In this document: positions 1-64,000 of the stretch, piece by piece
How positions within the stretch are numbered: position 1 is the stretch's first letter
How the letters are laid out: each line of letters starts with the position of its first letter
Assembly (NCBI GenBank): GCA_965112635.1
Contig: OZ218778.1
Span: 243,666-307,665, forward strand
Origin: an uncultured bacterium
GTDB lineage: Bacteria > Oederibacteriota > Oederibacteriia > Oederibacteriales > Oederibacteriaceae
Direction: 5' to 3'
DNA: 64,000 bases
Position numbers and translations under genes: made by a program
Notes under the pieces: model-generated
What the model was told of the DNA's origin: nothing
What the model saw: only the letters and a program-made list of their open reading frames with translations
Databases searched by the model: none

Positions 1-50
1 ACCACCTCATAAGGAACCGGCACCATCGCGTCTTTATTGAGTTCTTTCAT
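1..50 (-). CDS. 5' end of an unidentified CDS running off the window start (N-terminus MKELNKDAMVPVPYEVV)
   Basis: ATG at 48-50 on minus strand, frame open to position 1; sits 10 nt after the cNMP-binding gene, so probably same operon. Confidence 0.3.
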   Translation of the reverse strand, partial: MKELNKDAMVPVPYEV

Positions 51-60
51 GATGTCCCCC

Positions 61-528
61 TTATGGTTTAACGTTGTAAATGTTGAGTAACTGGAACCGG
101 GCAGCTTCTAAGCGCTGGCTCATGATGACGCTGAACCGGCGCAGCAGCTCATAACCGAGCTCATGGTTGGCCTCGCATTTGCCTCTCAGGCACTTGCCGT
201 CCAGGGCGATGACCTGGGACATTTCTACGGCCTTGGCGTCAAAGCGGTTCTGGTAGGGCGGTATCAGCCACGACCAGCCCAGGATATCTCCTTCGCCCAG
301 GGTCTGCACCGTGATAGGCCCGGCCTCGGGCGAATAAACCTGGACCGCTACCTTGCCGCTGCGGATGATATAGAACTCATTGGCGTCCGCGCCCTGACGG
401 AACAGGAACTGGCCCGGGTCATAACGCCGGTTGCTGGCGCAGCCCACGACGGTCTTGAGATGAGCGTTTTGCAGGCCTTTCAAGAACGGGTGCTTGGAAA
501 GAATAGGTTCTAAGGTCTCTTTTTGCAT
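61..528 (-). CDS. cyclic nucleotide-binding (Crp-type effector) domain protein without DNA-binding domain
   Basis: 155-aa ORF with cNMP-binding signature ([30 protein letters not shown]); AGGAGG RBS; 10 nt after stop of upstream Fe-S gene. Confidence 0.8.
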
Positions 529-538
529 GGTTCCTCCT

Positions 539-1690
<1,152 letters not shown>

Positions 1691-1939
1691 ACTGCTCTCC
1701 TTTCGAGAAATTTAAAAAATGATAGCGTTATAGATGTTCTATTATTATAGGCCTTTGCTCTTTCGTCTAATTTTTGTTGGAAAATGGAAGGTTATTTTTT
1801 TTGATGTGAGATTATACATTAAAAAATAATAAATTGTAAACATCCCCGGCATATATATATAAAGAAGAACAATAGGCCAATTTACATAGGTTTACTGGGT
1901 CAAATACCAGCGGAAAAATTATGGGTTGAAGGACCTGAA

Positions 1940-1969
1940 CATGCTCAAGCATGCGTGCTTAAACACGTG
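1940..1969. promoter_or_regulatory. composite palindromic motif copy A (CATGCTCAAGCATG + degenerate CGTGCTTAAACACG), ~250 bp upstream of the AsrA-like gene
   Basis: read directly; related copies at 2051-2091 and 9151-9178. Confidence 0.4.
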
Positions 1970-2050
1970 GTCGTTCAACGGACACACTCTTTTTACTCTT
2001 TATAGCCCTCGTATGAGGGGTCCCCGAACAGGCTCACGTCATCACTGACG

Positions 2051-2091
2051 CATGCTTGAGCATGCGCCTGCGCACCTCGTGCTAAAGCACG
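2051..2091. promoter_or_regulatory. composite palindromic motif copy B (CATGCTTGAGCATG, 13-nt spacer, CGTGCTAAAGCACG)
   Basis: first half is the exact reverse complement of copy A first half; second half is the exact reverse complement of the 14-mer at 9165-9178. Confidence 0.4.
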
Positions 2092-2245
2092 TGCACCTTG
2101 AGGGCATGAGGGCGTGGGGATACCTTAAATCCTTATGGGGTTGTGCCCCGGATGTCTGCCCTACAAAGCTTTAGCGAAGTAGGGATGCTGGGAGGGGGTG
2201 TATTTGATCTAGTAAATACTGTTGGATTCTACCGGTTGGATTGCT

Positions 2246-3196
2246 TCAGCTTCCGTGCTCGTCCAGCCAGCGCAAGAGCTGGCTGATGCTTCCGGTCGCC
2301 AGGCTGATGTTGGTATCCGCCGCGCCGTAGTAAAGATTAATGGTATCCTTGTCGGCCCCCAGCGTGTATCCGCAGGGGAACACCACATTGGCCACATCGC
2401 CATGGCGCTCGTAGTCGGCCTCAGGACTAAAGATCCAGGAGTCGCCGCGCTTCAGGCATTGGTCCGGCTTGTCGAGCGCCAAGAGCGCCGCGCCCAGGCG
2501 GTAGATACACCCGGCCGCCGTTTGCCGGACCCCGTGATAAAGCATCAGCCAACCCCGGGAAGTCTCGATCAAAGGCGGAGAAAGCCCGATCTTGTTGGCG
2601 TCCCACCAGGCTCCTTTACGCGCCTTGAGGACGGGCTTATGGTCTCCCCAGTTCTGCAGGTCAGGCGAGTAGGAGATCCAGATGTCCGCCTGCGAGTAGG
2701 TCGTCGGGCGGTGGATGAGCGCGTAACTGCCGTTGATCCTGCGCGGCAGCAGAGTCGCGTCTTTGTCTTCCGGCTGCATGATCACGCCATAACGCTTGAA
2801 AACGCGGAAATCCTGCGTCTCGGCCAGTACCACGGCCGGGCCGCTTTTGCTGTAAGCGGTATACGCGACCATATAACTGCCGGACTCCTCAAAGTAGGTG
2901 ATCCGCGGGTCCTCGATCCCCCAAAGCTCCTCGGGATAATTCTGGGGATCAGGGCTGAGCGTGGGTTTTTGGTCAACGACCCACCCGTCTATCCCGTTCT
3001 TCGAGCGCGCCGCGCACAGGTGGGAATGCCCCCGCCGGTCCTCTACCCTGCAGAGCAGAAGCGTGGTGCCGTCCAAGAGCTTGATGGCGCCGGCGTTGAA
3101 CACCGTATGGGCCGGATACGGCCAGTCATCCGCCGTCAGGATTGGATTTTTTTCATGCCGTTTAAAAAGGACCTCATACCCGTGTTCCATGCTCAT
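2246..3196 (-). CDS. glycoside hydrolase family 130 protein (mannoside phosphorylase-like)
   Basis: 316-aa ORF with GH130-like signature (WGIEDPRITYFEESGSYMVAYTAYS); start overlaps stop of upstream gene (ATGA). Confidence 0.85.
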   Translation of the reverse strand: MSMEHGYEVLFKRHEKNPILTADDWPYPAHTVFNAGAIKLLDGTTLLLCRVEDRRGHSHLCAARSKNGIDGWVVDQKPTLSPDPQNYPEELWGIEDPRITYFEESGSYMVAYTAYSKSGPAVVLAETQDFRVFKRYGVIMQPEDKDATLLPRRINGSYALIHRPTTYSQADIWISYSPDLQNWGDHKPVLKARKGAWWDANKIGLSPPLIETSRGWLMLYHGVRQTAAGCIYRLGAALLALDKPDQCLKRGDSWIFSPEADYERHGDVANVVFPCGYTLGADKDTINLYYGAADTNISLATGSISQLLRWLDEHGS

Positions 3197-5451
3197 GGTT
3201 TTTTCCCCCGTCTGACAGTTTTTTCGCTGACAACGCCGATCCCGCCGCTGGAGTACATTTCCGCGAGCGCCAGCAGGAACGAGAGCGTGGACTCCGCGCC
3301 CTGGTTCGCGTTCACGGTGTCGCTATGGAGCCCGTCGCAGCAGCCGCCGGTCGATGGGTCGTAAAGTGATTGCTGCAAATGATTTTCCCCCAGCATCCAG
3401 TTAAAAGCCCGCCGCGCCTGCTTCGTCCACTGGCCGTCTCCGGTGACCCGCCCTGCCTCCAGGCAGGCCGAGACCATGCCGCAGGCTTCCACGGGCTGCT
3501 GGTCAAAAGCGGCCTTGGGCCCGCCCCGGCTGTAGAAGCCGTTCGAACCGACCGGCGCGAAAGTATCATCCCCGGAGCGCTGCACGGAGACCAGCCACCC
3601 CAGCGATCTCAAGCCCGCTTCCTTCATGATTTCATCCCCCATCAGGTTCCCGGATACGAGGAGCGCCTGGGATAACCGCGCGTTGCAGTAGGTCACGCGG
3701 TCCTCGAACCAGGGCCAGTCGCTGGTGCTGGTCCGCTGAAAAAGTCCCAGGAGACGCTCCGCCAGGGTTTTTCTCACCGACTGGATGCCGCTGTCCCCCT
3801 GGAACGCGCGAAGGTATTCGTCGATCCCTAAAAGCGCGTACGCCCAGGCGCGCGGGCTGGAAAAACCCTGGACCGCGGGTAAAGCCGCGTAAAACAAGCT
3901 GCTACTGAGGCTCTGTTGTCCGGGATCGCTGGCGCGGCCGACCACGCTTCCCAGCGCCCAAAGGGCCCGGCCATGGCTTTCTTCGGAGCCGCATTCTTCG
4001 GCCCACTGCCGGGAATAGGTGAGGAAGTTACGGAACCGGCCCTTTTCCGCGTTGAACGCGTTATTGACAAAGGCCAGATAACGGGAGGCCAGAGGAGTCA
4101 CCTCTTTGGCCGTGACCGTGCCCGCGTCCTCCAGGAGCGTCATCAGGAGCAAGGCGCGCGCGTTGTCGTCAAGGCAGTAGCCGTCCTGGTACCGCGGGAT
4201 GCTGAAGGCGGCGTGCTGCAATACTCCTGTCCCGTCCGTCATCAGCCGGAGGTGCTCTAGGTTGATCTCCGGAAGGTCAGCCGGCTGTTCCGCCAGCGTC
4301 CTGGCCTGGAACACCGTGCGCCGCCGGTCCGCTTGCCCGGATACGGCGCGTTCAAAACTCTTTAGATAGCTGGCCGCGACGCTGGGCCACAGCATTTCGC
4401 GGCCCAGGCTGGCGGCGCGCTGGCGCATGGCCAGCCGTTTCGCGTCATTACCCAGAAGGTCGTTGACGGCGTCCGCGATAGCCTTGGAGTCTTTCAAGGG
4501 GACCAGGACCCCGACGCCGTCGCGGAGCAGCTCCTGGGCGTGCCAGTAAGGAGTGGAGATGACCGCCCTGCCGGAACCCAGAGCGTAGGCCAGGGTCCCC
4601 GAGGTGGTTTGTTCCATATTAAGATAGGGCGTCACGTAGATGTCCGTCGCGGATAGGAATTCCACGAGCTCGGCCTGGCTCACGAAGCGGTTATGAAAAA
4701 TGATATTGGCGTCCACGCCCAGCCGCTGGGCGCGGTTTTCCAGCCCCAGCCGGTAGATCTCGCCGTGATGCTCTTTGACGTGGGGGTGGGTGGCTCCCAG
4801 CACGATGTAGACCGTGTCCGGATGCCGCCCCAGGATGGCCGGCAGGGCTTCGATGACATACTCGATCCCCTTGTCCGGCGAGAGCAGTCCGAACGTAAGG
4901 AGCACGGATCTGCCCGCCACGCCGAGCTTGTCCTTGCTGAGGGAGTCGAACGGCACGGCCGGTATCCCGTGGGGGATCAAGTCGATCTTGTGGTCCGGGA
5001 CCCCGTAGACCTTTCGGAGCGTCGCGGCGCCGCGCTCGGTCATGACCACGAGGCGCTCGGAAACCTGGACGAGTTCTTCCATCACGGCACGCTGGGGTTC
5101 ATTGGGTTCGCTGAGCAGCGTGTGCAGGGTCGTGACGACCGGCATCCGCAGCTCCCGGAGAAGCACCAGCAAATGGCTGCCGGCCTTGCCTCCGAAGATC
5201 CCGTATTCGTGCTGGACGCAGAGGACATCCACGGCGTTGACGTTCAAAAAATCCGCCGCCCGCCGGTACGAGGCGATATCGCTCTCGGTGATCTCGAAAC
5301 GGACGCGGCCGGAGTAATCATAACGCCGGTCGGCGTCGTTCATGGCCAGCACGAACAGGTCTTTTTCAGGGGATTGGGCCGCGACGGCCTCAGAGAGGTC
5401 ACCAGTGAAAGTGGCGATACCGCACAGGCGCGGGACATAACTGCCCAGCAT
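3193..5451 (-). CDS. GT4 (group 1) glycosyltransferase fused to a ~350-aa C-terminal domain of uncertain family (possibly glycoside-hydrolase-like)
   Basis: 752-aa ORF; N-terminal half has GT4-like architecture; C-terminal half not confidently assigned. Confidence 0.7.
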   Translation of the reverse strand: MLGSYVPRLCGIATFTGDLSEAVAAQSPEKDLFVLAMNDADRRYDYSGRVRFEITESDIASYRRAADFLNVNAVDVLCVQHEYGIFGGKAGSHLLVLLRELRMPVVTTLHTLLSEPNEPQRAVMEELVQVSERLVVMTERGAATLRKVYGVPDHKIDLIPHGIPAVPFDSLSKDKLGVAGRSVLLTFGLLSPDKGIEYVIEALPAILGRHPDTVYIVLGATHPHVKEHHGEIYRLGLENRAQRLGVDANIIFHNRFVSQAELVEFLSATDIYVTPYLNMEQTTSGTLAYALGSGRAVISTPYWHAQELLRDGVGVLVPLKDSKAIADAVNDLLGNDAKRLAMRQRAASLGREMLWPSVAASYLKSFERAVSGQADRRRTVFQARTLAEQPADLPEINLEHLRLMTDGTGVLQHAAFSIPRYQDGYCLDDNARALLLMTLLEDAGTVTAKEVTPLASRYLAFVNNAFNAEKGRFRNFLTYSRQWAEECGSEESHGRALWALGSVVGRASDPGQQSLSSSLFYAALPAVQGFSSPRAWAYALLGIDEYLRAFQGDSGIQSVRKTLAERLLGLFQRTSTSDWPWFEDRVTYCNARLSQALLVSGNLMGDEIMKEAGLRSLGWLVSVQRSGDDTFAPVGSNGFYSRGGPKAAFDQQPVEACGMVSACLEAGRVTGDGQWTKQARRAFNWMLGENHLQQSLYDPSTGGCCDGLHSDTVNANQGAESTLSFLLALAEMYSSGGIGVVSEKTVRRGKKP

Positions 5452-5669
5452 GGCGATCTTGCGGACTGCCTTTGGCGCGGTAAGGTTTTCGATAACTCCT
5501 CCGATGGCGCGCTCCTCGCTAAAGCAAGCGGAGACAGCGTCACTTCTAATGTATCACCGAATCGCGGGTGGAATATCACGATCTTCAGTCCCCGCCCTAG
5601 AGTCCGCGAGAAATAGACATTCCATTAGATTTATCAGTTGTCCTAATGGCAGTATTTGAAAGGACGGAT

Positions 5670-5948
5670 TCATTTATATATTTCTCTTCTGTGCCCAATA
5701 TCAATAATAATGACCAACAGCACATCGGATTTGATCATATAAATGATCCGATAACTCCCTACCCGGTAGGAATACTGACCTTTTAAATCCCCATGAAGGG
5801 GCTTGCCCAGATACGGTTCCCTTTCCAGGCCGTGAAGAGCATTGCTGATCCTTTCATAAAGCGGCCTGTCTCGTTTTGCAAGCTTCTTATAAAATTTTTC
5901 TGCATCTTCCTGCAGGACAACAGTGTATTTATTCAATTTCTTTTTCAA
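5670..5948 (-). CDS. type II toxin, RelE/ParE family
   Basis: 92-aa ORF, RelE/ParE-like C-terminus (YRIIYMIKSDVLLVIIIDIGHRREIYK); overlaps upstream antitoxin gene by 20 nt; AT-rich relative to neighbours. Confidence 0.85.
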   Translation of the reverse strand: MKKKLNKYTVVLQEDAEKFYKKLAKRDRPLYERISNALHGLEREPYLGKPLHGDLKGQYSYRVGSYRIIYMIKSDVLLVIIIDIGHRREIYK

Positions 5949-6195
5949 TCTCCTCTAATGGACGCACCTTGCCTTTCTTCACATTTTCCAGTCCCGCTTT
6001 AATTCTTTTCATGGCACTGCGGTCATTCAAAATATCAAGGGTTTCCATCAAGGATTCATAATCCTCATAGCTCATAATTTCAGCCACAGGTTTGCCGTGG
6101 TTCGTGACCGTGACCCTTTCCAATTTATGGTCTATCTTCTTAAGAACGCCGGGCAAGGTTTGCCTCAATTCCCTGACGCTCAAAACATTATTCAT
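5929..6195 (-). CDS. type II antitoxin, Phd/YefM family
   Basis: MNNVLSVRELRQ N-terminus typical of Phd/YefM; GGAGG RBS 8 nt upstream of ATG at 6195. Confidence 0.85.
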   Translation of the reverse strand: MNNVLSVRELRQTLPGVLKKIDHKLERVTVTNHGKPVAEIMSYEDYESLMETLDILNDRSAMKRIKAGLENVKKGKVRPLEEIEKEIE

Positions 6196-6256
6196 CTGCA
6201 ACACCTCCTCATTATGAAAATTTTATGTTAAGTATAGCAGGAAAAGGGTTAATTTG

Positions 6257-6275
6257 GTACACAGATGTGTACACA
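6257..6275. promoter_or_regulatory. palindromic candidate operator of the TA operon (GTACAC-AGAT-GTGTAC, overlapping TGTGTACACA)
   Basis: perfect inverted repeat 62-80 bp upstream of the antitoxin start, next to a TATACT -10-like hexamer on the minus strand. Confidence 0.4.
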
Positions 6276-6307
6276 TTAGGCAAAGGTGTTCTGCCGAAAG
6301 TGCTTTT

Positions 6308-6414
6308 CGACATAAATACGCAAGTAAGGAAACGCATTATTATAACTGGGCTTGCGCTTGTTTTGTCGTAAAGCTATTACGACATAAACACCCTTGAGTG
6401 GAAACGCATATTAA
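6308..6414. repeat. two degenerate ~35-bp direct repeats with 72-bp period (CGACATAAA...GGAAACGCAT)
   Basis: read directly; only two copies, roughly three-quarters identical. Confidence 0.4.
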
Positions 6415-6429
6415 AATCTGCAAGGGTGT

Positions 6430-7479
6430 TTAGCAGATCCTCGGCAGTTGGTCTCCGCTGAGCATGTCCAGGATCCTTCTCACGCCGATTTTGCTCTCCA
6501 GCGTGACCTGGCCCTTGGCGGCATCCAAAACCTTTCCCACCACAGCCGCTTCTTTACCAAGAGGATGGGCCCTCATCAAGTTAAGGGCTTTTTTCTCGTC
6601 TTTTTCCGGCACAAACAAGGCAAACCTGCCCTCATTGGCCACATACAAGGGATCCAGCCCCAGCATTTCACAGGCCGCCTGCACTTGATTGTTTACTGGG
6701 ATGGCCTTTTCTTCCAGGGCTATTTCCCTGCCAGAGGCCTGGGCTATCTCCACCATTGTCGTAGCCAATCCGCCCCGGGTCAGGTCGCGCAAACAATGGA
6801 CCTCGACCTCGGCCTTTAAGAGCTCCAGCACCAGGCCGGACAAGGGAGCGCAGTCGCTCTGGATGGTGGTTTCAAAATTCAACCCTTCCCGGCTGGCCAT
6901 GATGGCCATGCCGTGCCTGCCCAAATCTCCGTTGATGAGGATCTTGTCTCCGGGTTTGATGCTTTTGGGATGGATAACCAGCTTGTGGTCTATGGCTCCC
7001 ACCCCGGCGGTATTGATATACACGCCGTCCCCCTTGCCTTTGTCCACCACTTTGGTGTCACCGGTCACGACCTGCACTCCGGCCTCTTCGGCTGTTTTGG
7101 CCAGGGACTGGACGATTTGCCACAAGGTTTCCATGGCCAAACCTTCTTCCAATATAAAGGAAGCGGAAAGATAGAGCGGCCTGGCCCCGCACATGGCCAG
7201 ATCATTGACCGTGCCGCACACAGCCAGCTTGCCTATATCCCCGCCGGGGAAAAATAAAGGTTTGACCACGAATGAGTCCGAAGTGAAGGCCAGTTTTTCC
7301 CGTGTCGTGGGGAACACCGCGCTGTCGTGCCCTGCTCCAGGCAGGTCATTTTTAAAGGCGGGCAAAAACATTTTTTCGATGAGCTGGTGCATGAGTTTGC
7401 CGCCGCTGCCGTGGCCCAGGGTCACGACCGGATATTGGGCTATGGGGATGGGGCAGGTCAGATTAAATTCTTTAGGCAT
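6430..7479 (-). CDS. hypE: hydrogenase maturation carbamoyl dehydratase HypE
   Basis: HypE-like sequence ending in the characteristic C-terminal PRIC; AAGGAG RBS before ATG at 7479. Confidence 0.9.
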
Positions 7480-7501
7480 AAATATGCTCCTTAAAAATTG
7501 T

Positions 7502-7572
7502 GTCCAAAGTCTCAAGTCCAATGTCCAAAGTTTTTGTGTAACTTTGAACTTTAAACTTTGAACTCGGAACTA
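7502..7572. repeat. hypD-hypE intercistronic repeats (GTCCAAAGT x2, AACTTTGAAC x3) able to form stem-loops
   Basis: read directly in the 105-nt gap between hypD stop and hypE start. Confidence 0.4.
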
Positions 7573-7584
7573 TCATTACTCCAA

Positions 7585-8670
7585 TCAATGCTTCCTATAG
7601 TTGTAATAAGCTGCGCAGGCGCCCTCAGGCGACACCATCGGCGCACCCAGCGGCGTTTCCGGAGTGCAACGCGTGGCAAAAGCCGTGCATTCCTTGGGTT
7701 TTTTGATGCCCTGCAGGACCAGACCGCTGATACACTCGGGGTCTTCGCTCACCGCCAGGTCTTGGAGGTCAAACTTTTTTTCCGCGTCATAGGCCGCATA
7801 CTGGGGCCGCAGACCTAGGCCGCTCAAGGGGATCTCTCCGATACCGCGCCATTTGCGCGGTACGATCTGAAAAACTTCCTTGATGAGTGTCTGGGCAGGT
7901 AGATTGCCCTGCCTCTGGACACTGCGGGTATATTGATTCTCCACTTTGGCTTCGCCTTTTTCCAGTTGAGCGATGCATAGATACAGCCCCTCTAAAATAT
8001 CCACTGGTTCGAACCCCGTGACCACGATGGGAACTTTGAATTTCGCCGCCAGCGGTTCATACTCGGTATAACCCATGACCGTGCACACATGGCCCGCGGC
8101 CAGGAAGCCGTTGATCCTTTGGTTCGGGGAACTCAGGATCGCCTCCATGGCCGGCGGCACCAACACATGAGAGACCAGAATGGAAAAGTTCTTTATCCCC
8201 TGTTCCTTGGCCTGGAAAACCGCCATGGCATTGGCCGGCGCCGTAGTCTCAAACCCCACGGCAAAAAACACCACCTGTTTCCCTGGGTTTTCCCGGGCCA
8301 GCTGGAGACAATCCAGGGGTGAATACACCATGCGCACATCCCCGCCCTGGGCCTTGGCCAACAACAGGTTCTCTTTGGTCCCGGGCACGCGCATCATATC
8401 GCCGAAAGAGCAAAAGATGATGTCAGGCCGATGGGCCAGCTGGATGGCCTTATCGATGAGCTCGACGGGTGTCACGCACACCGGACATCCCGGGCCGTGG
8501 ATCAGGGTGATCCCCTTGGGCAACAGCTCATCCACTCCGTACTTGACGATGGAATGCGTCTGTCCGCCGCACAGTTCCATGATGTTCCAGGGCTTGGTGG
8601 TTATCTTCTGGATAAGTCCGGCGATATGGCGGGCTTGTTCCGGGTCACGGTATTCGTCGATAAATTTCAA
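7585..8670 (-). CDS. hypD: hydrogenase maturation factor HypD
   Basis: 361-aa ORF with HypD motifs (CGGQTHS, GPGCPVC); apparent TTG start overlapping the hypC stop. Confidence 0.9.
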
Positions 8671-8912
8671 CCAATGCCTTCCCTTCCCAGGGCATCCATC
8701 TCACGAAAAGCTTCGTAGACTTTGGCCGCTTCTTTTTCATCCAACCGGCTGATGGCAAAACCCACATGCACATACACATAGTCGCCGACCTTAGCCTCAG
8801 GCACATAGGCCAGGCAGGCCTCTTTGATCACGCCTTCGTAACTCACTTTGCCCATACGGGTCTGGGCGTTCTCTTCAATGCTAATGATCTTACCGGGTAT
8901 GGCTAAACACAT
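8667..8912 (-). CDS. hypC: hydrogenase maturation factor HypC
   Basis: 81-aa ORF starting MCLAIP, the HypC/HupF hallmark. Confidence 0.9.
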
Positions 8913-8927
8913 AATTAAATACCTCCC

Positions 8928-8974
8928 AGACCAGCTTGCAAATTTTCAACATACTTTCCCTCTAAAGCTGGTCT
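8928..8974. promoter_or_regulatory. 10-bp perfect inverted repeat (AGACCAGCTT / AAGCTGGTCT) in the hypC leader
   Basis: read directly, 16-60 nt upstream of hypC start. Confidence 0.3.
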
Positions 8975-9150
8975 TTATCGTAAAGTGCTTTCAACAACCT
9001 TATTATTATCATTATTTCACGAATCATTAGTCCGGGCAACCGCTTCAAGTATTATCTGATGAGACTTTTTCGGCGGACTAATGAGGTTGACTTTCCCCTC
9101 TGGGCTTGTTAGCTTTTTTTTGCACTGGGCAACAGCCCAGCCCGGAGCGC

Positions 9151-9178
9151 CATGCTCATGCATGCGTGCTTTAGCACG
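9151..9178. promoter_or_regulatory. composite palindromic motif copy C (CATGCTCATGCATG + CGTGCTTTAGCACG), ~240 bp upstream of hypC
   Basis: read directly; related to copies at 1940-1969 and 2051-2091. Confidence 0.4.
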
Positions 9179-9212
9179 AGCCAAAGGATCATTCTTGGCA
9201 AGCGAAGGTGCA

Positions 9213-9252
9213 GTTCGTATGCTATTCTATAAAAAATTAATAGCATACGAAC
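9213..9252. promoter_or_regulatory. candidate NikR operator: perfect 14-bp inverted repeat with 12-bp spacer, containing GTATGC-N19-GCATAC
   Basis: read directly; 50-90 bp upstream of the OMP gene that heads the nikR/nickel-uptake block; overlaps a possible -35 TTGGCA / -10 TATGCT. Confidence 0.45.
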
Positions 9253-9304
9253 CAGCATCAATTATTCAATTTTTTGTAAAGAACTTTAAATTAGGAGGAA
9301 ATAA

Positions 9305-10229
9305 ATGTTCCCCTCCAAAGTCTATCTATTCATTTTCACACTGCTCCTATTATCCTTGACCAATCAGGGCCTGTGCCATGTGATACCCACTACTCCTAAT
9401 GATGACTGGAATCCAGTTTCCACCGGCCCCATCAACACCTGGACCGCTTCCCTGGAACCCGCCGGGGAACTTAACACTCAGCTCTTTGTTTTTTACACCA
9501 TGACCACGGGATTTTATGACGGGGCGGGAAAGTTCTGGTCATTGCCGGATAACACCACCAAGACCCAGTTCCAGGAGCAGCTGTTCCTCCAATATGCTAT
9601 CAACCCTATGTTTGAAATGGATGCCCAACTTTCCACTTTTCAAAATACGCTCAAGGTCGGCGACCAGACTTCCTATTATAGTGGCCCGGGTGACTCGATC
9701 TTCTTTTTGCGTTATGCCATCGCCACCGAAACTCATCCTTACCCCTTCCTGACCGGCGTACTCCAGCTCAGGGTTCCCTCGGGCAATTTTCTTAACCAAA
9801 CCTCCACCCTAAGGACTTCTGATCTCACCGGCACGGGAAGCGTGGGCAGTGGGTATGGGGTTGATGGCCACCAAAAAACTCAAACCATTCTTGCTGCATA
9901 CCGACCTCATCTACAATGTACCCTTACAGACCCAGACCAATATCACTTCTATTAACTACGGCGACTCCGTGAATTATGACCTGGGTGCCGAATACTTTAT
10001 GTCCTACGGATTTAACCTGTCCATGGAGATGAATTATATCTACGAGGCCACTGGCAGTATTTATGGCTTATTCACTCCCGGCGTTTCGGGTAACTACCTC
10101 ATGCTGACCCCGGGACTAGGCTGGGCCGTAAAAAATACCCAGTTACTACTCGGCTATCAATGGGGACTCTATGGCGTCAACACCGATGCCCTAAGTTCCT
10201 ATGTCTTTACCGCCTCGGCTCCGTTCTAA
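9305..10229 (+). pseudogene. putative outer-membrane beta-barrel protein, reading frame broken at an A6 run near 9874-9879
   Basis: signal peptide MFPSKVYLFIFTLLLLSLTNQG, C-terminal aromatic residue; two overlapping ORFs (9305-9955, 9849-10229) rejoin if A6 is read as A5. Confidence 0.5.
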
Positions 10230-10267
10230 AAAAACACTCGTCGGACAAAACTTAAGGAGGCAAAATT

Positions 10268-10684
10268 ATGGCAGGTTTAGTAAGATTTGGCGTATCCCTG
10301 GAAAAAGAACTTCTCAAAAAATTTGATCGACTTATCACCCAAAAACACTACACCAACCGCTCCGAAGCCCTGCGCGACCTCATCCGGGAAGAATTGGTCA
10401 AAGAACAATGGAACCAGGGAGACGAAGTGGCCGGCGCCATTACCCTGATCTACAACCACCACCATAGAGACCTGACCGATAAATTGACTAACATTCAACA
10501 TGATTATGGAGACTGCATCCTGTCTTCCCAGCACATCCACCTAGACCACCACCACTGCCTGGAGATCATCGCGGTCAAAGGGTCCCCCAGCCAGGCGCAA
10601 AAACTGGCCGACACCCTCCACGCGGTTAAAGGAGTCATGCATTCCAGCCTCAGCATGTCCACCACCGGCAAAGAAATACATTAA
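10268..10684 (+). CDS. nikR: nickel-responsive transcriptional regulator NikR
   Basis: 138-aa ORF: ribbon-helix-helix N-terminus (RFGVSLEKELLKKFD) plus His/Cys-rich C-terminal domain (HHHRD, HLDHHHC). Confidence 0.9.
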   Translation: MAGLVRFGVSLEKELLKKFDRLITQKHYTNRSEALRDLIREELVKEQWNQGDEVAGAITLIYNHHHRDLTDKLTNIQHDYGDCILSSQHIHLDHHHCLEIIAVKGSPSQAQKLADTLHAVKGVMHSSLSMSTTGKEIH

Positions 10685-10816
10685 ACCGTATTTTCACTCG
10701 TAACTCCCAGTCCATATCTCCTCAAAAATAATGACCCTCAAACTCTTGACAGACCTACTCCTATGTGTTACTTTTCCAAAATTCGTGTTACTAATTATAC
10801 AAGAGGAGGATTTAAG

Positions 10817-13009
10817 ATGATGAAAAGCAATAAAACCAGGTTTTCCTTGGTCGGTTTTATTTTTTGTTCGCTATTGTTGTCCAACCCTAGCTGGGGGCAG
10901 GATGGCGCCAACAGCACCCTGGATGCATTGCGTCATGACAGCAGCCCTGCGGCAGTTACTAAGAGCGCTATACCTGTAAGTGTGACCAAGACCGCTGCAA
11001 CGGAGTCAACCGTGGCCGGTGAAGAAGTAGTGGTTAGAGGCAGGGCTGCCAACTTGCTGGGACTGGCAGACTCGGCCATGCAGGGCAGTGTCAGCCAGGA
11101 AGACCTGAGCCACCGTGCTTTGCTCAGGACGGGAGAAGTTATGGAAGCCGTACCCGGACTGCTCATCACACAGCACAGTGGTGACGGCAAAGCCAACCAG
11201 TATTTCAGCCGAGGTTTTAATCTTGATCACGGCACTGATTTTTCATTCAATGCTGATGATGTTCCTATTAACCTGCCCAGCAATGCCCATGGTCAAGGCT
11301 ATACAGACCTTAATTTCCTCATTCCCGATCTGGTTAAGGAAGTGAACTATTCCAAAGGACTTAATAGCGTTGAATACGGGGAATTTAATACCGCAGGCTC
11401 AGCCAATTTTGTTTATCCCAATACTCTGCCCCAAAATATCGCTTCTCTGACCATGGGAGAATGGGGATATCAGAGAGGGCTTTTGGCCGCATCCAACCCC
11501 TTGGGGTCAGGGAATTTGTTGTACGCCGTGGAAGTTTGCGGTTATGACGGTCCCTGGGATGTCCCGGAAGATAATAAAAAATATAATGGATTGCTTCGCT
11601 ACAGTTATGGAAACTCAGAGAGCAGGTGGGCGATCACGGCATCCCTTTATCAGGCTGCCTGGACCTCCACTGACCAGGTCCCGCAACGAGCGGTGGACGA
11701 GGGTCTGATCGATTTCTGGGGCAGCCTTGATCCGACTGATGGCGGTAAGACAAAACGCTACAGCGTTTGGGCAAGCTGGAATGGCCAATCCCAGGACTGC
11801 CAGTCCATGGTCATGGCCTATGAAACCTATTTTCATATGAATCTTTGGAGCAACTTCACCTATTTTACTGACGATCCTGTTCACGGCGACCAGTTTGAAC
11901 AGGAAGATGAGCGGTATATCACCGGCGCTAAAGCCAGGCAGATATACAACAACACTATCGCCGGGCTGGCCATGAAAAATGAGATCGGCGCGGATTTCCG
12001 CAATGATGACGTGCCCATCCTGGGCCTTTACGATACGGAGGCTCATATTCCGTGGCAAACCGTCCAGCTTAACCAGATGGTCCAAACCAGCGGAGCTCCC
12101 TATGCGGAAAATACCACTTATTGGACACCATGGCTGAGAAGTATTTTGGGATACCGTCACGACTTCTTCCATTTCAAAGTTAACGGTGCTACTCCTGCTA
12201 CCAGCGGAGAGGCTGATGCCAACATAGCCGAACCTAAGGTAGCCCTGGTGCTGCGGCCTTATGAAGGGCCGGTGGAGCTGTACGCCAACTATGGCTGGGG
12301 TTTTCACTCCAATGACGCGCGTATCATTGCGCCGGATGCTTTAAATCAGTTAAGCATTATGGGCAACAATGTGAACACCGCTCCCCTGGTCCACGCGGAG
12401 GGAGAAGAAGTAGGCGCCCGTTTCGGCTGGCAGAATTTATTTGAATCCACGGTATCTTTATGGCGCCTGCATCTGGATTCTGAATTGACTTTTGACGGAG
12501 ACGCGGCCGCTCCCAGTCCCAATGGGCCTTCTACGCGTAATGGGGTGGAATGGTCCAATTCCTTGAGGCCTAAACCCTTTTTCCTGGATTTCGACTACTC
12601 CTGGTGCCAGGCGCGGTTTGATCAGACTGCGTTAGATGATGATGGAGAGCACCCGGGTGAGTATGTGCCGGAGGCTCCGGTAAACATGGCTACAGCCACT
12701 TTAGGCACTGATCCCATAGAAGGCTGGTCTGCGGACTGTCGTTTGCGTTACTTTGGGGCAAGGCCGCTGGTACCGGATAATTCGGTGCAATCCAGCGACC
12801 TGACACTGGTAAGTCTTCGTGTCAGCCGTCAGCTGACGGAAAATCAATCCATTTTCTTCGATATTTTTAATCTTTTTAACCAGCGGGGTTATGATATTTC
12901 TTATTATTACGCCACAAGCGTACAGTCGGGAGCCCCGTCGATCCCGGACATAAACAGTAAACCCGCTGAGCCGCGGTCTTTGCGTGTGACCTGGCAGGAC
13001 CGTTTCTAA
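10817..13009 (+). CDS. TonB-dependent outer-membrane receptor, probably nickel/metal uptake by context
   Basis: signal peptide, plug-domain-like region, ~700-aa barrel ending in F; GAGGAGG RBS before ATG at 10817 (track ORF starts at 10763). Confidence 0.85.
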   Translation: MMKSNKTRFSLVGFIFCSLLLSNPSWGQDGANSTLDALRHDSSPAAVTKSAIPVSVTKTAATESTVAGEEVVVRGRAANLLGLADSAMQGSVSQEDLSHRALLRTGEVMEAVPGLLITQHSGDGKANQYFSRGFNLDHGTDFSFNADDVPINLPSNAHGQGYTDLNFLIPDLVKEVNYSKGLNSVEYGEFNTAGSANFVYPNTLPQNIASLTMGEWGYQRGLLAASNPLGSGNLLYAVEVCGYDGPWDVPEDNKKYNGLLRYSYGNSESRWAITASLYQAAWTSTDQVPQRAVDEGLIDFWGSLDPTDGGKTKRYSVWASWNGQSQDCQSMVMAYETYFHMNLWSNFTYFTDDPVHGDQFEQEDERYITGAKARQIYNNTIAGLAMKNEIGADFRNDDVPILGLYDTEAHIPWQTVQLNQMVQTSGAPYAENTTYWTPWLRSILGYRHDFFHFKVNGATPATSGEADANIAEPKVALVLRPYEGPVELYANYGWGFHSNDARIIAPDALNQLSIMGNNVNTAPLVHAEGEEVGARFGWQNLFESTVSLWRLHLDSELTFDGDAAAPSPNGPSTRNGVEWSNSLRPKPFFLDFDYSWCQARFDQTALDDDGEHPGEYVPEAPVNMATATLGTDPIEGWSADCRLRYFGARPLVPDNSVQSSDLTLVSLRVSRQLTENQSIFFDIFNLFNQRGYDISYYYATSVQSGAPSIPDINSKPAEPRSLRVTWQDRF

Positions 13010-13037
13010 CTAAATAATTAAGGAGGAAATTAACTAG

Positions 13038-13661
13038 ATGCAGACTATTTTGCAAAACTTGGCTCTGATCGGGGACGTCTGGGTCATCTACCTTTTGATC
13101 GCCGCAAGCCTGCTTTCTTTGGCGGTCATGGTGGAAAGATGGATGGTCTTCTCGCGTAACAGGGGAGATGTCACGGTTCTAATGGACGGATTAGGCGAAC
13201 GCCTGGAAAAAAAGGATATCAAGGGGGCTCTGGAATTTACCCGTGGTTTTCCCAATGTGGAGGGCAGGGTTGCCGTGGCGGGACTGGAGCATTTTTCCAA
13301 AGGCGCGGCTTCCGTGGAAGAGGCCATGTCCGCCAGGATCATCCGAGAGCGGAAGCATTTGGGGAAAAAACTGATCATCCTCAGCACGCTGGGCAATAAC
13401 GCGCCCTTTATCGGGTTGTTCGGGACCGTGCTCGGTATCATCAAAGCGTTCAACGACCTTGCGGTCAGCGGAAGCTCGGGGGTGTCCGTGGTCATGGCCG
13501 GCATTTCCTCGGCTCTGATCGCCACGGCATTCGGCATCGCGGTGGCTGTCCCCGCCGTCATAGCCAATAATTATTTCCGCAACCGGCTCAACGAGGTCAG
13601 ATCCAACGCCGAAGAGGTGTCCAAAATGCTTTTGCTTTACATCAAAGCGCAGGGAAAGTAG
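13038..13661 (+). CDS. exbB: MotA/TolQ/ExbB proton channel protein
   Basis: 207-aa membrane protein with ExbB/TolQ-like TM helices; AGGAGG RBS. Confidence 0.85.
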   Translation: MQTILQNLALIGDVWVIYLLIAASLLSLAVMVERWMVFSRNRGDVTVLMDGLGERLEKKDIKGALEFTRGFPNVEGRVAVAGLEHFSKGAASVEEAMSARIIRERKHLGKKLIILSTLGNNAPFIGLFGTVLGIIKAFNDLAVSGSSGVSVVMAGISSALIATAFGIAVAVPAVIANNYFRNRLNEVRSNAEEVSKMLLLYIKAQGK

Positions 13662-13670
13662 GAGGAAGCC

Positions 13671-14069
13671 GTGCAAAACTCTGAAGACGAACAGGAAATA
13701 GTCGGCGGCATCAATATCACGCCCATGGTGGATATCACCCTGGTACTGTTGATCATTTTCATGGTCACGGCGACCTTTATGGCGCAATCAGGCCTGAAAG
13801 TGAACCTTCCCAAGGCGGTCACTACCGAAGCGGCTTTCACCGCCAGCCTGACCGTAACCCTGGATTCCAAGGGTTATCTCTATCTGATGAAGTCACCCAT
13901 AGATGAGAAAGGTCTCAGGGCTGCCCTGCAGCACGAAGTCAGGCTCAATCCCGGCGTGAAAGTTACCATTGCCGCAGACAAGAAACAATATTATGAGCAG
14001 GTCATCCATATCCTGGACCTGGTCAAGCAGGCGGGTATCAGTAAAGTGGCGCTAGCCGCGGAAAGGTAG
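13671..14069 (+). CDS. exbD: ExbD/TolR biopolymer transport protein
   Basis: 132-aa ORF, single TM then periplasmic domain; GTG start with GGAGGA RBS. Confidence 0.85.
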   Translation: MQNSEDEQEIVGGINITPMVDITLVLLIIFMVTATFMAQSGLKVNLPKAVTTEAAFTASLTVTLDSKGYLYLMKSPIDEKGLRAALQHEVRLNPGVKVTIAADKKQYYEQVIHILDLVKQAGISKVALAAER

Positions 14070-14075
14070 GGCGGG

Positions 14076-14684
14076 TTGTTTTCTGTTTCCGGTGTGAATG
14101 GTGGGTGGCAGGACCCTGGAAGAAAAGATTTTTATCTGGGCGCCGTGGTGTCATTGGCCGTGCATCTGGCGCTGCTTGCCATTTTTTACTGTTTATTTTC
14201 CTACCTGAAGAACAGCGCGCCTGTGTCCATGGACCTGGACCTTTCCGTGGCCCCTGCTGTGGTTCCCTTGAGCCGTCCCGTGAAAAAAGAACATGTGGTT
14301 CCGCCCCAAGCCTGGGTGGCGCCTAAAGCTGGGATAGCTCCGACACCCCAAAATGTAAGTGAAACCGCCCAGCCGGTGGAAGAACAATATGTGCCCTCAG
14401 CCGTTACAGCGCTCAAGCCCCGCTGGTTAGACGGGTTTATTACCGATGAGGACTACCCGCCGCAGGCGCGGAGCAAAGGGGAAAAGGGAACGGTCAAGGC
14501 GGAAGTTTTTATTGATGCCTCAGGTATGGTCAAGGATCTGAAAATAGTCCAGGAAAGTTATCCTGCCTTGAATGAGGTGGTTTTGCACAAATTAAAGGAT
14601 GCCAAGTTTACGCCAGCCCGTGATGCCTCGGGAAAACCTGTGCCCTGCAAGATGTTGCTGCCCATTAAATTTGAATTGTATTAA
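14076..14684 (+). CDS. tonB: energy transducer TonB
   Basis: N-terminal TM, Pro-rich linker, TonB-like C-terminal domain; TTG/GTG start, exact start uncertain. Confidence 0.7.
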   Translation: MFSVSGVNGGWQDPGRKDFYLGAVVSLAVHLALLAIFYCLFSYLKNSAPVSMDLDLSVAPAVVPLSRPVKKEHVVPPQAWVAPKAGIAPTPQNVSETAQPVEEQYVPSAVTALKPRWLDGFITDEDYPPQARSKGEKGTVKAEVFIDASGMVKDLKIVQESYPALNEVVLHKLKDAKFTPARDASGKPVPCKMLLPIKFELY

Positions 14685-14766
14685 GATAGTTCTTGATTAT
14701 GTTCAGGAAAAAGCTATTACCAAAACAGTGAAGCCATCCTGCTGACTTTATGAAAGGATAAATTTT

Positions 14767-15786
14767 ATGCACATTCCTGACGGATATTTAGGACCGACCA
14801 CCTGCGGATTTTTTTATGTGGTCATGGTGCCGATCTGGATGACCGCTTCCCGCATGGTCAAAAAGACCCTCAAGGCCGGTCAGATCCCTTTTCTGGCCAT
14901 TGGCGCGGCTTTTAGCTTTGTCATTATGATGTTCAATGTCCCCATCCCCGCTGGCTCTACCGGCCACGCGGTAGGCGGCGCCTTGATCGCCATCCTGCTC
15001 GGACCCTGGGGCGCCTGTCTGACCGTTTCCGTAGCCTTGGTCATCCAGGCCTTTTTGTTCGGAGATGGCGGCCTGACCGCCATCGGCGCCAACTGCTTTA
15101 ATATGGCCGTCGTACTGCCCTTTTCTGCGTACCTTATTTACCGGCTCTTGTCCGGCTCCGCCCAAAAAAGTCCGACCAGAAATGTCTGGGCCGCGGGTAT
15201 CGCCGGCTACCTTTCCATCAATATCGCCGCTCTGTGCGCCGGTGTGGAGTTCGGCTTACAGCCTTTGCTCTACCATACCGCGGATGGACAGGCTCTTTAC
15301 TGCCCGTTCGGCTTGAGCGTTGCAGTGCCGGCCATGCTGGGCGGACACTTGCTGGTTTTTGGGTGGATAGAAGGCTTGGTCACCGCTCTGCTGGTCAAAT
15401 ATCTCCAACAGCACTCTCCTGAAATGCTCGCTCGCCCCGCCCTAAAAACTTCCACCAAATTATGGGCCTGTCTTGGCATCCTTGCGGTGCTGACCCCGTT
15501 AGGACTGCTCATCCCCGCCTGGCTCCACGGAGGAGACGCCTGGGGTGAGTGGGCGCCTGAAGAAATACAAAAAATCGCCGGCTATGTTCCCCAGGGCCTG
15601 CAAAAACTTTCCGCGCTCTGGAATGCCCCTTTGGCTGACTATGGTTTTAAAAGCTGGGAAGGAAAAGGATTGGGATACTCAAGCCTAGCCTATATAATAT
15701 CAGCCGTTCTAGGCGCAGCCCTGATCGCTTTTTGCGTCTGGTTATTGTTCAAATATCTCTTCCGGAAAGGCTTTTCCAAAAAATGA
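14767..15786 (+). CDS. nikMN: ECF-type Ni/Co transporter substrate-capture protein, fused NikMN (CbiMN-like)
   Basis: starts MHIPDGYL (CbiM/NikM hallmark); 339 aa with extra C-terminal TM region consistent with an N-component fusion. Confidence 0.85.
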   Translation: MHIPDGYLGPTTCGFFYVVMVPIWMTASRMVKKTLKAGQIPFLAIGAAFSFVIMMFNVPIPAGSTGHAVGGALIAILLGPWGACLTVSVALVIQAFLFGDGGLTAIGANCFNMAVVLPFSAYLIYRLLSGSAQKSPTRNVWAAGIAGYLSINIAALCAGVEFGLQPLLYHTADGQALYCPFGLSVAVPAMLGGHLLVFGWIEGLVTALLVKYLQQHSPEMLARPALKTSTKLWACLGILAVLTPLGLLIPAWLHGGDAWGEWAPEEIQKIAGYVPQGLQKLSALWNAPLADYGFKSWEGKGLGYSSLAYIISAVLGAALIAFCVWLLFKYLFRKGFSKK

Positions 15787-16589
15787 ATTTTGTGGAACGC
15801 ACTATCCTGGCTGCTCTTTCCCTGCTGAAAAATTCCATGTTCGCCGAGGATATCGCCCGCCAAAAAGGGCTCTTACAAACACTGGACCCACGGGTCAAGG
15901 CTGTTTCTTTGCTGGCCTTGATCGTGCTGGTCCTGTTCACCAAAAACTTATGGGTACTGGCTTGTATTTATGGTCTATGTCTGGTCCTGGCTATGCTATC
16001 GAGGATCCGCCTGCTGTTTTTCCTGGAGCGCACCTGGATCTTTATCCCCCTGTTTTCCCTGCTCATCGCCATACCTGCTCTTTTTAGTTTTGTATCACCG
16101 GGCCGGCCTTTGTTCTCCTGGGGGATATGGACCATCACCAGCCAGGGATTAGGCAGCGCCGTCATCTTTATCAGCCGCGTCATCACCTCGGTGTCCCTAG
16201 CCGTGCTTTTGAACCTGACCACCCGTCACCTGGAACTGCTCAAGGTCCTTAGGATATTCGGGATCCCGCAAATGTTCGTCATGATCCTGTCCATGAGCTA
16301 CCGTTATATTTTTCTTTTTGTGGAGATCATGGAAAACACCCACCGGGCCGTGCAGAGCCGCGTCGGCTCGGCCATTCATTATAAAAAAGGTCAGCACCTG
16401 GTGGCCTGGAGCATGGCTGGCCTGTGGAGCCGTTCAGTCGGCCTGCAGGAACAGGTGCACCACGCCATGCTCTCCCGCGGATTTCAAGGCGAGCCGGTCC
16501 TCCTGCACCGCATGAGCACAAGGTTCAGGGACTGGGCCTGGCTGGCCTGCGTTCTCGTCCTGGTAGTCTGTTTGTGGGGAGCGTCCTGA
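15783..16589 (+). CDS. nikQ: ECF transporter transmembrane (T) component NikQ/CbiQ
   Basis: polytopic membrane protein; ATG overlaps nikMN stop (ATGA). Confidence 0.8.
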   Translation: MNFVERTILAALSLLKNSMFAEDIARQKGLLQTLDPRVKAVSLLALIVLVLFTKNLWVLACIYGLCLVLAMLSRIRLLFFLERTWIFIPLFSLLIAIPALFSFVSPGRPLFSWGIWTITSQGLGSAVIFISRVITSVSLAVLLNLTTRHLELLKVLRIFGIPQMFVMILSMSYRYIFLFVEIMENTHRAVQSRVGSAIHYKKGQHLVAWSMAGLWSRSVGLQEQVHHAMLSRGFQGEPVLLHRMSTRFRDWAWLACVLVLVVCLWGAS

Positions 16590-17401
16590 TGAAACCTATC
16601 TTTGAGTTTCAAAAAGTCAGCTATGCTTACCTGGGTAAATTCCCGGCCCTGCGGGACATCACTCTAACTATCCCGGCTGGAAAAATGGTCACCCTGGTCG
16701 GCGCCAACGGTTCGGGCAAATCCACGCTCCTGCAGATGATGGACGGTCTTTTGTTCCCGGACAGCGGGACCATAGTTTTTGATGGCAGACAGCTGGCCAG
16801 CGCTGAACTGGAAAAACAGGACTTTTCCAAGACCTTTAGACAAAAGGTAGGACTGGTCTTCCAGAACCCCGACATCCAGCTTTTTTGTCCTACGGTCCGC
16901 GAGGATATTATTTTTGGTCCGCTCCAGCTGGGGATAGACGAAAAAATAGTGATGAACCGATTGGAAGAGTTGGCCGTAGCCCTTAAACTCACGCCTCTCC
17001 TGGACCGTGCCCCGCATCAGTTGAGCATCGGCGAAAAACGCAAGGTGGCCATAGCCTCCACCCTGGCCATAGACCCTGAGGTTTTGCTTTTGGATGAACC
17101 CACAGCCGGCCTGGACCCCATGACCACGGCTTCCATCCTGGAGATCCTGCTCACAGCCAATCAGTCAGGCAAGACCATTATTACAGCCACCCACGACCTG
17201 CATATTTTAGAGGAGATCGCGGACACAGTGTTCGTTTTCGGGCAGGATAAGACCATCGTCGCGGAAAGCACCCCCGAATCCATACTCAAGGATACGGACC
17301 TCCTGCAAGCGAACAACCTGGTGCATTTTCATCCGCACAGCCATAAAGGCAGGATGCACCAGCATCCCCACCAGCACCCGGACCACCACGAAGGAAGCTA
17401 A
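16589..17401 (+). CDS. nikO: ECF transporter ATPase NikO/CbiO with His-rich C-terminal tail
   Basis: Walker A GANGSGKST, signature LSIGEKRK, Walker B LLLDEPTAGLD; tail HFHPHSHKGRMHQHPHQHPDHHEGS; start overlaps nikQ stop. Confidence 0.85.
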   Translation: MKPIFEFQKVSYAYLGKFPALRDITLTIPAGKMVTLVGANGSGKSTLLQMMDGLLFPDSGTIVFDGRQLASAELEKQDFSKTFRQKVGLVFQNPDIQLFCPTVREDIIFGPLQLGIDEKIVMNRLEELAVALKLTPLLDRAPHQLSIGEKRKVAIASTLAIDPEVLLLDEPTAGLDPMTTASILEILLTANQSGKTIITATHDLHILEEIADTVFVFGQDKTIVAESTPESILKDTDLLQANNLVHFHPHSHKGRMHQHPHQHPDHHEGS

Positions 17402-17423
17402 AGCCCCTGTATTTGAAGGCTCT

Positions 17424-17816
17424 TTATCTAAGCTGTTCTATCCGCTTTTTCAGCTCATTGAATACATCCTGGAAGCTTTGCCTTTGTTCTTCCTGGGTCA
17501 GGCCCGGCCTGGCCGGGTCAGGCAAGCCCCAATGTATCCTCTTGGCCTTGCCCAAAAATACCGGGCATTCCTCCTCCGCGCACAGGGTTATGACCGTATC
17601 CACCGTGGCGGGGTCTATCTCCTTCACGGATTTGGAGCGTTGTTGGGATAGGTCGATGCCAGCCTCCTGGGCAACTTGGATGGCCAGTGGATGGACCCGT
17701 GAAGGCTTGGACCCGGCGCTTTGCACCATGACCTCGGGCCCCAAGATATGCCTGGCCAATCCTTCAGCCATCTGGCTGCGCGCCGAATTGCCCACGCAAA
17801 GGAAAAGTATCTTCAT
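17424..17816 (-). CDS. arsC: arsenate reductase, LMW-PTP/thioredoxin-coupled type
   Basis: 130-aa ORF with CVGNSARS P-loop. Confidence 0.85.
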
Positions 17817-18874
17817 GGCTTCCCTTCCTTAAAATAGGCCCTCTTGAAATACAACGCCACATTGACCAGGCTGATCAAGACCGGCACCTCGACCAAGGGG
17901 CCGATGACCGCGGTAAAGGCCACTGCCGAACCAATGCCGAACACGGCCACCGCTACCGCGATGGCCAGCTCAAAATTGTTGCTGGCCGCGGTAAAAGACA
18001 ATGAAGCGGTCTGGGCGTAACCGGCCTTGAATTTTCTGCCCAGGTAAAAGGAGATAAAGAACATCACCACAAAATAGACCAGGAGCGGCATGGCGATACG
18101 CAGGACATCCAGCGGAATGCGGACTATGGTCCCTCCCCTGAGCGAAAACATCACGACGATCGTAAAGAGCAAAGCAATGAGCATGATAGGACTGATACGG
18201 GGAATGAATTTATTTTGGTACCACTCTTTGCCTTTGGCCCGGATCAGGAAGATGCGCGTGAACAACCCGGCCAGGAAAGGGATACCGAGATAGATAAAAA
18301 CGCTCTTGGCGATCTGTGCGATGGTCACGGGTACCGCGGCTCCGGCCAGGCCAAACCATCTCGGCAGGACCGTGATAAAGACCCAGGCAAATACGGAAAA
18401 AAACAGGACCTGGAATATGGAGTTAAAAGCCACCAGCCCGGCGCAGTATTCGCTGTCCCCGCAGGCCAGCTCGTTCCAGACAATGACCATGGCAATGCAC
18501 CGGGCCAGTCCTATCAGGATGAGGCCGATCATGTATTCGGGGTAGTGGCGCAGGAACAGGACAGCCAGGCTGAACATCAGGATAGGCCCAATGACCCAGT
18601 TGAGAACAAGGGACAGGATCAGGACCTTGATATTTTTGAACACATCTCCCAGTTCCTCGTATTTGACCTTGGCCAATGGCGGGTACATCATCAGGATAAG
18701 CCCGATGGCTATGGGAATATTTGTCGTACCCGAGGAAAAGCCGTTGACCAGAGATGAAATGCCCGAATAAAAATATCCTATGCCCACGCCCATCCCCATA
18801 GCCAGAAATATCCACAGGGTTAAATAACGGTCCAGGAAGGAAAGTTTTTTAAGAAGACTATTTGGGGGTTTCAT
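17813..18874 (-). CDS. acr3: ACR3-family arsenite efflux permease
   Basis: 353-aa polytopic membrane protein of ACR3 size and pattern; stop overlaps arsC start. Confidence 0.8.
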
Positions 18875-18919
18875 TTACACCATACTTTGAAATTAAAGTG
18901 TGTTTTGTTTTGGAAGGTC

Positions 18920-21010
18920 CTAAACGGTGTTTAAAAGCTCAATCAGTTCCCCGACCTCAAAAGGTTTCCTAAGGCTTCCGTTAAATCCGTATTTCTTGGG
19001 TTCCACGATCACCGGGTCATTGTAATATCCGCTGGAGACGAACACCGCCAGGTTTGGGGCGAACCCCCTGATCTTCTCGACCGCCTCCTTGCCTCCCATG
19101 CCCATGGGGATGGTAAGGTCCAGGATCACCGCCATAAAAGGTTCCTTTTGATGCTCCGGGTTTTTTAAAAACTCTAGGGCCTCTTTTCCGTCCTTGGCGC
19201 CGATGGGAGCGCACCCCAGGGTGATGAGCGTCCGGGCCAGCATTTTGACCACATCCGGCTCGTCGTCCATGATCAATATCTTGCCTGTCTTTTTCAGGTT
19301 AAACACCTTCTGAGCCGCATCCTCCGGCAAAGGCTTTTGGGAAGCAGGCAGGTAAACATGGAAGGTGGACCCTTTGAGCGGAATGGATTCTACATCGATA
19401 CAGCCGCCATGATTTTTGACGATGGAATAGGCTGAGGTCAATCCCAGGCCGCGTCCTCCGATCTTGGTGGTGTAGTAGGGGTCAAAAATGCGTAGCTGCA
19501 CCTCCGGCGCTATCCCTGTCCCGTTGTCCCTGAAGGAAACCCTGACATAATTTCCTTCCGGCAAACTGGGATGCTGCTTGGCCAGGAGGGTCACGTTTTC
19601 CGCCGTCACTTTAAGGCTCCCTCCGCCGGGCATGGCCTGGACCGCGTTGAGGAGGATATTTTCAAAGACCTGCCCTATCTGATTCTCGTCATAATCCAGG
19701 GACCACAAACCTTGTTCGATCCTGAACTCCGGACGGATACGGGACCCGCTCAGGGTGAACTGGACGACACTGGGGATGAATTTGGCCAAAGTGCCCGTCT
19801 TTTTGGTCGGAGCCCCTCCTCTGGAAAAGGTGATCAGTTGGTTGGTGATGGACCGGGCCCGTTCCATGGTCTTGAGGGAATCGCTGAGGCACTCCAGCAT
19901 ATCCTGCCGTTTGGGGTCCATGCGCAAAAGCTGCAGGTTGCCGTAAATAATACTGAGCAGGTTGTTGAAATCGTGGGCGATGCCCGCGGCCAGGATGCCG
20001 ATGGACTCCAGCTGCTGGGTCTTTTGGAGCTGCAGTTCGTATTTCTCGTGCTCTTCAACGGCCCGCTTGCGGTCCGTGATGTTGCGGCAAAAGGATACAA
20101 TATCCTTGACCCCTCCGCCGGTTGTTTCCACCGTGGCATTGATCACGACATGGACGCGGGTGCCGTCGCGGTGCTGGTAAATTGTCTCAAAATCATTGAG
20201 ATACCCCTGCCGGGCGCACAGAGCCACCGCCCGGGCGTCCTTTTCCTTCTCCTGGGGAGCGGTCCATTCGATGACCGAATGCCCCACCACTTCTTCTGCA
20301 CGATTAAAACCTGCGAGGCGGCAGTAGGGTTCGTTGGCCGCCCGGACCACCCCGTGGTCATCGGTGACCGCAAACCCTGTATCCGTATTGTCCAAAAGCT
20401 GGCGGTATCTCGTTTCGCTTTCCAAAAGCTCCCTTTCCGTCTTTTGGCGCCGGGCCAGTTCATCCTGGGCTTGGCTTAGGTTTTTCCTCATGTTGGTCGT
20501 AAGAACATCGACGGCAAAAGCCCACACCGTCAGGATAATGGTGATGACAATAAAGTCAAAACCAAAGGTTTCCGGGATGGGCAGCGGCTGGTACCATCCG
20601 TATTTTTGGCCGAAAACCAGCCAGGCGAGAGAGGCCAAGACCAGGCCGACCGTGATCATCAAAGCGGTCCGTCCGAGGGTGAGCCCGGCGACCACAAAGA
20701 TTACTGGAATAGCGAGGATTCCAACATCCCTGTAGCCCTGGCCATAAGTCGCAAAAAGCACCAGGATGACCAGCTGAAAAAAGATAAGGACCCAGTTGCC
20801 CAAAATAGTCTTGCCCCGTAACAACAGGATAAAGGGAACAAGTTGAAGGATACTTCCAATGATAGCGACCGCGATCTCATAAGGCTCCTTATCCAGGATG
20901 CCGGTAAGGATGAGAAAAGCATAGGCTATCCAGGCGACTGTCATCAGGGTGAAAAGAACCCGGCGGTTTTGTCTGTCCTGGACGCTTTCAATATTGTTTG
21001 GCAAGGTCAA
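18920..21010 (-). CDS. hybrid sensor histidine kinase (multi-TM N-terminus, PAS, HisKA, HATPase, C-terminal receiver)
   Basis: H-box [10 protein letters not shown]; HATPase motifs; receiver with ILIMDDEPD. Confidence 0.8.
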   Translation of the reverse strand: MTLPNNIESVQDRQNRRVLFTLMTVAWIAYAFLILTGILDKEPYEIAVAIIGSILQLVPFILLLRGKTILGNWVLIFFQLVILVLFATYGQGYRDVGILAIPVIFVVAGLTLGRTALMITVGLVLASLAWLVFGQKYGWYQPLPIPETFGFDFIVITIILTVWAFAVDVLTTNMRKNLSQAQDELARRQKTERELLESETRYRQLLDNTDTGFAVTDDHGVVRAANEPYCRLAGFNRAEEVVGHSVIEWTAPQEKEKDARAVALCARQGYLNDFETIYQHRDGTRVHVVINATVETTGGGVKDIVSFCRNITDRKRAVEEHEKYELQLQKTQQLESIGILAAGIAHDFNNLLSIIYGNLQLLRMDPKRQDMLECLSDSLKTMERARSITNQLITFSRGGAPTKKTGTLAKFIPSVVQFTLSGSRIRPEFRIEQGLWSLDYDENQIGQVFENILLNAVQAMPGGGSLKVTAENVTLLAKQHPSLPEGNYVRVSFRDNGTGIAPEVQLRIFDPYYTTKIGGRGLGLTSAYSIVKNHGGCIDVESIPLKGSTFHVYLPASQKPLPEDAAQKVFNLKKTGKILIMDDEPDVVKMLARTLITLGCAPIGAKDGKEALEFLKNPEHQKEPFMAVILDLTIPMGMGGKEAVEKIRGFAPNLAVFVSSGYYNDPVIVEPKKYGFNGSLRKPFEVGELIELLNTV

Positions 21011-21026
21011 GGTCGCTTCCCTTTCT

Positions 21027-24134
<3,108 letters not shown>

Positions 24135-25280
24135 TTAGCAGTTGAATATTTTCTTTTTTTGCTTCAGGTAATATTCATAGTTTTTGAGCGGGACAGTAGG
24201 CGGGCAGCGGTGGTCAAACCCGGGCACAAACCCTCCCTGCTTGACCGTAGCTTCCAGATATCTGAGCTCGTCGTCAATATCCTTGAACGAGCCCTGTATC
24301 TTGATCTTGTCCACTCCGCCCCACAGCAGGATCTGGTCCCCATATTTAGCCCGGAGCTTGACCGGGTCCGTGCCGCAGGCGCGCTCCATGGGGAACATGC
24401 AGTTGTATCCCGCCTCCAGGAAAATGGGCACCAACAGGTTGATGTCACCGTCGCAGTCCGTATAGATCACGTCGATCCCGTATTTGTGGAGCAGGCGGCT
24501 GATCTTCTTGTACTGGGGCAGGACATACTGGCGGTACATGGCCGGCGAGATCATGGGCCCGTTCTTAAAAGCCACATCCTCCCAGCCGTGGGCAAAATCG
24601 AACTGGACTTCCTTGAGAGCCGGTTCGATCAGGGCGCAGATAAAATCACCCATATACTCGATCATCTCGGCCATAAGCTCCGGCTGGTCGTAAAAAGCCA
24701 CGGTGATGTTCTCGAAACCCATCCAGTCACGGGGCTTGCCGATCATAGAGCCAATATCTATGCCCACGGGTACTTTGCGGTTGATCCAGCCCTCCACGTC
24801 CTTTTTCCAGGTCTTCGGATATCGCCCGGGGTCATGCGGGTCCAGCCTGGTCTTTTTGAACTCTTTCCAGTCCGCTGGGCCTTTGATGGGGAATTCGATG
24901 AAATGAGGGATGGAGGACATGCCCTTCTTTCTATTGATCTCGCATGTGACGCCGTTAGCGTCGATCATGATGACATGGCTTTCGCTTTTTTCCAGTATCC
25001 TTTCCTCAAAGTAGGGGTAAACATTCGTTTGTATCCCGTCCCCTTCGCAGCTTTCGATCCCGAAATACTGGTAGGCGGTCGCCTCGTCCTTGACCCATGC
25101 AGGCAGGCCCTGCTGGTGCCAGACATCCAGGGTCTCTTCCCAATACCCGAACTCAAAATTGGGGATCCTGTCCACGCTTTGATAATGCATGGTGCGCTGG
25201 AAGCGCTCCCGCGGGGACATGCTCTTATTCTTTTTGGGAGCCTGTTTTTTATCCGCTATTTTTTTAGCCGCTTTGACCAT
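24135..25280 (-). CDS. uroporphyrinogen decarboxylase (URO-D)/MtaA-family protein with Lys-rich N-terminal extension
   Basis: URO-D-like fold; ATG at 25280 has GGAGGGG RBS; alternative starts at 25364 and 25220. Confidence 0.75.
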   Translation of the reverse strand: MVKAAKKIADKKQAPKKNKSMSPRERFQRTMHYQSVDRIPNFEFGYWEETLDVWHQQGLPAWVKDEATAYQYFGIESCEGDGIQTNVYPYFEERILEKSESHVIMIDANGVTCEINRKKGMSSIPHFIEFPIKGPADWKEFKKTRLDPHDPGRYPKTWKKDVEGWINRKVPVGIDIGSMIGKPRDWMGFENITVAFYDQPELMAEMIEYMGDFICALIEPALKEVQFDFAHGWEDVAFKNGPMISPAMYRQYVLPQYKKISRLLHKYGIDVIYTDCDGDINLLVPIFLEAGYNCMFPMERACGTDPVKLRAKYGDQILLWGGVDKIKIQGSFKDIDDELRYLEATVKQGGFVPGFDHRCPPTVPLKNYEYYLKQKKKIFNC

Positions 25281-25388
25281 GGATCCCCTCCACAACGCGT
25301 AAGGAACGATGAAGTAATGATTGACCCTCAATAATAGAACAGGGGTACCCAATTGTAAATACAACGGATACCCCTGATCCTTATTAAA

Positions 25389-26207
25389 TTATGGGCGTTT
25401 TTTGGCCAGTCCCAGGAATGATACGACGACCAGCAACAGAACCGGCATAACCCCAAAACAAACCACGATGAAAGGGCCCGTGGGCATATCCAACCCGTAG
25501 CTGACGGCCATGGCCCCCAGGCTAACGATGAACCCGAAAACCCAACCGAAGATCAGCCTGGCCTTTATGGTGGTAAAAAAGTATGTGCTAATCAGCGAAG
25601 GCACGATCAGGTACGAGAAGACCTGCAGGACACCCGCGATGCTCACCGAGGAAGTGATGACGATCCCGAACAGCACATAGAACAGCAGGTCCCATCCCAT
25701 GGTCCTCTCGGTCCGGCGCCCGAAAGAAACATCCAGTAGGGGCTTGCGGAAAACATAATGGATCAACCCGACCACCGCGTAAATGACCGCCGTCTTGACC
25801 ACATCATGCCAGGTCACCCACAGGATCTGCCCGGCCAGCAGGTCTTTGATGTGTTCCAGGCCGTGGGCCAGCCTGTTGGCCACCAGCACGACCGCGGCCG
25901 AGGAAAGGGCGAAAACAACACCAATGATCGCTTCCTGCGAGAACATGCTTTCTTGTCTCCGGGCCAAGGCGAATATCCCAGCCGCCAAAAAGGTCGAACA
26001 TAAGGAGATGAAATAAAGGGTCAGAGAGTGTTCCTCGAACCCCAGCAGCAAAGCCACCGAGGCCCCCAGCGCCGCGACCTGGGCCAGGGAGAGATCCACG
26101 AAAATCACTCCCCTGGCCAGCACATGCATGCCCAAGTAGCAATGGATGCCCGCTAAAATAAGGGACATCACAAAAGGCGCTAAAAGGAACTGAATAGCTT
26201 CGTTCAT
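25389..26207 (-). CDS. metal ABC transporter permease, ABC-3 (ZnuB/MntB/TroC-like)
   Basis: 272-aa polytopic membrane protein of ABC-3 size and pattern. Confidence 0.85.
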   Translation of the reverse strand: MNEAIQFLLAPFVMSLILAGIHCYLGMHVLARGVIFVDLSLAQVAALGASVALLLGFEEHSLTLYFISLCSTFLAAGIFALARRQESMFSQEAIIGVVFALSSAAVVLVANRLAHGLEHIKDLLAGQILWVTWHDVVKTAVIYAVVGLIHYVFRKPLLDVSFGRRTERTMGWDLLFYVLFGIVITSSVSIAGVLQVFSYLIVPSLISTYFFTTIKARLIFGWVFGFIVSLGAMAVSYGLDMPTGPFIVVCFGVMPVLLLVVVSFLGLAKKRP

Positions 26208-27128
26208 TTATTTACCCTCAATGATCGAGACAAGCCGCTCCACCAGGTCGTCAGTGGTCTTGACGGCTGGCTCTCCGCCGACCTCCTCCGGAACCATGAC
26301 CACCCTCATTCCCGGCACCTCCTGGATGACCTTGTCGGCAAAGCTGGTGTCAAAGACATTCTCCACCATGATCAGCTTGATCCCCTGCTCTTTGGCCACC
26401 CGGATCACTTCCAGGATATGCTTGGCCGTGGGCGGGATACCGGGTTTTGGCTCCATGGTGATGGGATTCTCGATACCGAACCGGTCAAAGAAATAATTGA
26501 GCGTTTTGTGATAGGTGATGATCTTCTTGACGCCGGCCTTGTTGATTCTGTCCAGCCATGCCTTGGTCTTTTCCTCCAGTCGTTGCTGCATTTTTTTGGC
26601 GTTATCCATGTAAAGATCGGCGTGTTCCGGGTCCATTTCTCCCAGATGTTCGGCGACTTTGATCGCCACCTGTCCTACCCGGATGGGATCAGTCATAAAG
26701 TGGGGATTTCCAAAAGGATGGACATCTCCTTCTGCCCTGGAAACCTTGGTATTGGGAACCTCGATGGTCTCGATGAATGGCCCCACCTCCAGATAACCGG
26801 CAGTTCCCGGCATGACTTTGGGATTGCGCGCCCCCTGCAGGATGGGAGGCAGCCATCCTATCTCCAGCTCCAGCCCGATGGACACTACCAGGTCAGCGCG
26901 ATTGACCTTGACCATATAGGAAGGTTTGGCCTCTATGTAATGGGGGTCCTGGGTCCCTTTGGACAGGGACTCCACGGTCACATGATCCCCGCCGATCTCC
27001 GAGACCATGGCGGCCAGGTCCGGGATGGTTGTGATCACGTTAAGTTTAGCCTGCGCTGGTCTGGCCAAGGCACACGCCACGACCAAACCAAACATCGTTA
27101 ATGTTCGTTTCATAATGGTCCTCCTCAA
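26208..27128 (-). CDS. metal ABC transporter substrate-binding protein (ZnuA/TroA-like)
   Basis: signal peptide, cluster-9 SBP-like sequence with His/Glu/Asp metal-site region. Confidence 0.85.
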   Translation of the reverse strand: MRRTIMKRTLTMFGLVVACALARPAQAKLNVITTIPDLAAMVSEIGGDHVTVESLSKGTQDPHYIEAKPSYMVKVNRADLVVSIGLELEIGWLPPILQGARNPKVMPGTAGYLEVGPFIETIEVPNTKVSRAEGDVHPFGNPHFMTDPIRVGQVAIKVAEHLGEMDPEHADLYMDNAKKMQQRLEEKTKAWLDRINKAGVKKIITYHKTLNYFFDRFGIENPITMEPKPGIPPTAKHILEVIRVAKEQGIKLIMVENVFDTSFADKVIQEVPGMRVVMVPEEVGGEPAVKTTDDLVERLVSIIEGK

Positions 27129-27131
27129 CGT

Positions 27132-28229
27132 TTAGTAAGAATGGGCGGGATGAGCGCCGATGGTGATGTTCATTTGCACGCTGACTTTATTCTCAGGGGT
27201 ACCTAGCCCGTCCTCCAAATGGTCGTACTGTAGCCTAAAACCTGAAAACTCGGAAGGCAGCAGCGCCAGCAGCACGCTTTCTTTTTTCTGGGTCTGGACT
27301 ATTCCCTGCTGGGCCGCGCTAATATCCTGGACTCCCGCCTGGGCATCTTCAAACCTGGCCTGGATCCACCACAGTTCGGCGAACTGGTACTGCACCCAAG
27401 TGGCCATGCCACTCTGGAACTCTCCGTTGGGGTCTCCTTTAAGGTCAGCCCAGAGGCACTCCGTGTTCCAGATCATGGAGTTGTATTTGCCGCCCACCAG
27501 GGGACGCCATTTAAAGGTCAGGTCCGAACCATAAACCTGGGAGTAGGAGCCGTACTGGTTGTTTCCTTCAGTGCCGGACACACCCCAGTCCATCGTGGTC
27601 TCTTCGGTCAAGTCCCAAAGGTTCCTTAAATGGACCAAAGACGCCGGGCTGTTGCGGTCAGGACTATCGTAGAGGATGGAGTTGGTCCCCTGAAATTCCT
27701 GCACCGTGAGCTCCATGAACCAGTCCGTGGGCATCAAAAAGGCGCCCGAAACGCCCACTCCGCTCAAGCTGTCTCCCACCAGCTCCTGGTCGATCAGGGG
27801 CGCGTCAATGAAGGGAAAGGCATGGGTATGCATGGTATTGTGGCGATCCAGGGCGGTCTTAAATTTCCCCAGTTTAAAGGTCATGCCTGAAAGATCGATG
27901 GTTTCCACAAAGACCTCTTCGGGGTCGATCCCAAAATCTGAAGTCGGGGAGTCCTGACTGATGGAAAGCAGGGCATTGGCGTGGAAATAAGGGTCCACGT
28001 CGGAAAAGAACTGCATCTCCGCTTCCTGCAAATAGAACCCGTTTAACTCATTGGGAAACAATGTGGAAGTATCGTTTCCCCTGTTACTGTTCTGATAAAG
28101 GGTTAAAAAATTAACTGATGTATCGGGATTGGCGTATTTGGTGTTGGCATTGACCTGGGCCGTCAGGGGCAAGGCACACAGGAGGGCCGCTGCCATGAAT
28201 ACACCTATGCCCGAATATAATTTAGACAT
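27132..28229 (-). CDS. putative outer-membrane beta-barrel protein/porin
   Basis: signal peptide MSKLYSGIGVFMAAALLCALPLTAQ, alternating amphipathic pattern, C-terminal aromatic; AAGGAG RBS. Confidence 0.5.
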   Translation of the reverse strand: MSKLYSGIGVFMAAALLCALPLTAQVNANTKYANPDTSVNFLTLYQNSNRGNDTSTLFPNELNGFYLQEAEMQFFSDVDPYFHANALLSISQDSPTSDFGIDPEEVFVETIDLSGMTFKLGKFKTALDRHNTMHTHAFPFIDAPLIDQELVGDSLSGVGVSGAFLMPTDWFMELTVQEFQGTNSILYDSPDRNSPASLVHLRNLWDLTEETTMDWGVSGTEGNNQYGSYSQVYGSDLTFKWRPLVGGKYNSMIWNTECLWADLKGDPNGEFQSGMATWVQYQFAELWWIQARFEDAQAGVQDISAAQQGIVQTQKKESVLLALLPSEFSGFRLQYDHLEDGLGTPENKVSVQMNITIGAHPAHSY

Positions 28230-28256
28230 AGTTTTCTCCTTAATTTTTTAGTTGAC

Positions 28257-28280
28257 GAACCTGTAGCGTTTAACAGGTTC
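28257..28280. promoter_or_regulatory. 8-bp inverted repeat GAACCTGT-N8-ACAGGTTC just upstream of the OMP/SBP/permease operon RBS
   Basis: read directly. Confidence 0.3.
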
Positions 28281-28296
28281 TACGGAACCTAACGAA

Positions 28297-28563
28297 TTAG
28301 GAGACGGCAGGCGGAGCCTTGTTGCTGATCAGTTCCTTGGCTGGAGTGGGTAAAAAATCAGGGATGGGATTGGGTAAGAATGAAATGAATTCGAACTGGG
28401 GAGTGATGACCACGGCCTCTACCGTGCTGACGAATACGCATTGGCCCCAGTTGCACGCTAAACAATGGTCATCGGGTTCATCCAAGGGATGGTTATGGAG
28501 GAATGGGATAGCTGAAAACCACAAACACAGAACGATAAATAATATTTTTTTGGTCAGTGTCAT
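28297..28563 (-). CDS. small secreted/membrane protein with HNH..DxxDH and CxxC motif (possible metal-binding)
   Basis: 88-aa ORF from ATG 28563; signal-like MTLTKKILFIVLCLWFSAIPFL then HNHPLDEPDDHCLACNW. Confidence 0.4.
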   Translation of the reverse strand: MTLTKKILFIVLCLWFSAIPFLHNHPLDEPDDHCLACNWGQCVFVSTVEAVVITPQFEFISFLPNPIPDFLPTPAKELISNKAPPAVS

Positions 28564-28620
28564 GGCTATAAGGCTAACCCTTCTCACCCAATAAAGTCAA
28601 GAGAGTAGAAGTTTGTATCA

Positions 28621-29244
28621 TTACTCGTAGCAACCACAGTCTTTGCTGCTAGCGTTCTCCCAGCCTTCCCGGCCGATGAGCACGGCAATGCCCAGGCTGG
28701 TGACCGAGTCAAACCAGGCCAGCCCGGTCGCGGTAAAGAGAAACGACCCGGCCAAAAGCAATCCGGACAACCACATGCAGGATAAGGTGCAAAAAGCATC
28801 GGCCTCCAGGGCCGGACTGCGCAATCCCTGGGCCGCCTGCTTTTTATAATGATAGAGGACAAACATCACTCCCAGGGAGATGACGGCAATGATCATGCCG
28901 GGCAAACCGGTCTTGGGCCTGAACTTATCGCTCCACTCCAGGACCACTCCGGCCGCCAGCAGGACGGACAATAATAAAAGGAACCAGCCGATGATGCGGT
29001 GGGCCAGGTGTTCGGCCCCGGCTGTCCGTGTTTTTTTGGATTCCCTGCGGCTGAAACACCATAGCACCACGACCGCCGAGGCGGTCTCGATAAGGCTGTC
29101 GAACCCGAACCCCAAAAGGGATAGGGACTCCGCGGCCAGGCCGAACCACAGGCTCACCAAAAACTCGGCCAGGTTGTAAAAGACCGAAGCCCAGGCCAAA
29201 ACAAGGGCCAGCTTTACCCACTGGCGCCGTGGTACTTTTTTCAT
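28621..29244 (-). CDS. cation-diffusion-facilitator-like membrane protein, TM domain only
   Basis: ~207-aa polytopic protein with CDF-like TM motif SLSLLGFGFDSLIE and C-terminal CGC; AAGGAG RBS before ATG 29244. Confidence 0.5.
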   Translation of the reverse strand: MKKVPRRQWVKLALVLAWASVFYNLAEFLVSLWFGLAAESLSLLGFGFDSLIETASAVVVLWCFSRRESKKTRTAGAEHLAHRIIGWFLLLLSVLLAAGVVLEWSDKFRPKTGLPGMIIAVISLGVMFVLYHYKKQAAQGLRSPALEADAFCTLSCMWLSGLLLAGSFLFTATGLAWFDSVTSLGIAVLIGREGWENASSKDCGCYE

Positions 29245-29255
29245 ACACACTCCTT

Positions 29256-29299
29256 AAAAAAGAAAAGCAGCCTTCGCTTAGATAAGAAGACTGCTTTTC
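29256..29299 (-). terminator. candidate rho-independent terminator after the small ORF (9-bp stem, 20-nt loop, T6 on minus strand)
   Basis: GAAAAGCAG...CTGCTTTTC inverted repeat followed on the minus strand by TTTTTT. Confidence 0.4.
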
Positions 29300-29316
29300 T
29301 CAGAATCCCTAATAGA

Positions 29317-29388
29317 CTAACAGCATTTCCCCTTGTGAACCTTACCACAACCAGGGCACTTCTTTGCTTTTTTTGTCTTTTTCGCCAT
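29317..29388 (-). CDS. unannotated 23-aa Lys/Cys-rich small ORF (MAKKTKKAKKCPGCGKVHKGKCC)
   Basis: ATG 7 nt after AGGAGGG, below the ORF-track size cutoff, followed by the terminator hairpin; 50 nt downstream of the URO-D gene. Confidence 0.3.
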   Translation of the reverse strand: MAKKTKKAKKCPGCGKVHKGKCC

Positions 29389-29438
29389 ATGCCCTCCTTT
29401 CTTTACAGCATTATACTCCAAAAACATTTCAAGTAAAT

Positions 29439-30485
29439 CTACCCTGCTTTTCTAGCCTCGTCATACATGGCCACGATGTTCTCCACCGGCGTGATGGACT
29501 GGATATTATGGCAGGGCGATAGGATATACCCCCCTCCCTCACCCAAAATCCTGATATTATCCCGGACCTCCTGCCTGACTTCGGCAACCGTTCCAAAGGG
29601 CAGGGTCTGCTGGTTGTCCATGGCTCCGTGGAAGCACAGCTTGGCGCCGAAGGTTTTCTTGAGCACCTGCCGGTCCATCCCTGCGCAGCGCCACTGGATG
29701 GGGTTCAAAATATCCACCCCGATCTCGACCAGGTCCGGGATGATGGCTAGGATGGCCCCGTCGCTGTGGGTCATGACGTAAGCCCCGTGCTTGTGCACCA
29801 ACTCCATCATTTTTTTCATCCTCGGTTTTAAAAATTTCCTGAAAATAGCCGGGCTGTACAAAAGGGATTCCTGGGTCCCCAGGTCTTCGGCGATATAGGC
29901 AATATCAATGTTCCCCTTGGCAGCAATGAGGGTCTTTTCGTTCAGTTCGTAATGGATCTGGAAGATCCGCTCCAGGGCCGCTTCCACCATCTCCGGATTC
30001 TCGTAAAAGTCGGACATGGCCTGTTCCATGCCCCGCATATAGCTATAAAGCCACATCGGCTCAAAGTAACTTCCCTGGATGGGTCTGCCCTTGTATTCCA
30101 GGCATTTGTCCAGGACATTTTCAAAGGTCCACCATTTTGGATCCGGCCAGGGATAATCTTCCATCTCCTTGACGCTGGTGATCTTGGCCAGGGGGTTGCG
30201 GGCTATCTCATCATAAGTTCCGGCGCCGTTGGCATAGTTGACCTTCCGCCACTCCATGCCCCAGATATCCGCCTTGCCCCGTTCCTTGGCATGGGGGTCG
30301 TGCAAATCCCCGCCCACCCCCACAACGCGGTCTATGTTCAGTTTGGCCCAAAGTTCATCCGGGTTCTTGCATTTCAATTCTTGGAGAAGCTTATCGGTGA
30401 TCTCCGGTGTTCCCCAGTAATCCGTCGGGATATGGTCCACGCCTTTCTTGGCTATGGTCGCTCTCCAGCGTTCCTTAGAAGTCAT
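29439..30485 (-). CDS. uroporphyrinogen decarboxylase (URO-D)/MtaA-family protein
   Basis: 348-aa ORF with URO-D-like fold. Confidence 0.8.
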   Translation of the reverse strand: MTSKERWRATIAKKGVDHIPTDYWGTPEITDKLLQELKCKNPDELWAKLNIDRVVGVGGDLHDPHAKERGKADIWGMEWRKVNYANGAGTYDEIARNPLAKITSVKEMEDYPWPDPKWWTFENVLDKCLEYKGRPIQGSYFEPMWLYSYMRGMEQAMSDFYENPEMVEAALERIFQIHYELNEKTLIAAKGNIDIAYIAEDLGTQESLLYSPAIFRKFLKPRMKKMMELVHKHGAYVMTHSDGAILAIIPDLVEIGVDILNPIQWRCAGMDRQVLKKTFGAKLCFHGAMDNQQTLPFGTVAEVRQEVRDNIRILGEGGGYILSPCHNIQSITPVENIVAMYDEARKAG

Positions 30486-30600
30486 TATTACCCTCCATTG
30501 TTCGAAGTGTCCTGTAAATTGGTTAATTCTTGCGCTTTAACGGCGTAAAGTCAAGCCAACGGCCTGTTCTGCAAAACACCTAATTCTAGCTTGACTTTTT

Positions 30601-30620
30601 AACTATACGCCCGTATAGTT
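30601..30620. promoter_or_regulatory. candidate TetR operator palindrome AACTATAC-GCCC-GTATAGTT
   Basis: perfect 8-bp arms 30 bp upstream of the TetR start. Confidence 0.4.
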
Positions 30621-30650
30621 ATACAGAGGTATAGATATAAAGGAGGCACA

Positions 30651-31292
30651 ATGCCTAGACCTTCGAGTGATTCTGATAAAAAACTTATCCAGGCAGCTTT
30701 GGAACTGCTGGACCAGACTGGTTTTAGCGGCCTAAAACTAAGGCAGGTGGCCGCTAAAGCCAAGGTCAACCTGGGCATGTTCCATTACCACTTCAAAACT
30801 AAGGAAGATTTTGAGGCTAAAGTTCTGGAAGCGGTCTACGAGAGTATGTTCAGCAAGCTCAGCCTTGAATCAACCGGCCCTGAACCTGGCCTGGAGCGTC
30901 TGAGGAAGGCCCTGTTCACCTTTGGCCAGTTCACCCGGCAGCACCGCCGCATAGTCCTGGGCCTTTTGCACGATGCCATGAACGGCCACAAGGGCATCCT
31001 GCAGTTCGCTCAAAAGAATTTTCCCCGCCATATCAAAGTCCTAGTTGACCTCATCCAGGAATGCCAACAACAGGGCTCTTTAGAAAAGTCGGACCCCATG
31101 GACGCCCTGATCTTTTTAATGAGTGCTATCAACCTGGCCAATGCCATTTCCGGCATACTGGAAAAAACTGAGGAACATAAACTCTTCTCCTTCAAGCTCA
31201 AGCTCATCCAGTCCCGCTTGATCTCCGACCAAGCCATCCAGCGCCGGGTGGACCTGGCTCTCAAAGCCCTGTCCCCGGCCAAAGGAGCCTGA
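30651..31292 (+). CDS. TetR/AcrR-family transcriptional regulator
   Basis: N-terminal HTH (FSGLKLRQVAAKAKVNLGMFHYHF), ~210 aa; AGGAGG RBS. Confidence 0.85.
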   Translation: MPRPSSDSDKKLIQAALELLDQTGFSGLKLRQVAAKAKVNLGMFHYHFKTKEDFEAKVLEAVYESMFSKLSLESTGPEPGLERLRKALFTFGQFTRQHRRIVLGLLHDAMNGHKGILQFAQKNFPRHIKVLVDLIQECQQQGSLEKSDPMDALIFLMSAINLANAISGILEKTEEHKLFSFKLKLIQSRLISDQAIQRRVDLALKALSPAKGA

Positions 31293-31293
31293 T

Positions 31294-32661
31294 ATGAAAA
31301 AATTGTTATCTACCGTTCTATCTTTAGGATGCCTGCTGGCCGCACAGGCGTCCTCTGGCGCCCCCACCCTCAAACTATCCCTGGCCGAGATGGTCAAGCA
31401 GGCCATGCTCAACTCCAACCAGCTCACGGCAGCGGAACTGGACTGGCACGCGGCCCAGCGCCGCTCGGACCTGGCCGGTTCGGCCCTACTCCCCTATGTG
31501 GGCGCACAAGGTTCTTGGAGCCGCGTCTCCATCATCCCTTCCCTCAGCCTGTTCCCCAACCAGCCGCCAATGCAATTCGGGGACTATCAGAATTATAACT
31601 ATGGCCTGGCGGCCAGCTGGACGGTGTGGGACTGGCTGGGGACTTTTAACAGCGCCGAAAGCAACCGAGAAGCGGCCTGGGCCAAGGAACAGCAATGGCG
31701 GACCATGGTCCTGCAGACCGTGCTCACAGCCAGGCTGGCTTATTTCCAGGTCCAGGCCAATCTGGAACAGGTACGGTTGGCCTCGGACTCCCTCAAGCTC
31801 GCCCAGTCCCAGTACAGGGATGTGGATCTCCGTTACCACGCGGGCACGGCCAGTAAGATCGACGAACTCTCCGCTCACCAAGAGGTTCTGACCTGGCAAA
31901 GGCAGTTCCGCCAGGCCCAGGCTGACCTGGCCGGCTCCCTGCGCACCCTCTATAGCCTTACCGGCCTGGACCCCCAGGCTGACCTGAGCCTGCCCTACGA
32001 TAGCCGCCTGGCCGGTAATATGCCTGATAATATAGGGAATCCAACGGTTTTTGTGGCCCTGGATAACATCCAGGATTCGGCCAAAATCTTGGAGCCGGGC
32101 ACCCACGATCGTCCGGACAATACCCTTCCCCAGGTCCAGATCTACCAGGCGCTTTCTGATTCATTCAAAAAACTGGGGTGGAGCGCGGATGCGGCCTTCC
32201 TGCCCCGGTTCCAGGTGCAGGCCACAGCCGGTTACCAGTATCCCAACGGCCCGGTCCTAGAGACCATTCAGCAAAACACCGTGGCGGTGTCGGCTTCCAT
32301 GCCTCTTTGGGATTGGGGCAGGACCATCAACCAATCCGCGGAAGCCAGAGACCAGTCCCTTACCTATGAAAAACAGCGCGACCAGTCCTTGACCGACCTG
32401 GGCCGGAACTGGGACATGGCCCAGGACCAGCTTCAGGGTCTGCTGGACCAGCAAAAGCTCAACAACCAGTACGTATCCGAGGCCGAGCAGTTGGCTAAAC
32501 TCGTTTACCAGTCCTACCAGTCCGGCCGTTCCAGTTTCTTGGATGTCCAGTCCGCCAACTTGCGGGAAATGGAAGCTAAGGTCCAGTCCGTCCGGACCGA
32601 CATACAGGTCTTGATACAGATGGCGACCCTATCTGCTCTATCCAAAGGAGGTTCCTTATGA
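31294..32661 (+). CDS. TolC-family outer-membrane efflux protein
   Basis: signal peptide, 455 aa, outer-membrane-factor-like repeat structure. Confidence 0.8.
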   Translation: MKKLLSTVLSLGCLLAAQASSGAPTLKLSLAEMVKQAMLNSNQLTAAELDWHAAQRRSDLAGSALLPYVGAQGSWSRVSIIPSLSLFPNQPPMQFGDYQNYNYGLAASWTVWDWLGTFNSAESNREAAWAKEQQWRTMVLQTVLTARLAYFQVQANLEQVRLASDSLKLAQSQYRDVDLRYHAGTASKIDELSAHQEVLTWQRQFRQAQADLAGSLRTLYSLTGLDPQADLSLPYDSRLAGNMPDNIGNPTVFVALDNIQDSAKILEPGTHDRPDNTLPQVQIYQALSDSFKKLGWSADAAFLPRFQVQATAGYQYPNGPVLETIQQNTVAVSASMPLWDWGRTINQSAEARDQSLTYEKQRDQSLTDLGRNWDMAQDQLQGLLDQQKLNNQYVSEAEQLAKLVYQSYQSGRSSFLDVQSANLREMEAKVQSVRTDIQVLIQMATLSALSKGGSL

Positions 32662-33386
32662 AGAAAAGAATTCCGATCATCCTGGCGGTCATTTTGCTGG
32701 TGATCGCGGCCATCATCGTCTGGCAGGTTTGGCTCAAAGGGCCGTTCCGCTACGCCGGCACGGTCGAGGCCACCGAGGTGGACATCCCTTCCCGCCTGGG
32801 TACGGTCATCACTTCTTATGAGGTCAAGGAAGGCGACAAGGTCGCCAAAAGCCAGCTTATGGTGGTCTTGTCCGGGGACGAGGTCAAAGTGGACAGCGAC
32901 GAGGCCGCAGACGACTACCACCGAGCCATTTCTCTTTACCAGAGCGGTTCCATGGCCAAGGAGGCTTTTAACCATATTAAATCCCGCTGGGAGACGAGCT
33001 CGCTGCGGGTCTCCTGGTGCAATGTCAAAGCGCCTCTGGCCGCCACGGTCCTGACCAAATACCACGAACCCGGTGAATGGGTCAACCCGGGTACCAAGCT
33101 TCTGACCCTGGGAGACCTGTCCGAGGTCTGGGCCTACGTGTATGTGCCCGAGACCAAGCTCGCTTCCCTCAAATTGAACGGGGAGATCCGGGGCTGGCTG
33201 GCCGACACGCACCAGTACTTCCAGGGCAGGATCAGCAAGATCAACGACGAAGCAGAATTTACCCCAAAAAATGTGCAAACCCAGGCTGAACGTACCCGTC
33301 TGGTCTATGGGGTCAAATGCGTTTTCCCCAATCCCGACGAAATCCTCAAGCCCGGCATGACCATTGAGGTAGAGTTTCCCAAATAA
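32658..33386 (+). CDS. HlyD-family periplasmic adaptor (membrane fusion protein)
   Basis: N-terminal TM then adaptor-like domain; overlaps TolC stop. Confidence 0.8.
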   Translation: MKKRIPIILAVILLVIAAIIVWQVWLKGPFRYAGTVEATEVDIPSRLGTVITSYEVKEGDKVAKSQLMVVLSGDEVKVDSDEAADDYHRAISLYQSGSMAKEAFNHIKSRWETSSLRVSWCNVKAPLAATVLTKYHEPGEWVNPGTKLLTLGDLSEVWAYVYVPETKLASLKLNGEIRGWLADTHQYFQGRISKINDEAEFTPKNVQTQAERTRLVYGVKCVFPNPDEILKPGMTIEVEFPK

Positions 33387-33448
33387 CGGTTGGCCCTATT
33401 GTTCCTGGCCGGTTTTCCAAGCCTATAGGTCGGAAATCAGGTGGAAAA

Positions 33449-34204
33449 ATGACGGAAAAAACCCATGTTTCCTTTGAAATCAAAGGGGTTTATAAAAAAA
33501 TGGGCCTCAACCAGGCCCTGGACGGAATCACCACGCTTTTTGACGCCTCCACCCTGCACGGCCTTATCGGCCCGGATGGGGCCGGTAAAACCACTCTCCT
33601 GCGCTGCCTCATCGGCCTGCTGAAACCCAATAGCGGGGAGATCCTTTACTTCCAGGAGCAAAGCCAGGTCCCCTTTTCTAACGTCAGGGACGGCCTGGCC
33701 TACATGCCCCAGCAGCAAAGCCTGTACCCGGACCTTTCCATTGACGAACATTTGGAATTTTTCCGAGACCTCTACCAGATCCCGCCGGAAATTTACTCAC
33801 AGCGTCGCGATGAACTCCTCCAGTTGGCTCGTTTGGCCCAGTTCAAGGACCGTCCGGCCGGACAGCTCTCCGGCGGCATGTATAAAAAGCTCGGTCTCAT
33901 GTGCGCCCTGCTCCGCTCCCCCTCGGCCGTACTGCTGGACGAGCCCACCAACGGCGTGGACCCCATCAGCCGCCGGGAGTTTTGGGATATGCTCTACCGT
34001 CTGGTGGGACAGGGTGTCCTGGTCCTCATTTCCACGGCCTACATGGACGAGGCCGAACGCTGCGGCAAGGTCCATATCCTGTCACATGGGAAACTTTTGA
34101 CCAGCGGTGAGCCTGAAAATGTCCTTACCGCGGAAAAGGTCCGCAACTTCGAGGAGCTTTTTATGAAATATGACCGGCTTGAGACAGCTTTAAAGGAGAG
34201 ATGA
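33449..34204 (+). CDS. ABC transporter ATP-binding protein
   Basis: Walker A GPDGAGKTT, signature LSGGMYKK, Walker B LLDEPT. Confidence 0.85.
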   Translation: MTEKTHVSFEIKGVYKKMGLNQALDGITTLFDASTLHGLIGPDGAGKTTLLRCLIGLLKPNSGEILYFQEQSQVPFSNVRDGLAYMPQQQSLYPDLSIDEHLEFFRDLYQIPPEIYSQRRDELLQLARLAQFKDRPAGQLSGGMYKKLGLMCALLRSPSAVLLDEPTNGVDPISRREFWDMLYRLVGQGVLVLISTAYMDEAERCGKVHILSHGKLLTSGEPENVLTAEKVRNFEELFMKYDRLETALKER

Positions 34205-35140
34205 ACATGTCTAGCGTCTTGAACACTCCCAGCGTTGAGGTCAACGGCCTTACGGTCAAATTCGGTAAATTCACGGCTGTGGACAACATCTCCTTCAGGG
34301 TCGCCCAGGGAGAGATTTTTGGGTTTTTGGGGGCTAACGGCGCCGGCAAGACCACGACCATCCGTGTCTTGTGCGGACTCCTCATGCCCACCAGCGGTAG
34401 CGTGTCCGTGGCCGGCCTGGAGGTCAAGCAAAGCCTGCAGGCAATCAAACAAAAGGTCGGCTACATGTCCCAAAAATTTACCCTGTACCAGGACATGACC
34501 GTGTGGAGAAAACCTGGCCTTTACCGCGGCCCTGCGCAAAATTCCCCAGGAAGTCTTTCAACAGCGTAAAAAAGAACTGCTGGAGTTCATTGGCTTCCAT
34601 GAGCCGGAAAAAACTTTTGTCAAAGACCTGGCCGGGGGCCTCAAACAGGAAGTGTCCCTGACCGCGGCCATGCTGCACGACCCTGAGATCGTGTTTTTGG
34701 ACGAACCCACAGCCGGGGTGACCCCGGCCAGCCGCCAGCGCTTTTGGGACCTCATCCGCCAACTCTCCGCCAAGGGCAAAACCGTTTTTGTGACCACCCA
34801 TTACATGGATGAAGCTGAAAACTGCGGCCGTATCGCTCTCATGCGGGCCGGCCAGATCATAGCCCTGGATACCCCGGAAAACCTTAAAAACACGCGTTTT
34901 CCTTATCCTCTTTATGAGATCACCCCCAAACCAGGGGCAGCCCCGGACTGGCTTGACCGTCTGCAAAAGGACAAGCGCCTGGATTTGTCACCTTACGGTC
35001 TGCGTTACCATTGCGCAGTCAAAGATAAAGCAGCTTGGCCGGAAATTTCCACATTTTTAAGCGAGCAAGCCGCTTCCCATCCTATCAAACCGTCCCTGGA
35101 GGATGTTTTTATCCAGCTTGTGGAAGGAGTGGACCGATGA
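34201..35140 (+). pseudogene. second ABC transporter ATP-binding protein, frame broken near 34507-34513
   Basis: Walker A GANGAGKTT in first ORF; Walker B VFLDEPT in ORF 34652-35140; removing one base at tgg-a-gaaaac restores TVWENLAFTAAL. Confidence 0.7.
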
Positions 35141-36258
35141 ACTCCTTTTTTGTCTGGACCAGAGCCTTGTCCATCGCCCGCAAGGAGACCCGGCATGTGC
35201 TGCGCGACCCCTTTACGCTGGGCCTGGCCTTGGGGTTACCCCTGGCCATGGTGGTGTTCTTCGGGCTGGCCATAGATTTTAACGCCAAGGACTTGAAACT
35301 CACCATCTATGACCGGGACCAGAGCCGGGCTTCTCGCCAAGTGGCGGATGCGTTCCAAAGTTCGGGCTATTTCCGGGTCAAGTACGGCAACCTCAACGTC
35401 AATCCCACCAATGACCTGGACGCGGAAAGGGCCAAGGCGGTTTTGATCATTGAACCGGAGTTCCAGCAAAACCTGGGAGCCGGCCGTCCTACCCGGGCCC
35501 AGCTGCTGGTGGACGGAGCGGACAATTCTACGGTCGGCATGATCCTGGGTTATGTGGCCGGTATCCAGCAGTCCGCTGCCGAAAAGTTCACCGGCCAAAA
35601 GGTCGTCCAGCCCATTACCCTCAAAACCCGTTTCCTTTTCAACCCCGAGCTCAACACCCAGTGGTTCATCGTCCCCGGCCTGGCCGCCACGGTCATGGCC
35701 ATCCTGGCCATTCTTTTGACCGCCCTGACCGTGGCCCGCGAATGGGAGAACGGCTCTATGGAACTGCTGCTGTCCACACCCGTTAAACCACTGGAGATCA
35801 TCGCCGGTAAAATTGCCCCCTACCTTGTCATCGGGCTTTTAGCCCAGGCCACGGTCTATGTGCTGGCCAGGGTGGGCTTTGGGGTGCCTTTTGAGGGCAG
35901 CCACATCCTGCTTTTGTTTGGCAGCCTCCTGTTCCTGGCCGCCTATTTTGCCCAGGGCATCCTGATTTCCGTGACCGCCCGCCAGCAGCAGATCGCTATG
36001 CAATTAGCCATGCTCACGGGTATGCTGCCGACCATGCTCTTGTCCGGGTTTGTCTTTCCCGTGGAAAGCATGCCTCCCTTCTTCCAATACCTCTCCATGA
36101 TCATGCCCGCCCGCTGGTATATGGAGATCCTGCGGAGCCTGTTCTTGCGAGGTGCTGATTTGGTCCAGCTGGCTATCCCTTTTGGAGCCCTGGCCTTGAT
36201 CAGCGTAATCATGGTCACGGCCGCCACCAAACGCTTCAAAACGGATGTGGAACCATGA
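35137..36258 (+). CDS. ABC-2 family transporter permease
   Basis: polytopic membrane protein; ATG 35137 overlaps upstream stop. Confidence 0.8.
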   Translation: MNSFFVWTRALSIARKETRHVLRDPFTLGLALGLPLAMVVFFGLAIDFNAKDLKLTIYDRDQSRASRQVADAFQSSGYFRVKYGNLNVNPTNDLDAERAKAVLIIEPEFQQNLGAGRPTRAQLLVDGADNSTVGMILGYVAGIQQSAAEKFTGQKVVQPITLKTRFLFNPELNTQWFIVPGLAATVMAILAILLTALTVAREWENGSMELLLSTPVKPLEIIAGKIAPYLVIGLLAQATVYVLARVGFGVPFEGSHILLLFGSLLFLAAYFAQGILISVTARQQQIAMQLAMLTGMLPTMLLSGFVFPVESMPPFFQYLSMIMPARWYMEILRSLFLRGADLVQLAIPFGALALISVIMVTAATKRFKTDVEP

Positions 36259-37367
36259 ACCAAACTGTCGTTGGATTCATCAAAAAAGAGCTTATCCAGG
36301 CCTTGCGTGACAACAGGATGCGGGTTCTTATTTTTATCGCGCCCCTGCTGCAGACCTGTATCTTTGGTTTGGCCATCCAAACCGAGATTAAAAATATCCA
36401 GCTTTCCGTCATGGCCTCACCCAGCGACCGCCTGATGAGCCGTATCGCGCAAAGAGCTTTTGCTTCCGGTTGGTTCATTCCGGCCGCCAGCCATGAGACC
36501 GACCCTTTTCGACAGGTCCAGTCCGGCCAGGCTGACGCCGTCCTCGTGGCCCCTAAGGAGGGCTTGGATGCTGCCGTGGAAAGGGGCCGGGGCCAGGTGC
36601 AATACCTGGTCAACGCCAGCAACGTCCTCAAAGCCAGCGCCATGGAGAACTATATGCAGGCCGCCATCCAGGAAGTCGTCCAGGACAGCGCTTCCAGCCT
36701 GCCCAGCGGGGCTGTACCCGCCATACCCCTCAATCTGGATATCCGCATCCTCTATAATCCCGAGCTGATATCCTCCGTTTTCATGGTGCCCAATGTCATT
36801 GTGTTCATCCTCTGCCTGGTTTCCATCGTCCTGACCGCCATGGCCCTGGCCCGGGAAAAGGAGATCGGCACCTTTGAGACCCTGCTGGCCTCGCCCGCCA
36901 AACCCTGGGAGATCATGATGGGTAAAACTATTCCCTTTATCATTATCGGGTTCATTGATGTGCCGCTGGTCATGTGTTTTGGGGTGTTCTTTTTCAGCGT
37001 GCCAGTGAGAGGCTCTATCCTTCTCTTGGGCCTATCCTCCGCCGTGTTCCTGTGCACCACGGTGTCGGTCGGTATCATGATCTCGACCCTGGCCAAAAAC
37101 CAACAGCAGGCTATGATGGGCAGTTTTATGTTCCTGTTCCCTGCCTTTATGCTTTCCGGCATCTTTTTCCCTGTGGAGAATATGCCGTCCTATTTAAGGT
37201 TCGTGGCCTACCTCAACCCCCTGAAATATTTCGTGGCTATTCTGCGCAACATTATGCTCCGGGGTGGGGACCTTTCGTTGGTGGCTTATAATCTAGGCGT
37301 GCTTATTTTAATGGGAACTCTTGCCGTGCTTTTCAGCTACAGGCGTTTTCATCAGACCTTGGACTAG
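36255..37367 (+). CDS. ABC-2 family transporter permease (second copy)
   Basis: 370-aa polytopic membrane protein; overlaps upstream stop. Confidence 0.8.
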   Translation: MNQTVVGFIKKELIQALRDNRMRVLIFIAPLLQTCIFGLAIQTEIKNIQLSVMASPSDRLMSRIAQRAFASGWFIPAASHETDPFRQVQSGQADAVLVAPKEGLDAAVERGRGQVQYLVNASNVLKASAMENYMQAAIQEVVQDSASSLPSGAVPAIPLNLDIRILYNPELISSVFMVPNVIVFILCLVSIVLTAMALAREKEIGTFETLLASPAKPWEIMMGKTIPFIIIGFIDVPLVMCFGVFFFSVPVRGSILLLGLSSAVFLCTTVSVGIMISTLAKNQQQAMMGSFMFLFPAFMLSGIFFPVENMPSYLRFVAYLNPLKYFVAILRNIMLRGGDLSLVAYNLGVLILMGTLAVLFSYRRFHQTLD

Positions 37368-37370
37368 ACA

Positions 37371-38393
37371 TCAGCGTGGGGGGCGCGCTTCCAGTTTTTT
37401 TTCCAGCCGCGTTTGCAGGATCACCCGCCGGCCTCCGCTAATCTTGAGGATCCGCTCCACCGTCATAGAGCGCGTTAGCGCAACATAGATCATCTGGTCG
37501 TCACGCAATCCCCGAAAGTAATGCTCAAAGTCGTCCGCCGCAGCGTCGTTGAGCTGCACACCCCGGAGGTTCTCCATTTTTCGCCAGCAGGGAATGTGCT
37601 GCGTGTGATAGCCGCAGAGGTGGATCGTACCGCCCTCGGGATAAACCCTTAGCACCTGCGCGTCCAAAGGCGCGACATGCTCCGCGTAGGCCTGGGGCCC
37701 TACCAGCTGGGTCGAGCAGCCGCAGATATGGCCGAACCCGTCCGGTGCGTAACGGTGCGAAGAGGCATAAAATCGGACTCGTTTTTGAGGAAAACGCTTA
37801 CGGATCAGCCGGTGCAGGGCCTCTATGGTGTCCGCGATCACGGCCAGGCCGGCCATATCCGCGGTTTCTACCAGGGAAAGCGCCATAAGCGCACGCTCGC
37901 CAAAGAGGTTTAGGGCAATATTGAGCGGTGAGGCAAATACAGGGGTCGTAAGAGAGATTCCCTTTGGCAGGCTGGACAGAGCCCGGCTCATAGCCTCCAG
38001 CGACCAGAGCACGAGTTCCGCGTGCTCTACGTCAACAGGTTTCAAACTCCCCAGTTCAGTTGGAAGCTGGTCAGCCCAAAAGTTCCCGTCCCGCTCGCTG
38101 ACATGGGCTCCAAAAAGCGCGTCCACAAAATGCACTCCCAATGGCCAGAACTCGGCTACCAGCGGACTGAACGTGATTGTGTCAGCTCCCAGGCTGGCGT
38201 TTTCCTCAAAGGAACGAATCATCGCCTTGAGCCACTCTGCAAAGGACTCCTCATCCGGCCGCAAATATTCCCTTTGAGGTATGTTGGCGATTGAAAGCAC
38301 TGACTCGCCCGGATGCCCGATATACAAATCCCTAAACGCCTTCACATGGGCTTCCTGGGCAATCTTAATCGCAGGATCACTAAGTTTCACCAT
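37371..38393 (-). CDS. hypothetical enzyme, possibly a third URO-D/MtaA-family paralog
   Basis: 340-aa ORF with Cys/His-containing C-terminal half (GHICGCSTQL, HLCGYHTQHIPC); family call is tentative. Confidence 0.45.
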   Translation of the reverse strand: MVKLSDPAIKIAQEAHVKAFRDLYIGHPGESVLSIANIPQREYLRPDEESFAEWLKAMIRSFEENASLGADTITFSPLVAEFWPLGVHFVDALFGAHVSERDGNFWADQLPTELGSLKPVDVEHAELVLWSLEAMSRALSSLPKGISLTTPVFASPLNIALNLFGERALMALSLVETADMAGLAVIADTIEALHRLIRKRFPQKRVRFYASSHRYAPDGFGHICGCSTQLVGPQAYAEHVAPLDAQVLRVYPEGGTIHLCGYHTQHIPCWRKMENLRGVQLNDAAADDFEHYFRGLRDDQMIYVALTRSMTVERILKISGGRRVILQTRLEKKLEARPPR

Positions 38394-38438
38394 TGGCTTC
38401 CTTTCCAGCCTAGCCCAAAATGTAATGTCATGGTGAGC

Positions 38439-38978
38439 TTAATCAAAGACGACATCCTCATTTTGCACATACCCGCGGTTCTGGACTTTAGCTTTGGTCC
38501 TGTTTCTTTTGACTTTTACTTTTTCCGTCACAGGCCCTGTCCCCTCAGGAACAGCCTGCTTTTCCCTGACCGTATTGGCCTTGAGGAATTTTTTGACGGC
38601 TCCGATGACCTCATCCTCATAACGCGGATGGCTCTCCAGGACCCACTCCGTGAACTGCCCCAGCTCTTCTGGGGACACTTTGAGCCACAGGCTGTTCTTG
38701 TCCAGCCAGGCCAGGAGCACGGCCAGGCTGACCTGCTTCTGGGCCTGTTTGCCGAACGGCGGCTCTTTGAGGAATCGGTAGAACAGGACCGCGCCTTTGT
38801 CCAAAGTGCCGGGATAGGGATTTTGGTCAATGAAATTCTCGAACGGCGCAGCCAGGTCTTTTTCCAGGATATTGGCTGGCCTGGGATCAGCTACCTCTGC
38901 CAGTCCCTTTTTGACCATCTCGCTGACCAGGTACTCCACTTCTGCCAGACCAAGCCGGGTCATCAGCGTCCGCTCCAT
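38439..38978 (-). CDS. hypothetical protein with basic C-terminal tail
   Basis: 179-aa ORF overlapping the upstream HTH gene by 16 nt; no recognised motifs. Confidence 0.4.
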   Translation of the reverse strand: MERTLMTRLGLAEVEYLVSEMVKKGLAEVADPRPANILEKDLAAPFENFIDQNPYPGTLDKGAVLFYRFLKEPPFGKQAQKQVSLAVLLAWLDKNSLWLKVSPEELGQFTEWVLESHPRYEDEVIGAVKKFLKANTVREKQAVPEGTGPVTEKVKVKRNRTKAKVQNRGYVQNEDVVFD

Positions 38979-39232
38979 TTCGACAATATGCCGCCAAAAT
39001 CACTGGATATCCGCTCCAGACAAGTATTGAGGCGCTGAATATCCTTTTCGCCCAATGTTTTGCCCAAAATACCGTCTATATGGTCGCTGGGAATCACATA
39101 ATTCCGGCCGATTTTCTCGCCTGTTATCAGGCCTTTTTTGACCTTTTGGAATACCGCTATCCTGCTGACTCCCAATAAATCAGCAACTTGTTTAATCGTT
39201 AAATATCGTTGTTTTTCAATCACTTTAACCAA
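38963..39232 (-). CDS. small helix-turn-helix DNA-binding protein (excisionase/MerR-like HTH)
   Basis: 89-aa ORF with HTH LTIKQVADLLGVSRIAVFQKVKKG. Confidence 0.6.
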   Translation of the reverse strand: MVKVIEKQRYLTIKQVADLLGVSRIAVFQKVKKGLITGEKIGRNYVIPSDHIDGILGKTLGEKDIQRLNTCLERISSDFGGILSKWSGR

Positions 39233-39456
39233 CCTATGTTAATAATATCTATCTAACTTAACAACAGTTAACTTACATAATATCTTAACATATCCATCAA
39301 AAAATGCAATATCGACAGGCTTATTTGATTTTACTCAGGAGTTGCATATCACAGGATTTCTTATAGCAATGGTTTTAGGTGAATTATCAAGTTTGGAAAG
39401 GAGTAATAGGGAATCCCTTTGGACATTTGTGCCGCAAACCTTGCAGTTTCTCTTCC

Positions 39457-40878
39457 CTATTTCCCCTGGTTTTTGGGGCCTCGGTGCTGGCTGTGGCTGA
39501 AACTATGACCTTGCCCCTGACCGTAGTGGCTCTGGGGCCTGTGGCTATCTCCGTGGTGGCCCTGGGGCCTGGAGTGGTGCGGATGGTGGGGATGGCCTCC
39601 TCCTAGATAGCCGGTAGGCGGTTTTTCATTATAGTCAAAGTCGGGCAGGAGCACGGCCGGCAGTTTTTTGTTCACCAGTTTCTCGATATCCCGAAGCATC
39701 AGGTTGTCCTGGGGTGTGACAAATATAAAAGCGTCGCCTTCGGTATCTTTGCGGGCGGTCCGGCCGATACGATGGATATAATCCTCGGCGGCCTGCGGCA
39801 CATCGTAGTTGATGACATGAGTGATGTCCGTGAAATCAATACCCCGGGCCGCAATATCGGTCGCGACCAGGACCCTGATATCGCCCTTTTTGAAACGATG
39901 GAGCACTTCCCGGCGGTGGGTCTGGCTCTTGTCGCCGTGGATGACCTCGGAATCCACCCCGTGCCGCCTGAGCTTTTGCACCAGGGAGTCCGCCGAATGC
40001 TTGCTCCGGACAAAGACCAGGACCGAGTAGAGCGCCTGCTGTTCCAGCAGTTTGATCAGGAGCTTGGTCTTGAGATGCCGCTCCACCGGGAACATGGCCT
40101 GGCGGATGCCGCTGGGCGGGGCCTCCCGGCCCACCCGCACGGTCACCGGGTCTTTGAGGACCACATGGGTCAGTTCTATGATCTCCTGCGGCATGGTGGC
40201 TGAGTAGAGCAGGGTCTGCCTTTTGGCCGGGACATAGCTCAGGATGCGCTTGATATCCGGCATGAATCCCATGTCCAGCATCCGGTCCGCCTCGTCCAGC
40301 ACCAAAACCTCCAGATTGTTGAACTTCGCGTACCCCCGGCGCAGGTGGTCCATAAGCCGGCCCGGTGTGGCCGCGATGATGTCAAAACCGGTGCGCAAGG
40401 CGTTCTCCTGGGCATCAAAACCCACCCCGCCGTAGACCGCCGCGCACCGAATCTTGGTGTGGTAACCTAAGGCCGTAGCCTGCTCATCTATCTGGGCAGC
40501 CAGCTCCCGGGTGGGCGTCAGGATGAGGACCCGGATGCCTGTCCCGCGGTTGTGCAGGATGCGGTGCATCAGGGGGATGAGGAACGCCGCGGTCTTGCCT
40601 GTGCCGGTCTGGGCCGTGGCGATGAGGTCATGGCCTTTTAAAACCTCAGGGATGGCCTGTTCCTGGACAGGCGTTGGTCGGGTATATCCCATATCTTTGA
40701 TGCCGCGGAGCAGGTCTGGATGCAGGTTAAATTTAGCGAAAATGGGCGTTTCCCCCTTTTCATAGATTAAATATCTCTCCAAGTATAGCCTTTTAATCTG
40801 CCTATAACTATCAAATATTGCGGAAGCGGCTGTCTTCTTTATTTGGTGCCGGATTGTTATAATTACTCCGCTGGTCAT
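39457..40878 (-). CDS. DEAD-box ATP-dependent RNA helicase with His/Gly/Gln-rich C-terminal tail
   Basis: Q-motif PTPVQ, Walker A AQTGTGKT, DEAD, SAT, HRIGRTAR; true start probably downstream of 40878. Confidence 0.85.
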   Translation of the reverse strand: MTSGVIITIRHQIKKTAASAIFDSYRQIKRLYLERYLIYEKGETPIFAKFNLHPDLLRGIKDMGYTRPTPVQEQAIPEVLKGHDLIATAQTGTGKTAAFLIPLMHRILHNRGTGIRVLILTPTRELAAQIDEQATALGYHTKIRCAAVYGGVGFDAQENALRTGFDIIAATPGRLMDHLRRGYAKFNNLEVLVLDEADRMLDMGFMPDIKRILSYVPAKRQTLLYSATMPQEIIELTHVVLKDPVTVRVGREAPPSGIRQAMFPVERHLKTKLLIKLLEQQALYSVLVFVRSKHSADSLVQKLRRHGVDSEVIHGDKSQTHRREVLHRFKKGDIRVLVATDIAARGIDFTDITHVINYDVPQAAEDYIHRIGRTARKDTEGDAFIFVTPQDNLMLRDIEKLVNKKLPAVLLPDFDYNEKPPTGYLGGGHPHHPHHSRPQGHHGDSHRPQSHYGQGQGHSFSHSQHRGPKNQGK

Positions 40879-40910
40879 TTCAAACTAGAACAGAAAGGCA
40901 GGCAAAAAAT

Positions 40911-42428
40911 ATGAAATCGTACTATATCGGAGTGGATTGCGGGACCCAGAGCACCAAGGCAGTGGTCATGGACGGCCAAACCGGGGCCATCCTGGGGAGT
41001 GCCAGCGAGACTTATGACCTCATCCCCGGCCTTCCTGCCGGCCACAAAGAGCAGCACCCCGAGACTTGGATAAAAGCGGTCAAGCACTGCGTCCAAAAAG
41101 CCGTGAAACTTTCCCATGTGGACCGCAATAAGATAAAAGGCATAGGTATTTCCGGCCAGCAGCACGGTTTTGTGGCCCTCGACAAGGACGACCGGGTCAT
41201 CCGTCCGGCCAAACTTTGGTGCGACACCAGCACCATCAGCCAATGCCATACCATCACCCGCAAGGTCGGCGGCGAAGACAAAGTCATCCAGCTGACGGGC
41301 AACACAATTTCAGCCGGCTTTACCGCTCCCAAGATCCTCTGGCTCAAGGAAAAGGAACCCAAAAATTTTGGCCACTTGGCCTGCGTGATGCTTCCTCATG
41401 ATTATATTAATTTCTGGTTGACCGGCGAAAAGATCATGGAGCCAGGGGATGCCTCAGGCACCGCCATGTTTGATGTCAAAAAACGGTCCTGGTCGGACAA
41501 GGTCGTCCGGGTGGTTGACTCCAGGCTGTCCACCAAACTCCCTCCAGTCGCCAAAACCTACCAGTCCATCGCTACCTTGCGGCCTGGGGTGGCTAAAGAA
41601 CTGGGGCTCTCGCCTGATGTCCAGGTCAGCCCCGGCGGCGGCGACAATATGATGGGAGCCATCGGCACCGGCAATGTGGAGCCGGGTATGGTCACAGCCA
41701 GTCTGGGTACATCCGGCACCATCTATGCCTATTCCCCTAAACCCATGGTGGACCCGCGGGGAGAGATCGCTGGGTTCTGCGACAGCACCGGCCACTGGCT
41801 GCCCCTTCTTTGCACTCTGAGCGTGACCGTCTCCACCGAGCTGGCTAAAAAAGCTTTCCAGCTGGGCAATGACGCCTTGACCAAAACCGTGGCCAGGGTG
41901 CCAGCCGGAGCCGGCGGCCTCCTGCTGCTCCCCTATTTTGAGGGCGAACGCACCCCCAACCTGCCCGAAGCCACCGGAGTGTATTTTGGCCTCAGGGAAA
42001 AGACTTTCCAGCCTGCCGTGATGGCCCGGGCCGCTATGGAAGGCGCGACCCTGGGCATGAACTACGGCCTCAACCGGATGAAAGCCCTGGGTATCCGGCC
42101 CAGGCAGATACGCTTGATTGGCGGCGGGTCAAAAAATCCGGTGTGGCGGCAGATGGCCGCGGACATCTTCAACGTGGAAGTGGTCAGTATGGTCCAAGCC
42201 GAAGGCGCGGCCTTTGGCGGGGCGCTGCAAGCCCAGTGGTGCTGTGAAAAAACCAGCCTCCCGGCTCTGTGTCAGCGGTTTGTCCAAACAGACAGCAGGA
42301 CCAAATGTGTCCCGGACAAAAAAAAGGCAGCCCTTTATCAGGAGCTGCAGCATATCCATAACGCCCTGTCCGCCAGTCTAAAACCGGCCTTCCATCTCCA
42401 CCGCCGTTTTTTAGAGAAGCACGGTTAA
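40911..42428 (+). CDS. FGGY-family carbohydrate kinase (xylulokinase-like)
   Basis: 505-aa ORF with N-terminal YYIGVDCGTQSTKAVV. Confidence 0.85.
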   Translation: MKSYYIGVDCGTQSTKAVVMDGQTGAILGSASETYDLIPGLPAGHKEQHPETWIKAVKHCVQKAVKLSHVDRNKIKGIGISGQQHGFVALDKDDRVIRPAKLWCDTSTISQCHTITRKVGGEDKVIQLTGNTISAGFTAPKILWLKEKEPKNFGHLACVMLPHDYINFWLTGEKIMEPGDASGTAMFDVKKRSWSDKVVRVVDSRLSTKLPPVAKTYQSIATLRPGVAKELGLSPDVQVSPGGGDNMMGAIGTGNVEPGMVTASLGTSGTIYAYSPKPMVDPRGEIAGFCDSTGHWLPLLCTLSVTVSTELAKKAFQLGNDALTKTVARVPAGAGGLLLLPYFEGERTPNLPEATGVYFGLREKTFQPAVMARAAMEGATLGMNYGLNRMKALGIRPRQIRLIGGGSKNPVWRQMAADIFNVEVVSMVQAEGAAFGGALQAQWCCEKTSLPALCQRFVQTDSRTKCVPDKKKAALYQELQHIHNALSASLKPAFHLHRRFLEKHG

Positions 42429-42453
42429 GCAGGCAAAAACACCTTTCCGCGCC

Positions 42454-42849
42454 CTAGACACAGACTGTTTCCCCAATACCCAGCAGGTCTTTGACCTGAT
42501 CGATAAAACTCCTATTATCTATGGGCTTGGAAATATAGGAGTCAAACCCGGCTGCCCATATCTTTTCCTGTTCGTCTCTCATAGCCAGGGCAGTCAGGGC
42601 CACGACCTTCACGCCCGCGGTCCTTTGCTCACCCCGGATCCGCTTAAAAATGGTAAAGCCGTCCACCTCCGGCAGATTGATATCCAGCAGGACGAGGTCG
42701 GGGACACAGCTTTCCAGCACCCGGAAGCACTCCTCCGCGTTGAACGCCTTCAGCACCCTGAGCCCCTGCATTTCCAGCAGGGCCTCGGCAAGCCTCATAT
42801 TCGCTTCATCATCCTCTACCATCAATACTGTTTTGCTTTGCGTGAACAT
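42454..42849 (-). CDS. single-domain response regulator (receiver only)
   Basis: 131-aa CheY-like receiver (LMVEDDE, LLDINLPEVDG, YISKP). Confidence 0.8.
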   Translation of the reverse strand: MFTQSKTVLMVEDDEANMRLAEALLEMQGLRVLKAFNAEECFRVLESCVPDLVLLDINLPEVDGFTIFKRIRGEQRTAGVKVVALTALAMRDEQEKIWAAGFDSYISKPIDNRSFIDQVKDLLGIGETVCV

Positions 42850-45022
42850 GAACTCCTCCTTGTAGGATCAAAATTCTTTCCGCAGTTTCCGTGCCGCAAA
42901 CTTCTCCCGGTGCCGGCTGCGGCCTGACTGCGCTGAGATCCGGTAAAGCTAAATAAAACCGGGAACCCTTGTCTTTGCCCTTGCTCTCGCACCACAACCG
43001 GCCTTTCTGCATATCCGCTATTTTCTTGGAAAGCGCCAGGCCCAGCCCCGTGCCTCCATACTGGCGGTTGAGGCCGCCCTGGACCTGTTCAAATTCATTA
43101 AATATCCTGAGCTTGTCTTTTTCTTCGATACCGATGCCCGTATCCTCAACGCAGATGCTTATCTCCCCGTTGTTTCCGCCCGCGGTCAGGCGGATCTCCC
43201 CGCCTTCCGGGGTGAATTTGACCGCGTTGGAGAGCAGGTTATTGACCACCTGCTTTATCATGCGTTCATCCGCATAAACAACGCCCGCTTCCCTGGCCAC
43301 CTGCAAAGAAACTTTGATCCTCTTTTTCTGGATCTTATCCGTCACCATCATCAGACTGGACTCCAGGAGCTTTCTGAGATCCACCTCGCTCGCCTCCGAG
43401 GTCACTTTGCCGGTCTCTATCTTGTTCAGGTCCAGAATATCGTTGATCAGGGAAAGCAGATGCTTGCCGCTATCGTAGATATTTAGGGCATACTCGGACT
43501 GCTTAGCGGTCAGCGGCCCGACATCGCCCGACTTCATCATGTCCGAAAACCCGATGATGGCATTAAGGGGAGTTCGTAATTCATGGGACATCGTGGCCAG
43601 GAAAGCCGACTTGGCCCGGTTGGCGGATTCGGCCGTTTCACGGCCCAGATTGGCCTCTTCAATTTTTTTGCTCAAGGTGATATCCCTGACCGTGGCCTGC
43701 AGGAATTGCTTACCCTCCAGTTCCATGCGGGTCAGAAGTACGGTAGCGGGGAAATCCTCGCCGTTTATCCGTTTGTGTGTCCACTCAAATAGGTTATTTC
43801 CCTCCCGCATCGCTTTTTCGATCATTTCCTTGGCCTTTTCGCCGGATGGCCGGCCGTCCGGCTGTTTTTCCGGGGATAACTTACCCGGTCTGTAGGAATT
43901 AAAATCCTTTGAGTCCTTTGCTCCGAACATCCTGACCGTTTCCGGATTTCCTGAGGTGAAATTCCAGTCAGGCGGCTTCAGGGTCATCAGGGCGTCGCTG
44001 GAATATTCAAATAGATAACGGTATCTTTCTTCGCTTTTTCTCAGGGATTCTTCCATGGTTCGGCGGGAGGTGGCGTCACGGAATATCCCCATCATATACT
44101 GCTTGCCTTCCAGTTCGATTTGGTGGGAACTGATATCCGCGTAAATAAGGGAGCCATCCTTTCGTTTAAAAGGCACATCTGTTTCCATCAAAACCTGGTT
44201 TTTGGGGCCTTTATCAAATCTTTCCGCGGCACTCCCAAAAGCCTGGGGAGGATGGATATCCCTGACGCCCATGCGAGTCAATTCCTCATGCCCGTAGGCC
44301 AGGAGTTGGCCCATGCTCTGGTTCGCGTCAAATATTTTCATGGTTTGGGGGTCCACCAGCATGATGCCGTCCGAGGCATGGTCAAAAATGGCCTTGAACT
44401 TGCCTTCCCCCAGGCTCAAGGCTTTGCTGGTCCTGTTCCGCTCGGTGAGGACCATCCTTTGGGCGATAAGAAAACCAATAAAGACGAAGAACCCGACCAC
44501 CCCAAAGACATTGTTCCGGGCCTGGATGTTTTTTTGCATCGTGGAAACGAACAGCGACCTGATAGTGTTCCTCAAGGTGAAAGCATTTTTGAATACTTCA
44601 TCGGCCTGCCGGGGACCCGGTTGTTCCAAAGTCCCTGGGGTGGCTGCGCCATATTGGACCGGCGTATCCTGGATCCACAGGGGGGACATACCGGACAGGG
44701 TGGCCTCAAAGTTTTTTTGGACTTTTTGCAGGAGCGCCTTGTCCTGGGCGCTGGTAAAACTTTTGAGGGCTGTAGCCAGCAGGCCCTCTAAAGTGCTGGT
44801 TTTTTTATCCCACTCGGTTTTTAGTTGCTGGCTGGGATACAGCAGGTACCTGGCCCTCAGGACGATCCTGGCCGAAACCGTGTTGCTCATTTCATCGGCG
44901 AGCTGGAGGTTCCGGCTGGCCAGGGTAATATCCCTCAGGGTCCAGGCCAGGGCCAGGAGCATGAGCACGACCCCTCCCGCATATATCCATCCATTGTCTT
45001 TCATCCATTTATCCATCCTCAT
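42809..45022 (-). CDS. membrane-anchored PAS sensor histidine kinase
   Basis: N-terminal TM, PAS domains, H-box SHELRTPLNAI, HATPase motifs. Confidence 0.8.
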   Translation of the reverse strand: MRMDKWMKDNGWIYAGGVVLMLLALAWTLRDITLASRNLQLADEMSNTVSARIVLRARYLLYPSQQLKTEWDKKTSTLEGLLATALKSFTSAQDKALLQKVQKNFEATLSGMSPLWIQDTPVQYGAATPGTLEQPGPRQADEVFKNAFTLRNTIRSLFVSTMQKNIQARNNVFGVVGFFVFIGFLIAQRMVLTERNRTSKALSLGEGKFKAIFDHASDGIMLVDPQTMKIFDANQSMGQLLAYGHEELTRMGVRDIHPPQAFGSAAERFDKGPKNQVLMETDVPFKRKDGSLIYADISSHQIELEGKQYMMGIFRDATSRRTMEESLRKSEERYRYLFEYSSDALMTLKPPDWNFTSGNPETVRMFGAKDSKDFNSYRPGKLSPEKQPDGRPSGEKAKEMIEKAMREGNNLFEWTHKRINGEDFPATVLLTRMELEGKQFLQATVRDITLSKKIEEANLGRETAESANRAKSAFLATMSHELRTPLNAIIGFSDMMKSGDVGPLTAKQSEYALNIYDSGKHLLSLINDILDLNKIETGKVTSEASEVDLRKLLESSLMMVTDKIQKKRIKVSLQVAREAGVVYADERMIKQVVNNLLSNAVKFTPEGGEIRLTAGGNNGEISICVEDTGIGIEEKDKLRIFNEFEQVQGGLNRQYGGTGLGLALSKKIADMQKGRLWCESKGKDKGSRFYLALPDLSAVRPQPAPGEVCGTETAERILILQGGVHVHAKQNSIDGRG

Positions 45023-45065
45023 ATTCCTGTCCCCCTTCCCAAAATAGCCATGACCCTTTGATGCA

Positions 45066-46631
45066 TCATTGGAATTCTTCCTTACCGGCCATCACCATCT
45101 GGAAGGCCTTGGCCTCTTCCCGGCGGCCTAAAGAAATCAGCGGTTTAACAAAGGAAAAAATGGTCTTTTTTTCACTGGCCGCAGCCAGGGGCAGGCTAAA
45201 ACTTATGGAATTGTCCCCCTTGGAGGGAAAATCCACCTTGATTTCGCCCTGATGCGACTCCACGATCCTCTTGGCTATGGCCAGCCCCAGGCCTATGCCC
45301 GGGATATCGCCCGCGCCCTCTTTGTCCACCTGATAAAAAGTGTCAAAGATCTTCTGCCGTTCCTCGCAGGGTATGCCGGGGCCGTTATCGCCCACAGAGA
45401 ACCTGACCAGGCCTTGCTCCTGCCTGGCCGTGAAAGTGAGCTTGACTATCTTTTGGTCGTTGAATTTCACGGCGTTCTCAATGAGGTTGCTCAACAGTAT
45501 CTCCAGCATCACCGGGCTGAGCCGCAGCCCCACCATGCTGCCCGGCAGGTCGAATGTGTATTCGATCTCTTTATCCGTATGCTTTTTGAGGATGGCCTTC
45601 ACGATTCCCTCTATCCGGTCCATATACACAGAGCCCTCTCCGACACCTTTGCCCCCGTAACGGGCCGCCGTGTCCACATTGACAAAATCCGTTATTTTTT
45701 CCATCACCTTTGAAAACTCGGCCAATCTTTTCATCGTGGCCTCTGCGGAGTCCCTGAGCCGGGTATTTTTCATGGCCACAAAGGCCTCTTTCATCTGGGC
45801 CAAATGGCCCAGGCTCAGGTTCAGGGGAGCATGCACTTTTTGGGCGATAAGGTTGAGAAAATTTGCTTTCCGGTGCTTTTCTCCCCTCTGTTCCGTCACG
45901 TCATGCAAAATGATGACCACGCTGGTTGTCCTGCCCTGGCTGTCCCTGATCACCCTGGAACTGAAACTAAGTATCAGCGGCCAGTAGGTGGGGAACTCGG
46001 GCCGCTCCAGGTCAAAATCAAGGTCGTCAATGACCAGGTCGGTCTTCAGCTCGCCTTCATAATGGACCTTAAAGGTCTGGTGCAGGCGGTCCAGCCAGTC
46101 CGGGGACGGCTCCACAAAGCTCAGCAGCTCCCGGGCCAGCTGGTTGGACCGGACGATCCTCAGGTCCGCGTCGCAGACGATCAACCCTTCACTGGCCCGC
46201 TCAATGACCTTTTCCAGCTTTTTCTTTTCATCCACCCGGGAGCGTTCATTGTGGAGCTGGAGGAGCGTCTTGACCTTGGCCAGCACTTCATTGATATCAA
46301 AAGGCTTGGAAATAAAATCATCGCATCCCGCCTCTATCCCGGAGATCCGGGCGCTGGTTTCGGCCAGCGCCGTGATCATCACCACGGGCAGCGTCTTAGT
46401 GCTTTCCGCGGCCCGGATCTTCCGCGTCACCTCGAAACCATCCATATCCGGCATCATCACGTCCAGCAGGACCAGGTCTATTTTTTCATAGGTGAGTTTC
46501 CTTAGGGCCTGCCCCCCGTTTTCCGCGGTGACGACCTCGTAACCCTTGGACTTGAACAAAGTGGCCAGGAGCTCCACATTAAGGGGCTCGTCGTCCACCA
46601 CCAAAATCGTGGTTTTTTCAACTATATTCAT
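45066..46631 (-). CDS. receiver-PAS-histidine-kinase-like fusion protein
   Basis: N-terminal receiver (ILVVDDEP, LLDVMMPDMDG), central PAS, C-terminal HATPase-like domain; ATG 46631 overlaps upstream stop (ATGA). Confidence 0.75.
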   Translation of the reverse strand: MNIVEKTTILVVDDEPLNVELLATLFKSKGYEVVTAENGGQALRKLTYEKIDLVLLDVMMPDMDGFEVTRKIRAAESTKTLPVVMITALAETSARISGIEAGCDDFISKPFDINEVLAKVKTLLQLHNERSRVDEKKKLEKVIERASEGLIVCDADLRIVRSNQLARELLSFVEPSPDWLDRLHQTFKVHYEGELKTDLVIDDLDFDLERPEFPTYWPLILSFSSRVIRDSQGRTTSVVIILHDVTEQRGEKHRKANFLNLIAQKVHAPLNLSLGHLAQMKEAFVAMKNTRLRDSAEATMKRLAEFSKVMEKITDFVNVDTAARYGGKGVGEGSVYMDRIEGIVKAILKKHTDKEIEYTFDLPGSMVGLRLSPVMLEILLSNLIENAVKFNDQKIVKLTFTARQEQGLVRFSVGDNGPGIPCEERQKIFDTFYQVDKEGAGDIPGIGLGLAIAKRIVESHQGEIKVDFPSKGDNSISFSLPLAAASEKKTIFSFVKPLISLGRREEAKAFQMVMAGKEEFQ

Positions 46632-48103
46632 TGCTTTTCCTTCTCCTGACAGCAAGTTGCCTCAAAAATACCGGCGAGCATCCGGCCTTTCTCGTCGGCA
46701 TCTCCCGGCTGGTAGCTTTTGCCCGATACCCCGGACCGGCCCACGGGCAGATGGATATAAAAAATGGTCCCCTGTTCCTGGGATGTTTTATAAAAGATAT
46801 GACCCTTGTGCGCTTCCACGATCTCCCGGCAGATGGACAGCCCCAGTCCCGCGGCCCGCTCCGCGGTTTTGGTGGTAAAGAACGGCTCAAATATCCTGCC
46901 GCGTATCTCCTCCGCGATGCCCGGACCCCTGTCCTTGACGCTGATTTGGACCTTGTCCTCGCCCAGATGGTCGGCCGCCAGCGAGGTCCTTATTTCTATG
47001 ATGCCATCCTTTTGAACGAGCGAGATGGCCTGGGCCGCGTTGTGGATGAGATTAAGGAAGACCTGCTGCATCTTCAGCTCATCGCAGCGGACCGGGGGCA
47101 GGTCCAAGGCCGGTTCAAAGACCAGTTTGATGCCGTGCATGGTCAGGATATTCTGGACGATCTGGATGCTCCGCCTCAGGCAAAGGTTGATGTCCAATGT
47201 CTCCAGGCCGGGCTCATTGTTCACGGACAGGCTGATGGTCCGCTTGACCATCACCTGGCACTGGGTCCCTTCGCGGATGATGTTGTCCGCGGCTAGCATC
47301 CTGCCCTCCGGGCCCAGGTATTCCTGCTGGAATTTTTCCGCCTCCCGGACCATCAGGGTCAGGGAATCATTGACGCTCTCGGCCATGCCGTGCAGTATTT
47401 CCCCCAGGGTGGCCATGCGCTGGGTGCGGTCCAGCCGGACCTGCGCCATCTTCACTTCCCTGGTCAGCTTCTCGCTGAGCTGGCGGCTGTTCTCGGACTG
47501 CTTCCTGAACCCGCGTTCCTGCTCCATCAGGAAGCTGTAGAAGATGGTCAGGACAAAGATAAAGGGGATGCGTATCAAAAAGGTCGTCTCCATCAGGCTC
47601 TGGCTCATGATGCCCGTGGAATGCAGGACCATCAGCGCGTACACGCCCGAGACGACCCCAGCGATCAGGAGGTTTTCCAGCAGGTTGCGCCCAATGGCCA
47701 CCATAAAGATAAGGAGGAAATAGGCCAGGTAAAGGTCGGTATCAAATTTACGGAGCAGGAGGATGGCCAGGGTGATGACAGCCGTGTCAAAAATGAACAG
47801 CACCAGGTTTTGCCAGGCCTGGTCAAAACGCGCCAGCCTGGAAACAGTCACCCAGATATTGGACGCGGCGTAGCAGGTCAGCAGAAGGGCCAGTAGAACC
47901 AAGTTCCAAAAATGCATTCCCCGGCCGGCGTAGATCATAAAAAGGGTGAGGGTCAGGAGCACCATCCAGCGGAGCATGAGGATGGCCCGCTTGGTACCCT
48001 GGCTGCCTTCCTGCTTCACGGTCATGCCTCGGAACAACTTAAGGGCCTGTTCACGGGCTCCATACAGGACACCCTTCAGCCGACTTGCCAAAACCTGTTC
48101 CAT
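46628..48103 (-). CDS. sensor histidine kinase with polytopic membrane N-terminal domain
   Basis: ~5 TM helices then HisKA/HATPase (NLIHNAAQA, DRGPGI, GLGLSI). Confidence 0.8.
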   Translation of the reverse strand: MEQVLASRLKGVLYGAREQALKLFRGMTVKQEGSQGTKRAILMLRWMVLLTLTLFMIYAGRGMHFWNLVLLALLLTCYAASNIWVTVSRLARFDQAWQNLVLFIFDTAVITLAILLLRKFDTDLYLAYFLLIFMVAIGRNLLENLLIAGVVSGVYALMVLHSTGIMSQSLMETTFLIRIPFIFVLTIFYSFLMEQERGFRKQSENSRQLSEKLTREVKMAQVRLDRTQRMATLGEILHGMAESVNDSLTLMVREAEKFQQEYLGPEGRMLAADNIIREGTQCQVMVKRTISLSVNNEPGLETLDINLCLRRSIQIVQNILTMHGIKLVFEPALDLPPVRCDELKMQQVFLNLIHNAAQAISLVQKDGIIEIRTSLAADHLGEDKVQISVKDRGPGIAEEIRGRIFEPFFTTKTAERAAGLGLSICREIVEAHKGHIFYKTSQEQGTIFYIHLPVGRSGVSGKSYQPGDADEKGRMLAGIFEATCCQEKEKQ

Positions 48104-48369
48104 ACTGCCTCCCCCTTCGCATGCGAATGGTTAACAACATAGTCAACACTATCATTTGCGGGATAAAGGCAGAAGGAGCCAGGGCTGTAAATACATTGAT
48201 TTTTAAAGGGTAATTAGCTGTCCTGGAGCAGGAGATAATTGGAGTATTGTTGAGAAAAAGCTATTTCATACCTCATTTCAGCAAGTACCCCTTTTTGTCC
48301 ACTTGATGAAATGAGCCTACCACCCCATTTTCTCTGTTCAATGTTGTTTCTCTAGTTCAGGGTTCTGAC

Positions 48370-49950
48370 TGGGGAACGGGGAAGGGGGATTGTTAAACAG
48401 CTGGTTGCTCAGGCATACAGGGCTTTGTGGACCGCGGCGAGCATGGTTTCGGACTCGTAGGGCTTGCCCAGGAACCGGTAACCCAGCTTGTCCAATTCGG
48501 GCAGTTCTATCCTGTCGTCCAGATAGCCGCTGCAGACCAGCACCTTGATGCCGGGGTTCTGCCTGCTGACCTCCTCCGCGAGCTGTCTGCCGTCCATGCC
48601 TGGCAGGATCATATCCGTAAAAAGCAGGTTGAATTTTTTCTTTTCTTCTTTAAAAGAGATGAGGGCCTCCTCTGCGTTCTGTGCGGGAAACACAATATAA
48701 CCATGCTTCTGGAGGATGACCGTGCTCAGGGCCAGGTTTTCCGGCTGGTCTTCCACCAGCAATATCCTTTCTCCGGTCCCCCGGCCGTACTCCAGCGCTA
48801 TTTTTTTTGACTCCCTGGGTTCCTCGCTCTTTCTGGTGTCCATAGGGAGCCACACCTTGAACTCCGTGCCCTGACCCGGCTGGCTGGACACATTGATCCA
48901 CCCGTTATGCTGTTTCACGATGCCATAGGTGACCGACAGCCCCAGTCCCGTGCCCTTGCCACGGGTCTTGGTGGTAAAAAAGGGCTCAAATATTTTTGCC
49001 ATGGTTATCGGCTCCATACCCTTCCCGTTGTCTTTGACCGTCAGGCACACGAACTCGCCAACCCGGGCTTCGGATATTTCCAGGGCCTGGCTCTCGCTTA
49101 GAGTGCAGTTGCAGGTCTGGATGAGCAATTGGCCGCCCTGGGTTATGGCATCCCGGGCATTGACGCAAAGGTTCATCAGGACCTGTTCCATCTGGGTCTG
49201 GTCGGCGTAGATGGCCTGGAGGCCCTTATCCAGCTCCAGTTTCAAAGTAACCTTTTCACCCACTGCCTCTTTGAGCATCTTTTCCATATCCTGGACCACT
49301 AGATTCAAGGAAAGGGACTTGGGGGACAGGTTTTGTTTGCGGCTGAACGCCAGCAGCTGACCGGTCAGGGCAGCGGCTTTTTTACCCGCGCCCTTTACTT
49401 CCTCCAGATAGGATTGGACAGCATCCCGGTCATCTTTTTTGATGAGGGCCAGGTCAGAGTAACCGATAATGACATTAAGCAGGTTGTTGAAATCATGGGC
49501 AATGCCTCCGGCCATCTCCCCGATAGAGGCCAATTTTTGGGCCTGCATCAGGCCCTGTTTCAGGAGTTTAAATTCCGTCACATTGGAGGCTATGGTGGAG
49601 AAACCGATGGCCTGGCCATTTTGTCCTTGAAGCGGGGTTATGGTCAAAGCCACCTGGATGGTCTCCCCGTTCTTGCGCAGGTGCTCGGTCTCAAAATGGG
49701 CAATTTTATGGCCTGCGTTGAGTTGCTCTGTAAGCATCCGCATCTCTTCTTTGCGTTCCGCGGGAACCAGTTGTTCCGCAGACATTCCAATGGCTTCCGC
49801 TGGGGAATAACCATAAATCTTTTCCGCACCCCTGTTCCAGCTCGTGATGAGGTTCGCCAAATCCCTGCTGAATATCGCGTTATCCGAGGATTCCACGATC
49901 GTCGCCAGCAGGCGGTCTTTTTCTTCCGCTTTCCGGCTCTCGGTGATGTC
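48370..49950. repeat. paralogous segment (3' part of hybrid kinase plus ~40 bp of 3' flank) duplicated at ~53130-54710; bounds approximate
   Basis: long near-identical protein stretches ([61 protein letters not shown]) and shared downstream GGGAAGGGGGATTGTTAAACAGCTGG. Confidence 0.6.
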
Positions 49951-51081
49951 CCTGGAAACGGCGAGTAAACCTATGATCTTTTTGTGTTCCGCCCCTTCCC
50001 AGATGGGGGTTTTGACTTCCCAGAACACCCGGCCATTCTCCGAGACGACCTCCTCGGTGGTCTGTTCGCCCTGTAAAACCCGGGCCTCAATGGCCTTGAT
50101 CTGCTCGGCCGCGCCAGTGGGCATCAGTTCGGAGTCCTGACGGCCTATCAATCCCTCCAGGGAACAGCGGAACAGCTCCAGGGTCGCCTTGTTGCCGTAA
50201 ACATACCGGGACTGGGCGTCCTTGAAATAGACATAAACGGGTATCTGGTCCATGATCTCCCGGAAACGCTGGGCTTCGTCCAGAGCCCTGAGCAGTTTCA
50301 ACTCCTCCTGCTTGCGTTCGGTGATGTCCTCGGATATGCCCAGCAAATATTTCGTGACCCCATCCTCCCCCCGAATGCAAACCTTGCGGGTATGAAGAAT
50401 CCGTTGGCCTTTCTTGGCTGTCAGGATAAATTCTTCCGGGATATCCAGCATCCCCGCTTCGCCATCCAGCACCTCACGGTCTTTGCTCATGAAATTGGCC
50501 GCCTGTTCAGGAGGGAAAAGGTCCAGGTTATTCCTGCCCAGCAGGTCTTTGCGGTCATATCCCAGGAGTTCCTCGCCCGCGCGGTTGAATATGACGAAAC
50601 GCAGGTCTTTGGACTCTTTGAGGAATATCATGAGCGGAATATTTTCTACGACGGATGCGAAAAGGCTTTTCGATTCCCTCAACTCCCTCTCCGACCGCTT
50701 GCGCTCTATGGCATATCTCAATGAACGGATCAGCAGGGAACCGTCAAATTTCCCTTTAACCAGATAATCTTCCGCGCCCGTATGAAGGGAATCCACAACT
50801 AGTGCTTCATCATCCAGCCCGGTGATCACCACCACCGCGGTCCCGGGGGCATTGCCCAGGATGCTTTTCAGCGTAGTGATCCCCTGACTGTCCGGCAAAT
50901 TAAGGTCTAGTATGAGGCCGTCAAACGAACTCTTGCGTAACTGATCGACCGCGTTATCCAGCGTGCCTACAGTTGATATTTCATACCGGCCGACACCGGC
51001 TTTTTTGACCATTTCCTGGATGAGCCGAGCATCGCCCGGATTGTCCTCGACCAATAATAGTTTTATCTTTGGCTCCTCCAT
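48409..51081 (-). CDS. hybrid sensor histidine kinase (REC, 3x PAS, HisKA, HATPase, REC)
   Basis: 890-aa ORF; N-terminal receiver [11 protein letters not shown]-box [11 protein letters not shown]-terminal receiver [10 protein letters not shown]. Confidence 0.85.
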   Translation of the reverse strand: MEEPKIKLLLVEDNPGDARLIQEMVKKAGVGRYEISTVGTLDNAVDQLRKSSFDGLILDLNLPDSQGITTLKSILGNAPGTAVVVITGLDDEALVVDSLHTGAEDYLVKGKFDGSLLIRSLRYAIERKRSERELRESKSLFASVVENIPLMIFLKESKDLRFVIFNRAGEELLGYDRKDLLGRNNLDLFPPEQAANFMSKDREVLDGEAGMLDIPEEFILTAKKGQRILHTRKVCIRGEDGVTKYLLGISEDITERKQEELKLLRALDEAQRFREIMDQIPVYVYFKDAQSRYVYGNKATLELFRCSLEGLIGRQDSELMPTGAAEQIKAIEARVLQGEQTTEEVVSENGRVFWEVKTPIWEGAEHKKIIGLLAVSRDITESRKAEEKDRLLATIVESSDNAIFSRDLANLITSWNRGAEKIYGYSPAEAIGMSAEQLVPAERKEEMRMLTEQLNAGHKIAHFETEHLRKNGETIQVALTITPLQGQNGQAIGFSTIASNVTEFKLLKQGLMQAQKLASIGEMAGGIAHDFNNLLNVIIGYSDLALIKKDDRDAVQSYLEEVKGAGKKAAALTGQLLAFSRKQNLSPKSLSLNLVVQDMEKMLKEAVGEKVTLKLELDKGLQAIYADQTQMEQVLMNLCVNARDAITQGGQLLIQTCNCTLSESQALEISEARVGEFVCLTVKDNGKGMEPITMAKIFEPFFTTKTRGKGTGLGLSVTYGIVKQHNGWINVSSQPGQGTEFKVWLPMDTRKSEEPRESKKIALEYGRGTGERILLVEDQPENLALSTVILQKHGYIVFPAQNAEEALISFKEEKKKFNLLFTDMILPGMDGRQLAEEVSRQNPGIKVLVCSGYLDDRIELPELDKLGYRFLGKPYESETMLAAVHKALYA

Positions 51082-51094
51082 TTTTTCCTGCGTC

Positions 51095-51544
51095 CTATCC
51101 TTGGAGAGGAAGCTTAACCACGGTCAGCCAGAAATCCTCTATAATTTTAACCACTTTATAAAACTGATTAAAATCCAAAGGTTTGGTGATATAGGCATTG
51201 GCATGAAGATTGTAGCTTTTTATAACATCCTCGTCCGCCTTGGAAACGGTCAAAACCACCACGGGAATGCTTTTCAAGGCCTCATCGGATTTGACCTCTT
51301 TTAGAACTTCCCTGCCGTTCTTCTTGGGGAGATTCAGGTCAAGCAAGACAATGTCCGGGCGGGATAATTTTTCGTATTTTCCCTGCTTCCTAAGATAAGC
51401 CATAGCTTCCACCCCATCCCCTACAACATTCAAAGCATTCCTTATCTTGGCATCCTTGAACGCCTCCTGGATAAGCCGAATATCACCCGGATTGTCCTCC
51501 ACCAGCAGTATTTCTATCGGCTTTCCTATATTATTCATTTCCAT
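51095..51544 (-). CDS. single-domain response regulator of the phytochrome-associated (Rcp-like) CheY type
   Basis: 149-aa receiver ([27 protein letters not shown]). Confidence 0.85.
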
Positions 51545-51559
51545 TTTCCCCTCCTCCTA

Positions 51560-52655
51560 TTAATCTTTTAAAGTGAAATAAAAAACTGTGCCCTTTCCAT
51601 ATTCGGACTCATACCATATCTTCCCCCCATTACGCTCCACGATACGCTTGCAAACAGCCAGGCCCACCCCGTTACCGGGGTACTTGACCCCTGCCAACCG
51701 CTGAAATAGGGAAAAAACCCTATCCTTATACTGGGGTTCTATTCCGATACCATTGTCCTTGATGGAAAAAACAACCTCTTTTCCCTTTTTCCCCGCAGAA
51801 AGATGAACACACGGTGCCTGTTCTCCGCAAAACTTGATGGAGTTGGCAATGAGATTCTGCAAAACCTGAAGAAGCTGGGAGGGGTCGGCCATGACCGCTG
51901 GCAAAGGATCTGTGGGTAATGACCGCTTTATTCTCTAATATGGCCAATTTCAGATTGGCCAGAGCGCCTTTAAGGACCTCCTCGGTATCCACCAGCTCCA
52001 GGGGTTTAGCCTGGGACTCTACCCGTGAGAATAATAACAGACCGTCAATGAGTCCCTGCATGCGGGTAGCTCCGTCTACGGCGAAATTGATGAATTCATC
52101 AGCATCCTGGTCCAGTTTGCCTTTATAGCGTTGCTCTATCAATTGAAGATAACTTACGACCATCCGGAGCGGCTCCTGCAGGTCGTGGGAGGCGATATTG
52201 GCGAACTGCTGGAGGTCTTCATTGCTGCTTTTTAGTTTTAAGGCATATTTCCTAATCTCCTCTTCCTCTTTGTGCCTGGTGATGTCCTCGATGGCCAGAA
52301 GAATGATATGCTCTTTTCCTAATGCTCTCTGAATTTGCCTTGCATTCAAAAGTAAGATGCGCCGGCCAATGGTGTCAAAATCGTGCTCCACCTCAAAATT
52401 GTCAAAGGAGGTCTTTTGAGGAAGGATGTTTTCCAGCAGTTCCCTTAGCTGGGGAATATTCCACTGTTTGTTACCCAGGTCATAGATTAACTGCCCCACC
52501 GTCTCTGCCGGGTTTACCTTAAAAAATTCATAGAAGGAACGGCTGGCGGAGATGACCCTGAGGTCCTGGTCCAGAACGACCAAGGGTTCGCGAATGGTAT
52601 TGATAATGCTTTCGGCGTATTCCTGGGATTCTACTGCTGTTTTTTCGCTAAACAT
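51560..52655 (-). pseudogene. PAS sensor histidine kinase, frame broken near 51905-51925 between HisKA and HATPase
   Basis: ORF 51726-52655 carries PAS and H-box (SHDLQEPLR); ORF 51560-51904 carries N-box/HATPase (QVLQNLIANSIKF, DNGIGI) in another frame. Confidence 0.65.
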
Positions 52656-52712
52656 TTCTTATCTCCTTGCTGGCTGCCTGGCCGCGTTCCCTGGCCCTTT
52701 CAGGCCAAGGCT

Positions 52713-52895
52713 TTACCTATGGAGTGAAAATACTACTGAGCTTGTTTTTGCAGGAGTTCGGATTGTAGGATGGTGATGTCTGTGGGTGGTGCGGCTCGAG
52801 GTGAAATTATTCTTGCAGGTATGGTTGAGTCCCTCAAAAATACTTCCCTTGAGGCTGGGACATTTCATATCACAGGTACAGTTATCTTTGGTCAT
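52713..52895 (-). pseudogene. internally deleted remnant of an FNR-like regulator gene (paralog of 56524-57219)
   Basis: N-terminal 27 codons (MTKDNCTCDMKCPSLKGSIFEGLNHTC) match the intact paralog; last ~12 codons in another frame (ILQSELLQKQAQ, stop at 52734) match its C-terminus. Confidence 0.55.
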
Positions 52896-52901
52896 TTTCT
52901 A

Positions 52902-52915
52902 CCCCCCCCCCCCCC
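52902..52915. repeat. C14 homopolymer (G14 on the minus strand) followed by A7, 6 nt upstream of the remnant ATG
   Basis: read directly. Confidence 0.9.
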
Positions 52916-53129
52916 GAAAAAAAGGGTGGAGGTTTCTACAATTAAGTTTAATCCTCTTCCTCTGCATTAGGAAGATATAAAAAAATTATCTTTTGCAAAT
53001 GGATATTGGGCCATTAACCGTCTTAAGAAAGCTGAGCAATATCAAGGGGTTTGCAACAATAGCGCCCCAAACAAGGGTTTTATTGGGTAACATGGATCAT
53101 AATTCAAAAATCCTCCTCTACCTCCCCCT

Positions 53130-54710
53130 TTTCTGTAAAGGGGGAAGGGGGATTGTTAAACAGCTGGCTGCTCAGGAATACAGGGCTTTTTGGACCGCCG
53201 CCAGCATGGTTTCGGATTCGTAAGGTTTGGCTAGGAACTGGAAACCTTGGTTGGTGAGTTCGTTTTGCTCCACGATCTTATCCAGATAACCGCTGGTCAC
53301 CAGCACCCGGATGTTAGGATTCTCTTTTCGGATTTCCTTGATAAGTGCATTCCCATCCATGCCGGGCAGAATGATGTCGGTAAAAAGCAATTTAAACCCT
53401 TTTTTCTCTTCCTTGAACGCCCTGAGGGCGTCTTCTGCATTCTCAGCGGGAAAAACAGTATAACCTTGTTCTTCGAGTATCTTGGTGGCCAGGGCCAGAT
53501 TGTCCGGCTGGTCCTCCACCAAAAGTATTTTTTCACCAGCGCCCCGGCCGTGCTCCAGGGCTATTTTCTTTTGTAGCTTGGGCTCCTGGTCTTTGCGTTC
53601 ATCCCTGGGGAACCATATCCTGAACTCTGTGCCTTTCCCAGGCTGACTGGACACATTGATCCACCCGTTATGCTGTTTCACGATGCCATAGGTGACGGAC
53701 AGGCCCAGGCCCGTGCCCTTGCCCCTGCTCTTGGTGGTAAAAAAGGGGTCAAATATTTTGGTCAGGGTCATGAAATTCATTCCTATACCGTTGTCCTTGA
53801 CTGTCAGGACTATAAAATCCCCGGGACGGGCTTCACGGATAACCTGCGCTTCTAACTGGCCAAGGGACACTGCCTGGGTCTTGATAAGCAGTTGGCCTCC
53901 CTGAGGCATGGCGTCGCGGGCGTTGACGCACAGGTTCATCAGGACCTGCCCTAACTGGTTCTGGTCCGCATATATTCTTTCTTGTCCTTTACTCAAGGCC
54001 AGCGTAAGCACGACGTGTTCACCCACCGCCTCTTTGAGTATTTTTTCCATACCCAGGACCACTTCATTCAGGGATAAGGACTGGAGGGACTGGTTCTGTT
54101 TGCGGCTGAAGGCCAGCAATTGTCCGGTCAGGGAGGCGGCTTTTATGCCCGCGCCTTTTATCTCCTCCAGGTAGTTCCTGGCGGCAGTCCAGTCATTGGC
54201 TTTCATCAGGGCCAAGTCAGAATAGCCGATGATGACGTTGAGCAGGTTGTTGAAATCATGGGCAATGCCTCCGGCCAATTCCCCGACAGAGGCCATTTTC
54301 TGGGTCTGGACCAAATCGCTCTGCAGGCGCCGGAATTCGGTGATATCGGTGGCGATGGTGGACCCGCCGACGACCTGGCCGTTCTTGTCGTAGATAGGCG
54401 AAAGGGCCAGCATCACCTGGACCCGGGTCCCATTTTTATGCAGGCGCTCTGTCTCAAAGCGCAGTATGGGTTGGCCAAGGTTAAGTTTTTTGGTGATCTC
54501 CAGCATCTCTTCCCTGCGTTCCGGAGGGACCAATTTTTCCGCGGACATGCCGATAGCCTCCTGGACGGAATACCCATATATCTTTTCCGCGCCCTTGTTC
54601 CAGCTCAAAATTATTTGATGATGGTCCCTGCTGAATATCGCGTCACCTGAGGATTCCGCGATGGTGGCCAGCAAGCGGTTTTTTTGTTCGGCTTCCCGGC
54701 GCTGGGTAAT
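53130..54710. repeat. second copy of the paralogous hybrid-kinase segment (see 48370-49950); bounds approximate
   Basis: same shared protein stretches and 3' flank. Confidence 0.6.
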
Positions 54711-56507
54711 ATCTTGGACATAGTTCACAAAATAAAGGATAACTCCCGTGGAGGGCTTGCGCACTGCAGCCACAGACACATTGGCCCAAATAATCCGGCC
54801 GTCCTTGCGTAAATACCGCTTTTCTAGGATGGCATTGTCAGCCTCACCCTCCGTCATGCTCCTCATGGCTTTTAACCCTATTTCATAATCTTCCGGATGA
54901 GTGATGCTGTTAAAGGTTTTGCCTAAAAGCTCATTCTCACCAAACCCCAGCATTTCGTTCATGGCCCGGTTGACCCTGAGATACCGGCCTTCAATATCCA
55001 CTAGGCTGACCCCGACCACGGCGTTTTCAAAAGAGGTCCTGAAAAGCTCCTCGCTCTCGGCCAAGGCCTTTTCAGCTTGCCGGCGTTCAGTCACATCGCT
55101 CATAAAATTGAGCGTAGCCAGCCGGCCCTGCCATTCGATCCTGACGGCGTTTATCTGCACCCAGCGCAGCTGGCCCGAAGCGGTCAGGATGCGGAACTCA
55201 TATATTTTTTCCAGGTCCTCCCCAGCCAGCCGTCTCAGGTGGTTTGCCGCGACCATGGCCCGGTCTTCCGGATAGATGAAATCAGTGAAAGGATGGCGGG
55301 ATATCTCTTCGGGTGGATATCCCAATTCCCGGACTGTGGCCTTGTTCACGAAAACCAGTTTGTTGTCCTGGGCCACCATGATCATTTCCTGGGAATTTTC
55401 CACGACCTGGCGGTATCTTTTCTCGCTCTCCCGCAGTGCTTCTGAAGCTTTCCTGAACTCGGTAATATCCCTTGCCGAGCTGAGCGTCCCGGTGATGCGC
55501 CCCTCCTCATCATGGACAAGGGAGTTATGAAAAGCCAATAAACGCCTGTCTCCTTGTTTGGTGACCACAAAATTCTCAAAATATTCAACTGGCTTGATAG
55601 CGCCGGAGATGATCTGGTCAAAAACAGAATGGACAGCCTGATACTCCTCGGGAGTAACGCAGGTCTTGAACCAGTCCTTGCCCAGGAGCTCTCCCTCCTG
55701 GTAACCGAGGAGTTCGTGACCCTTACGGTTGAGGAGCACGACCTGGCCCTGGGTGTCCAGCACCACCATCAATACCTGGGCAACTTCAAGATATTCGGAG
55801 GCTTTTCTTCTTTCGGCCCTTAAATACGCCACATCCTTCTTGCGCAGGGTCACATCGTTGGCCATGGATATATTTAACTTTCGCCCATCCGCGGTCCGGC
55901 CCAAGGCAGTAGATTGAAATTCCCAAACCCGGGTCTTCCCGCTTTTCGTCTTGACTGTGAACTCTCCCTCATTGTACCGGATGCCATCGTCCAGAGAAAA
56001 AAACAGATTTCTCCGGGACTGGACTTTGTCCTTTTTCAGCCCATAGGCAAGCTCAAGCCAAGCATCTAGTGTAGGTATGTCCGCCCGGCTATATCCGGTC
56101 AGTTCTTCCCAAACCTGGTTGACCCGGATGACCTCGCCATCCTCCGCGTAGATCATGATGGGAAACGGTGACAGCTGTATCACTTTTTCCCGCTGTTCCA
56201 GGCTGAGCCTCTCGGCTTTTTCTATGTGCTGGAGCAAAACGACCACGATAAACATGGAAAGGGATAAGGCAAAACGCCTCCCGGTCTCCAGAGGGTCAAT
56301 CGTGCTGGGAACATGGTTTACGAGCATCTGATACAGGGGGGAAAACGCAGGTAAAAGATCAAAACAAGGGCCAAACCCATGAAGGACCAGGAGACTTTCC
56401 TTTTGGACTTGGGCAGGCCCAGGAGGACCATCACCATGGCTATGAGGGCAATGATGGCCGAGGCCACATTGACCACGGTCAAAAACATGGCTGTCCCTCC
56501 TTTTCAA
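53172..56507 (-). CDS. hybrid multi-PAS sensor histidine kinase with C-terminal receiver; N-terminus uncertain
   Basis: multiple PAS, H-box [10 protein letters not shown], HATPase, receiver [10 protein letters not shown]; a 56-aa 2-TM ORF with strong RBS (56318-56488) lies in a neighbouring frame across a C6 run. Confidence 0.8.
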
Positions 56508-56523
56508 TGTATGGTGACGATGA

Positions 56524-57219
56524 TTACTGGGCTTCCTTTTGCAGGAGTTCGGACTGCAGGACTGTGATCCTTTTGCCTACCAGGGAAATGATCTTTTTTT
56601 TCTCCAGTACTTTCAGGGCCCGGATGGCGGTCTCCTGGGCCGTGTCCGCCAGCTCGGCCAGCTCGGTCCGGGAAAGCTGGATGTTGAGCGAACCGTCCTT
56701 GGCCGGAGCATAGTCCCGGGCCAGCTTGCACAGCACCTCGGCCACCCGGTTCTTGACCGGCTTTTGGACCGCGCTTTCCAGCCGGGACAGGGTGTCGCCC
56801 ACCTCGGCTCCCATCCGGCTCATGATGTTCTCTCCCAGCCGGGGATCCAGCCCCAAGGCCGCGAATAAAATGGAGCGTTCAATGAAGCAGACCTGGGTTT
56901 CCTCCAGGGTTTCCGCAGAGGTGAAATTGACCTTGCCCGACATCAGCGCGGACACACCCAGCGCATCACACGGTCCGGCGATCTGGACGATCTGCTCGCG
57001 GTCCAGGCGGCCGGTTTTGTAGAGTTTTACTTTTCCGGAACGGATGTGATAAATGCCGTAGGGTTTATTGCCCTCATAAAAAAGGTTTTGTTTGGGTTTG
57101 TAGGTGTTGGTGGTGCGGCCCTTGGCGATATAATCCAGGCATTCATGGTTAAGCCCCTCGAATATACTTCCCTTGTAGCCGGGACATTTGGCGTCACAGG
57201 TCCAGTTTTGATTGACCAT
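56524..57219 (-). CDS. Crp/Fnr-family regulator with FNR-like cysteine pattern
   Basis: cNMP-binding-like fold plus C-terminal HTH (LSRTELAELADTAQETAIRALK); N-terminal C8-x3-C12-x14-C27 plus internal Cys (GPCDALG); AAGGAAG RBS before ATG 57219. Confidence 0.8.
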   Translation of the reverse strand: MVNQNWTCDAKCPGYKGSIFEGLNHECLDYIAKGRTTNTYKPKQNLFYEGNKPYGIYHIRSGKVKLYKTGRLDREQIVQIAGPCDALGVSALMSGKVNFTSAETLEETQVCFIERSILFAALGLDPRLGENIMSRMGAEVGDTLSRLESAVQKPVKNRVAEVLCKLARDYAPAKDGSLNIQLSRTELAELADTAQETAIRALKVLEKKKIISLVGKRITVLQSELLQKEAQ

Positions 57220-57302
57220 CCACGCTTCCTTTCTCCCCTGCCTCAATGTCTACATATAAAGTATAGTCCTTATAACCTGATTTCTGACAATGAAATGGCT
57301 GG

Positions 57303-57698
57303 CTAATTCGATCCGGGCAGGAGGTCATTGAGGGTCTTGAGAAACTGAGTTATATCCATGGGTTTAGAGATATAGCCGTCAAAGGAGTACGATTGGACCT
57401 CTTCCCGGTAATGGGGATTGCCCATGCCTGTGAAACTGACGACCTTGACGGCTTTGAAAGCCTCATTCTGCCGGATCATTTTGAAAATCTCAAATCCGTC
57501 AATGTCAGGAAGCCCGATATCCAGCAGGACAATATGTGGAACTATGGTGTCCAGGATTTCTATGGCCTCCTCACCTGTCGCGGCCTGATGGACCTGCCAG
57601 CCGTCCATTTTTAGGATCTCCACGGATATCTTCAGATTGGTCGGATGGTCCTCTACGACCAAAATGATCTTGGTTTTTACCTTTTCGCCATTAGCCAA
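57303..57698 (-). CDS. single-domain response regulator (receiver only)
   Basis: 131-aa CheY-like receiver (ILVVEDHPTN, LLDIGLPDIDG, YISKP). Confidence 0.8.
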   Translation of the reverse strand: MANGEKVKTKIILVVEDHPTNLKISVEILKMDGWQVHQAATGEEAIEILDTIVPHIVLLDIGLPDIDGFEIFKMIRQNEAFKAVKVVSFTGMGNPHYREEVQSYSFDGYISKPMDITQFLKTLNDLLPGSN

Positions 57699-57866
57699 TG
57701 TTTACTCCCCGTTGCCATGGATTGGTTTCTCGAATTTTTGTACCACTAATCTACCTTATAATTGGAAATCCCGTCAAGTTCCAGTTCAGTTGGATTGATG
57801 AGATATCGGGCAGGGCAATCCTTTTGATAATGATTCTTTCCCAACCGCCAGGGCCATCACAAATTT

Positions 57867-58883
57867 TCAGTCAGCACTCTGGTCGCCTATCTTGTGCTTG
57901 GCTATCTCGCAAAAACACCGCGTATGATTGGCGCACTGCGGGTCATACACCATGGCTTTTTTCAGATTAGAGACGGCGGCCTTGTAAAGCTCCGGGTCGC
58001 CGGTGAGGATACCCAAGCTCATCTGGGTGAGGCCGCAAAGACGATACGCCGCCACGTATTGCGGATCAAGCTCAATGGCTTTGTTAAAACAGGAGACGGC
58101 TCCCTTGATGTCATTGATCTGCCATAAATAAAATCCCCTATTATAATATTTCTCCGCCTCTCCCACGCTGATGCCGTCATTGGGGATCTTATAGCCCATG
58201 AGTTCCACATCTTTCTGGAGATGGATCAGGGAAATAACGACCACCGGATTGGATGAGTCTATTTTGGCCAGAGCCTCCGAAGCGCAATGCCGGACCTGCT
58301 GATCCGGGTCACTGAGCAGCTGGAACAGGGCAGGCATGGCGTCTTTATCAGAGGGATCGATGTTTCCCAGGACACCCGCGGCACAGCAGCGGACATTCCC
58401 ATCCGAGTCCTTGAGAAGATCCAGGAGCGGCGAGAGGATTTCTTTGGTTAGCGGTTTGATCTGTTGCAGGGCTTCCGCGGCCTTGGAACGGACCTCGGCA
58501 TCCTGGTCCTTGAGCATTCCCAGAAGAACAGGCACGTCTTTTTCACCGACTTTATTCCAATCCAAGTTCCCGGGTTTAGCGCTTGGAGCTACGGATTCCG
58601 CGGACTTTAAGGACCGCAGATCATTTTCTAGTTTTATTTTATCCGCCCTGACAGCCTCCGCAACCCGTTGTTTAAGTTCTGTATCTATACTTACTTTATC
58701 CTGCTCCATGGCCTTCAGATCCGCCTTGAGCGTGGCCTGGTCCTGCGCGATGGTTAGTTCGAGCTGATCGACCATGGGGTTGGCTGCCACAGGCAGGGTA
58801 GCCATTATGGTCATAAGCACGGCGATGCAAAAAAATACTATCAGTGCAGGGCATGAGTTTTTTGGGACAGCCAAGTTTTCCAA
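57867..58883 (-). CDS. secreted/membrane-anchored HEAT-repeat plus TPR-repeat protein
   Basis: three HEAT-like repeats (DAEVRSKAAEAL, DGNVRCCAAGVL, DQQVRHCASEAL) then TPR-like region; start uncertain (TTG 58883 with GGAGG, or GTG 58931). Confidence 0.6.
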   Translation of the reverse strand: MENLAVPKNSCPALIVFFCIAVLMTIMATLPVAANPMVDQLELTIAQDQATLKADLKAMEQDKVSIDTELKQRVAEAVRADKIKLENDLRSLKSAESVAPSAKPGNLDWNKVGEKDVPVLLGMLKDQDAEVRSKAAEALQQIKPLTKEILSPLLDLLKDSDGNVRCCAAGVLGNIDPSDKDAMPALFQLLSDPDQQVRHCASEALAKIDSSNPVVVISLIHLQKDVELMGYKIPNDGISVGEAEKYYNRGFYLWQINDIKGAVSCFNKAIELDPQYVAAYRLCGLTQMSLGILTGDPELYKAAVSNLKKAMVYDPQCANHTRCFCEIAKHKIGDQSAD

Positions 58884-59056
58884 GGTCGTACACCTCCGCT
58901 TTCCTCTAGTGCAAGTGTACCCCTGGACCAAAAAATCCCTTATGACGCAGGAAGACTGGCCGATTGATATTTGGATACGGAAAAGCTGACGCAGGTCAAT
59001 AGATGAAGGGTGTGTTTTTCAGGATTTTAAGCAATTTTCCGTAAAAAACTTTGGGG

Positions 59057-59941
59057 TTAGGGCCTTTTGGAGCCCCGGGCTAGCATCAGGGAAGGATTAA
59101 AATTCTCGTAAAGAGCAATATTTTTGCCTGATTTTTTAGCCTGGGCCACCAGTTGGCTGGCCTGCCTGAAGAGGTCCTGGCTTTCCGGAACATCCTCTCC
59201 CACGCTGACCAAACCGCAGCTGAAAGTGATCTTCCAGTTGTTGTATTCCATGGCCTTGTTCAGGTTCTGGTGGACCCTGTTCCAAAATTCTTTGGCGCCG
59301 GTTCCATCGATATTCACCAGCAGGACCCCGAACTCGTCCCCGCCCAGCCGGGCCACCTCGTCGCTTTCCCTGATATGCACTTTCAAAGTTTCAGCGACTT
59401 TGGCCAGCACCTCGTCGCCTGCCCTATGGCCCAGTGTGTGGTTTAAGTCCGCGAAATCATCCAGGTCAATGACCGCCAAGGTGTAGGGCGTATTTTTGTG
59501 CTGGCGTCTGTTCTCCTCGCGGTCCATGGCCTCATACAATCCCTGCCGGTTCAGGGTTTGGGTCAGATGGTCGGTCTTGGTAAGGACGATCTCGCGTTCC
59601 AGGGTTCCGCGGATGCGGCCGAGAAGGAGTGCGATAAGGGTGAAAACGGCGAGGTCCACTCCGCAATTCCAATAAGCAATGGTTTGTTGGGAATAGAGTT
59701 GATGGATGAAGTTCGTCCACACCGCAATGACTGCGCCCAAGGCCGTGCCAGCCCACCATCCCACGGTCCAGGTGGCCAACCCTACTGGAAAAATATAGAA
59801 AAGGAACAGGCTCGCTTCTTTGCCGGTAAGGTCATCTACATAAGTGATGATCAGGATGAGGAAAAGGCAGATGGCCAGGCGCATGGCATAGGGCAGTCTT
59901 TCCATCCAGCCGAACAGATTTTTTGGGTCAAAGTTTTGCAA
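59057..59941 (-). CDS. membrane-anchored diguanylate cyclase (GGDEF domain)
   Basis: N-terminal TM helices; GGDEF motif in RLGGDEFGVLL. Confidence 0.8.
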   Translation of the reverse strand: MQNFDPKNLFGWMERLPYAMRLAICLFLILIITYVDDLTGKEASLFLFYIFPVGLATWTVGWWAGTALGAVIAVWTNFIHQLYSQQTIAYWNCGVDLAVFTLIALLLGRIRGTLEREIVLTKTDHLTQTLNRQGLYEAMDREENRRQHKNTPYTLAVIDLDDFADLNHTLGHRAGDEVLAKVAETLKVHIRESDEVARLGGDEFGVLLVNIDGTGAKEFWNRVHQNLNKAMEYNNWKITFSCGLVSVGEDVPESQDLFRQASQLVAQAKKSGKNIALYENFNPSLMLARGSKRP

Positions 59942-59969
59942 GGCTCAGCACACCTCAAAAGTTATTACT

Positions 59970-60015
59970 GCTGGCAAGAAAATCACGGGCGTAAGCCCGA
60001 GAATGAATTGCCAGC
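59970..60015 (-). terminator. candidate structured 3' element/terminator after macB: 8-bp stem enclosing a CGGGC-GTAA-GCCCG hairpin
   Basis: nested inverted repeats read directly; only a weak T-run follows on the minus strand. Confidence 0.3.
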
Positions 60016-60090
60016 CCGCAGCGAAGCGGAGGAGTAACAAACATAATAAACTCTTCCATACAAATACCATGCCTGTGAAGGCGTGGATGT

Positions 60091-62094
60091 TTATTCGTAA
60101 CGCAGGGCCTCGATGGGTGATAGCTTGGAAGCCTGCCACGCCGGCCAGATCCCGAATATAATGCCTGTTCCAGCTGAGATAAAGACCGCCAGGAACACCG
60201 TGCCCCAGGGAAGCGAAATAGGCCAACCAGCCAGGACCGCCGTACTGATAGCGCCGCTGGAGCCGATCAAAATGCCGATGAATCCGCCGATCACTCCGAT
60301 CAAAATCGACTCGACCAAGAACTGGAACATGACCTCCATATTGTGCGCGCCGAGCGCTTTGCGCAATCCGATCTCCTTGGTCCTTTCCCTGACCGAAACC
60401 AGCATGATGTTCATGATACCGATGCCGCCCACAAACAGGGACAATAATGCGATCATGCTGATCATGGTGGTCAGAGTGCCGACCGTGTCCTGCTGGGCCT
60501 GCTGGATGTCCGACATATTGCGCACCGTGAAATCATCCAGTTTGCCCGGTTGGATATGCCGAGTGTGCCTCAAGATCTGAGAAACCTCCTGGATGCAGCC
60601 GTCCACGCCCTCCGGCGTTTTGGCGTCCACATCTATATAGTTGATGGTATTGAGACCCAGAAGACGGTACATGGCCGTATGCAAAGGCACGATCACCACA
60701 TCATCTTCATCCCGGTAGGTGGCTCCTTTGACGGGCAGGACCCCCAGCACTTGGAAATTGATCTTGTTGATCTTGATCTGGGTGCCGGTAGGATTGAAAT
60801 CCGGAGGGTAGATGCTCTTGACCACTGTAACTCCCAAAAGGCAGACTTTGGCCCGCTGTTGGTCTTCCTTTTCCGTGAAAAACCTGCCCGTGACCGGTTT
60901 GGAAGCCCTCATATCCTCATAGGTATATTCGCAGCCCGTGACCCGAGTGCTCCAGTTCTGGTCGCCATAACTGACCAACACACCCCCGCCCACACAACCG
61001 TCCACATGCCGGATCATGCTCTCCTGCTGATTGACCTGCCTAAGGTACAGGAGATCCATGAGCGTGAACTTCGGAGCACTTCCCGAACCTCTGGCGTCCT
61101 GGTTTCCTGGGAAGACCATCAAAAGATTGCTGCCCAACGAGGCCAGCCTCTGCTTGACCGCCTCTTTGGCCCCGTCACCGATGGCGGTCATGGCAATGAC
61201 CGCGGCCACGCCGATGATAATACCCAGCATGGTCAAAAAAGTGCGGAATTTATTCAGCGAAAGGGCAATGAGGGCCATTTTGACGTTCTCCAGGATCTCT
61301 GAGAATCCGGGAATGACGGTACTTTTTGGCACCGCTATCTGCCTGTCTTTTACCATGTTTTTGTGTTCCGGCCTGTTCTGAACATCTGAAATGATCTTCC
61401 CGTCTTTCATCGTGATAACGCGGCGCGCATGGGCGGCGATATCAGTCTCATGGGTGACCACGATAAGCGTCACTCCTTCCTCGCGGTTGAGACGGTCCAA
61501 TTCTTCCATGACTTCCACGGCCTGCTGGCTGGAAATATTCCCGGTCGGTTCGTCGGCAAAAAGAATGGAGGGAGAATTGACCAGGGCCCGGGCAATGGCG
61601 ACCCTTTGCTGCTGTCCCCCGGATAGCTGGTGCGGAGCATGGTGGAGCCTGTCGCCCAAACCGACCTTTTCCAAAAGGGTTTTAGCCCTGGCCTGAGGGT
61701 TGGGATGCCGGGCATAAATGGCCGGCAGGGCCACATTGGCTAGCGCTGTGGTCCTGGCGAGGAGGTTGAAGAATTGGAATATAAACCCTATGGCCCGATT
61801 GCGCAGGCTGGCGATCTGATCGTCGTTCAGCTCGGACATCTCATATCCGGCCAGAGAGATGCTTCCCGAAGTTGGCCGATCCAAAAGGCCCAGGATCTGC
61901 ATCAAGGTGGATTTGCCTGACCCAGAAGGCCCGACAATAGCGATATACTCCCCGGCCTGGATATCCAGGTCCAGATGGTCCAGGGCACGGACCACCACTC
62001 CGGACCCTTTTAGTTTTTTCTCGGCGGTCGCGTAGACCTTGCTCAAATCCCTGACTCGGATAAGCGGCCCGTTGCTGCTGGGTGTGGGGCTCAT
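60091..62094 (-). CDS. macB: MacB-type ABC transporter (ATPase fused to FtsX-like permease)
   Basis: Walker A GPSGSGKST, signature LSGGQQQRVAIARAL, Walker B LFADEPTGN; C-terminal 4-TM permease; ATG 62094 preferred over track start 62250. Confidence 0.85.
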   Translation of the reverse strand: MSPTPSSNGPLIRVRDLSKVYATAEKKLKGSGVVVRALDHLDLDIQAGEYIAIVGPSGSGKSTLMQILGLLDRPTSGSISLAGYEMSELNDDQIASLRNRAIGFIFQFFNLLARTTALANVALPAIYARHPNPQARAKTLLEKVGLGDRLHHAPHQLSGGQQQRVAIARALVNSPSILFADEPTGNISSQQAVEVMEELDRLNREEGVTLIVVTHETDIAAHARRVITMKDGKIISDVQNRPEHKNMVKDRQIAVPKSTVIPGFSEILENVKMALIALSLNKFRTFLTMLGIIIGVAAVIAMTAIGDGAKEAVKQRLASLGSNLLMVFPGNQDARGSGSAPKFTLMDLLYLRQVNQQESMIRHVDGCVGGGVLVSYGDQNWSTRVTGCEYTYEDMRASKPVTGRFFTEKEDQQRAKVCLLGVTVVKSIYPPDFNPTGTQIKINKINFQVLGVLPVKGATYRDEDDVVIVPLHTAMYRLLGLNTINYIDVDAKTPEGVDGCIQEVSQILRHTRHIQPGKLDDFTVRNMSDIQQAQQDTVGTLTTMISMIALLSLFVGGIGIMNIMLVSVRERTKEIGLRKALGAHNMEVMFQFLVESILIGVIGGFIGILIGSSGAISTAVLAGWPISLPWGTVFLAVFISAGTGIIFGIWPAWQASKLSPIEALRYE

Positions 62095-62110
62095 AAATTC
62101 CTTTCCTGAA

Positions 62111-63088
62111 CTACTGCGGACGCTGGCGGTTGCCGCTTTGACTGCCGGCGCTGGGAGTGGTCCGGCTTTGCGGACGGCCGAATTGGAACATACCCAGAGA
62201 AGCGGCTCCTTTGACTTTGAGGGACTCCACTTGGACCGAATCGTTCTCATTTAATCCGGACAACACCACGACCTGGCTGCCATCCGAATCGCCCAGCTTG
62301 ACCTCCCGTTTTTCCGGTTTTTTGGCCAGGTCATTCTGCACCCGGAGGAACACCGTGGTATTTTCGCCGCCCTTGACCGCCCAGGAGGGGATCAACAGGC
62401 TGTTATCCGCTTCTTTGATGATGAAATTGATGTTCGCGGTCATCCCGGCCCGGAGCACGCCTGGTTCTTGGCGGGGAATAAGATCAACATAATAACTCAC
62501 CACATTGTTGACCTTTACGGCCTGATGAGTGATCAAAGAAACATCCGCTAAAAATAGCTTGTCTGGATAGGAGTCCACCGTAACCTCGGCTTTTTGGTCC
62601 ATCTTGATATTCGCCAGGTCCGTTTCGTCCACATAGGCTTCGACGATGAGCTTGTCAGAAAGGTCATACAGGTCCGTATCGCCGGCCACGGTCTGCCCTT
62701 CCACCACATTTCGCGCGATGATCAGGCCGTCCGTGGGCGCCACGATAGGGGTCGGCTGGAAAGCCTTCTCCCAATACGATAGTTCATCCTTGCCCTTGGC
62801 CAAGGCCATGTCCAATAGAGCCGCCCTGTCTGACGAGCTCATCCAGGCGATGATCTGGCCTTTTTTCACATGGGTTCCCTCATCGACGAGGATCTTATCA
62901 ATACGGCCCGCCACAGGAGGTAAGATAGAGACCTTATTTAAAGGCGTAATGATCCCGTTGGCCTGAACGGTCTGCTTGAAATTGCCCCTGCTTACCTTGA
63001 CTTTCTGGGCATCCTCGCTCGCATGGTTCCCGCAGCCTATGATGAAAAATACCATGGCCGCAGCCGTTATACAGGTCAAACGTTTCAT
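62111..63088 (-). CDS. macA: MacA/HlyD-family periplasmic adaptor
   Basis: lipoprotein-like N-terminus (ITAAAMVFFIIGC) then adaptor domain; AAGGAAGG RBS before ATG 63088. Confidence 0.8.
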   Translation of the reverse strand: MKRLTCITAAAMVFFIIGCGNHASEDAQKVKVSRGNFKQTVQANGIITPLNKVSILPPVAGRIDKILVDEGTHVKKGQIIAWMSSSDRAALLDMALAKGKDELSYWEKAFQPTPIVAPTDGLIIARNVVEGQTVAGDTDLYDLSDKLIVEAYVDETDLANIKMDQKAEVTVDSYPDKLFLADVSLITHQAVKVNNVVSYYVDLIPRQEPGVLRAGMTANINFIIKEADNSLLIPSWAVKGGENTTVFLRVQNDLAKKPEKREVKLGDSDGSQVVVLSGLNENDSVQVESLKVKGAASLGMFQFGRPQSRTTPSAGSQSGNRQRPQ

Positions 63089-63124
63089 AGAACCTTCCTT
63101 TCTTGGCAAACTTTGTTCCATATT

Positions 63125-64000
63125 TTAAGGTTTAAGCTCTGACTCTAAAGTCAGACCCAAGGCTTTATCAAAACTTACTTTGGCTTGGGCGATATTGAGT
63201 TTATCGGAAAGCTGGCTCTGTTGGGCTGAAGTATAACCTGTTTCCGCCTGCTCAAAATCAAGGTACTGGGCCAGGCCTGATTCATACAAGGCCCGGACCG
63301 TCTTGAACCGCTCTTCCCCAGATTGGACGAGCAAATTGGTGTAAACAGTATGCTGCTGATCGGATACATAGGTGATCCAGGCCTGATAAAGCTGCAATTG
63401 CAAAGACCCGACAAGGTCATCCAGGTTATCTTTACTGGCCAGCCACTGATGGGTGGCCTGCGTGATGGAAGCCTCCTGGCCAAATCCGGAGAATAGGCTG
63501 AAACCTGTGGAAAGACCCACGCTTCCAGGTGGACTGGGTGGGAGGCCAGGAACTCCCATCAGAATAATTGTAGCCGCTGTTTAAATTAAGGGAAGGATAC
63601 CGCGTGGACAAACTGCCGTTCATTGCCGCCTCGGCGGCTTCCACGATAGCCTTTTGCAGCATCAAAGCAGGATTCTCCTCGTACATCCTTTCATACCACG
63701 GCTCGATCTCCTCGGGCGGTTCCGGGGTCTCTAGGTTTCCGGACACCTTGATAGTTTCCTTGATATCTCGCGGTTTACGTCCCAATAAGTAGGCCAAATT
63801 TTTTTGCTGTGAATCCAGATCTTCCTGGGACTGCTTGGTTTGCCATGCTATTTGCGCTTCTTCAGCTTCGGCTTGGAGATAAGCCCAGTGCGCTTCACGG
63901 CCGGATTTATACTGCATCTGGATATAACGGGTATCCTGGTTCAATCTCTCTTTGATGGATTCTAAAAGAACCAGGTTCAACTGGTCATAGATGATCCTGT
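63125..64000 (-). pseudogene. TolC-family outer-membrane factor, partial (5' end beyond window), frame broken near 63510-63560
   Basis: two overlapping ORFs (63125-63559, 63432-63980) both with outer-membrane-factor-like sequence; upstream frame still open at 64000. Confidence 0.65.

Follow-up and report, generated by a model that had tools for sequence, protein, structure and literature searches.

A perfect palindrome at 9213-9252 of the window (the whole 64-kb stretch of DNA analysed in this work) is probably a lower-affinity autoregulatory operator of NikR, as predicted from its sequence and its context. The observations that bear directly on this reading are the sequence of the palindrome, its non-randomness, its gene context, the motif of the NikR box family and the fit of the inner register of the palindrome to that motif. 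The palindrome is most likely a common type of element whose half-sites are unusual (doubly variant and set in an extended dyad), belonging to a class of predicted operators that is well known. The original prediction had already proposed a NikR operator here. Its position, the adjacent nikR gene and the comparison of approximately 175 nikR loci speak for that proposal, but the E. coli-based reasoning behind it did not hold.

The arms of the palindrome, GTTCGTATGCTATT (9213-9226) and AATAGCATACGAAC (9239-9252), are exact reverse complements separated by a spacer of 12 nt, CTATAAAAAATT (9227-9238), and the 14-12-14 geometry claimed beforehand was therefore present, with fully complementary arms. 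The palindrome is the longest perfect spaced inverted repeat of the 64-kb window and is not a chance product. The chance expectation of such a palindrome is approximately 0.007 per window (our own arithmetic), and in 200 block shuffles no 14-nt inverted repeat was perfect at any spacer length up to 30 nt. The symmetry runs perfectly 6 nt outward past the inner heptamers (GTTCGT/ACGAAC) and imperfectly to 9207-9259. No other copy of the 14-mer was found in the window when up to 2 mismatches were allowed; a repeat or mobile element was discarded, as the 14-mer is confined to the two arms within 64 kb.

Divergent genes flank the palindrome: it sits in a 392-bp region with hypCDE on one side (minus strand) and an outer-membrane barrel gene followed by nikR on the other (plus strand). 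It ends 52 nt before ATG 9305, the start of the first gene of the nikR-containing cluster, in agreement with the claim that it lies upstream of the nickel locus. The sole regulator gene of the cluster is nikR (Table 1). A single additional A at 9838/9839 breaks the barrel gene of the window and leaves two ORFs (9305-9955 and 9849-10229). The window reads GGGAAGCG where L081 and L082, otherwise identical contigs from other assemblies, read GGGAGCG and harbour an unbroken gene encoding a 307-aa protein. Either the extra A is an error of assembly, or the gene is a real pseudogene in this assembly.

Table 1. Features of the nickel locus in the window and NikR-type boxes upstream of nikR in three relatives.
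Feature	Position	Strand	Remarks
hypE, hypD, hypC	6430-8912	-	Divergent; hypC (8667-8912) starts 300 nt from the palindrome
Promoter-like TTGGCA-N17-TATGCT	9195-9223	+	Promoter scan, 9/12 matches
Perfect 14-12-14 palindrome, GTTCGTATGCTATT-N12-AATAGCATACGAAC	9213-9252	.	Sequence reading and inverted-repeat search
Left NikR-type half-site, ATGCTAT (core pentamer TGCTA)	9219-9225	.	
Right NikR-type half-site, ATAGCAT	9240-9246	.	14 nt from the left half-site; site of 28 bp in all
PF13557-family outer-membrane beta-barrel gene	9305-10229	+	First gene downstream of the palindrome
nikR	10268-10684	+	138 aa; Pfam RHH_1 and NikR_C
Canonical NikR box (predicted), GTGTTAC-N13-GTGTTAC	10765-10791	.	14/14 to the consensus half-site; direct halves
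TonB-dependent receptor	10817-13009	+	True start ATG 10817, after a GAGGAGG ribosome-binding site
exbB, exbD, tonB	13038-14684	+	
nikMN fusion (CbiM and PDGLE), nikQ, nikO	14767-17401	+	ECF-type nickel importer
nikR-upstream box of L093, TTGACA...GTGTTAT-N13-GTAACAC			
nikR-upstream box of L097, GTGCTAC-N13-GTAATAC			
nikR-upstream box of L086, ATGCTAT-N13-GTAACAC			

Several further elements were observed around these genes. The otherwise A/T-rich region between hypC and the barrel gene contains a G+C-rich patch (9081-9200) with a CTGGGC-AACA-GCCCAG hairpin and a T8 run; this patch matched no Rfam family and no called gene. A perfect 12-nt inverted repeat, TAAACACCCTTG-N24-CAAGGGTGTTTA (6385-6432), overlaps the stop codon of hypE, with a toxin-antitoxin pair of the Phd/ParE type (minus strand, 5670-6204) approximately 180 bp downstream of it. 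Beyond nikO there are an arsenate-reductase-like gene (17424-17816) and an ACR3-type arsenite-permease-like gene (17813-18874), both on the minus strand and both judged from their translations alone.

The NikR protein of the window matched the P. horikoshii NikR structure 2bj1 (E = 6e-41), and the residues H-x-H...C of its nickel site line up with their counterparts in solved NikR structures. Its reading strand is LVRFGVSL. Of the relatives compared that carry canonical boxes, most have this strand too, and the core R-F-G/S-V/I-S is found in all. The corresponding strands are RFSVSL in H. pylori and RFSISI in P. horikoshii; that of E. coli is RVTITL (structures 1Q5V and 2HZV). With the strand RFGVSL, the operator class expected for the NikR of the window is GTGTTAC-like and not GTATGA-like. 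No NikR in the protein collection exceeds 76% identity to that of the window, and most of the near relatives that have a name belong to Candidatus Omnitrophota; our search found no literature on NikR in Omnitrophica.

Next to this protein, the boxes of the relatives define the motif. The published box consensus of the delta-proteobacteria is GTGTTAC-[N13/14]-GTAACAC (Rodionov et al. 2004, PMC545781). Approximately 90 loci other than the window were scanned with up to 2 mismatches tolerated and with each half free to take either orientation. The unique sites numbered 35 at N13, 10 at N14 and between 1 and 11 at each of 17 other spacings; most of these boxes adjoin nikR. The family motif covers the seven heptamer positions and, directly inward of them, a weak T-W-T preference, and there is almost no information in the outer flanks. 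Inverted, everted and direct orientations of the halves all occur in the family. Perfectly palindromic boxes were found in three relatives (L002, L022 and L043) with 10-12 nt per arm, and the 14 nt per arm of the window palindrome are at the upper edge of this range, not outside it. In many relatives GAA directly follows the half-site, while in the window it is displaced by 2 nt (ATAGCAT-AC-GAAC).

An orthologous copy of the palindrome was not found among the closest NikR relatives (74-76% identity), all of which have canonical boxes. Metagenome scanning with NikR recovered 80 loci, none above 68% identity, and scanning with the outer-membrane protein as query recovered no relatives. Homologues of the barrel protein belong to PF13557 and are 37-43% identical to it (39% in the case of L098). 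The gene order in every contig recovered with a barrel homologue is nikR, barrel gene, nikM, nikN, nikQ, nikO. The relatives harbour a NikR-type box directly upstream of nikR, and a second box directly upstream of the barrel gene whose halves are often direct, as in GTGGCACGAA-N10-GTAACACGAA. In the boxes between nikR and the barrel gene of L083, L086 and L093-L098 the halves are direct repeats 20 bp apart, not inverted ones.

The half-sites of the palindrome were then placed in register. In the inner register, ATGCTAT-N14-ATAGCAT (9219-9246), the half-site centres are 21 bp apart, approximately two helical turns. In the outer register, GTATGC-N20-GCATAC, they are 26 bp apart, approximately 2.5 helical turns. 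Only the first and the last base of the heptamer separate ATGCTAT from GTGCTAC, the variant with a TGCTA core (A for G at position 1, T for C at position 7), and each half of the window site agrees with the published consensus at 4 of the 7 positions. Half-sites were scored with a matrix made from the 35 N13 sites of the relatives, with the window excluded. The inner register scored +10.6 bits and the outer one (9217, GTATGCT-N18-AGCATAC) -10.9 bits, while GTGTTAC-N13-GTGTTAC at 10765 reached +24.8 bits and a site in a coding region (35233, N14) +11.1 bits. Among approximately 128,000 N13/N14 positions of the window the inner register ranks third, and no position in the intergenic region scores higher. 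Its 10.6 bits are a weak score, near the chance ceiling, and its N14 spacing is rarer than N13 among the relatives.

A second and independent line of evidence came from the variant halves. Four anchor heptamers (GTGTTAC, GTAACAC, GTAGCAC and GTGCTAC) were searched as exact matches in 1.2 Mb of loci, and their partner heptamers were recorded at spacings of 6 to 24. ATGCTAT/ATAGCAT was the partner in 5 unique cases (L001, L045, L059, L086 and L092), all of them at N13, and in none at the 18 other spacings. Since it is confined to N13 beside canonical halves, ATGCTAT/ATAGCAT is a real and recurrent half-site variant of the predicted NikR boxes. One of these cases, L001, is among the closest relatives in the genome collection (NikR 69% identical). 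Directly behind its nikR stands GTAACAC-N13-ATAGCAT, and the 11-mer TTAATAGCATA is common to L001 and the right arm of the window palindrome. Among the loci examined, the window is the only one in which both halves are of the AT...AT variant type.

In 966 kb of loci, a degenerate motif, RTRYTAY-N13/14-RTARYAY, matched 17 times at N13, 5 times at N14 and no more than twice (0-2) at any other spacing. The palindrome was its only match in the 64-kb window (0.00 expected), a match that is partly circular, as the motif was composed after seeing the window half-site; the independent tests are the matrix score and the partner heptamers.

The canonical NikR box predicted for this locus is the site at 10765-10791, which the original prediction had overlooked. 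This site is 1.5 kb beyond the palindrome, with nikR on one side and the TonB-dependent receptor gene on the other, and exemplifies what a strong site for the NikR of the window is predicted to look like. A TTGACA (10746-10751) is found upstream of it, 17 nt before TACTTT, and GAGGAGG and ATG 10817 follow downstream. The presence of this stronger box makes the palindrome a weaker and probably secondary operator. Both of its halves are sub-optimal, differing from GTGTTAC at the two outer positions, and a lower affinity than that of 10765-10791 is therefore predicted.

The palindrome also overlaps a promoter. The overlap with a TTGGCA/TATGCT pair, claimed beforehand, was borne out by the promoter scan, which recovered the pair with 9/12 matches; TTGGCA is at 9195-9200 and TATGCT at 9218-9223, and the -10 hexamer overlaps the left half-site. 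The boxes upstream of nikR in the relatives have the same arrangement, and in L086, L093 and L097 the left half-site likewise lies over the -10 of a TTGACA-type promoter.

We infer NikR binding, the affinity ranking and the transcription start. Nickel-loaded NikR, encoded 1 kb downstream, would bind as a tetramer, with one ribbon-helix-helix dimer on ATGCTAT (9219-9225) and the other on ATAGCAT (9240-9246). It would cover the -10 and the start region of TTGGCA-N17-TATGCT, and the operon of the barrel gene and nikR would be repressed (autoregulation). The box at 10765-10791 would control the receptor, exbBD-tonB and nikMNQO genes. With increasing nickel, the uptake genes would be switched off first, and nikR and the barrel gene only at higher nickel.

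The alternative that survives best, although we consider it unlikely, is an operator of another dyad-symmetric regulator, encoded elsewhere, that would read the full 14-bp arms or the outer TTCGTATGC and would target the barrel gene/nikR, hypCDE or both. The perfect symmetry 6 nt beyond the NikR-type heptamers would be accounted for by such a regulator, and so would the modest score of the palindrome (10.6 bits compared to 24.8 bits for the canonical box of the same locus). However, the cluster encodes NikR as its only regulator, and in every relative a NikR box occupies the place that corresponds to the palindrome, upstream of the barrel gene and nikR. Moreover, the inner heptamers are a variant met only at the NikR-box spacing, and the words of the outer arms did not recur in linkage with nikR in the 1.2 Mb of loci. 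There was no match to a Fur box in the window with up to 3 mismatches.

The family motif does not account for the six extra symmetric bases of each outer arm. A bolder reading, to which we give a small chance only, is a composite operator, with an extended or second NikR register or a second factor sharing the site, that would set for the operon of the barrel gene and nikR a response threshold other than that of the canonical box 1.5 kb downstream. Separately, the PF13557 barrel under its control would be a previously undescribed NikR-regulated nickel channel, conserved beside nikR-nikMNQO in several phyla.

It is improbable that the palindrome acts as an RNA stem-loop (for stability, processing or attenuation) within a long 5' leader of the barrel gene/nikR mRNA, or as a DNA cruciform. 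As RNA, the palindrome folds with -24.3 kcal/mol (z-score -7.9), and 5 further pairs (9207-9211/9255-9259) can lengthen the helix. A leader could start at a weak TTGACT-N17-TAGCTT (9088-9116), seen by eye and absent from the promoter scan. Against this, the best promoter (9195-9223) would start transcription within the loop, the stem is clear of the ribosome-binding site (9291-9296), and the boxes of the relatives at the same position are often direct repeats, unable to form hairpins. An Rfam search of 8600-10800 at a permissive threshold gave only a chance match to a CRISPR repeat (E = 0.82) and no riboswitch, the nickel-cobalt type included. An intrinsic terminator was rejected: the terminator scan was blank here, there is no U-tract, the first T-run is 17 nt past the stem and the flanking genes diverge.

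The register of the original prediction, in which NikR would read the E. coli-like hexamers GTATGC-N20-GCATAC, is highly improbable: GTATGCT resembles the enterobacterial GTATGAT at 6 of 7 positions (PMC545781), but the hexamers are separated by N20 (the heptamers by N18) instead of the enterobacterial N16 (N14), approximately 2.5 turns, the register has a negative matrix score and it was found in none of the relatives. The distance between GTATGC (9217-9222) and GCATAC (9243-9248) had been given as 19 bp; the actual gap is 20 nt, which exceeds the N16 of E. coli by 4 nt and not 3. The reading strand of the window NikR is RFGVSL and not RVTITL, and together with the 20-nt gap this led us to reject the enterobacterial class GTATGA-N16-TCATAC and the likeness to it that had been claimed.

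If the autoregulatory NikR operator is correct, it would add to the predicted NikR sites one from an uncultured bacterium, the nearest named relatives of whose NikR are Candidatus Omnitrophota. It would also mean that one locus has two operators that differ greatly in predicted strength, an arrangement that would permit a graded nickel control as in H. pylori, and it would further support ATGCTAT as a tolerated variant of the widespread GTGTTAC box. The PF13557 (Phenol_MetA_deg) barrel gene was consistently found between nikR and nikM with its own NikR box in several lineages (L083-L099), and this suggests that the barrel is a candidate outer-membrane route for nickel. We found no paper that links PF13557 to nickel. 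The linkage of the barrel gene, nikR and nikMNQO is the more useful by-product of this analysis. Neither the palindrome nor this linkage overturns current understanding.

Compared to known systems, the palindrome is nearest to the GTGTTAC-N13/14-GTAACAC class (PMC545781). As in this class, there are two 7-bp halves 13 or 14 nt apart (27-28 bp) with an A/T-rich spacer, a location in the promoter region before nickel uptake genes or nikR, a cognate NikR with the matching reading strand (RFGVSL) and nickel site, and a TGCTA core like that of the common GTGCTAC. Unlike in this class, G at position 1 is replaced by A and C at position 7 by T in both halves of the window site, the spacer has the less frequent length of 14 nt, the symmetry extends to 14 nt per arm, and the matrix score is less than half of that of the canonical site of the same locus.

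The E. coli nikABCDE operator, GTATGA-N16-TCATAC, is likewise a dyad over a promoter and mediates nickel-dependent repression of uptake, which in the window is predicted. The likeness of GTATGC to GTATGA is superficial: the register in the window is 4 bp too wide (N20), and the reading residues differ (RFGVS in the window and RVTIT in E. coli). The window site does not belong to this subclass. The same enterobacterial signal has been described as GTATGAT-[N13/14]-ATCATAC, with N14 at nikABCDE, in a paper that also points out that halves can be reversed (PMC545781).

In H. pylori, the NikR operators follow TRTTA-N15-TAWTA, with 20 nt between half-site centres, and NikR has a low affinity for the nikR promoter; TonB-dependent receptors and ExbB/ExbD/TonB are under NikR control as well (PMC5385501; references in PMC11247825). 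The organism and the half-site sequence differ from those of the window, where a similar hierarchy of affinities may be proposed by analogy. The pentamer cores are approximately 20-21 bp apart from centre to centre in both cases, and nikR, autoregulated through a weaker site in H. pylori, would be controlled in the same way in the window.

Follow-up and report, generated by a model that had tools for sequence, protein, structure and literature searches.

Single-base frame breaks in a 64-kb stretch of bacterial DNA as probable consensus errors of the deposited assembly

Five genes in the stretch of DNA analysed here (64,000 nucleotides, hereafter the window) are interrupted by one-base indels. 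As judged from sequence comparison, these frame breaks are very probably artefacts of a deposited 2.88-Mb assembly and not mutations of the organism. A technical origin is favoured because the differences from other assemblies are indels without substitutions, because the broken genes show no secondary decay, and because the insertions share a hexamer. The sequence-only reading of the window had counted six disruptions; five were confirmed, each of them amounting to one base, whereas the remaining gene, of the Crp/Fnr family, is intact.

The frame breaks and the genes that they interrupt

Six-frame translation revealed five genes that switch frame in mid-gene, and in all five a change of one base restores a single ORF (restoration by a single base had been foreseen earlier, but for only three cases). 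The frame-broken genes represent 5 of the approximately 55 genes of the window (9%), far above the usual level of a finished genome, in line with the earlier remark that this density is high for a functional chromosome. Beyond each break, reading continues in the native frame without interruption as far as the native stop. No further stops, deletions or substitutions were detected in the five broken genes, the DNA of which is otherwise that of the intact alleles. The positions of the indels and of the genes are given in Table 1.

Table 1. Positions in the window of the five indels, the genes that they interrupt and a Crp/Fnr-family gene, with the truncated products in the public record
Feature	Position	Strand	Description
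Indel 1 (OMP)	9838..9839	+	AA in window, one A in ENA contig_13894 and Logan ERR11523656_32551; GGGA[A]GCGTGGG
Indel 2 (ABC ATPase)	34504	+	Extra T, CGTG[T]GG, in window and ENA contig_13894; not in Logan ERR11523656_53695
Indel 3 (sensor kinase)	51911		Extra T on + strand, GATC[T]GTGGG; not in ENA contig_13894 or Logan ERR11523656_1475061
Indel 4 (hybrid kinase)	56336..56341		G6 on + strand in window (C6 on coding strand); 7 in ENA contig_13894 and Logan ERR11523656_15001
Indel 5 (TolC-family)	63523..63524		TT in window, one T in ENA contig_13894 and Logan ERR11523656_164059
OMP gene (outer-membrane beta-barrel)	9305..10229	+	Window: 216-aa ORF (9305-9955) and 126-aa ORF (9849-10229); ENA and Logan assemblies: unbroken, 307 aa
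Second ABC ATPase	34207..35140	+	Window and ENA contig: 120 aa and 162 aa; Logan contig: unbroken, 310 aa
PAS-HisKA-HATPase_c sensor kinase	51560..52655	-	Window: 309-aa product (51726-52655) and C-terminal remainder; ENA and Logan contigs: unbroken, 364 aa
Hybrid histidine kinase	53172..56488	-	Multiple PAS, HisKA, HATPase_c and receiver domain; 1105 aa if unbroken
TolC-family outer-membrane efflux gene	63125..64000	-	OEP-MFP-MacB operon; 438 aa if unbroken; start beyond window end
Crp/Fnr-family regulator	56524..57219	-	231 aa; cNMP_binding and HTH_Crp_2 complete; Fnr model positions 53-242 of 250
Truncated public products			P0002, 216-aa OMP; P0008, 309-aa kinase; P0010, 336-aa TolC fragment; P0006, 162-aa ATPase fragment

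The restored outer-membrane protein (OMP) is covered to 89-99% by homologues of 306-320 aa, which align end to end with 37-43% identity. Its junction, GTGAWAVGMGLMATKKLKPFL, is the homologue consensus, and the window product diverges right after GTGS. The protein itself gave no Pfam, NCBIfam or PDB sequence match, and its family (PF13557 / MetA-pathway-type OMP) was assigned via homologues carrying PF13557. The break had been placed in the A6 run at 9874-9879. The gene is indeed broken, but the true site (9838/9839) lies 35 nt upstream of that run, which does not vary between assemblies and codes for the conserved Lys-Lys (TKKL) of the intact protein.

The interrupted ATPase gene sits in an ABC-2 exporter operon with the order TetR-OEP-HlyD-ABC-ABC-ABC2-ABC2. 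After removal of the extra T the reading becomes DMTVGENLAF, and the corrected protein matches ABC_tran over positions 2-137 of 137, spanning the junction, and its whole length aligns to the NodI and DrrA models. The break that had been proposed at 34507-34513 is real, although the extra T (34504) is located 3 nt outside that range.

Removal of the extra T from the sensor kinase gene gives the reading AVITHDPLPAVMAD, and in a domain search the corrected protein regains PAS, HisKA and HATPase_c (positions 2-108 of 111). In this case the inserted base falls within the range indicated previously (51905-51925). In the window the hybrid kinase has lost the frame of its N-terminal ~50 codons, which encode two hydrophobic segments, and from the true ATG at 56488 the ORF extends for 56 codons only. 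The corrected protein regains its N-terminus together with the hydrophobic segments. A break at the C6 run 56336-56341 had been regarded as possible, and it was corroborated by the seventh base found in the two other assemblies, where the G7 run occupies 56336-56342. This is the sole break within a homopolymer, and not one of two as had been stated.

The window version of the TolC-family gene ends early, at the stop 63432-63434. The corrected protein contains both OEP repeats and covers positions 3-398 of the 414 of the TolC model. The extra T (63523/63524) again lies where a break had been expected (63510-63560). On the coding strand it reads GGA[A]GCGTGGG, a 10-nt context identical to that of indel 1. 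The comparison with orthologs that had been proposed showed the restored proteins to be collinear with homologues or family models.

The sixth disruption, described as an FNR-like remnant, was not substantiated, since both domains of the Crp/Fnr-family protein are complete and its sequence is identical in all assemblies. Additional frameshifts shared between assemblies were considered in a 207-aa cation-efflux gene and a 242-aa HlyD gene and were rejected, as their Pfam domains are complete and the three assemblies agree.

Comparison with other assemblies of the organism

The locus was located by exact-product look-ups, which were followed by BLAST and a base-by-base walk against contigs from ENA and Logan. 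A cluster look-up showed that the truncated products of the window are public, and that they occur only on one NCBI contig of 2,876,006 bp. This contig is evidently the one from which the window was taken, and the indels accordingly belong to a deposited assembly. Artificial planting of the indels was considered and rejected, given that an NCBI record contains the truncated products and that the insertions share a motif. Intact products were found on a 387-kb contig and/or on Logan contigs. In the gene-position index, exact-product look-ups for the 748-aa TonB receptor, the 216-aa and 309-aa fragments and the 336-aa MFP variant returned no match; the 216-aa and 309-aa fragments are present in the protein collection via cluster membership. 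A 37-nt pattern across site 1 was absent, with either allele, from the GTDB species representatives. Loci based on HypD reached only 70-75% identity, with many phyla alike, and gave no taxonomic placement; by these tests the uncultured bacterium lacks a close species representative in GTDB.

The 387-kb contig (contig_13894 of ENA ERZ25039471) was aligned with positions 267-64000 of the window. Not one substitution was found over 63,734 nt, and there were exactly four differences, all of 1 bp (indels 1, 3, 4 and 5). Just past the end of the window, the ENA contig carries a gene for a D12-class adenine methyltransferase.

Together the Logan contigs (run ERR11523656) span 37,638 nt of the window, and each of the five sites falls within this portion. 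Apart from the five indels there was no difference and no mismatch, and the Logan allele is the intact one at each site. These alleles serve only as a proxy for reads. The Logan contigs are algorithmically independent of the ENA contig, but perhaps not experimentally so, since both may go back to one set of reads. We infer that reads would back the intact alleles. Four of the indels are thus private to the 2.88-Mb assembly, and two of the three assemblies carry indel 2. By type, the five 1-bp differences comprise four insertions and one deletion.

Sequence context of the indels

The hexamer CGTGGG/CCCACG was found at all four insertions. Sites 1 and 5 read GGA[A]GCGTGGG, site 3 reads C[T]GTGGG and site 2 reads CGTG[T]GG. 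In an unbiased permutation with four random positions, 0 of 200,000 trials gave a 6-mer shared within 8 nt on either side, and 9 of 200,000 did so when 10 nt were allowed. The hexamer is present at normal frequency in the restored window (33 copies), and four copies are affected. The clustering of the insertions at CGTGGG indicates a systematic, context-dependent consensus error. Since the context of site 2 is the same CGTGGG as that of the private errors, the insertion common to two assemblies can be understood as a systematic error shared by assemblies made from the same kind of data. The clustering may also hint at a motif for base modification.

The window contains 138 runs of at least six bases, and the 137 located outside site 4 agree between assemblies; nor was any variation observed in the 35 runs of at least seven bases elsewhere in the window. 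The Dam and Dcm motifs were also considered and were set aside as weakly supported: two of the five breaks are no more than 1 nt away from GATC or CCWGG, for a background of 7.7%, and CCWGG itself is twofold over-represented.

Origin of the frame breaks and comparison with known systems

One important question is how the indels arose. Errors of basecalling, assembly or polishing would have entered the consensus of the 2.88-Mb contig, and each indel would put a gene that is otherwise perfectly conserved out of frame, with the result that gene callers emit truncated products. The insertions would arise at CGTGGG with incomplete penetrance (4 of 33 copies), and the deletion in a 7-base homopolymer. 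This pattern is characteristic of long-read consensus errors that are systematic and depend on context, and the platform would have been a long-read one, probably nanopore. The presence of indel 2, in its CGTGGG context, in both long contigs suggests a common type of data behind the two, with the 2.88-Mb contig the less well polished. The proposal of indel-prone sequencing or assembly made in the sequence-only reading was supported by the intact alleles found elsewhere, the absence of substitutions, the full-length restored proteins and the shared hexamer.

The types of difference point in the same direction. In bacterial mutation, substitutions outnumber indels about tenfold or more, and hence the probability that four of four differences are indels is approximately 1e-4 or less. 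Natural divergence would not plausibly give one loss-of-function indel per 16 kb and no SNP at all. Some observations speak against an error. Only one of the five indels lies in a homopolymer and the 137 other runs agree, which is not the textbook homopolymer error profile. In addition, indel 2 is found in two of three assemblies and may be a real minor or major allele there.

This last observation leads to the alternative that retains most weight, namely a length heterogeneity within the population, resembling phase variation, in the C6/C7 tract and at the ATPase insertion, from which the assemblers chose different alleles. In its favour are the homopolymer of site 4, which lies close to the 5' end of a gene and is not equally long in all assemblies, and the two alleles of site 2, one of them recurring in two assemblies and the other present in Logan. 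However, a tract of 6-7 nt is short for a contingency locus, the 35 longer runs mentioned above are invariant, and site 2 is not a repeat and carries the CGTGGG context of the private errors. We consider such heterogeneity improbable.

The broken genes might instead be genuine pseudogenes, with frameshifts that became fixed in the strain from which the 2.88-Mb contig derives and that reflect a recent loss of functions in the envelope and in signalling. The public NCBI record contains the truncated products, and all five broken genes are membrane, export or sensing genes, a class often lost adaptively; about half of the genes of the window, however, are membrane or signalling genes anyway. Several results are at odds with this explanation, and it is accordingly given very little credence. 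There are no substitutions against four indels in 63.7 kb, and no secondary decay follows any of the breaks. Four indels per 64 kb would correspond to about 180 loss-of-function indels per genome with zero SNPs. Moreover, selection on function would not be expected to yield a common hexamer context, and the disruptions were not reproduced, four being private to one assembly and the fifth not being present in the Logan contig.

The hexamer allows a further alternative, which appears equally doubtful: the insertions could be real alleles generated by a motif-targeted process or, in a milder version, CGTGGG/CCCACG could be a DNA-modification motif of the organism. The first version would possibly involve error-prone repair at modified or nicked CGTGGG/CCCACG and, if true, loss-of-function envelope and signalling variants would exist in a subpopulation and would have been captured by one assembler. 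If the second were true, the errors would be a by-product revealing the motif. Finally, programmed ribosomal frameshifts or transcriptional slippage yielding full-length proteins despite the breaks are the least credible of all, because, even though the C6 tract of site 4 formally fits the slippery pattern X XXY YYZ, this motif is absent at sites 1, 2, 3 and 5, these genes read in frame both in other assemblies and in homologues, and the arrangement is not conserved.

A consensus error thus remains the preferred explanation, and in all likelihood the frame breaks are an assembly artefact without biological significance. Their value is mainly that of quality control. The 2.88-Mb contig would contain about one gene-breaking indel per 13-16 kb, which corresponds to roughly Q42, and at a uniform rate the number of falsely truncated genes on it would be well above one hundred. 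The 216-aa OMP, the 309-aa kinase and the 336-aa TolC fragment are already in protein collections, some of them as cluster representatives. Pseudogene counts, pathway calls and inferences of genome decay drawn from the 2.88-Mb record would mislead. The record needs re-polishing, for which the clustering at CGTGGG offers a practical clue as to where it should be targeted, and the truncated proteins should not be taken for pseudogenes.

The high density of frame-disrupted genes (5 of ~55) recalls the pseudogenes of reductive evolution. Unlike those, the genes of the window show no substitutions, secondary stops or deletions, have intact alleles in the same population, and are broken in a shared context. 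The hybrid kinase resembles phase-variable contingency loci in that a poly-C tract in its 5' coding region differs by one unit between assemblies, but the tract is only 6-7 nt long and the other four sites are not repeats.

Methylation-linked nanopore basecalling errors are described, in the portions of that literature available, mainly as A/G substitutions. The indels of the window resemble errors at methylation motifs in recurring at one short motif with incomplete penetrance in assemblies of native DNA. They differ from them in being insertions, with no substitutions at all, and the modification of CGTGGG/CCCACG is only a candidate here.

The indels also resemble the indel errors of long-read assemblies. 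As described in the available text of the reports on Kastor (PMC12007338) and Polypolish (PMC8812927) and of PMC8103633, gene-fragmenting indels are a recognised residue in long-read assemblies and MAGs, and the rationale for polishing such assemblies has been set out (PMC12313526). Those errors usually concern homopolymer length, whereas four of the five found here are insertions at non-homopolymer CGTGGG sites. In both cases, nevertheless, the errors are 1-base indels that create artificial frameshifts and truncated gene calls and that vanish when the same genome is polished or assembled in another way, and one of those in the window does lie in a homopolymer.

Truncated products as cluster representatives

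In the protein collection, the 90% clusters that contain the outer-membrane protein (216 aa), the ATPase (162 aa), the kinase (309 aa) and the TolC-family fragment (336 aa) are represented by the truncated products of the 2.88-Mb contig, the apparent source of the window, and not by intact proteins. Since these artefactual products serve as cluster representatives, the assembly errors have spread into downstream protein resources.

The nickel neighbourhood and the paralogous kinases

Gene annotations revealed a coherent nickel/hydrogenase-maturation neighbourhood, in the order hypE-hypD-hypC, the PF13557-type outer-membrane protein gene, NikR, a TonB-dependent receptor, ExbB/ExbD/TonB and CbiM/CbiQ/CbiO. 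Because the broken outer-membrane protein gene lies inside this neighbourhood together with NikR, it is probably a member of a NikR-linked nickel uptake set. A toxin-antitoxin pair was also observed between the glycosyltransferase genes and hypE.

The two neighbouring hybrid/PAS kinase genes (890 and 1105 aa) have paralogous 3' parts, which share ~74% nucleotide identity across 1.6 kb, and the C-terminal ends of the two proteins are similar over the 15 residues compared. The 516-nt intergenic region between the start of the sensor kinase (52655) and the stop of the hybrid kinase (53172) holds a C14 tract directly followed by G and A7. Window and ENA contig have an identical sequence here. Those Logan contigs that were retrieved leave the region uncovered, ending on either side of it at 52542 and 54248. 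The homopolymer is likely a place where further length error or real slippage would occur.

Features at the window ends and the CCWGG motif

At the left end, a 155-aa protein adjoins a Fer4 protein, outside the range of the frame-break finding. A domain search of this protein matched just a cNMP-binding domain and no HTH. The protein may consist of this one domain by nature, or it may be a Crp/Fnr relative in truncated form.

CCWGG occurs 468 times in the window, about twice the 219 ± 15 expected from dinucleotide-preserving shuffles, an excess that may be codon-driven. About 5-7 kb past the right end, the ENA contig carries a methyltransferase locus (L012), from which a genome-wide methylation motif might stem.

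Coordinates of the features described (window positions unless stated otherwise)
Feature	Position	Strand or context
cNMP-binding protein	61-528	(-)
ParE toxin/Phd-YefM antitoxin (88 aa + 88 aa)	5670-6204	(-)
Nickel/hydrogenase-maturation neighbourhood	6430-17401	
Broken outer-membrane protein gene	9305-10229	(+)
Paralogous kinase 3' parts	48375-49944 and 53138-54707	
C14-G-A7	52902-52923	intergenic
IS1595-family transposase, then D12-class N6-adenine DNA methyltransferase (PF02086), unannotated 258-aa protein	1794-3712 of L012	ENA contig

Follow-up and report, generated by a model that had tools for sequence, protein, structure and literature searches.

The window, by which we mean the whole 64-kb stretch of DNA analyzed (64,000 nucleotides), contains a cluster of genes on the + strand that extends from nikR to nikO, with short gaps or overlaps among the genes upstream of nikO. 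The nikR gene (10268–10684) encodes a nickel-responsive repressor of 138 aa, recognized by Pfam NikR_C (E 6e-30) and RHH_1. It is followed by a gene for a TonB-dependent outer-membrane receptor (10817–13009; Pfam Plug and NCBIfam TonB-dependent receptor models), whose reading frame is open from 10763 and whose likely start is the ATG at 10817, behind the ribosome-binding site GAGGAGG. The next two genes, exbB (13038–13661) and exbD (13671–14069), were assigned from the translation of the open reading frames and from position, and tonB (14076–14684) was identified by TonB_C in both Pfam and NCBIfam. The S component of the transporter is encoded by a nikMN fusion (14767–15786; Pfam CbiM, E 1e-61, plus PDGLE; NCBIfam NF005598, 413 bits), the product of which begins with MHIPDGYLGP and carries a C-terminal PDGLE (NikN-like) domain. 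The T component is encoded by nikQ (15783–16589), with 268 aa both here and in the public gene call and a match to TIGR02454 CbiQ (E 7e-44) above its cut-off. Last in the cluster is nikO (16589–17401), which encodes an ECF-type ABC ATPase of 270 aa plus the stop codon. The hypD and hypE genes adjoin the nik cluster on the opposite strand.

An Rfam scan of the whole 64-kb window at gathering thresholds matched no family, hence no B12 riboswitch; thus there is no riboswitch argument for cobalt in the window. The N terminus MHIPDG is taken to mark a nickel-type rather than a cobalt-type S component, in agreement with the small sample here. Because nikR, hypDE, the MHIPDG NikM, the ECF models, the CbiQ and CbiM neighbors and the missing B12 riboswitch all point in one direction, the importer is well supported by its context as a nickel ECF transporter, NikM(N)QO, with NikO as its ATPase. 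The sequence-only reading had likewise described the tail-bearing protein as the ATPase of a nickel importer. We also scanned for NikR boxes with the pattern GTGTTAC-N13/14-GTAACAC, allowing up to three mismatches; the consensus is delta-proteobacterial, with the half-site GTGTTAC (PMC545781). The single match, GTGTTAC-N13-GTGTTAC at 10765–10791 (+), is located between nikR and the receptor gene, immediately behind a −35-like hexamer, TTGACA. Its half-sites are direct rather than inverted, and it is no better than chance, with at least one match found in 71 of 100 shuffles; as a candidate NikR operator it is retained as a lead only.

The start of nikO was placed at the ATG at 16589, which overlaps the nikQ stop codon (TGATG). 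A mechanical open reading frame beginning with GTG at 16424 was rejected as an over-extended nikO; the public gene call supports 270 aa, and the NikO sequence is 100% identical to that called protein, which is on record at NCBI/ENA (P0001). The ABC_tran domain (PF00005) covered residues 21–173 with an E value of 3e-31. The ECF_ATPase_2 model (TIGR04521) gave E 2e-70 and 237 bits, which is below its equivalog cut-off of 330 and supports assignment at the family level only; the cbiO subfamily model gave E 1e-56. Inspection of the sequence revealed the Walker A, signature, and Walker B motifs (GANGSGKST, LSIGEK, and LLLDEP). A Q-helix motif, X-P-D/E-X-Q-Phi, which follows the Q-loop, has been defined for ECF ATPases (PMC6828968); in NikO it reads FQ-NPDIQL-F. 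The genes for a CbiQ protein and for CbiM plus PDGLE, that is, for a T and an S component, lie directly upstream of nikO with overlapping stop and start codons. Judged by these matches and motifs, NikO is a member of the ECF ATPase/NikO family, and it shares the ABC core, the Q-helix motif, a CbiQ-type T component, and a CbiM-type S component with the CbiO and NikO proteins of the group I transporters CbiMNQO and NikMNQO.

Positions 17324–17398 (+) are translated in the nikO frame to HFHPHSHKGRMHQHPHQHPDHHEGS, followed by the stop codon at 17399–17401, and make up the C terminus of NikO. Translation and histidine counts across the window bore out the earlier description of a histidine-rich tail of about 25 residues, except that the tail has 10 histidines and not the 11 then counted. 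The whole of NikO has 13 histidines, just three of them within the first 245 residues. When the largest number of histidines in any 25 residues was determined for the non-overlapping open reading frames of the window, the NikO tail had 10, a DEAD-box helicase had 9, and NikR came next with 6. The histidine enrichment of the tail is far beyond the window background. An undetected frameshift, one of the refuting conditions named in the sequence-only reading, was excluded: the alternative frames over 17324–17398 are closed or not histidine-rich, and hundreds of homologues have the tail in frame. The tail can be divided into four parts behind a boundary formed by N243-L244-V245 (17315–17323): a first histidine strand, H246-x-H248-x-H250-x-H252 (HFHPHSH; 17324–17344); a four-residue connector, K253-G-R-M256 (17345–17356); a second histidine strand, H257-x-H259-P260-H261-x-H263 (HQHPHQH; 17357–17377); and a terminal PD-HH-EGS with the pair H266-H267 (17378–17398), all on the + strand.

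The sequence-only reading had proposed an alignment of homologues, as a check on whether the tail is specific to a lineage. What the alignment revealed was not a generic or lineage-specific tail, but a motif of fixed geometry, NL-x-HxHxHxH-x4-HxH(P)HxH-xx-HH, that belongs to a large and broad NikO clade and was found in about 240 distinct relatives with identities down to ~45%. The best 120 homologues (60–65% identity, 268–292 aa) all had this motif at their C termini, as in NNLVHIHSHRHKDKIHVHPHLHLDHH. In an alignment of 66 sequences, L239, N243, L244, all four histidines of the first strand (66 of 66 homologues), and H257, H259, and H261 of the second were invariant; P260, H263, H266, and H267 were at least 90% conserved. 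Conservation of the tail columns in this alignment was on a par with that of the Walker A residues. In the pooled set, 241 distinct C termini fit the strict eight-histidine pattern, and 237 of these had a connector of exactly four residues; the number of residues after the motif was variable, mostly 5–10. Each module had eight to eleven histidines. An exhaustive search of cluster representatives at 50% identity returned mostly fused double ATPases, which outscored the single-domain proteins, and only nine single-domain relatives were informative; all nine of those listed (45–54% identity) had either HxHxHxH-x(3-5)-HxHxHxH or a seven-histidine version of it.

The motif was present at all 80 genome loci analyzed, from Omnitrophota, Elusimicrobiota, Thermodesulfobacteriota (Smithella), Nitrospirota, Chlorobiaceae, Planctomycetales, Fibrobacterota, and others, and it was also found in a divergent metagenome group with a 'WHEH' variant ("HRHAHEDYWHEHEHEH"), in the cultured Thermomicrobium roseum DSM 5159 (WP_041437335.1), and in most Chloroflexota relatives. 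Altogether, motif-bearing relatives span more than 10 phyla. Among 120 distinct DNA sequences, CAT and CAC shared every one of the eight histidine codons about 50:50; because the codons vary freely, selection acts on the protein and not on the DNA. These measures show strong selection on the tail, which is what a functional site should experience. We consider it very probable that the tail is a conserved functional module and probable that it binds a transition metal inside the cell, in partial agreement with the sequence-only reading, in which the tail could bind or sense Ni(II) at the inner face.

All profile matches on NikO, and the match to the closest solved structure, ended at residues 238–246, before the tail. 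That structure, CbiO of R. capsulatus (5x3x chain A; E 5e-52), was matched by NikO residues 1–238 only. RcCbiO continues for ~45 more residues as a two-helix C-terminal domain (PMC6828968), whereas NikO of the window has its 25-residue histidine motif there. Every group II ECF ATPase has a two-helix domain of this kind, but only part of group I does, and it is not obligatory there. In CbiO and EcfA the domain has been proposed to hold the two subunits to each other when ATP is absent and to serve in regulation (PMC6828968). NikO has no such domain: the histidine motif begins exactly at the position that the two helices occupy in other ECF ATPases, and it is non-helical in the AlphaFold2 model. 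In this model, made for the NikO monomer from the 66-sequence alignment, the core had pLDDT values >90, and residues 247–270 had values <50 with a weak hairpin (E250-252/E255-257). Such low confidence is compatible with a tail that folds only upon binding a metal or a partner, although it does not in itself show that this is so.

In comparative genomics the CbiO/NikO proteins, unlike the other subunits, were not resolved into nickel and cobalt branches (PMC2667541). In a rough neighbor-joining tree of the ABC core, made without bootstrap, the tail-bearing sequences formed a single clade. Every NikM N terminus captured beside a tail-bearing NikO read MHIPDGY. The motif was absent from three CbiO proteins in a cobalt context, those of a Thiodictyon cobalamin-biosynthesis cluster, Calothrix, and Rhodococcus (MHIAEG CbiM), and from two haloarchaeal ATPases encoded next to nikR; these five proteins have a longer, non-histidine C terminus instead. 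From this distribution the motif is a mark of one large nickel-associated NikO clade. It is not universal to nickel importers, an idea that we rejected on account of the NikR-linked haloarchaeal systems without it.

Within the same tree the tail-less sequence L161 and the tail-less group L135/L147/L153 were nested in the tail-bearing clade, which indicates secondary loss, with at least two losses in the tree. The tail-less relatives terminate at ...NL[LIM]*, exactly at the motif boundary, and no histidine-rich reading frame was found downstream of their stop codons. Decayed remnants of the tail, such as ...ANLIYESRRPVRVS, were present in 20 of 120 Chloroflexota relatives. We therefore rejected the possibility that the tail is essential to NikO; these natural truncations and decayed tails, together with the sharp boundary after N-L, argue that it is an accessory module and not part of the catalytic core, as would be expected for a regulator. 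Additions at the same end of the protein were also found. One relative (P0239) has a metal-binding, heavy-metal-associated (HMA) domain fused directly behind the motif, with a PF00403 match (E 1.3e-8) that exceeds the Pfam cut-off, and two other relatives have a further histidine-rich stretch and an uncharacterized helical extension of ~100 aa. These additions are further hints that metal is handled in this region.

Several known systems resemble the NikO tail in part. In MetN and M. acetivorans ModC, a C-terminal regulatory domain stops transport by binding the substrate in the cytoplasm and keeping the ATPase dimer from closing; the A. fulgidus ModC does not have the domain (PMC4245157). Like the C-terminal domains of MetN (C2), ModC, and MalK, the NikO tail is an accessory element, lies C-terminal to the nucleotide-binding domain, would be paired in the dimer, and is present in some orthologues and not in others. 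However, the MetN and ModC domains are folded and have ~100 aa, whereas the NikO tail is a 25-aa histidine motif modeled with low confidence and is unrelated to them in sequence or fold. The tail alone gave no meaningful match to PDB sequences, Pfam, or NCBIfam, and its pLDDT was <50; we therefore rejected its membership in the MetN C2/ModC/MalK family, and the likeness is one of functional analogy only. A high density of cytoplasmic histidines with presumed Ni(II) binding is shared with UreE, HypB, SlyD, CooJ, Hpn, the RcnA loop, and the C termini of NrsD and CbiX-long. In the nickel metallochaperones among these (UreE, HypB, SlyD, and CooJ) the histidines are likewise dense at a terminus, but the variable length and low positional conservation of their tails are not found in NikO; variable length and composition are general to such histidine-rich regions, as illustrated by the expansion in RcnA (PMC11247825). 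The N-terminal HMA domains of P1B-type ATPases are also cytosolic metal-binding modules on metal-transport ATPases, but they have a ferredoxin-like fold with CxxC, and they belong to exporters and to a different class of ATPase. A full-text literature search found no description of a histidine motif on NikO or CbiO, with a mention in the founding NikMNQO paper (Rodionov 2006) still possible; the nearest literature concerned the histidine-rich regions of RcnA, CbiX-long, NrsD, and UreH. The conserved NikO motif thus appears to be previously undescribed.

Control of metal-importing ECF transporters is usually ascribed to NikR or riboswitches; at the post-translational level it has, to our knowledge, hardly been explored. 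We tentatively suggest that the main role of the tail is to sense cytoplasmic nickel or to act as a feedback brake, a reading that we rank first, though with somewhat less than even weight. The alternating histidines on two short strands joined by a four-residue turn could place eight imidazoles on one face, and two such tails would meet beneath the nucleotide-binding domains of the NikO dimer, on the cytoplasmic side. The imidazoles could then form defined Ni(II) sites, perhaps shared between the two subunits. As cytoplasmic nickel rises, it would bind the paired tails and restrain the ATPase cycle, giving a feedback similar to trans-inhibition that would be faster than repression by the NikR encoded in the same cluster. 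No trans-inhibition of an ECF-type importer was seen in the two reviews found to mention both. Should Ni(II) bridge both tails and lock the ATPase dimer, which seems to us rather doubtful, the tail would be the first substrate-sensing regulatory element found among ABC importers of the ECF type (type III). Several observations tell against a sensor or brake. The module has 25 aa compared with the ~100 aa of the MetN and ModC domains and no detectable homology to them, and the conserved proline of the second strand (HPH) is atypical of a regular β-strand. Repeated loss and decay, at least two times in the tree and in a sixth of the Chloroflexota relatives, indicate that many organisms manage without the tail, and in the two haloarchaeal nickel systems linked to NikR it was never present. 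Moreover, the evidence would equally allow activation, hand-off, or buffering in place of inhibition.

A nickel acceptor that hands off or buffers the metal is a reading that we regard as fairly unlikely. Here the tail would catch Ni(II) leaving the transporter, hold it, and pass it to metallochaperones such as HypA or HypB, with no regulation of transport. The resemblance to the histidine-rich regions of UreE, HypB, SlyD, CooJ, and the CbiX-long C terminus is in its favor, since storage or delivery is commonly proposed for such segments of nickel and cobalt proteins (CbiX-long, NrsD, and UreH); so are the position of hypD and hypE beside the nik cluster, the dispensability of the tail in some lineages, and the HMA fusion, which is as compatible with a metal relay as with a sensor. 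Even among close relatives, the tails with which nickel chaperones store or deliver the metal are variable in both length and composition, whereas the eight histidines, the proline, and the four-residue connector of NikO are fixed across phyla, which argues for a defined site and not a sponge; besides, a single 25-aa tail could hold little metal. Fixed geometry also suits a structural metal site, and the motif starts where the two-helix domain of CbiO and EcfA, the proposed dimer holder, begins, so that the tails might instead form a constitutive clasp, bridged by zinc or nickel, that substitutes for the helical dimerization domain without any sensing. We consider this improbable. Close relatives stop at ...NL and have no C-terminal domain whatever, from which it follows that the ATPase does not need a clasp, and decay of the tail in Chloroflexota points the same way. 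Structural zinc sites usually include cysteine, and an all-histidine ligand set would be unusual for one.

Roles that involve no metal are less probable still. The tail might be a pH-sensitive switch or a docking peptide for another protein or the membrane: AlphaFold2 predicts disorder, and titration of the imidazoles (histidine pKa near 6–7) could switch the charge of the tail. However, all S components seen with the motif were of the nickel type, one relative has its HMA domain attached at this very site, and HxH repeats are a classic arrangement of transition-metal ligands. That the tail has no function, being a chance low-complexity sequence, a lineage-specific expansion, or a product of frameshift or sequencing error, has a negligible probability. 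The DEAD-box helicase of the same window illustrates that idiosyncratic histidine-rich tails do arise, but in NikO the histidine positions do not change across hundreds of sequences drawn from more than 10 phyla, even though synonymous sites are saturated, an identical protein is in the public records, and the other frames offer no comparable sequence. Homologue conservation, fixed spacing, and codon variation together refute this reading.

As a small and easily mutated all-histidine module, the tail offers a handle on the question whether cytoplasmic nickel throttles nickel import directly; alternatively, it could reveal how imported nickel reaches its chaperones. Were the trans-inhibition reading true, metal importers would have a built-in switch parallel to those of MetNI and ModBC, produced from a 25-residue metal-dependent fold. 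The fixed HxHxHxH-turn-HxHPHxH unit might attract interest, too, as a naturally occurring nickel-binding fold of minimal size, and the motif can serve as a practical annotation marker for the nickel-associated clade of "CbiO/NikO" ATPases.

The RhlE-type DEAD-box helicase is encoded at 39457–40878 on the − strand and has the C terminus ...GGGHPHHPHHSRPQGHHGDSHRPQSHYGQGQGHSFSHSQHRGPKNQGK. The sequence-only reading had noted that it, too, ends in a histidine-, glycine-, and glutamine-rich tail. Such a tail does exist, rich in serine as well and with 12 histidines in the last 50 residues, but the parallel to NikO proved superficial because the helicase tail is not conserved among homologues. In the best 120 of these the tail was variable in length and mostly rich in arginine, glycine, and lysine, and only two of the 120, one of them the protein of the window itself, had at least 10 histidines in the last 50 residues. 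By this comparison the helicase tail is ordinary low-complexity sequence, fast-evolving and disordered, and provides an internal contrast to the NikO motif.

The nikMNQO genes were joined at window 10817–14684 to genes for a TonB-dependent receptor and for ExbB, ExbD, and TonB. The receptor, exbB, exbD, tonB, and nik genes together make up a predicted full nickel uptake unit extending from the outer to the inner membrane. A similar receptor adjoined nikMNQO in only one of 80 related genome loci (L062).

The receptor gene lay directly downstream of nikR, and nikR and the intergenic stretch before the receptor occupied positions 10268–10816. The intergenic region contained a −35-like hexamer, TTGACA, followed by GTGTTAC-N13-GTGTTAC at 10765–10791. 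GTGTTAC is the delta-proteobacterial NikR half-site and occurred here twice in direct orientation, whereas the usual NikR site is an inverted repeat. This element may be an operator, a candidate whose match to the pattern is by itself non-significant. Just 5′ of nikR was an ORF of 216 aa (9305–9955, forward strand) with a signal-peptide-like N-terminus and no match in Pfam.

Two hydrogenase maturation genes on the reverse strand, hypE (6430–7521) and hypD (7585–8670), adjoined the nickel uptake cluster. Between hypE and a glycosyltransferase gene, overlapping small ORFs of 92 and 91 aa (5670–6204, reverse strand) were predicted in a layout like that of a toxin-antitoxin pair. Downstream of nikO was a reverse-strand arsenic resistance pair, arsC (17424–17816), encoding a thioredoxin-type arsenate reductase, and acr3 (17813–18874); this pair was convergent with nikO, the stop codons being just 22 bp apart.

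The surroundings of nikO were also compared in other genomes. In loci L139 (2921–3718) and L142 (3590–4375), the gene immediately 3′ of nikO encoded a His-rich membrane protein with the sequence GGLIPCPAAIA, which resembles RcnA/NicO-type Ni/Co transporters; if that sequence likeness holds, the importer would adjoin a putative exporter. Several Omnitrophota loci had only nikQ and nikO adjacent, with nikM absent within 7 kb upstream, and in locus L017 (6195–8145) a small cupin-like gene followed nikO.

Some NikO relatives continued beyond the C-terminal His motif. P0239 had an HMA domain there. P0138 and P0228 each carried a second His-rich stretch, along with roughly 100 aa of helical extension that showed the pattern WIEHxxxHAxxYxEWAxKA and had no match in Pfam.

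Elsewhere in the window, the ORF list alone gave a tightly packed run of response-regulator- and histidine-kinase-like ORFs (42454–57698, reverse strand), several of them large and multi-domain. The RhlE-type DEAD-box helicase (39457–40878, reverse strand) had a tail rich in His, Gly, Gln, and Ser, with 12 His among its last 50 aa. This tail was idiosyncratic; those of helicase homologues were variable and rich in Arg, Gly, and Lys. The public gene call for the helicase starts 32 codons 3′ of the longest-ORF start (441 versus 473 aa).

Follow-up and report, generated by a model that had tools for sequence, protein, structure and literature searches.

Genes and features of the locus

Three genes lie within 14 kb on the minus strand of a 64,000-nt window (GCA_965112635.1 OZ218778.1:243666-307665), the whole stretch of DNA analysed here, which derives from an uncultured bacterium, a glycan-degrading host. 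ORF calls and translations placed all three where the original prediction had put them: P1 (24135–25280, 381 aa), P2 (29439–30485, 348 aa), and P3 (37371–38393, 340 aa). The three are separate transcription units. P1 is grouped with lacZ and a histidine kinase gene, P2 with a small ORF, and P3 is preceded by two paired genes, one for an HTH protein (Pfam HTH_17) and one for a 174-aa protein without a Pfam match.

The Lys-rich N-terminal extension noticed earlier in P1 is a real part of the ORF, with a GGAGG ribosome-binding site 8 nt before the ATG at 25280 and a promoter-like site upstream (25359–25331), but these 20 residues vary and are unconserved among homologues. A GH2 beta-galactosidase gene of the LacZ type (21027–24122, minus strand; Pfam Glyco_hydro_2 domains, E 4e-101) lies 12 nt downstream of P1, is probably co-transcribed with it, and is the carbohydrate link within the window. 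P1 itself is preceded by a znuA/znuB-like operon.

The small Cys-rich ORF said to follow one of the genes was seen directly after P2 (29317–29388, minus strand). This candidate would encode a Lys/Cys-rich peptide of 23 aa, MAKKTKKAKKCPGCGKVHKGKCC, and has a GGAGG ribosome-binding site and a promoter-like site (29437–29410). It was absent downstream of 76 P2 homologues and was not found in any other locus surveyed; the candidate is lineage-specific. RNA folding predicted an intrinsic-terminator-like hairpin at 29256–29301 (minus strand) with a 16-bp stem and U6 (−22.5 kcal/mol, z = −4.87, 0 of 200 shuffles equally stable), which closes the unit of P2 and the small ORF upstream of a CDF transporter gene.

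Pfam scans of gene-like ORFs of at least 200 aa, together with home-made HMMs run on all ORFs of at least 60 aa, detected no gene for a corrinoid protein, RACo, DUF1638, or haem synthesis within the 64-kb window, in agreement with the earlier observation that no corrinoid protein, MtaB/C-type partner, or haem gene is nearby. A three-component system, in which a cognate corrinoid protein (PF02310/PF02607) and a RACo/RamA activase accompany the methyltransferase, is not encoded within the window, nor was any Rfam family, such as a cobalamin riboswitch, found there.

Family assignment and predicted fold

As predicted, P1 and P2 are URO-D-like proteins, scoring 47 bits (E 2.3e-12) and 83.4 bits (E 2e-23), respectively, against PF01208 in the Pfam scan, above the gathering threshold of 23.9 bits, and their families are homologous over the full length (hhalign 99.6%, E 1.6e-23). 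P3 had zero matches in Pfam, NCBIfam, and PDB sequence searches and did not reach the PF01208 threshold. The P3 family aligned to the P2 family with a probability of only 13.6% (hhalign), and a precomputed PF01208 match exists for one of 120 P3 homologues; the P3 homologue at locus L084 scored 22.3 bits, slightly under the threshold.

The AlphaFold model of P3 (pLDDT 96.4, pTM 0.93) has the UroD/MtaA TIM-barrel fold, and its top Foldseek match was MtaA (4ay8/4ay7, E 5e-10, TM 0.62), followed by about 15 HemE/UROD structures and then MetE. The P2 model (pLDDT 94.1) also matched MtaA first (E 1.2e-13, TM 0.67), and the best PDB sequence match of P2 was MtaA 4ay7. Both models are full-length (β/α)8 barrels and can be superposed on MtaA, HemE, and MetE, and P1 is placed in the UroD/MetE-like fold superfamily through its alignment with the P2 family. 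No MT1 methyltransferase structure appeared among the top Foldseek matches of the P2 and P3 models (2026 PDB). On the predicted structure, P3 is a remote relative at the fold level, closest to MtaA, in a small family without a curated model (a search of 1.84 billion representatives gave 80 clusters at E ≤ 1e-30); the P2 family has more than 6800 matches. The suggestion that the third ORF is possibly a URO-D protein therefore holds at the fold level, where its model matches MtaA and HemE, but not at the level of the Pfam family. It is proposed that P1, P2, and P3 are cytoplasmic TIM-barrel enzymes, each from its own uncharacterised clade within the UroD/MtaA superfamily. Full-text literature searches found no published work on any of the three families.

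Scores against the narrower family models fell below the cut-offs. The hemE equivalog TIGR01464 (cut-off 302.95 bits) matched P2 at 16.6 bits and gave no match for P1 and P3; the MtaA/CmuA subfamily model TIGR01463 (cut-off 235.4 bits) matched P2 at 59 bits and P1 at 27.6 bits, with no match for P3; and PF01717 (Meth_synt_2, core methionine synthase) matched none of the three in the Pfam scan. A canonical MtaA identity was rejected on the TIGR01463 scores, far under the cut-off, and on an altered zinc triad. That the three proteins are true HemE enzymes, decarboxylating uroporphyrinogen in the synthesis of haem or sirohaem-type tetrapyrroles, the outcome named in advance as refuting the original prediction, has next to no probability. 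The Pfam family name and the structural likeness to HemE favour it, and HemE/UROD shares the (β/α)8 fold and, with P1 and P2, the Pfam family. However, the equivalog scores fail, no haem gene is present among the window ORFs scanned, and the N-termini (e.g., MTSKERWRATIAKKGVDHIPTDYW) lack PxWxMRQAGR, the arginine-rich N-terminal substrate-binding motif of HemE; the HemE reading is effectively refuted already. With sub-cut-off scores and no partner in the window, the description of these genes as poorly characterised paralogs outside haem and classical methyltransferase operons stands.

Residues at the active site

The zinc-ligand comparison called for by the original prediction showed that none of the three proteins keeps the canonical H-x-C...C triad and that each family instead has its own invariant residue set at the MtaA zinc positions (family alignments), as expected of an active site. 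P2 has invariant H240-S-D242-G and C325-H326-N327, aligned to H-I-C-G and P-G-C-G of MtaA, while D275-C-D277-G and D356-H357 of P1 occupy the zinc-ligand positions. The conserved near-C-terminal His of HemE aligns with H326 of P2 and H357 of P1. In P3, H258-L-C260-G261, C226, D283, N158, and R214 are invariant, C224 is present in at least 90% of the family, and H-L-C-G falls on H-I-C-G of MtaA (local hhalign); the C-G-C of C224 and C226 is on strand 5, preceding the H-x-C strand, and a C-terminal Cys ligand is missing. The MtaA/CmuA ligand pattern, His-x-Cys on strand 6 plus Cys on strand 8, is thus found in none of P1, P2, and P3.

Genomic context of the homologues

A survey of about 170 homologous loci (80 of P2, 80 of P3, and seven of P1, with 1.6 Mb of flanks) revealed no fixed partner for any family. 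The recurrent neighbours are GH2, GH36, GH38, GH43, GH78, GH95, GH140, sulfatase, GFO_IDH_MocA, and AraC/LacI regulators, with GH2 recurring in the homologue loci of all three families. The metal-transport neighbourhood described earlier is present in the window but is not conserved, as its ZnuA, ABC-3, and CDF genes adjoin homologues in none of the loci.

The absence of a corrinoid partner likewise describes the window but not every relative, since a minority of orthologous loci adjoin a corrinoid protein, RACo, or DUF1638. Corrinoid genes occur near 6 of 80 P2 homologues, 2 of 80 P3 homologues, and in one of eight distinct P1 contexts (the seven homologue loci plus the present window), and all corrinoid protein and RACo matches in the flanks lie within three genes of the focal gene. 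In the P2 family, RACo is directly downstream at L103, L108, L116, and L131, which form one sub-clade, 68–95% identical, and so represent few independent lineages. L160 has a sulfatase, the P2 homologue, a corrinoid protein directly downstream, and GH95; L165 has a corrinoid protein, one gene, a GH140 apiosidase, the P2 homologue, one gene, and GH2. The P2 orthologues adjoining a corrinoid protein or RACo keep the H-x-D-G and C-H-N motifs of P2. In the P3 family, L084 comprises GH36, the P3 homologue, DUF1638, a URO-D–thioredoxin fusion, a corrinoid protein, RACo, AraC, and CobW, and L085 comprises GH43/CBM35, the P3 homologue, a corrinoid protein, a URO-D–thioredoxin fusion, and CobW. In the P1 family, the order at L176 is corrinoid protein, RACo, DUF1638, P1 homologue, and another URO-D gene. 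Among P2 and P3 loci, about 15% have a further UroD-fold gene within 6–8 kb, as would be expected of two-methyltransferase or multi-substrate systems. The genes immediately flanking P3 homologues are extremely varied: the 146 neighbours represent 127 Pfam families.

Comparison with known systems

The MtaA/MtbA/MtsA methylcobamide:coenzyme M methyltransferases (4ay7/4ay8) share the fold, are the best structural match of P2 and P3, and have their active site at the same strand ends. However, the identity is 10–19%, and in place of the H-x-C...C of MtaA, P2 has H-x-D...C-H, P1 has D-x-D...D-H, and P3 has a rearranged set. MtaA-like proteins (Mlps) belong to type 1 mlp gene clusters (PMC10418091). 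The MtaA/Mlp systems serve methanogenesis or methyl-sulfur metabolism, whereas the contexts found here point to glycan catabolism, with no corrinoid protein or activase in the window. By description, the closest functional analogues of P1 and P2 are the MT1 enzymes of O-demethylase and dehalogenase systems, MtvB, OdmB, VdmB, MtoB, and CdmB (PMC13222342). These substrate:corrinoid methyltransferases use a separate corrinoid protein, MT2, and activase and act on methoxylated aromatics or halomethanes in acetogens, from compact MT1-CP-MT2 operons (PMC13222342), while P1, P2, and P3 are solitary and their neighbours are glycosidases. The split MetH works with a RamA-like protein and DUF1638 (PMC5764234, PMC12478193); DUF1638 and RACo are also found beside homologues at L176 (P1) and L084 (P3).

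The core folate-independent methionine synthases MesA-D (PMC7857596) and the MetE C-terminal domain are about 340 aa. They belong to the same fold superfamily as UroD/MtaA, with which the Foldseek matches agree, and have a His/Cys zinc site, with His-Cys-Glu-Cys ligands in the core synthases. Methionine genes occur near one homologue locus only. P3 differs from these synthases in having no PF01717 match, no C-terminal Cys ligand, and extra cysteines on strand 5.

Proposed function and alternatives

Drawing purely on genomic context, we tentatively propose, with somewhat less than even confidence, that P1, P2, and P3 are methyltransferases of an uncharacterised, corrinoid-dependent type, with partner genes at other places in the genome. 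By analogy with characterised systems, a B12-carrying corrinoid protein would dock above the central cavity of the barrel, and the substrate would be activated at a metal or acid-base site, specific to each family, where strands 5, 6, and 8 end; the genes for the corrinoid protein and an ATP-dependent activase (RACo, DUF1638) would lie outside the window. Given the glycosidases, sulfatases, and sugar regulators that recur around homologues, the speculatively favoured substrates are methylated sugars or further small methylated compounds released from glycans, and the three enzymes possibly demethylate O-methyl sugars, to judge from the neighbourhood only. Methyl transfer is supported by the PF01208 matches of P1 and P2, by MtaA being the first match of the P2 and P3 models, by the invariant residues at the MtaA zinc positions, by the corrinoid machinery adjoining some orthologues of each family, by the second UroD-fold genes, and by the recurrent glycan context; counting against it are the corrinoid genes confined to a minority of loci and missing from the window, the unconserved H-x-C...C triad of P1 and P2, and the highly diverse neighbours of P3. 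MT1 enzymes of the UroD superfamily, not all of which contain zinc, are partnered by a corrinoid protein and an activase, and for many clades the substrate is unknown (PMC13222342). B12 reactivation has been linked to RamA-like proteins and DUF1638 (PMC5764234).

A broader proposal, in which the new UroD-fold P3 family, with a zinc site from C-G-C and H-x-C, and the P1 and P2 clades together perform a widespread B12-dependent sugar-ether demethylation, is unlikely. The P3 zinc site would combine C-G-C on strand 5 with H-x-C on strand 6. The pathway would strip methyl ethers from glycan-released sugars (2-O-methyl-fucose, 2-O-methyl-xylose, and methyl-galactoses, for example) by a route that would resemble the corrinoid-dependent aromatic O-demethylases, and would operate in Planctomycetota, Armatimonadota, Sumerlaeota, Clostridia, and others. 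To our knowledge, the only known sugar demethylase is an oxygen-dependent P450 acting on 6-O-methyl-galactose.

The corrinoid-dependent reading competes most closely with a less probable one, in which the proteins reuse the UroD barrel for sugar metabolism with no corrinoid partner, either independently of any cofactor or with a metal, for example as isomerases/epimerases or as decarboxylases that act on uronic acids or other sugar acids. A corrinoid gene is missing from more than 90% of homologous loci, HemE is a cofactor-less decarboxylase of the same fold, and the neighbours are often GFO_IDH_MocA, AP_endonuc_2 sugar-isomerase-like barrels, sugar transporters, and glycosidases; the all-carboxylate/His site of P1 (D-x-D...D-H) is also typical of hard-metal sugar enzymes. 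Such enzymes would leave unexplained the corrinoid protein, RACo, and DUF1638 directly adjoining orthologues of all three families; moreover, the catalytic N-terminal motif of HemE is missing, and we know of no characterised UroD-superfamily member that acts on sugars.

It is quite improbable that at least one of the genes, especially P3 with its His/Cys site, encodes a methyl-corrinoid:thiol methyltransferase feeding methionine synthesis, like the core methionine synthases or split MetH, instead of a catabolic demethylase. His/Cys zinc sites activate thiols in MtaA and MetE, and the P3 model also matches MetE catalytic domains (Foldseek). At L176, the P1 homologue with its corrinoid protein, RACo, and DUF1638 lies near MetW, MetX, O-acetylhomoserine sulfhydrylase, and a PF02574 homocysteine S-methyltransferase. 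The methyl groups of core synthases probably come from corrinoid proteins (PMC7857596), and split MetH requires a RamA-like protein and DUF1638 (PMC5764234). Nevertheless, P3 has no PF01717 match and resembles MetE less than MtaA or HemE, and that single locus stands against mostly glycan-related contexts. Still less probable is a tie to metal homeostasis, for instance as metal-regulated or zinc-sparing paralogues. The znuA/znuB-like operon before P1 and the Cys-rich small ORF and CDF exporter after P2 fit this idea, as do a P2 paralogue in the same genome (P0130) followed by a Na_Ca_ex transporter, P1 homologues near a CDF gene (L174) and after CutA1 (L177), and the CobW GTPases at L084 and L085. 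Yet none of the window's metal-transport genes recurs beside homologues, the family-specific metal-site residues are invariant whatever the context, and a terminator separates the P2 unit from the CDF gene.

Significance

In bacteria that are neither methanogenic nor acetogenic, thousands of proteins without a known function carry the annotation "uroporphyrinogen decarboxylase family protein". For these, the analysis yields a testable hypothesis, corrinoid-protein methyl transfer tied to glycan catabolism, with candidate operons at L084/L085, L160, L165, and L176, and P3 adds a third, previously unmodelled family of the same fold. Even if the idea of O-methyl-sugar demethylation is wrong, these families should no longer be annotated as "uroporphyrinogen decarboxylase". 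If the idea is true, it would fill a gap in the anaerobic degradation of the methylated sugars that occur in pectin (RG-II), algal galactans, and hemicellulose and would imply an added B12 demand in glycan-degrading lineages.

Classification and distribution of the three UroD/MtaA-fold proteins

Three ORFs on the reverse strand of the window, P1 (24135–25280, 381 aa), P2 (29439–30485, 348 aa), and P3 (37371–38393, 340 aa), were assigned to the UroD/MtaA fold, and no signal peptide was seen in any of them, as judged by eye from the translations. P1 and P2 match Pfam URO-D with 47 and 83.4 bits, respectively, both passing the cut-off of 23.9 bits, and alignments of P1 homologs and P2 homologs revealed a full-length relationship (hhalign 99.6%, E 1.6e-23). 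P3 has no match in Pfam, NCBIfam, or the PDB sequences, also when searched as a 52-sequence profile; the sole hit of the P3-family profile against PDB sequences, an alpha-mannosidase (E 0.17), was rejected as spurious. The AlphaFold model of P3 (pLDDT 96.4, pTM 0.93) was placed by Foldseek closest to MtaA in the PDB (4ay8, E 5e-10, TM 0.62), followed by the HemE/UROD series and then MetE, and the P2 model (pLDDT 94.1) returned the same ranking with stronger matches. On these profile scores and models, the window encodes two superfamily members at the sequence level and one, P3, at the fold level. The original prediction of two or three URO-D/MtaA paralogs is thus confirmed as an observation, and its interpretation is supported overall.

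The P2 and P1 families are large, with >6800 and >1100 matches, respectively, and nearly all of these relatives are unnamed or labeled "uroporphyrinogen decarboxylase (family protein)". Their hosts include Planctomycetota, Terriglobia, Armatimonadota, Latescibacterota, Bacillota, and others, and the genome carrying the window encodes at least one further P2 paralog (P0130, 57% identity). The P3 family is small, with 185 matches in 90% clusters, 80 clusters at E<=1e-30 among 1.84 billion representatives, and 168 stretches across GTDB species-representative genomes. It occurs in Armatimonadota, Planctomycetota, Sumerlaeota, Poribacteria, Hydrogenedentota, Victivallales, Chloroflexota, and gut Clostridia; the nearest relatives of P3 are from Armatimonadota and Planctomycetota MAGs, and the best identity in the GTDB scan was at most 59%. 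A tandem pair of P3-family genes is found in a Chloroflexi MAG (L030, 2258–5077). The Lys-rich N-terminus of P1, pointed out in the original prediction, shows no conservation among homologs.

Active-site residues

A bona fide HemE identity was rejected, as the HemE equivalog model scores P2 at 16.6 bits, far under the cut-off of 303, and does not match P1 or P3. A canonical MtaA/CmuA identity was likewise rejected, with scores of 59 for P2, 27.6 for P1, and none for P3 against a cut-off of 235. The zinc site was mapped by profile-to-PDB alignments, in which family-invariant residues fall on the MtaA zinc ligands. In P2, H240-S-D242-G aligns with H-I-C-G of MtaA and C325-H326 with G-C, while D275-C-D277-G and D356-H357 of P1 occupy the same columns. 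P3 retains H258-L-C260-G at the H-I-C-G position, and its family alignment lacks the C-terminal Cys of the MtaA zinc site. Instead, the P3 family conserves C224-G-C226 where the preceding strand ends, a position taken by an invariant E-D in P1 and P2. The residues at the MtaA ligand positions are invariant within each family, but none of the families keeps the MtaA set unchanged, and these clade-specific residues point to a putative active or metal site of its own in each of the three clades.

Genomic surroundings in the window

The window is a piece of a metagenome-assembled genome (ERZ25039471 contig_13894, 387 kb; at NCBI, a contig of 2.88 Mb). P1, P2, and P3 lie in separate units with unrelated neighbors in the window, and no sign that they make up one system here was seen. 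On the reverse strand, read 5' to 3', the P1 region encodes an outer-membrane-like 365-aa protein, a ZnuA-like binding protein, an ABC-3 permease, P1, a GH2 LacZ, and a hybrid histidine kinase. The outer-membrane-like protein, upstream of the ZnuA-like/ABC-3 operon (25389–28229, reverse strand), has no Pfam match, and no ABC ATPase gene is adjacent to this operon. The P2 unit, also on the reverse strand, comprises P2 and a Lys/Cys-rich small ORF of 23 aa; a terminator hairpin ends it, and a CDF exporter gene comes next. The P3 unit on the same strand comprises an HTH protein, a 174-aa protein without a Pfam match, and P3. The genes of the HTH protein (Pfam HTH_17, 86 aa) and the 174-aa protein (38439–39223, reverse strand) share an ATGA overlap directly upstream of P3 and look like a toxin-antitoxin or regulatory pair, which was not found near P3 homologs.

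A divergent efflux operon (TetR, OEP, HlyD, ABC) lies between P2 and P3. Its second ABC ATPase (34201–35140, forward strand) is broken up here into two ORFs of 122 and 162 aa. Another, independently assembled genome of this species (L002) has one intact gene of 310 aa at this place, and the split is probably an assembly-error frameshift rather than a pseudogene. In the region between the divergent TetR gene and P2, the palindrome AACTATACG-N2-CGTATAGTT (30595–30626) overlaps a promoter-like site and is probably a TetR operator, and a perfect 10-nt inverted repeat (30547–30556 and 30589–30598) overlaps both divergent -35-like boxes. Elsewhere, the window encodes GH130, a glycosyltransferase, HypD, a HypE-like (AIR synthase-related) protein, a TonB-dependent receptor with ExbB, a CbiM-type transporter, a DEAD helicase, an FGGY kinase, and many sensor kinases. 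The hydrogenase maturation genes (HypD, HypE-like) are located near the CbiM-type Ni/Co uptake system (6430–8670 and 14767–17401), and the source organism is probably an anaerobe with NiFe hydrogenase.

As the original prediction had claimed, no corrinoid protein, MtaB/C, or haem gene accompanies the paralogs: the Pfam scan of gene-like ORFs >=200 aa, the HMM scan of all ORFs >=60 aa, and Rfam revealed none of these in the 64-kb window, nor the ATP-dependent activase of the corrinoid protein (RACo) or DUF1638. Rfam also detected no riboswitches or other RNA families within the window.

The 23-aa small ORF MAKKTKKAKKCPGCGKVHKGKCC (29317–29388, reverse strand), located between P2 and the CDF exporter gene, is preceded by a promoter-like site of its own and by GGAGG as ribosome-binding site, and is followed on its 3' side by a 16-bp terminator hairpin (29256–29301, z = -4.9). 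The Cys-rich ORF noted earlier after P2 is thus present in the window, but it is missing after 76 P2 homologs (0/76) and from every other locus examined. It could encode a tiny metal-binding peptide.

Gene neighborhoods of the homologs

Loci of 80 P3 homologs from GTDB, 80 P2 homologs from metagenomes, and seven distinct P1 homologs were compared by ORF clustering. None of the families has a fixed partner. In the all-vs-all clustering of the P3 and P2 loci, every candidate operon partner was limited to about 10% of loci or fewer, and the most populous "partner" clusters consisted of antisense shadow ORFs. A second UroD-fold gene is present in about 15% of the P2 and P3 loci. Glycan-catabolic genes recur near homologs, including GH2, GH36, GH38, GH43, GH78, GH95, and GH140 glycosidases, sulfatases, BNR and CBM9 proteins, GFO_IDH_MocA oxidoreductases, sugar ABC components, and AraC/LacI regulators.

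In each of the three families, a minority of loci carry corrinoid machinery directly adjoining the gene. In the P2 family, L103, L108, L116, and L131 carry RACo as the next gene downstream, and the P2 homologs of these four loci form one sub-clade (68–95% identical). In L160, where a sulfatase and GH95 flank the pair, a B12-binding corrinoid protein is encoded directly after the P2 homolog; in L165, which also has a GH140 apiosidase and GH2, a corrinoid protein is encoded three genes off. In the P3 family, the gene order in L084 is GH36, P3 homolog, DUF1638, URO-D fused to thioredoxin, corrinoid protein, RACo, AraC, and CobW, and that in L085 is GH43/CBM35, P3 homolog, corrinoid protein, URO-D fused to thioredoxin, and CobW. 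These operon-like clusters (L084, 5722–15490; L085, 6871–11939) belong to two Bacillota-type MAGs and directly follow the GH36 and GH43/CBM35 genes, respectively. In the P1 family, L176 encodes a corrinoid protein, RACo, DUF1638, and the P1 homolog in this order, after which come another URO-D gene and genes of the methionine pathway. The flanks, about 1.6 Mb in total, contain no corrinoid protein or RACo match farther than three genes from the focal gene.

Possible functions

UroD-superfamily MT1 enzymes work together with an MT2, a corrinoid protein, and an activase that uses ATP; zinc is required by some of them and not by others, and the substrates of many MT1 clades are not known (PMC13222342). 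B12 reactivation has been linked to RamA-like proteins and DUF1638 (PMC5764234, PMC12478193). Taken together with the neighborhoods of the homologs, this published work makes corrinoid-dependent methyl transfer the best-supported candidate function for all three clades, with the corrinoid partners of P1, P2, and P3 presumably encoded outside the window in the same genome. Corrinoid genes stand beside only a few per cent of homologs, in few independent lineages, and a function without methyl transfer, e.g., as a sugar-acid decarboxylase or isomerase, competes seriously with this reading. Some members may take part in methionine synthesis: the methionine-pathway genes of L176 (4393–14651) comprise MetW, MetX, and O-acetylhomoserine sulfhydrylase, together with a PF02574 homocysteine S-methyltransferase that stands alone. 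This locus, in which no pterin-binding domain was seen, could encode a split methionine synthase drawing methyl groups through a UroD-family enzyme.

The transporters in the window hint weakly at a link to metal homeostasis. However, the ZnuA, ABC-3, CDF, and TetR-efflux genes adjoin the paralogs only in assemblies of the same species, and a conserved link to metal transport was rejected. Cation-handling genes do occur at other loci, with Na_Ca_ex following the same-genome P2 paralog (L172, 10001–12074), a CDF gene near a P1 homolog (L174, 8001–11011), and CutA1 preceding another (L177, 7653–9125); this repeated adjacency may be a coincidence.

For corrinoid-dependent methyl transfer, methylated sugars are tentatively suggested as substrates because the homologs repeatedly adjoin glycosidases. 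GH95 and GH140 target pectin RG-II, which bears methyl-sugars, and GH2, GH36, and GH42 are galactosidase families. The full-text literature returned nothing on the URO-D family with polysaccharide utilization loci or glycoside hydrolases, on corrinoid methyltransferases with O-methyl-galactose, or under the annotation phrase "uroporphyrinogen decarboxylase family protein", and nothing new of relevance on UroD with methylated-sugar demethylation. In line with the original description of such proteins as poorly characterized, P1 and P2 are new members of uncharacterized clades in a known superfamily, and P3 is a variant, equally uncharacterized family without a curated model, in which the Cys/His site is rearranged. 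A finding of this kind is unsurprising, and its value is that of a lead, with specific operons open to test.

Follow-up and report, generated by a model that had tools for sequence, protein, structure and literature searches.

The window – the whole 64,000-nucleotide stretch of DNA analysed here – carries on its minus strand a gene cluster that encodes, in order, a CDF-family protein, an 88-aa protein, a 365-aa outer-membrane-like protein, a ZnuA-like protein, and a ZnuB-like permease. We think it probable that these genes make up a three-part metal-homeostasis module consisting of a leader switch, an uptake operon, and a CDF exporter. The first two genes had been singled out in an original prediction, which placed the 88-aa ORF ahead of a CDF-like gene. 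Both ORFs were found at the positions it gave, but on the minus strand, with the CDF-like gene first and the 88-aa ORF second.

A conserved, probable leader gene missed by gene callers

The 88-aa leader ORF (28297..28563, minus strand) starts with ATG. Several of its properties are those of a spurious reading frame. It has a weak Shine-Dalgarno sequence and escapes gene callers; there is no gene call for it in L001, it is absent from a 15-billion-protein collection, and a word-index search recovered no relatives. Its codon-usage score (0.05, against a gene mean of 0.26) falls below 97.5% of real 88-codon gene segments, and its GC content is 47.7% compared to 55% for genes. We dropped the spurious-ORF interpretation because exhaustive phmmer and profile searches recovered a coherent family in conserved synteny. 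These searches identified 12 relatives of 94–103 aa that share the same motifs, and an unannotated 13th is present as a tandem copy (uORF2) in L093. All thirteen belong to Nitrospinota. Sequence identical to the window leader locus also occurs in a second assembly, and a metagenome scan for close relatives of the window locus found none above 49% identity. The original prediction had allowed that the 88-aa ORF might lack conservation; the 12 relatives and the additional copy confirm that it is a real, conserved, and unannotated gene.

We considered whether the leader belongs directly to DUF2946, DUF6660, or a similar family and rejected this, as it has no Pfam or NCBIfam match. An hmmscan for PF11162 (DUF2946) gave no family for the 88-aa version, the 96-aa version, or P0048, even at E = 10. 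The leader family also does not appear among the entries listed in the available part of the RAPP survey supplementary lists.

The leader begins with two lysines and a 16-residue hydrophobic stretch (Kyte-Doolittle 15-mer maximum 2.57), in agreement with the signal peptide originally proposed for it. An export helix (residues 3–22) is followed by the putative metal-binding motif HNHPLDEPDDHCLACNW (28447..28497, minus strand), which the original prediction had quoted and which occupies residues 23–39 with the layout H23-N-H25…H33-C34-x-x-C37-x-W39. Across an alignment of 13 sequences (A5), H23, N24, H25, L27, H33, C34, C37, and W39 are invariant, and the pattern common to the leader relatives after the N-terminal export helix is LHNHxLD…HxxCxxCxW. 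The CXXC element (C34-L-A-C37 in the window) is invariant in all 12 relatives in A5 and is present too in the L093 uORF2.

A spacer then separates this motif from an (R/K)APP sequence close to the stop codon. The spacer is fixed in length – 43 residues in 12 Nitrospinota members, 44 in the window – and poorly conserved in sequence. RAPP is found in 12 of 12 full-length relatives (11 in A5 plus the L093 uORF2). Its counterpart in the window is K82-A-P-P85 (28309..28320, minus strand), which puts the two prolines at residues 84–85 of 88 and lies three codons before the leader stop, with A-V-S in between. Three residues follow (R/K)APP in the window and its relatives, but four in the L093 uORF2. 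Within the AF2 model of the leader only an N-terminal helix (residues 3–17) forms, and pLDDT is below 50 for residues 46–82; the leader is thus predicted to be unstructured past its export helix.

Its His/Cys motif, fixed spacer, stop-proximal (R/K)APP, and position at the head of an operon lead us to read the leader as an arrest peptide and not as a chaperone. Judged by these motifs and by analogy, it looks like a metal-sensing ribosome-arrest peptide of the CruR/CutF type, with a regulatory function rather than work to do in the periplasm. An alternative that we consider quite improbable is that the 88-aa product is a true small periplasmic or membrane-anchored metal binder, shuttling metal among the outer-membrane protein, ZnuA, and the CDF. 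Such a role would suit the export signal, the strictly conserved His3/Cys2 motif, and a gene always encoded alongside metal-transport genes. It fits poorly with a protein whose conservation outside the motif lies in spacer length and the stop-proximal RAPP instead of sequence, that has no fold in AF2, and whose gene combines weak translation signals and poor codon usage with first place in the operon in every case. RAPP is, moreover, strongly avoided in ordinary proteins and a mark of arrest peptides (PMC12992588). Since export is also seen for CruR and CutF, the product might have a second role in trans. The idea of a ‘periplasmic metal-handling pair’ put forward in the original prediction was thus right about the conservation of both genes and their link to Znu genes, but the small protein looks regulatory and the CDF is a predicted inner-membrane transporter.

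The probable leader heads a ZnuA/ZnuB operon

The first gene 3′ of the leader (27132..28229, minus strand) encodes a secreted 365-aa protein with a signal peptide and the C-terminal sequence …GAHPAHSY. It has no match in Pfam or NCBIfam and a PDB sequence search with it returned nothing useful; we infer that it is an outer-membrane protein. Downstream are genes for a ZnuA/AztC-like substrate-binding protein (SBP; 26208..27128, minus strand) and an ABC-3 (ZnuB-like) permease (25389..26207, minus strand; Pfam ABC-3 E = 2.1e-22). The SBP matches Pfam ZnuA at E = 8.6e-49 and has AztC as its top NCBIfam match. Its best PDB matches are zinc-binding proteins, with conservation of the aligned His, His, His, and Glu ligands. 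We found no ABC ATPase gene in the window operon, including after the ZnuB-like permease, so the parts of a ZnuABC-type (cluster A-I) importer encoded here are the SBP and the permease.

This context is constant across the leader family. All seven distinct loci have the arrangement leader, secreted protein, ZnuA, (ZnuC), and ZnuB, and a secreted protein, ZnuA, and ZnuB are encoded in the operon that every leader relative heads. Every leader–Znu cluster also holds a CDF that lacks the cytoplasmic tail and has a Cys-containing site, which bears out the earlier suggestion that both genes are tied to a ZnuA-type system. At three loci from two Nitrospinota lineages (L093, L094, and L098), ZnuB and the CDF are fused in continuous ORFs of 481–482 aa.

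The window operon has an identifiable counterpart in Nitrospina L093. There the leader is followed by a 375-aa protein with which the window 365-aa protein shares 37% identity over 340 aa; the window ZnuA is 42% identical to L093 ZnuA1, and the window ZnuB is 35% identical to L093 ZnuB1, which, as in the window, has no adjacent ATPase. Nitrospinota proteins of 282–297 aa that follow the leader have a conserved N-terminal His just past the signal peptide. The ZnuA of L089 has a DHDHDHAH loop.

The original prediction had set the pair ‘between two metal-related operons’. This is correct on the ZnuA side; flanking the pair on its other side is a divergent TetR-OEP-MFP-ABC2 operon, which represents generic efflux without a specific metal signature.

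A CDF transporter without a cytoplasmic domain

The gene that precedes the leader (28621..29244, minus strand) encodes a protein of 207 aa from its ATG. It matches Pfam PF01545 (Cation_efflux) with 65.4 bits (cut-off 26.6) over profile positions 2–191 of 198. The NCBIfam model TIGR01297 scored 63.1 bits, below its cut-off of 82.35, and only the transmembrane half of that model (positions 5–189 of 285) aligned. The protein ends eight residues past TM6, has no match to PF16916 (ZT_dimer), and terminates in KDCGCYE, as expected from its original description as a ~207-aa CDF-like membrane protein with a C-terminal CGC and no cytoplasmic domain. The AF2 model has six helices (pLDDT 92), and the top 39 Foldseek matches to it are all YiiP, ZnT, or SLC30A10. 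Membership of an unrelated family, which the original prediction had entertained, is thereby set aside, the transmembrane domain being that of the CDF family. By its profile matches and modelled fold, the 207-aa protein is a CDF-family inner-membrane transporter from a widespread, uncharacterised class that lacks the C-terminal domain.

A profile alignment to YiiP places the predicted transport site at D49, E53, C152, and C156, which is not a canonical DD-HD or HD-HD quartet. We aligned the window sequence with 71 others from GTDB genomes and found that the site quartets among these 72 family sequences include DEQC (52), DEEC (9), and DECC (8). C156 is conserved in 69 of the 72 and the C-terminal Cys pair in 66. 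All 47 of 47 CDF homologues are short (148–252 aa).

Genomic context differs within this class. P0002, which is closest to the window CDF (55% identity over the BLASTP match), comes last in an operon that also encodes a 343-aa protein, ZnuA, ABC-3, and a TonB-dependent receptor. The window-type subfamily is usually found in efflux or unrelated contexts; its neighbours elsewhere are mostly czc-type efflux genes and include CzcA, CzcD, CzcB, ArsR, and MerR. ZnuA was near the window-type CDF at none of 79 GTDB loci, and we rejected the idea that CDFs of this subfamily generally lie next to ZnuA/ZnuB after tblastn searches of these loci with the window ZnuA, ZnuB, and 365-aa proteins returned nothing. 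Orthology between the window CDF and the Nitrospinota CDFs was likewise rejected (BLASTP E = 2), the two being related only at the superfamily level (hhalign 71%). A PDB sequence search with a Nitrospinota CDF gave nothing useful. Because the window and Nitrospinota CDFs represent different subfamilies, the leader and CDF are fellow travellers in one module and not a co-evolving pair. The portion of the literature available on CTD-lacking CDFs contains no description of their linkage or fusion to ZnuB.

A module for copper or another soft metal, with a CxxC leader that senses Cu and a Cys-site CDF that moves Cu(I) or Cd, seems rather unlikely to us. The SBPs have zinc-type ligands and zinc SBPs as their best matches, and we know of no cluster A-I SBP for copper. 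The DHDHDHAH loop of the L089 ZnuA also speaks against this possibility, as does a leader motif whose three His and two Cys would fit Zn2+ well. On the side of copper are the CxxC and the transmembrane Cys, which favour soft metals, the conserved His after the signal peptide of the Nitrospinota 282–297-aa proteins, and the experimentally studied DUF2946-type leaders, all of which respond to Cu.

Predicted RNA structure between the leader and the next gene

The leader and the 365-aa gene are on the same strand, separated by 67 nt. RNAfold predicts an mRNA stem-loop in this region (28235..28304, minus strand; MFE -27.7 kcal/mol, z = -3.74), in which the last codons and stop of the leader (UCUCCUAAUU, 28295–28304) form a duplex with the 365-aa gene's Shine-Dalgarno region (AAUUAAGGAGA, 28235–28245). 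An inner 8-bp hairpin is predicted at 28257–28280. When the footprint of a ribosome stalled at the Pro codons was masked, the predicted pairing between the Shine-Dalgarno region and the leader 3′ end disappeared and weak local pairing of the Shine-Dalgarno region remained. The terminal duplex of the window by itself is no better than random windows, and an Rfam scan of the whole window produced no match.

A related structure is predicted in Nitrospinota. At L089, L091, L095, and L098, the end of the leader, comprising its last codons and stop, forms an 8–11-bp helix with the AUG region of the gene that follows. The flanking bases of this helix covary in four distinct Nitrospinota sequences, as judged by hand inspection of pairs in only these four, and in three of them the duplex outperforms 97–99.7% of random windows. 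Sequence comparison thus makes an AUG-masking helix well supported at Nitrospinota loci where a 282–297-aa protein follows the leader. The orthologous arrangement of uORF2 and the 375-aa gene in L093 folds differently, with the Shine-Dalgarno sequence pairing within the intergenic region instead (z = -1). Because the terminal duplex of the window is no stronger than random and the uORF2 fold differs, the proposed RNA mechanism is not demonstrably conserved for the window operon type. Rho-dependent polarity, the mechanism of CruR, is just as plausible.

The non-significant terminal duplex could also be taken as a sign that the window ORF is what remains of a leader now decaying or inactive, with the operon under other control and the CDF an unrelated neighbour. 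This would agree with the low codon score and GC content and with the substitution of KAPP for an otherwise invariant RAPP, the Arg of which is essential in tested RAPP peptides. Yet the reading frame is intact and keeps its 44-residue spacer, its 3-residue tail, and every other invariant residue, the sequence recurs unchanged in the second assembly, and CutF works via a Pro repeat that has no Arg. Window-type CDFs are indeed mostly found in other contexts, but P0002 and the Nitrospinota loci show the CDF–Znu link independently. We give the remnant interpretation little credence and favour a functional leader.

A proposed switch for metal uptake

For such a leader, we propose that the N-terminal helix brings the nascent chain to the membrane. 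Once the ribosome reached (R/K)APP, the His3/Cys2 motif would sit just outside the exit tunnel, because 44 residues separate the two. A pause on the Pro-Pro codons would then persist or not according to the metal occupancy of the motif. The paused ribosome would cover the last three codons and stop of the leader, and from this placement we infer that pausing would switch the downstream operon (outer-membrane protein, ZnuA, and ZnuB) on and that release of the pause would switch it off. CruR-like logic, in which metal – probably Zn2+ – lifts the pause and shuts uptake, appears most likely because the genes under control encode an importer whose binding protein is of the zinc type.

The CDF is most likely a dimeric metal/proton antiporter that would carry a thiophilic divalent metal (Zn2+/Cd2+) out of the cytoplasm using its Cys-containing site and cytoplasmic CxC tail. 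Encoded with the importer, it would be a co-recruited exporter that acts as a built-in relief valve.

Further observations count against this model. The window leader has KAPP, and Arg is reported to be irreplaceable in the RAPP peptides tested (ApcA, ApdA, ApdP, and SecM; PMC12992588); RAPP-type arrest may thus be weak or lost in the window, since Lys stands in place of Arg. In addition, the characterised relatives of the leader all sense copper and none senses zinc.

A broader reading would have zinc-sensing nascent-peptide switches gate Znu importers and Cys-site tail-less CDFs act physically with ZnuB, coupling import and export. We offer this only tentatively and regard it as doubtful, though the ZnuB–CDF fusions suggest such a physical partnership.

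Implications

Metal-sensing arrest peptides (CruR and CutF) were described only in 2022–2025 and for copper only. On the broader reading, arrest-peptide metal sensing would extend beyond copper to zinc. A divergent family heading zinc-type ABC importers would show the principle to hold across metals and phyla. The leader family is missed by existing profiles, and gene callers overlook the window copy as well as the second, tandem one in Nitrospina; if the broader reading is right, a previously unrecognised, Pfam-invisible family with HNH…HCxxC, a 43–44-residue ruler, and RAPP is shared by Nitrospinota and one or more further lineages. It would also provide a regulatory explanation for Znu operons without obvious Zur control. 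More generally, an ‘intergenic’ gap of ~390 nt beside a metal operon can conceal a conserved regulatory gene.

CTD-lacking CDFs have been catalogued since 2015 as ‘function unclear’. The presence of a CDF in all of these importer operons, the ZnuB–CDF fusions, and the transmembrane Cys provide a first specific and testable functional hypothesis for tail-less CDFs, which, if it is true, would give these long-orphaned proteins a function.

Comparison with known systems

CruR of Bordetella pertussis (Bp2923; Roy et al. 2022, PMC9426467) is likewise a small peptide that undergoes export and is encoded ahead of metal-uptake genes, the first of which specifies an outer-membrane protein. The traits described for DUF2946/CruR are a CXXC, RAPP three residues from the end, a spacing of 45 ± 1–2 residues, and an export signal (PMC9426467). 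The leader family shares the CXXC and an (R)APP three residues before the stop, with a spacing of 43–44 residues compared to ~45, as well as poor structure and weak translation. It differs in having no Pfam DUF2946 match, an extra invariant HNH…H ahead of the CxxC, and, in the window copy, KAPP. CruR regulates a TonB-dependent copper transporter, whereas the leader here precedes genes for an ABC importer of the Znu type, whose SBP is zinc-type, and the long Rho-dependent spacer of the CruR system contrasts with 67 nt and a predicted Shine-Dalgarno-masking helix.

CutF-like proteins were defined as being shorter than 150 aa and carrying a signal peptide, with PP among the last 15 residues and another gene on the same strand no more than 1000 nt downstream (Ozturk et al. 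2023); a Cys/His site was a feature observed in the family and not part of the definition. The window ORF has all of the defining properties. Like CutF of the Rhodobacter capsulatus cutFOG operon (Ozturk et al. 2023, 2025), it combines a signal peptide and a Cys motif with a C-terminal Pro repeat that is not a strict RAPP. In CutF, an intergenic stem-loop shields the next Shine-Dalgarno sequence until opened by a stalled ribosome; a stem-loop of this kind is predicted in the window, with a terminal duplex no better than random. CutF, however, has CxxxC and GPPPRL, and in the presence of copper it switches on a detoxifying oxidase, a logic opposite to that expected of an importer. The available parts of the CutF literature report no ZnuA/ABC-3 context for CutF-like proteins.

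With ApdA/ApdP and SecM (Sakiyama 2021; Morici 2024; Fujiwara 2025), the leader family shares a stop-proximal R-A-P-P in a small secretory or membrane protein encoded upstream of the controlled gene. In these proteins, the ribosome arrests at RAPP with its P and A sites on the Pro codons. They monitor Sec/YidC activity and have no metal motif, and their essential Arg is absent from the window copy.

The window CDF resembles the CTD-lacking CDF class (Kolaj-Robin et al. 2015, as cited in PMC6465983 and PMC8341793) in having a transmembrane domain only and no cytoplasmic domain. In that class, as presented in these citing papers, a Cys-rich cytoplasmic tail has been proposed to chelate metal. 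The described tail is N-terminal, as in the Nitrospinota CDFs, whereas the Cys pair of the window protein is C-terminal. With YiiP and ZnT proteins the window CDF shares the six-helix fold (TM-score 0.6–0.73) and the acidic TM2 pair at the transport site. YiiP has DD-HD at this site and other CDFs have HD-HD; the window protein instead has D-E / C-C, and most of its family D-E / Q-C.

Organization of the locus with CDF, putative leader, and Znu genes

The original prediction paired a small His/Cys-motif secreted protein with a membrane protein resembling cation diffusion facilitators (CDFs) but lacking a cytoplasmic domain. Both ORFs are present on the minus strand, and the description of both proteins was accurate. 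They are part of a gene cluster that lies entirely on the minus strand and comprises, in order of transcription, a promoter-like site (TTTACT-16-TATAAT, 29437..29410, 10/12 matches), an unannotated 23-aa Cys/Lys-rich ORF (MAKKTKKAKKCPGCGKVHKGKCC, 29317..29388), a 16-bp hairpin with a U-run (29256..29301, ending 12 nt short of the CDF start codon), the 207-aa membrane protein (28621..29244, Pfam Cation_efflux), the unannotated 88-aa ORF (28297..28563, HNH…HCxxC motif), a 365-aa secreted protein without a family match (27132..28229), a ZnuA-type binding protein (26208..27128), and an ABC-3/ZnuB permease (25389..26207). Gaps of 57 nt and 67 nt separate the 88-aa ORF from the CDF and 365-aa genes, respectively. 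No ABC ATPase gene follows ZnuB in the operon, and none is visible in the 64-kb window.

Two genes for URO-D-family MtaA/CmuA-like methyltransferases (24135-25364 and 29439-30485, both minus strand; paralogues 26% identical to each other) flank this block. Since MtaA/CmuA-like enzymes are zinc-dependent, their adjacency to the block might be functional. The 23-aa ORF has a CPxCG zinc-knuckle-like motif, a terminal CC, and a strong Shine-Dalgarno sequence (AAGGAGG), and the base of the hairpin downstream of it pairs with part of the CDF Shine-Dalgarno sequence. This region could represent a small zinc-binding peptide, a CDF leader/attenuator, or merely the terminator of the upstream gene. In an Oligoflexia locus (L004), an 86-aa secreted Lys-rich ORF (7724-7984, plus strand) lies directly upstream of a short CDF and contains a stretch (CKDCGKPETQCEC) that faintly resembles the 23-aa peptide.

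The 88-aa ORF is conserved

The first evidence implied that the 88-aa ORF was spurious. A word-indexed search found no match, gene calling had passed over the ORF in a separate assembly of this organism, and the sequence was absent from a 15-billion-protein collection. Its codon-usage score (0.05) was below that of 97.5% of 88-codon segments of real window genes and was exceeded by 28% of spurious ORFs. 

Subsequent searches overturned this reading. An exhaustive phmmer search of 1.84 billion representatives returned one full-length match (P0048, E = 9e-6), and the resulting two-sequence profile identified 12 proteins, which are 94-103 aa long apart from one 68-aa fragment; several carry the label Nitrospinaceae or Nitrospina. 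Following a basic/hydrophobic N-terminus, the aligned leaders share an invariant P-x-L-H-N-H-x-L-(D/E) … H-x-x-C-x-x-C-x-W pattern. The spacer after the CxxC motif is barely conserved in sequence but is exactly 43 residues long in all Nitrospinota members (44 in the window), and it precedes a C-terminal (R/K)-A-P-P plus three residues (KAPP in the window, RAPP in all others). We observed a second, unannotated 99-aa copy in a Nitrospina locus (L093, 7394..7693, plus strand; the same in L094), in tandem after the annotated leader P0055 and inside a supposed 479-nt intergenic region. This copy has the same motifs, a 43-residue spacer, and an RAPPSFRS* end, and lies directly upstream of a 375-aa orthologue of the window's 365-aa protein. 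The 88-aa ORF is thus conserved. For its structure, AlphaFold2 gave an N-terminal helix alone (pLDDT <50 for residues 46-82).

A Pyrinomonadaceae locus (L080) has a small ORF (1062-1520, minus strand) ~5 kb from a window-type short CDF. It encodes a transmembrane helix, HRH, CSDCLIC, a 44-residue spacer, and a GRAPPFTS* end; it is a putative DUF2946-like leader, likewise missed by Pfam.

The 207-aa protein is a tail-less CDF

The 207-aa protein matched Pfam Cation_efflux (65.4 bits, cut-off 26.6; profile positions 2-191 of 198) with no Pfam ZT_dimer domain, and did not reach the cut-off set for NCBIfam's full-length CDF model (63 versus 82 bits). AlphaFold2, using a 28-sequence alignment, modelled six helices (pLDDT 92), and the top 39 Foldseek matches in the PDB were all YiiP, ZnT1/3/4/7/8, or SLC30A10 (TM-scores 0.53-0.73, most ≥0.6). 

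In a profile alignment, the two TM2 ligand positions of Shewanella YiiP correspond to D49 and E53, and the TM5 His and Asp positions to C152 and C156. Homologues are uniformly short (148-252 aa, mostly ~200-215 aa). GTDB species genomes of Acidobacteriota, Bdellovibrionota, Planctomycetota, FCPU426, and others encode at least 147. Across an alignment of the window protein and 71 GTDB sequences, D49 and E53 are each conserved in 70/72 and C156 in 69/72, position 152 is Q (53), E (9), or C (8), and 66 sequences have a Cys pair at the C-terminus. For the CDF class that lacks the C-terminal domain, a Cys/His/acidic cytoplasmic tail has been suggested to chelate metal (PMC6465983, PMC8341793). The 207-aa protein is therefore an addition to a CDF class that is catalogued but unstudied, and it is marked out by a conserved transport-site thiolate.

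In GTDB loci, window-type CDFs have mostly heavy-metal efflux genes as neighbours: 21 loci encode CzcA-like RND pumps, 19 have a full-length CzcD-like CDF directly upstream, and CzcB, ArsR, and MerR are recurrent too. In L034, L071, and 17 other loci from Pyrinomonadaceae and other Acidobacteriota, a full-length CzcD-type CDF precedes the short CDF on the same strand (median 93 nt), which suggests that full-length and tail-less CDFs may form a heteromeric pair. Among relatives of the window CDF, the nearest (P0002, 55% identity across the BLASTP match) is likewise Znu-linked, as the last gene of an operon with a 343-aa protein, ZnuA, ABC-3, and a TonB-dependent receptor. Counting against a tight CDF–Znu link, ZnuA was near a window-type CDF in 0 of 79 GTDB loci, and three other close relatives share an unrelated context of arginine/lipid genes.

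Putative leaders head Znu-type operons with tail-less CDFs

All seven distinct leader contexts combine the leader with a secreted protein (282-297 or 365-375 aa, without a Pfam match), ZnuA, in some cases ZnuC, ZnuB, and a transmembrane-domain-only CDF. The CDF is the last gene in L089-L092, L095, L096, and one further contig, starting 2-3 nt past the end of ZnuB. In two Nitrospinota lineages ZnuB and the CDF form one continuous 481-482-aa ORF (L093 and L094, both 12377-13822; L098, 9960-11408) with a D/S-CC motif (…TVTDCCSGLEKE…) in the linker. L093 has two sub-operons, the first of which – leader(s), 375-aa protein, ZnuA1, and ZnuB1 – is orthologous to the window block (37%, 42%, and 35% identity for the last three). 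Both ZnuA–ZnuB pairs (window 25389-27128, minus strand; L093 8923-10671) lack an ATPase in their own operon, and the L093 ZnuC is in the second sub-operon.

Unlike in the other leader loci, the window CDF lies upstream of the leader. It also belongs to a different subfamily from the Nitrospinota CDFs, which carry D-D on TM2, C-x-x-x-D on TM5, and an N-terminal CC (no BLASTP similarity; hhalign probability 71%). The module has thus recruited tail-less CDFs from two unrelated branches, both of which have a transport-site Cys and a terminal Cys pair.

The 365-375-aa secreted family (window 27132-28229, minus strand; L093 7768-8895) ends in a conserved …G(A/S)HPAH(S/K)Y and matched nothing in Pfam, NCBIfam, or the PDB; its members probably form an outer-membrane channel that serves this uptake system specifically. 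The 282-284-aa proteins encoded after the leader in most Nitrospinota loci (L089 2083-2937, L091 7416-8270, L095 1723-2577, L098 7402-8250) have a conserved H-(E/Q)-x-GAPFS directly past the predicted signal peptide, and its N-terminal His could be a metal ligand.

Predicted RNA switch downstream of the putative leader

When the window RNA between the KAPP codons and the following start codon is folded to minimum free energy, UCUCCUAAUU (28295-28304; last two sense codons and stop of the leader plus the next two bases) pairs with AAUUAAGGAGA (28235-28245; Shine-Dalgarno region of the 365-aa gene), enclosing an 8-bp hairpin (z = -3.7 versus shuffles). With the footprint of a stalled ribosome masked (Pro codons in the P and A sites), this pairing is predicted to disappear, leaving only weak local pairing of the Shine-Dalgarno sequence. 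In Nitrospinota loci with a 282-297-aa protein, the last codons and stop (UUUCAUAG or UUUCAUAA) pair instead with UAUGAAA, around the AUG of the following gene (8-11 bp, span 113-129 nt). The stop's third base and following bases covary (G-C in L089; A-U plus AC/GU in L095; G-U plus ACA/UGU in L098), and these duplexes beat 97-99.7% of random windows in 3/4 loci. The window's terminal duplex was no better than random windows, and the Shine-Dalgarno sequence of the second L093 leader pairs within the intergenic region (z = -1). RNA evidence is thus weaker for the window's operon type than for the 282-297-aa type. Given this mixed fold evidence, a translational switch downstream of the leader is a prediction; Rho-dependent polarity, as in the copper-sensing leader CruR, is a possible alternative to it.

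Probable metal and possible role of the putative exporter

The window binding protein best matches zinc-binding proteins (Lbp, Lmb, Synechocystis ZnuA, and AdcAII) and has His, His, His, and Glu where those proteins carry their ligands; the L089 ZnuA has a DHDHDHAH loop. The leader's three His and two Cys would suit Zn2+, though all characterized relatives sense copper, and zinc is our inference here. As the regulated genes encode an importer, CruR-type logic is most economical: without metal the leader pause would persist and the operon be expressed, and metal bound to the emerging motif would release the pause and lower expression.

The reason for an exporter in an importer operon is the least certain part of this explanation. 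A CDF induced together with uptake genes may protect against sudden metal excess, as for yeast ZRC1, which is induced under zinc limitation. Alternatively, the thiolate site might remove mis-imported Cd2+. Fusion to ZnuB would juxtapose two CDF domains on the permease dimer and could replace the dimerizing role of the missing C-terminal domain.

Comparison with known arrest peptides

No paper among those searched connects arrest peptides to ZnuA or zinc import; in one supplementary table, a 'zinc-regulated TonB-dependent receptor' does figure as a gene that follows a RAPP ORF. The constant association of leader, Znu genes, and tail-less CDF, with fusions, appears undescribed so far. It extends a known mechanism, gives orphan transporters a function that can be tested, and brings to light genes missed by annotation – with its weight reduced by the window's KAPP, the small family size, and the purely computational basis.

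Roy et al. recognized DUF2946/CruR members by three features: CXXC with a RAPP three residues short of the C-terminus, a 45 ± 1-2 residue spacing, and an export signal. In the upstream ORF CruR, they showed, translation arrest depends on RAPP and regulates a TonB-dependent transporter encoded downstream, and copper relieves this arrest via CXXC (PMC9426467). CutF, of the same family, is exported co-translationally, and copper on its Cys motif leads to a stall at a C-terminal Pro repeat; the stall opens a stem-loop that otherwise hides the Shine-Dalgarno sequence of the following gene (Ozturk et al.). The arrest motif RAPP is well established: ordinary proteins avoid it, but it is enriched toward the C-termini of small secretory proteins whose ORFs precede regulated genes (PMC12992588).

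Ozturk et al. define CutF-like proteins by a length of <150 aa, a signal peptide, PP within the final 15 residues, and a gene downstream on the same strand; the window ORF fits all four and has the Cys/His metal site observed in the family. ApcA, ApdA, ApdP, and SecM reportedly tolerate no replacement of the Arg (PMC12992588), whereas the window copy has Lys at this position; this substitution and the complete lack of a match to the Pfam DUF2946 profile (PF11162) are why we do not assign the ORF to Pfam DUF2946. However, the Pro motif of CutF (GPPPRL) also lacks a RAPP-type Arg, making KAPP a caveat rather than a refutation. By analogy in motifs, spacing, and CutF-like features, the 88-aa ORF looks like a putative CruR/CutF-type leader that would work as they do. 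Its family is a variant of this kind found in Nitrospinota and one other lineage, distinguished from CruR and CutF by falling outside the Pfam model, carrying an extra HNH…H motif, and heading Znu-type operons.
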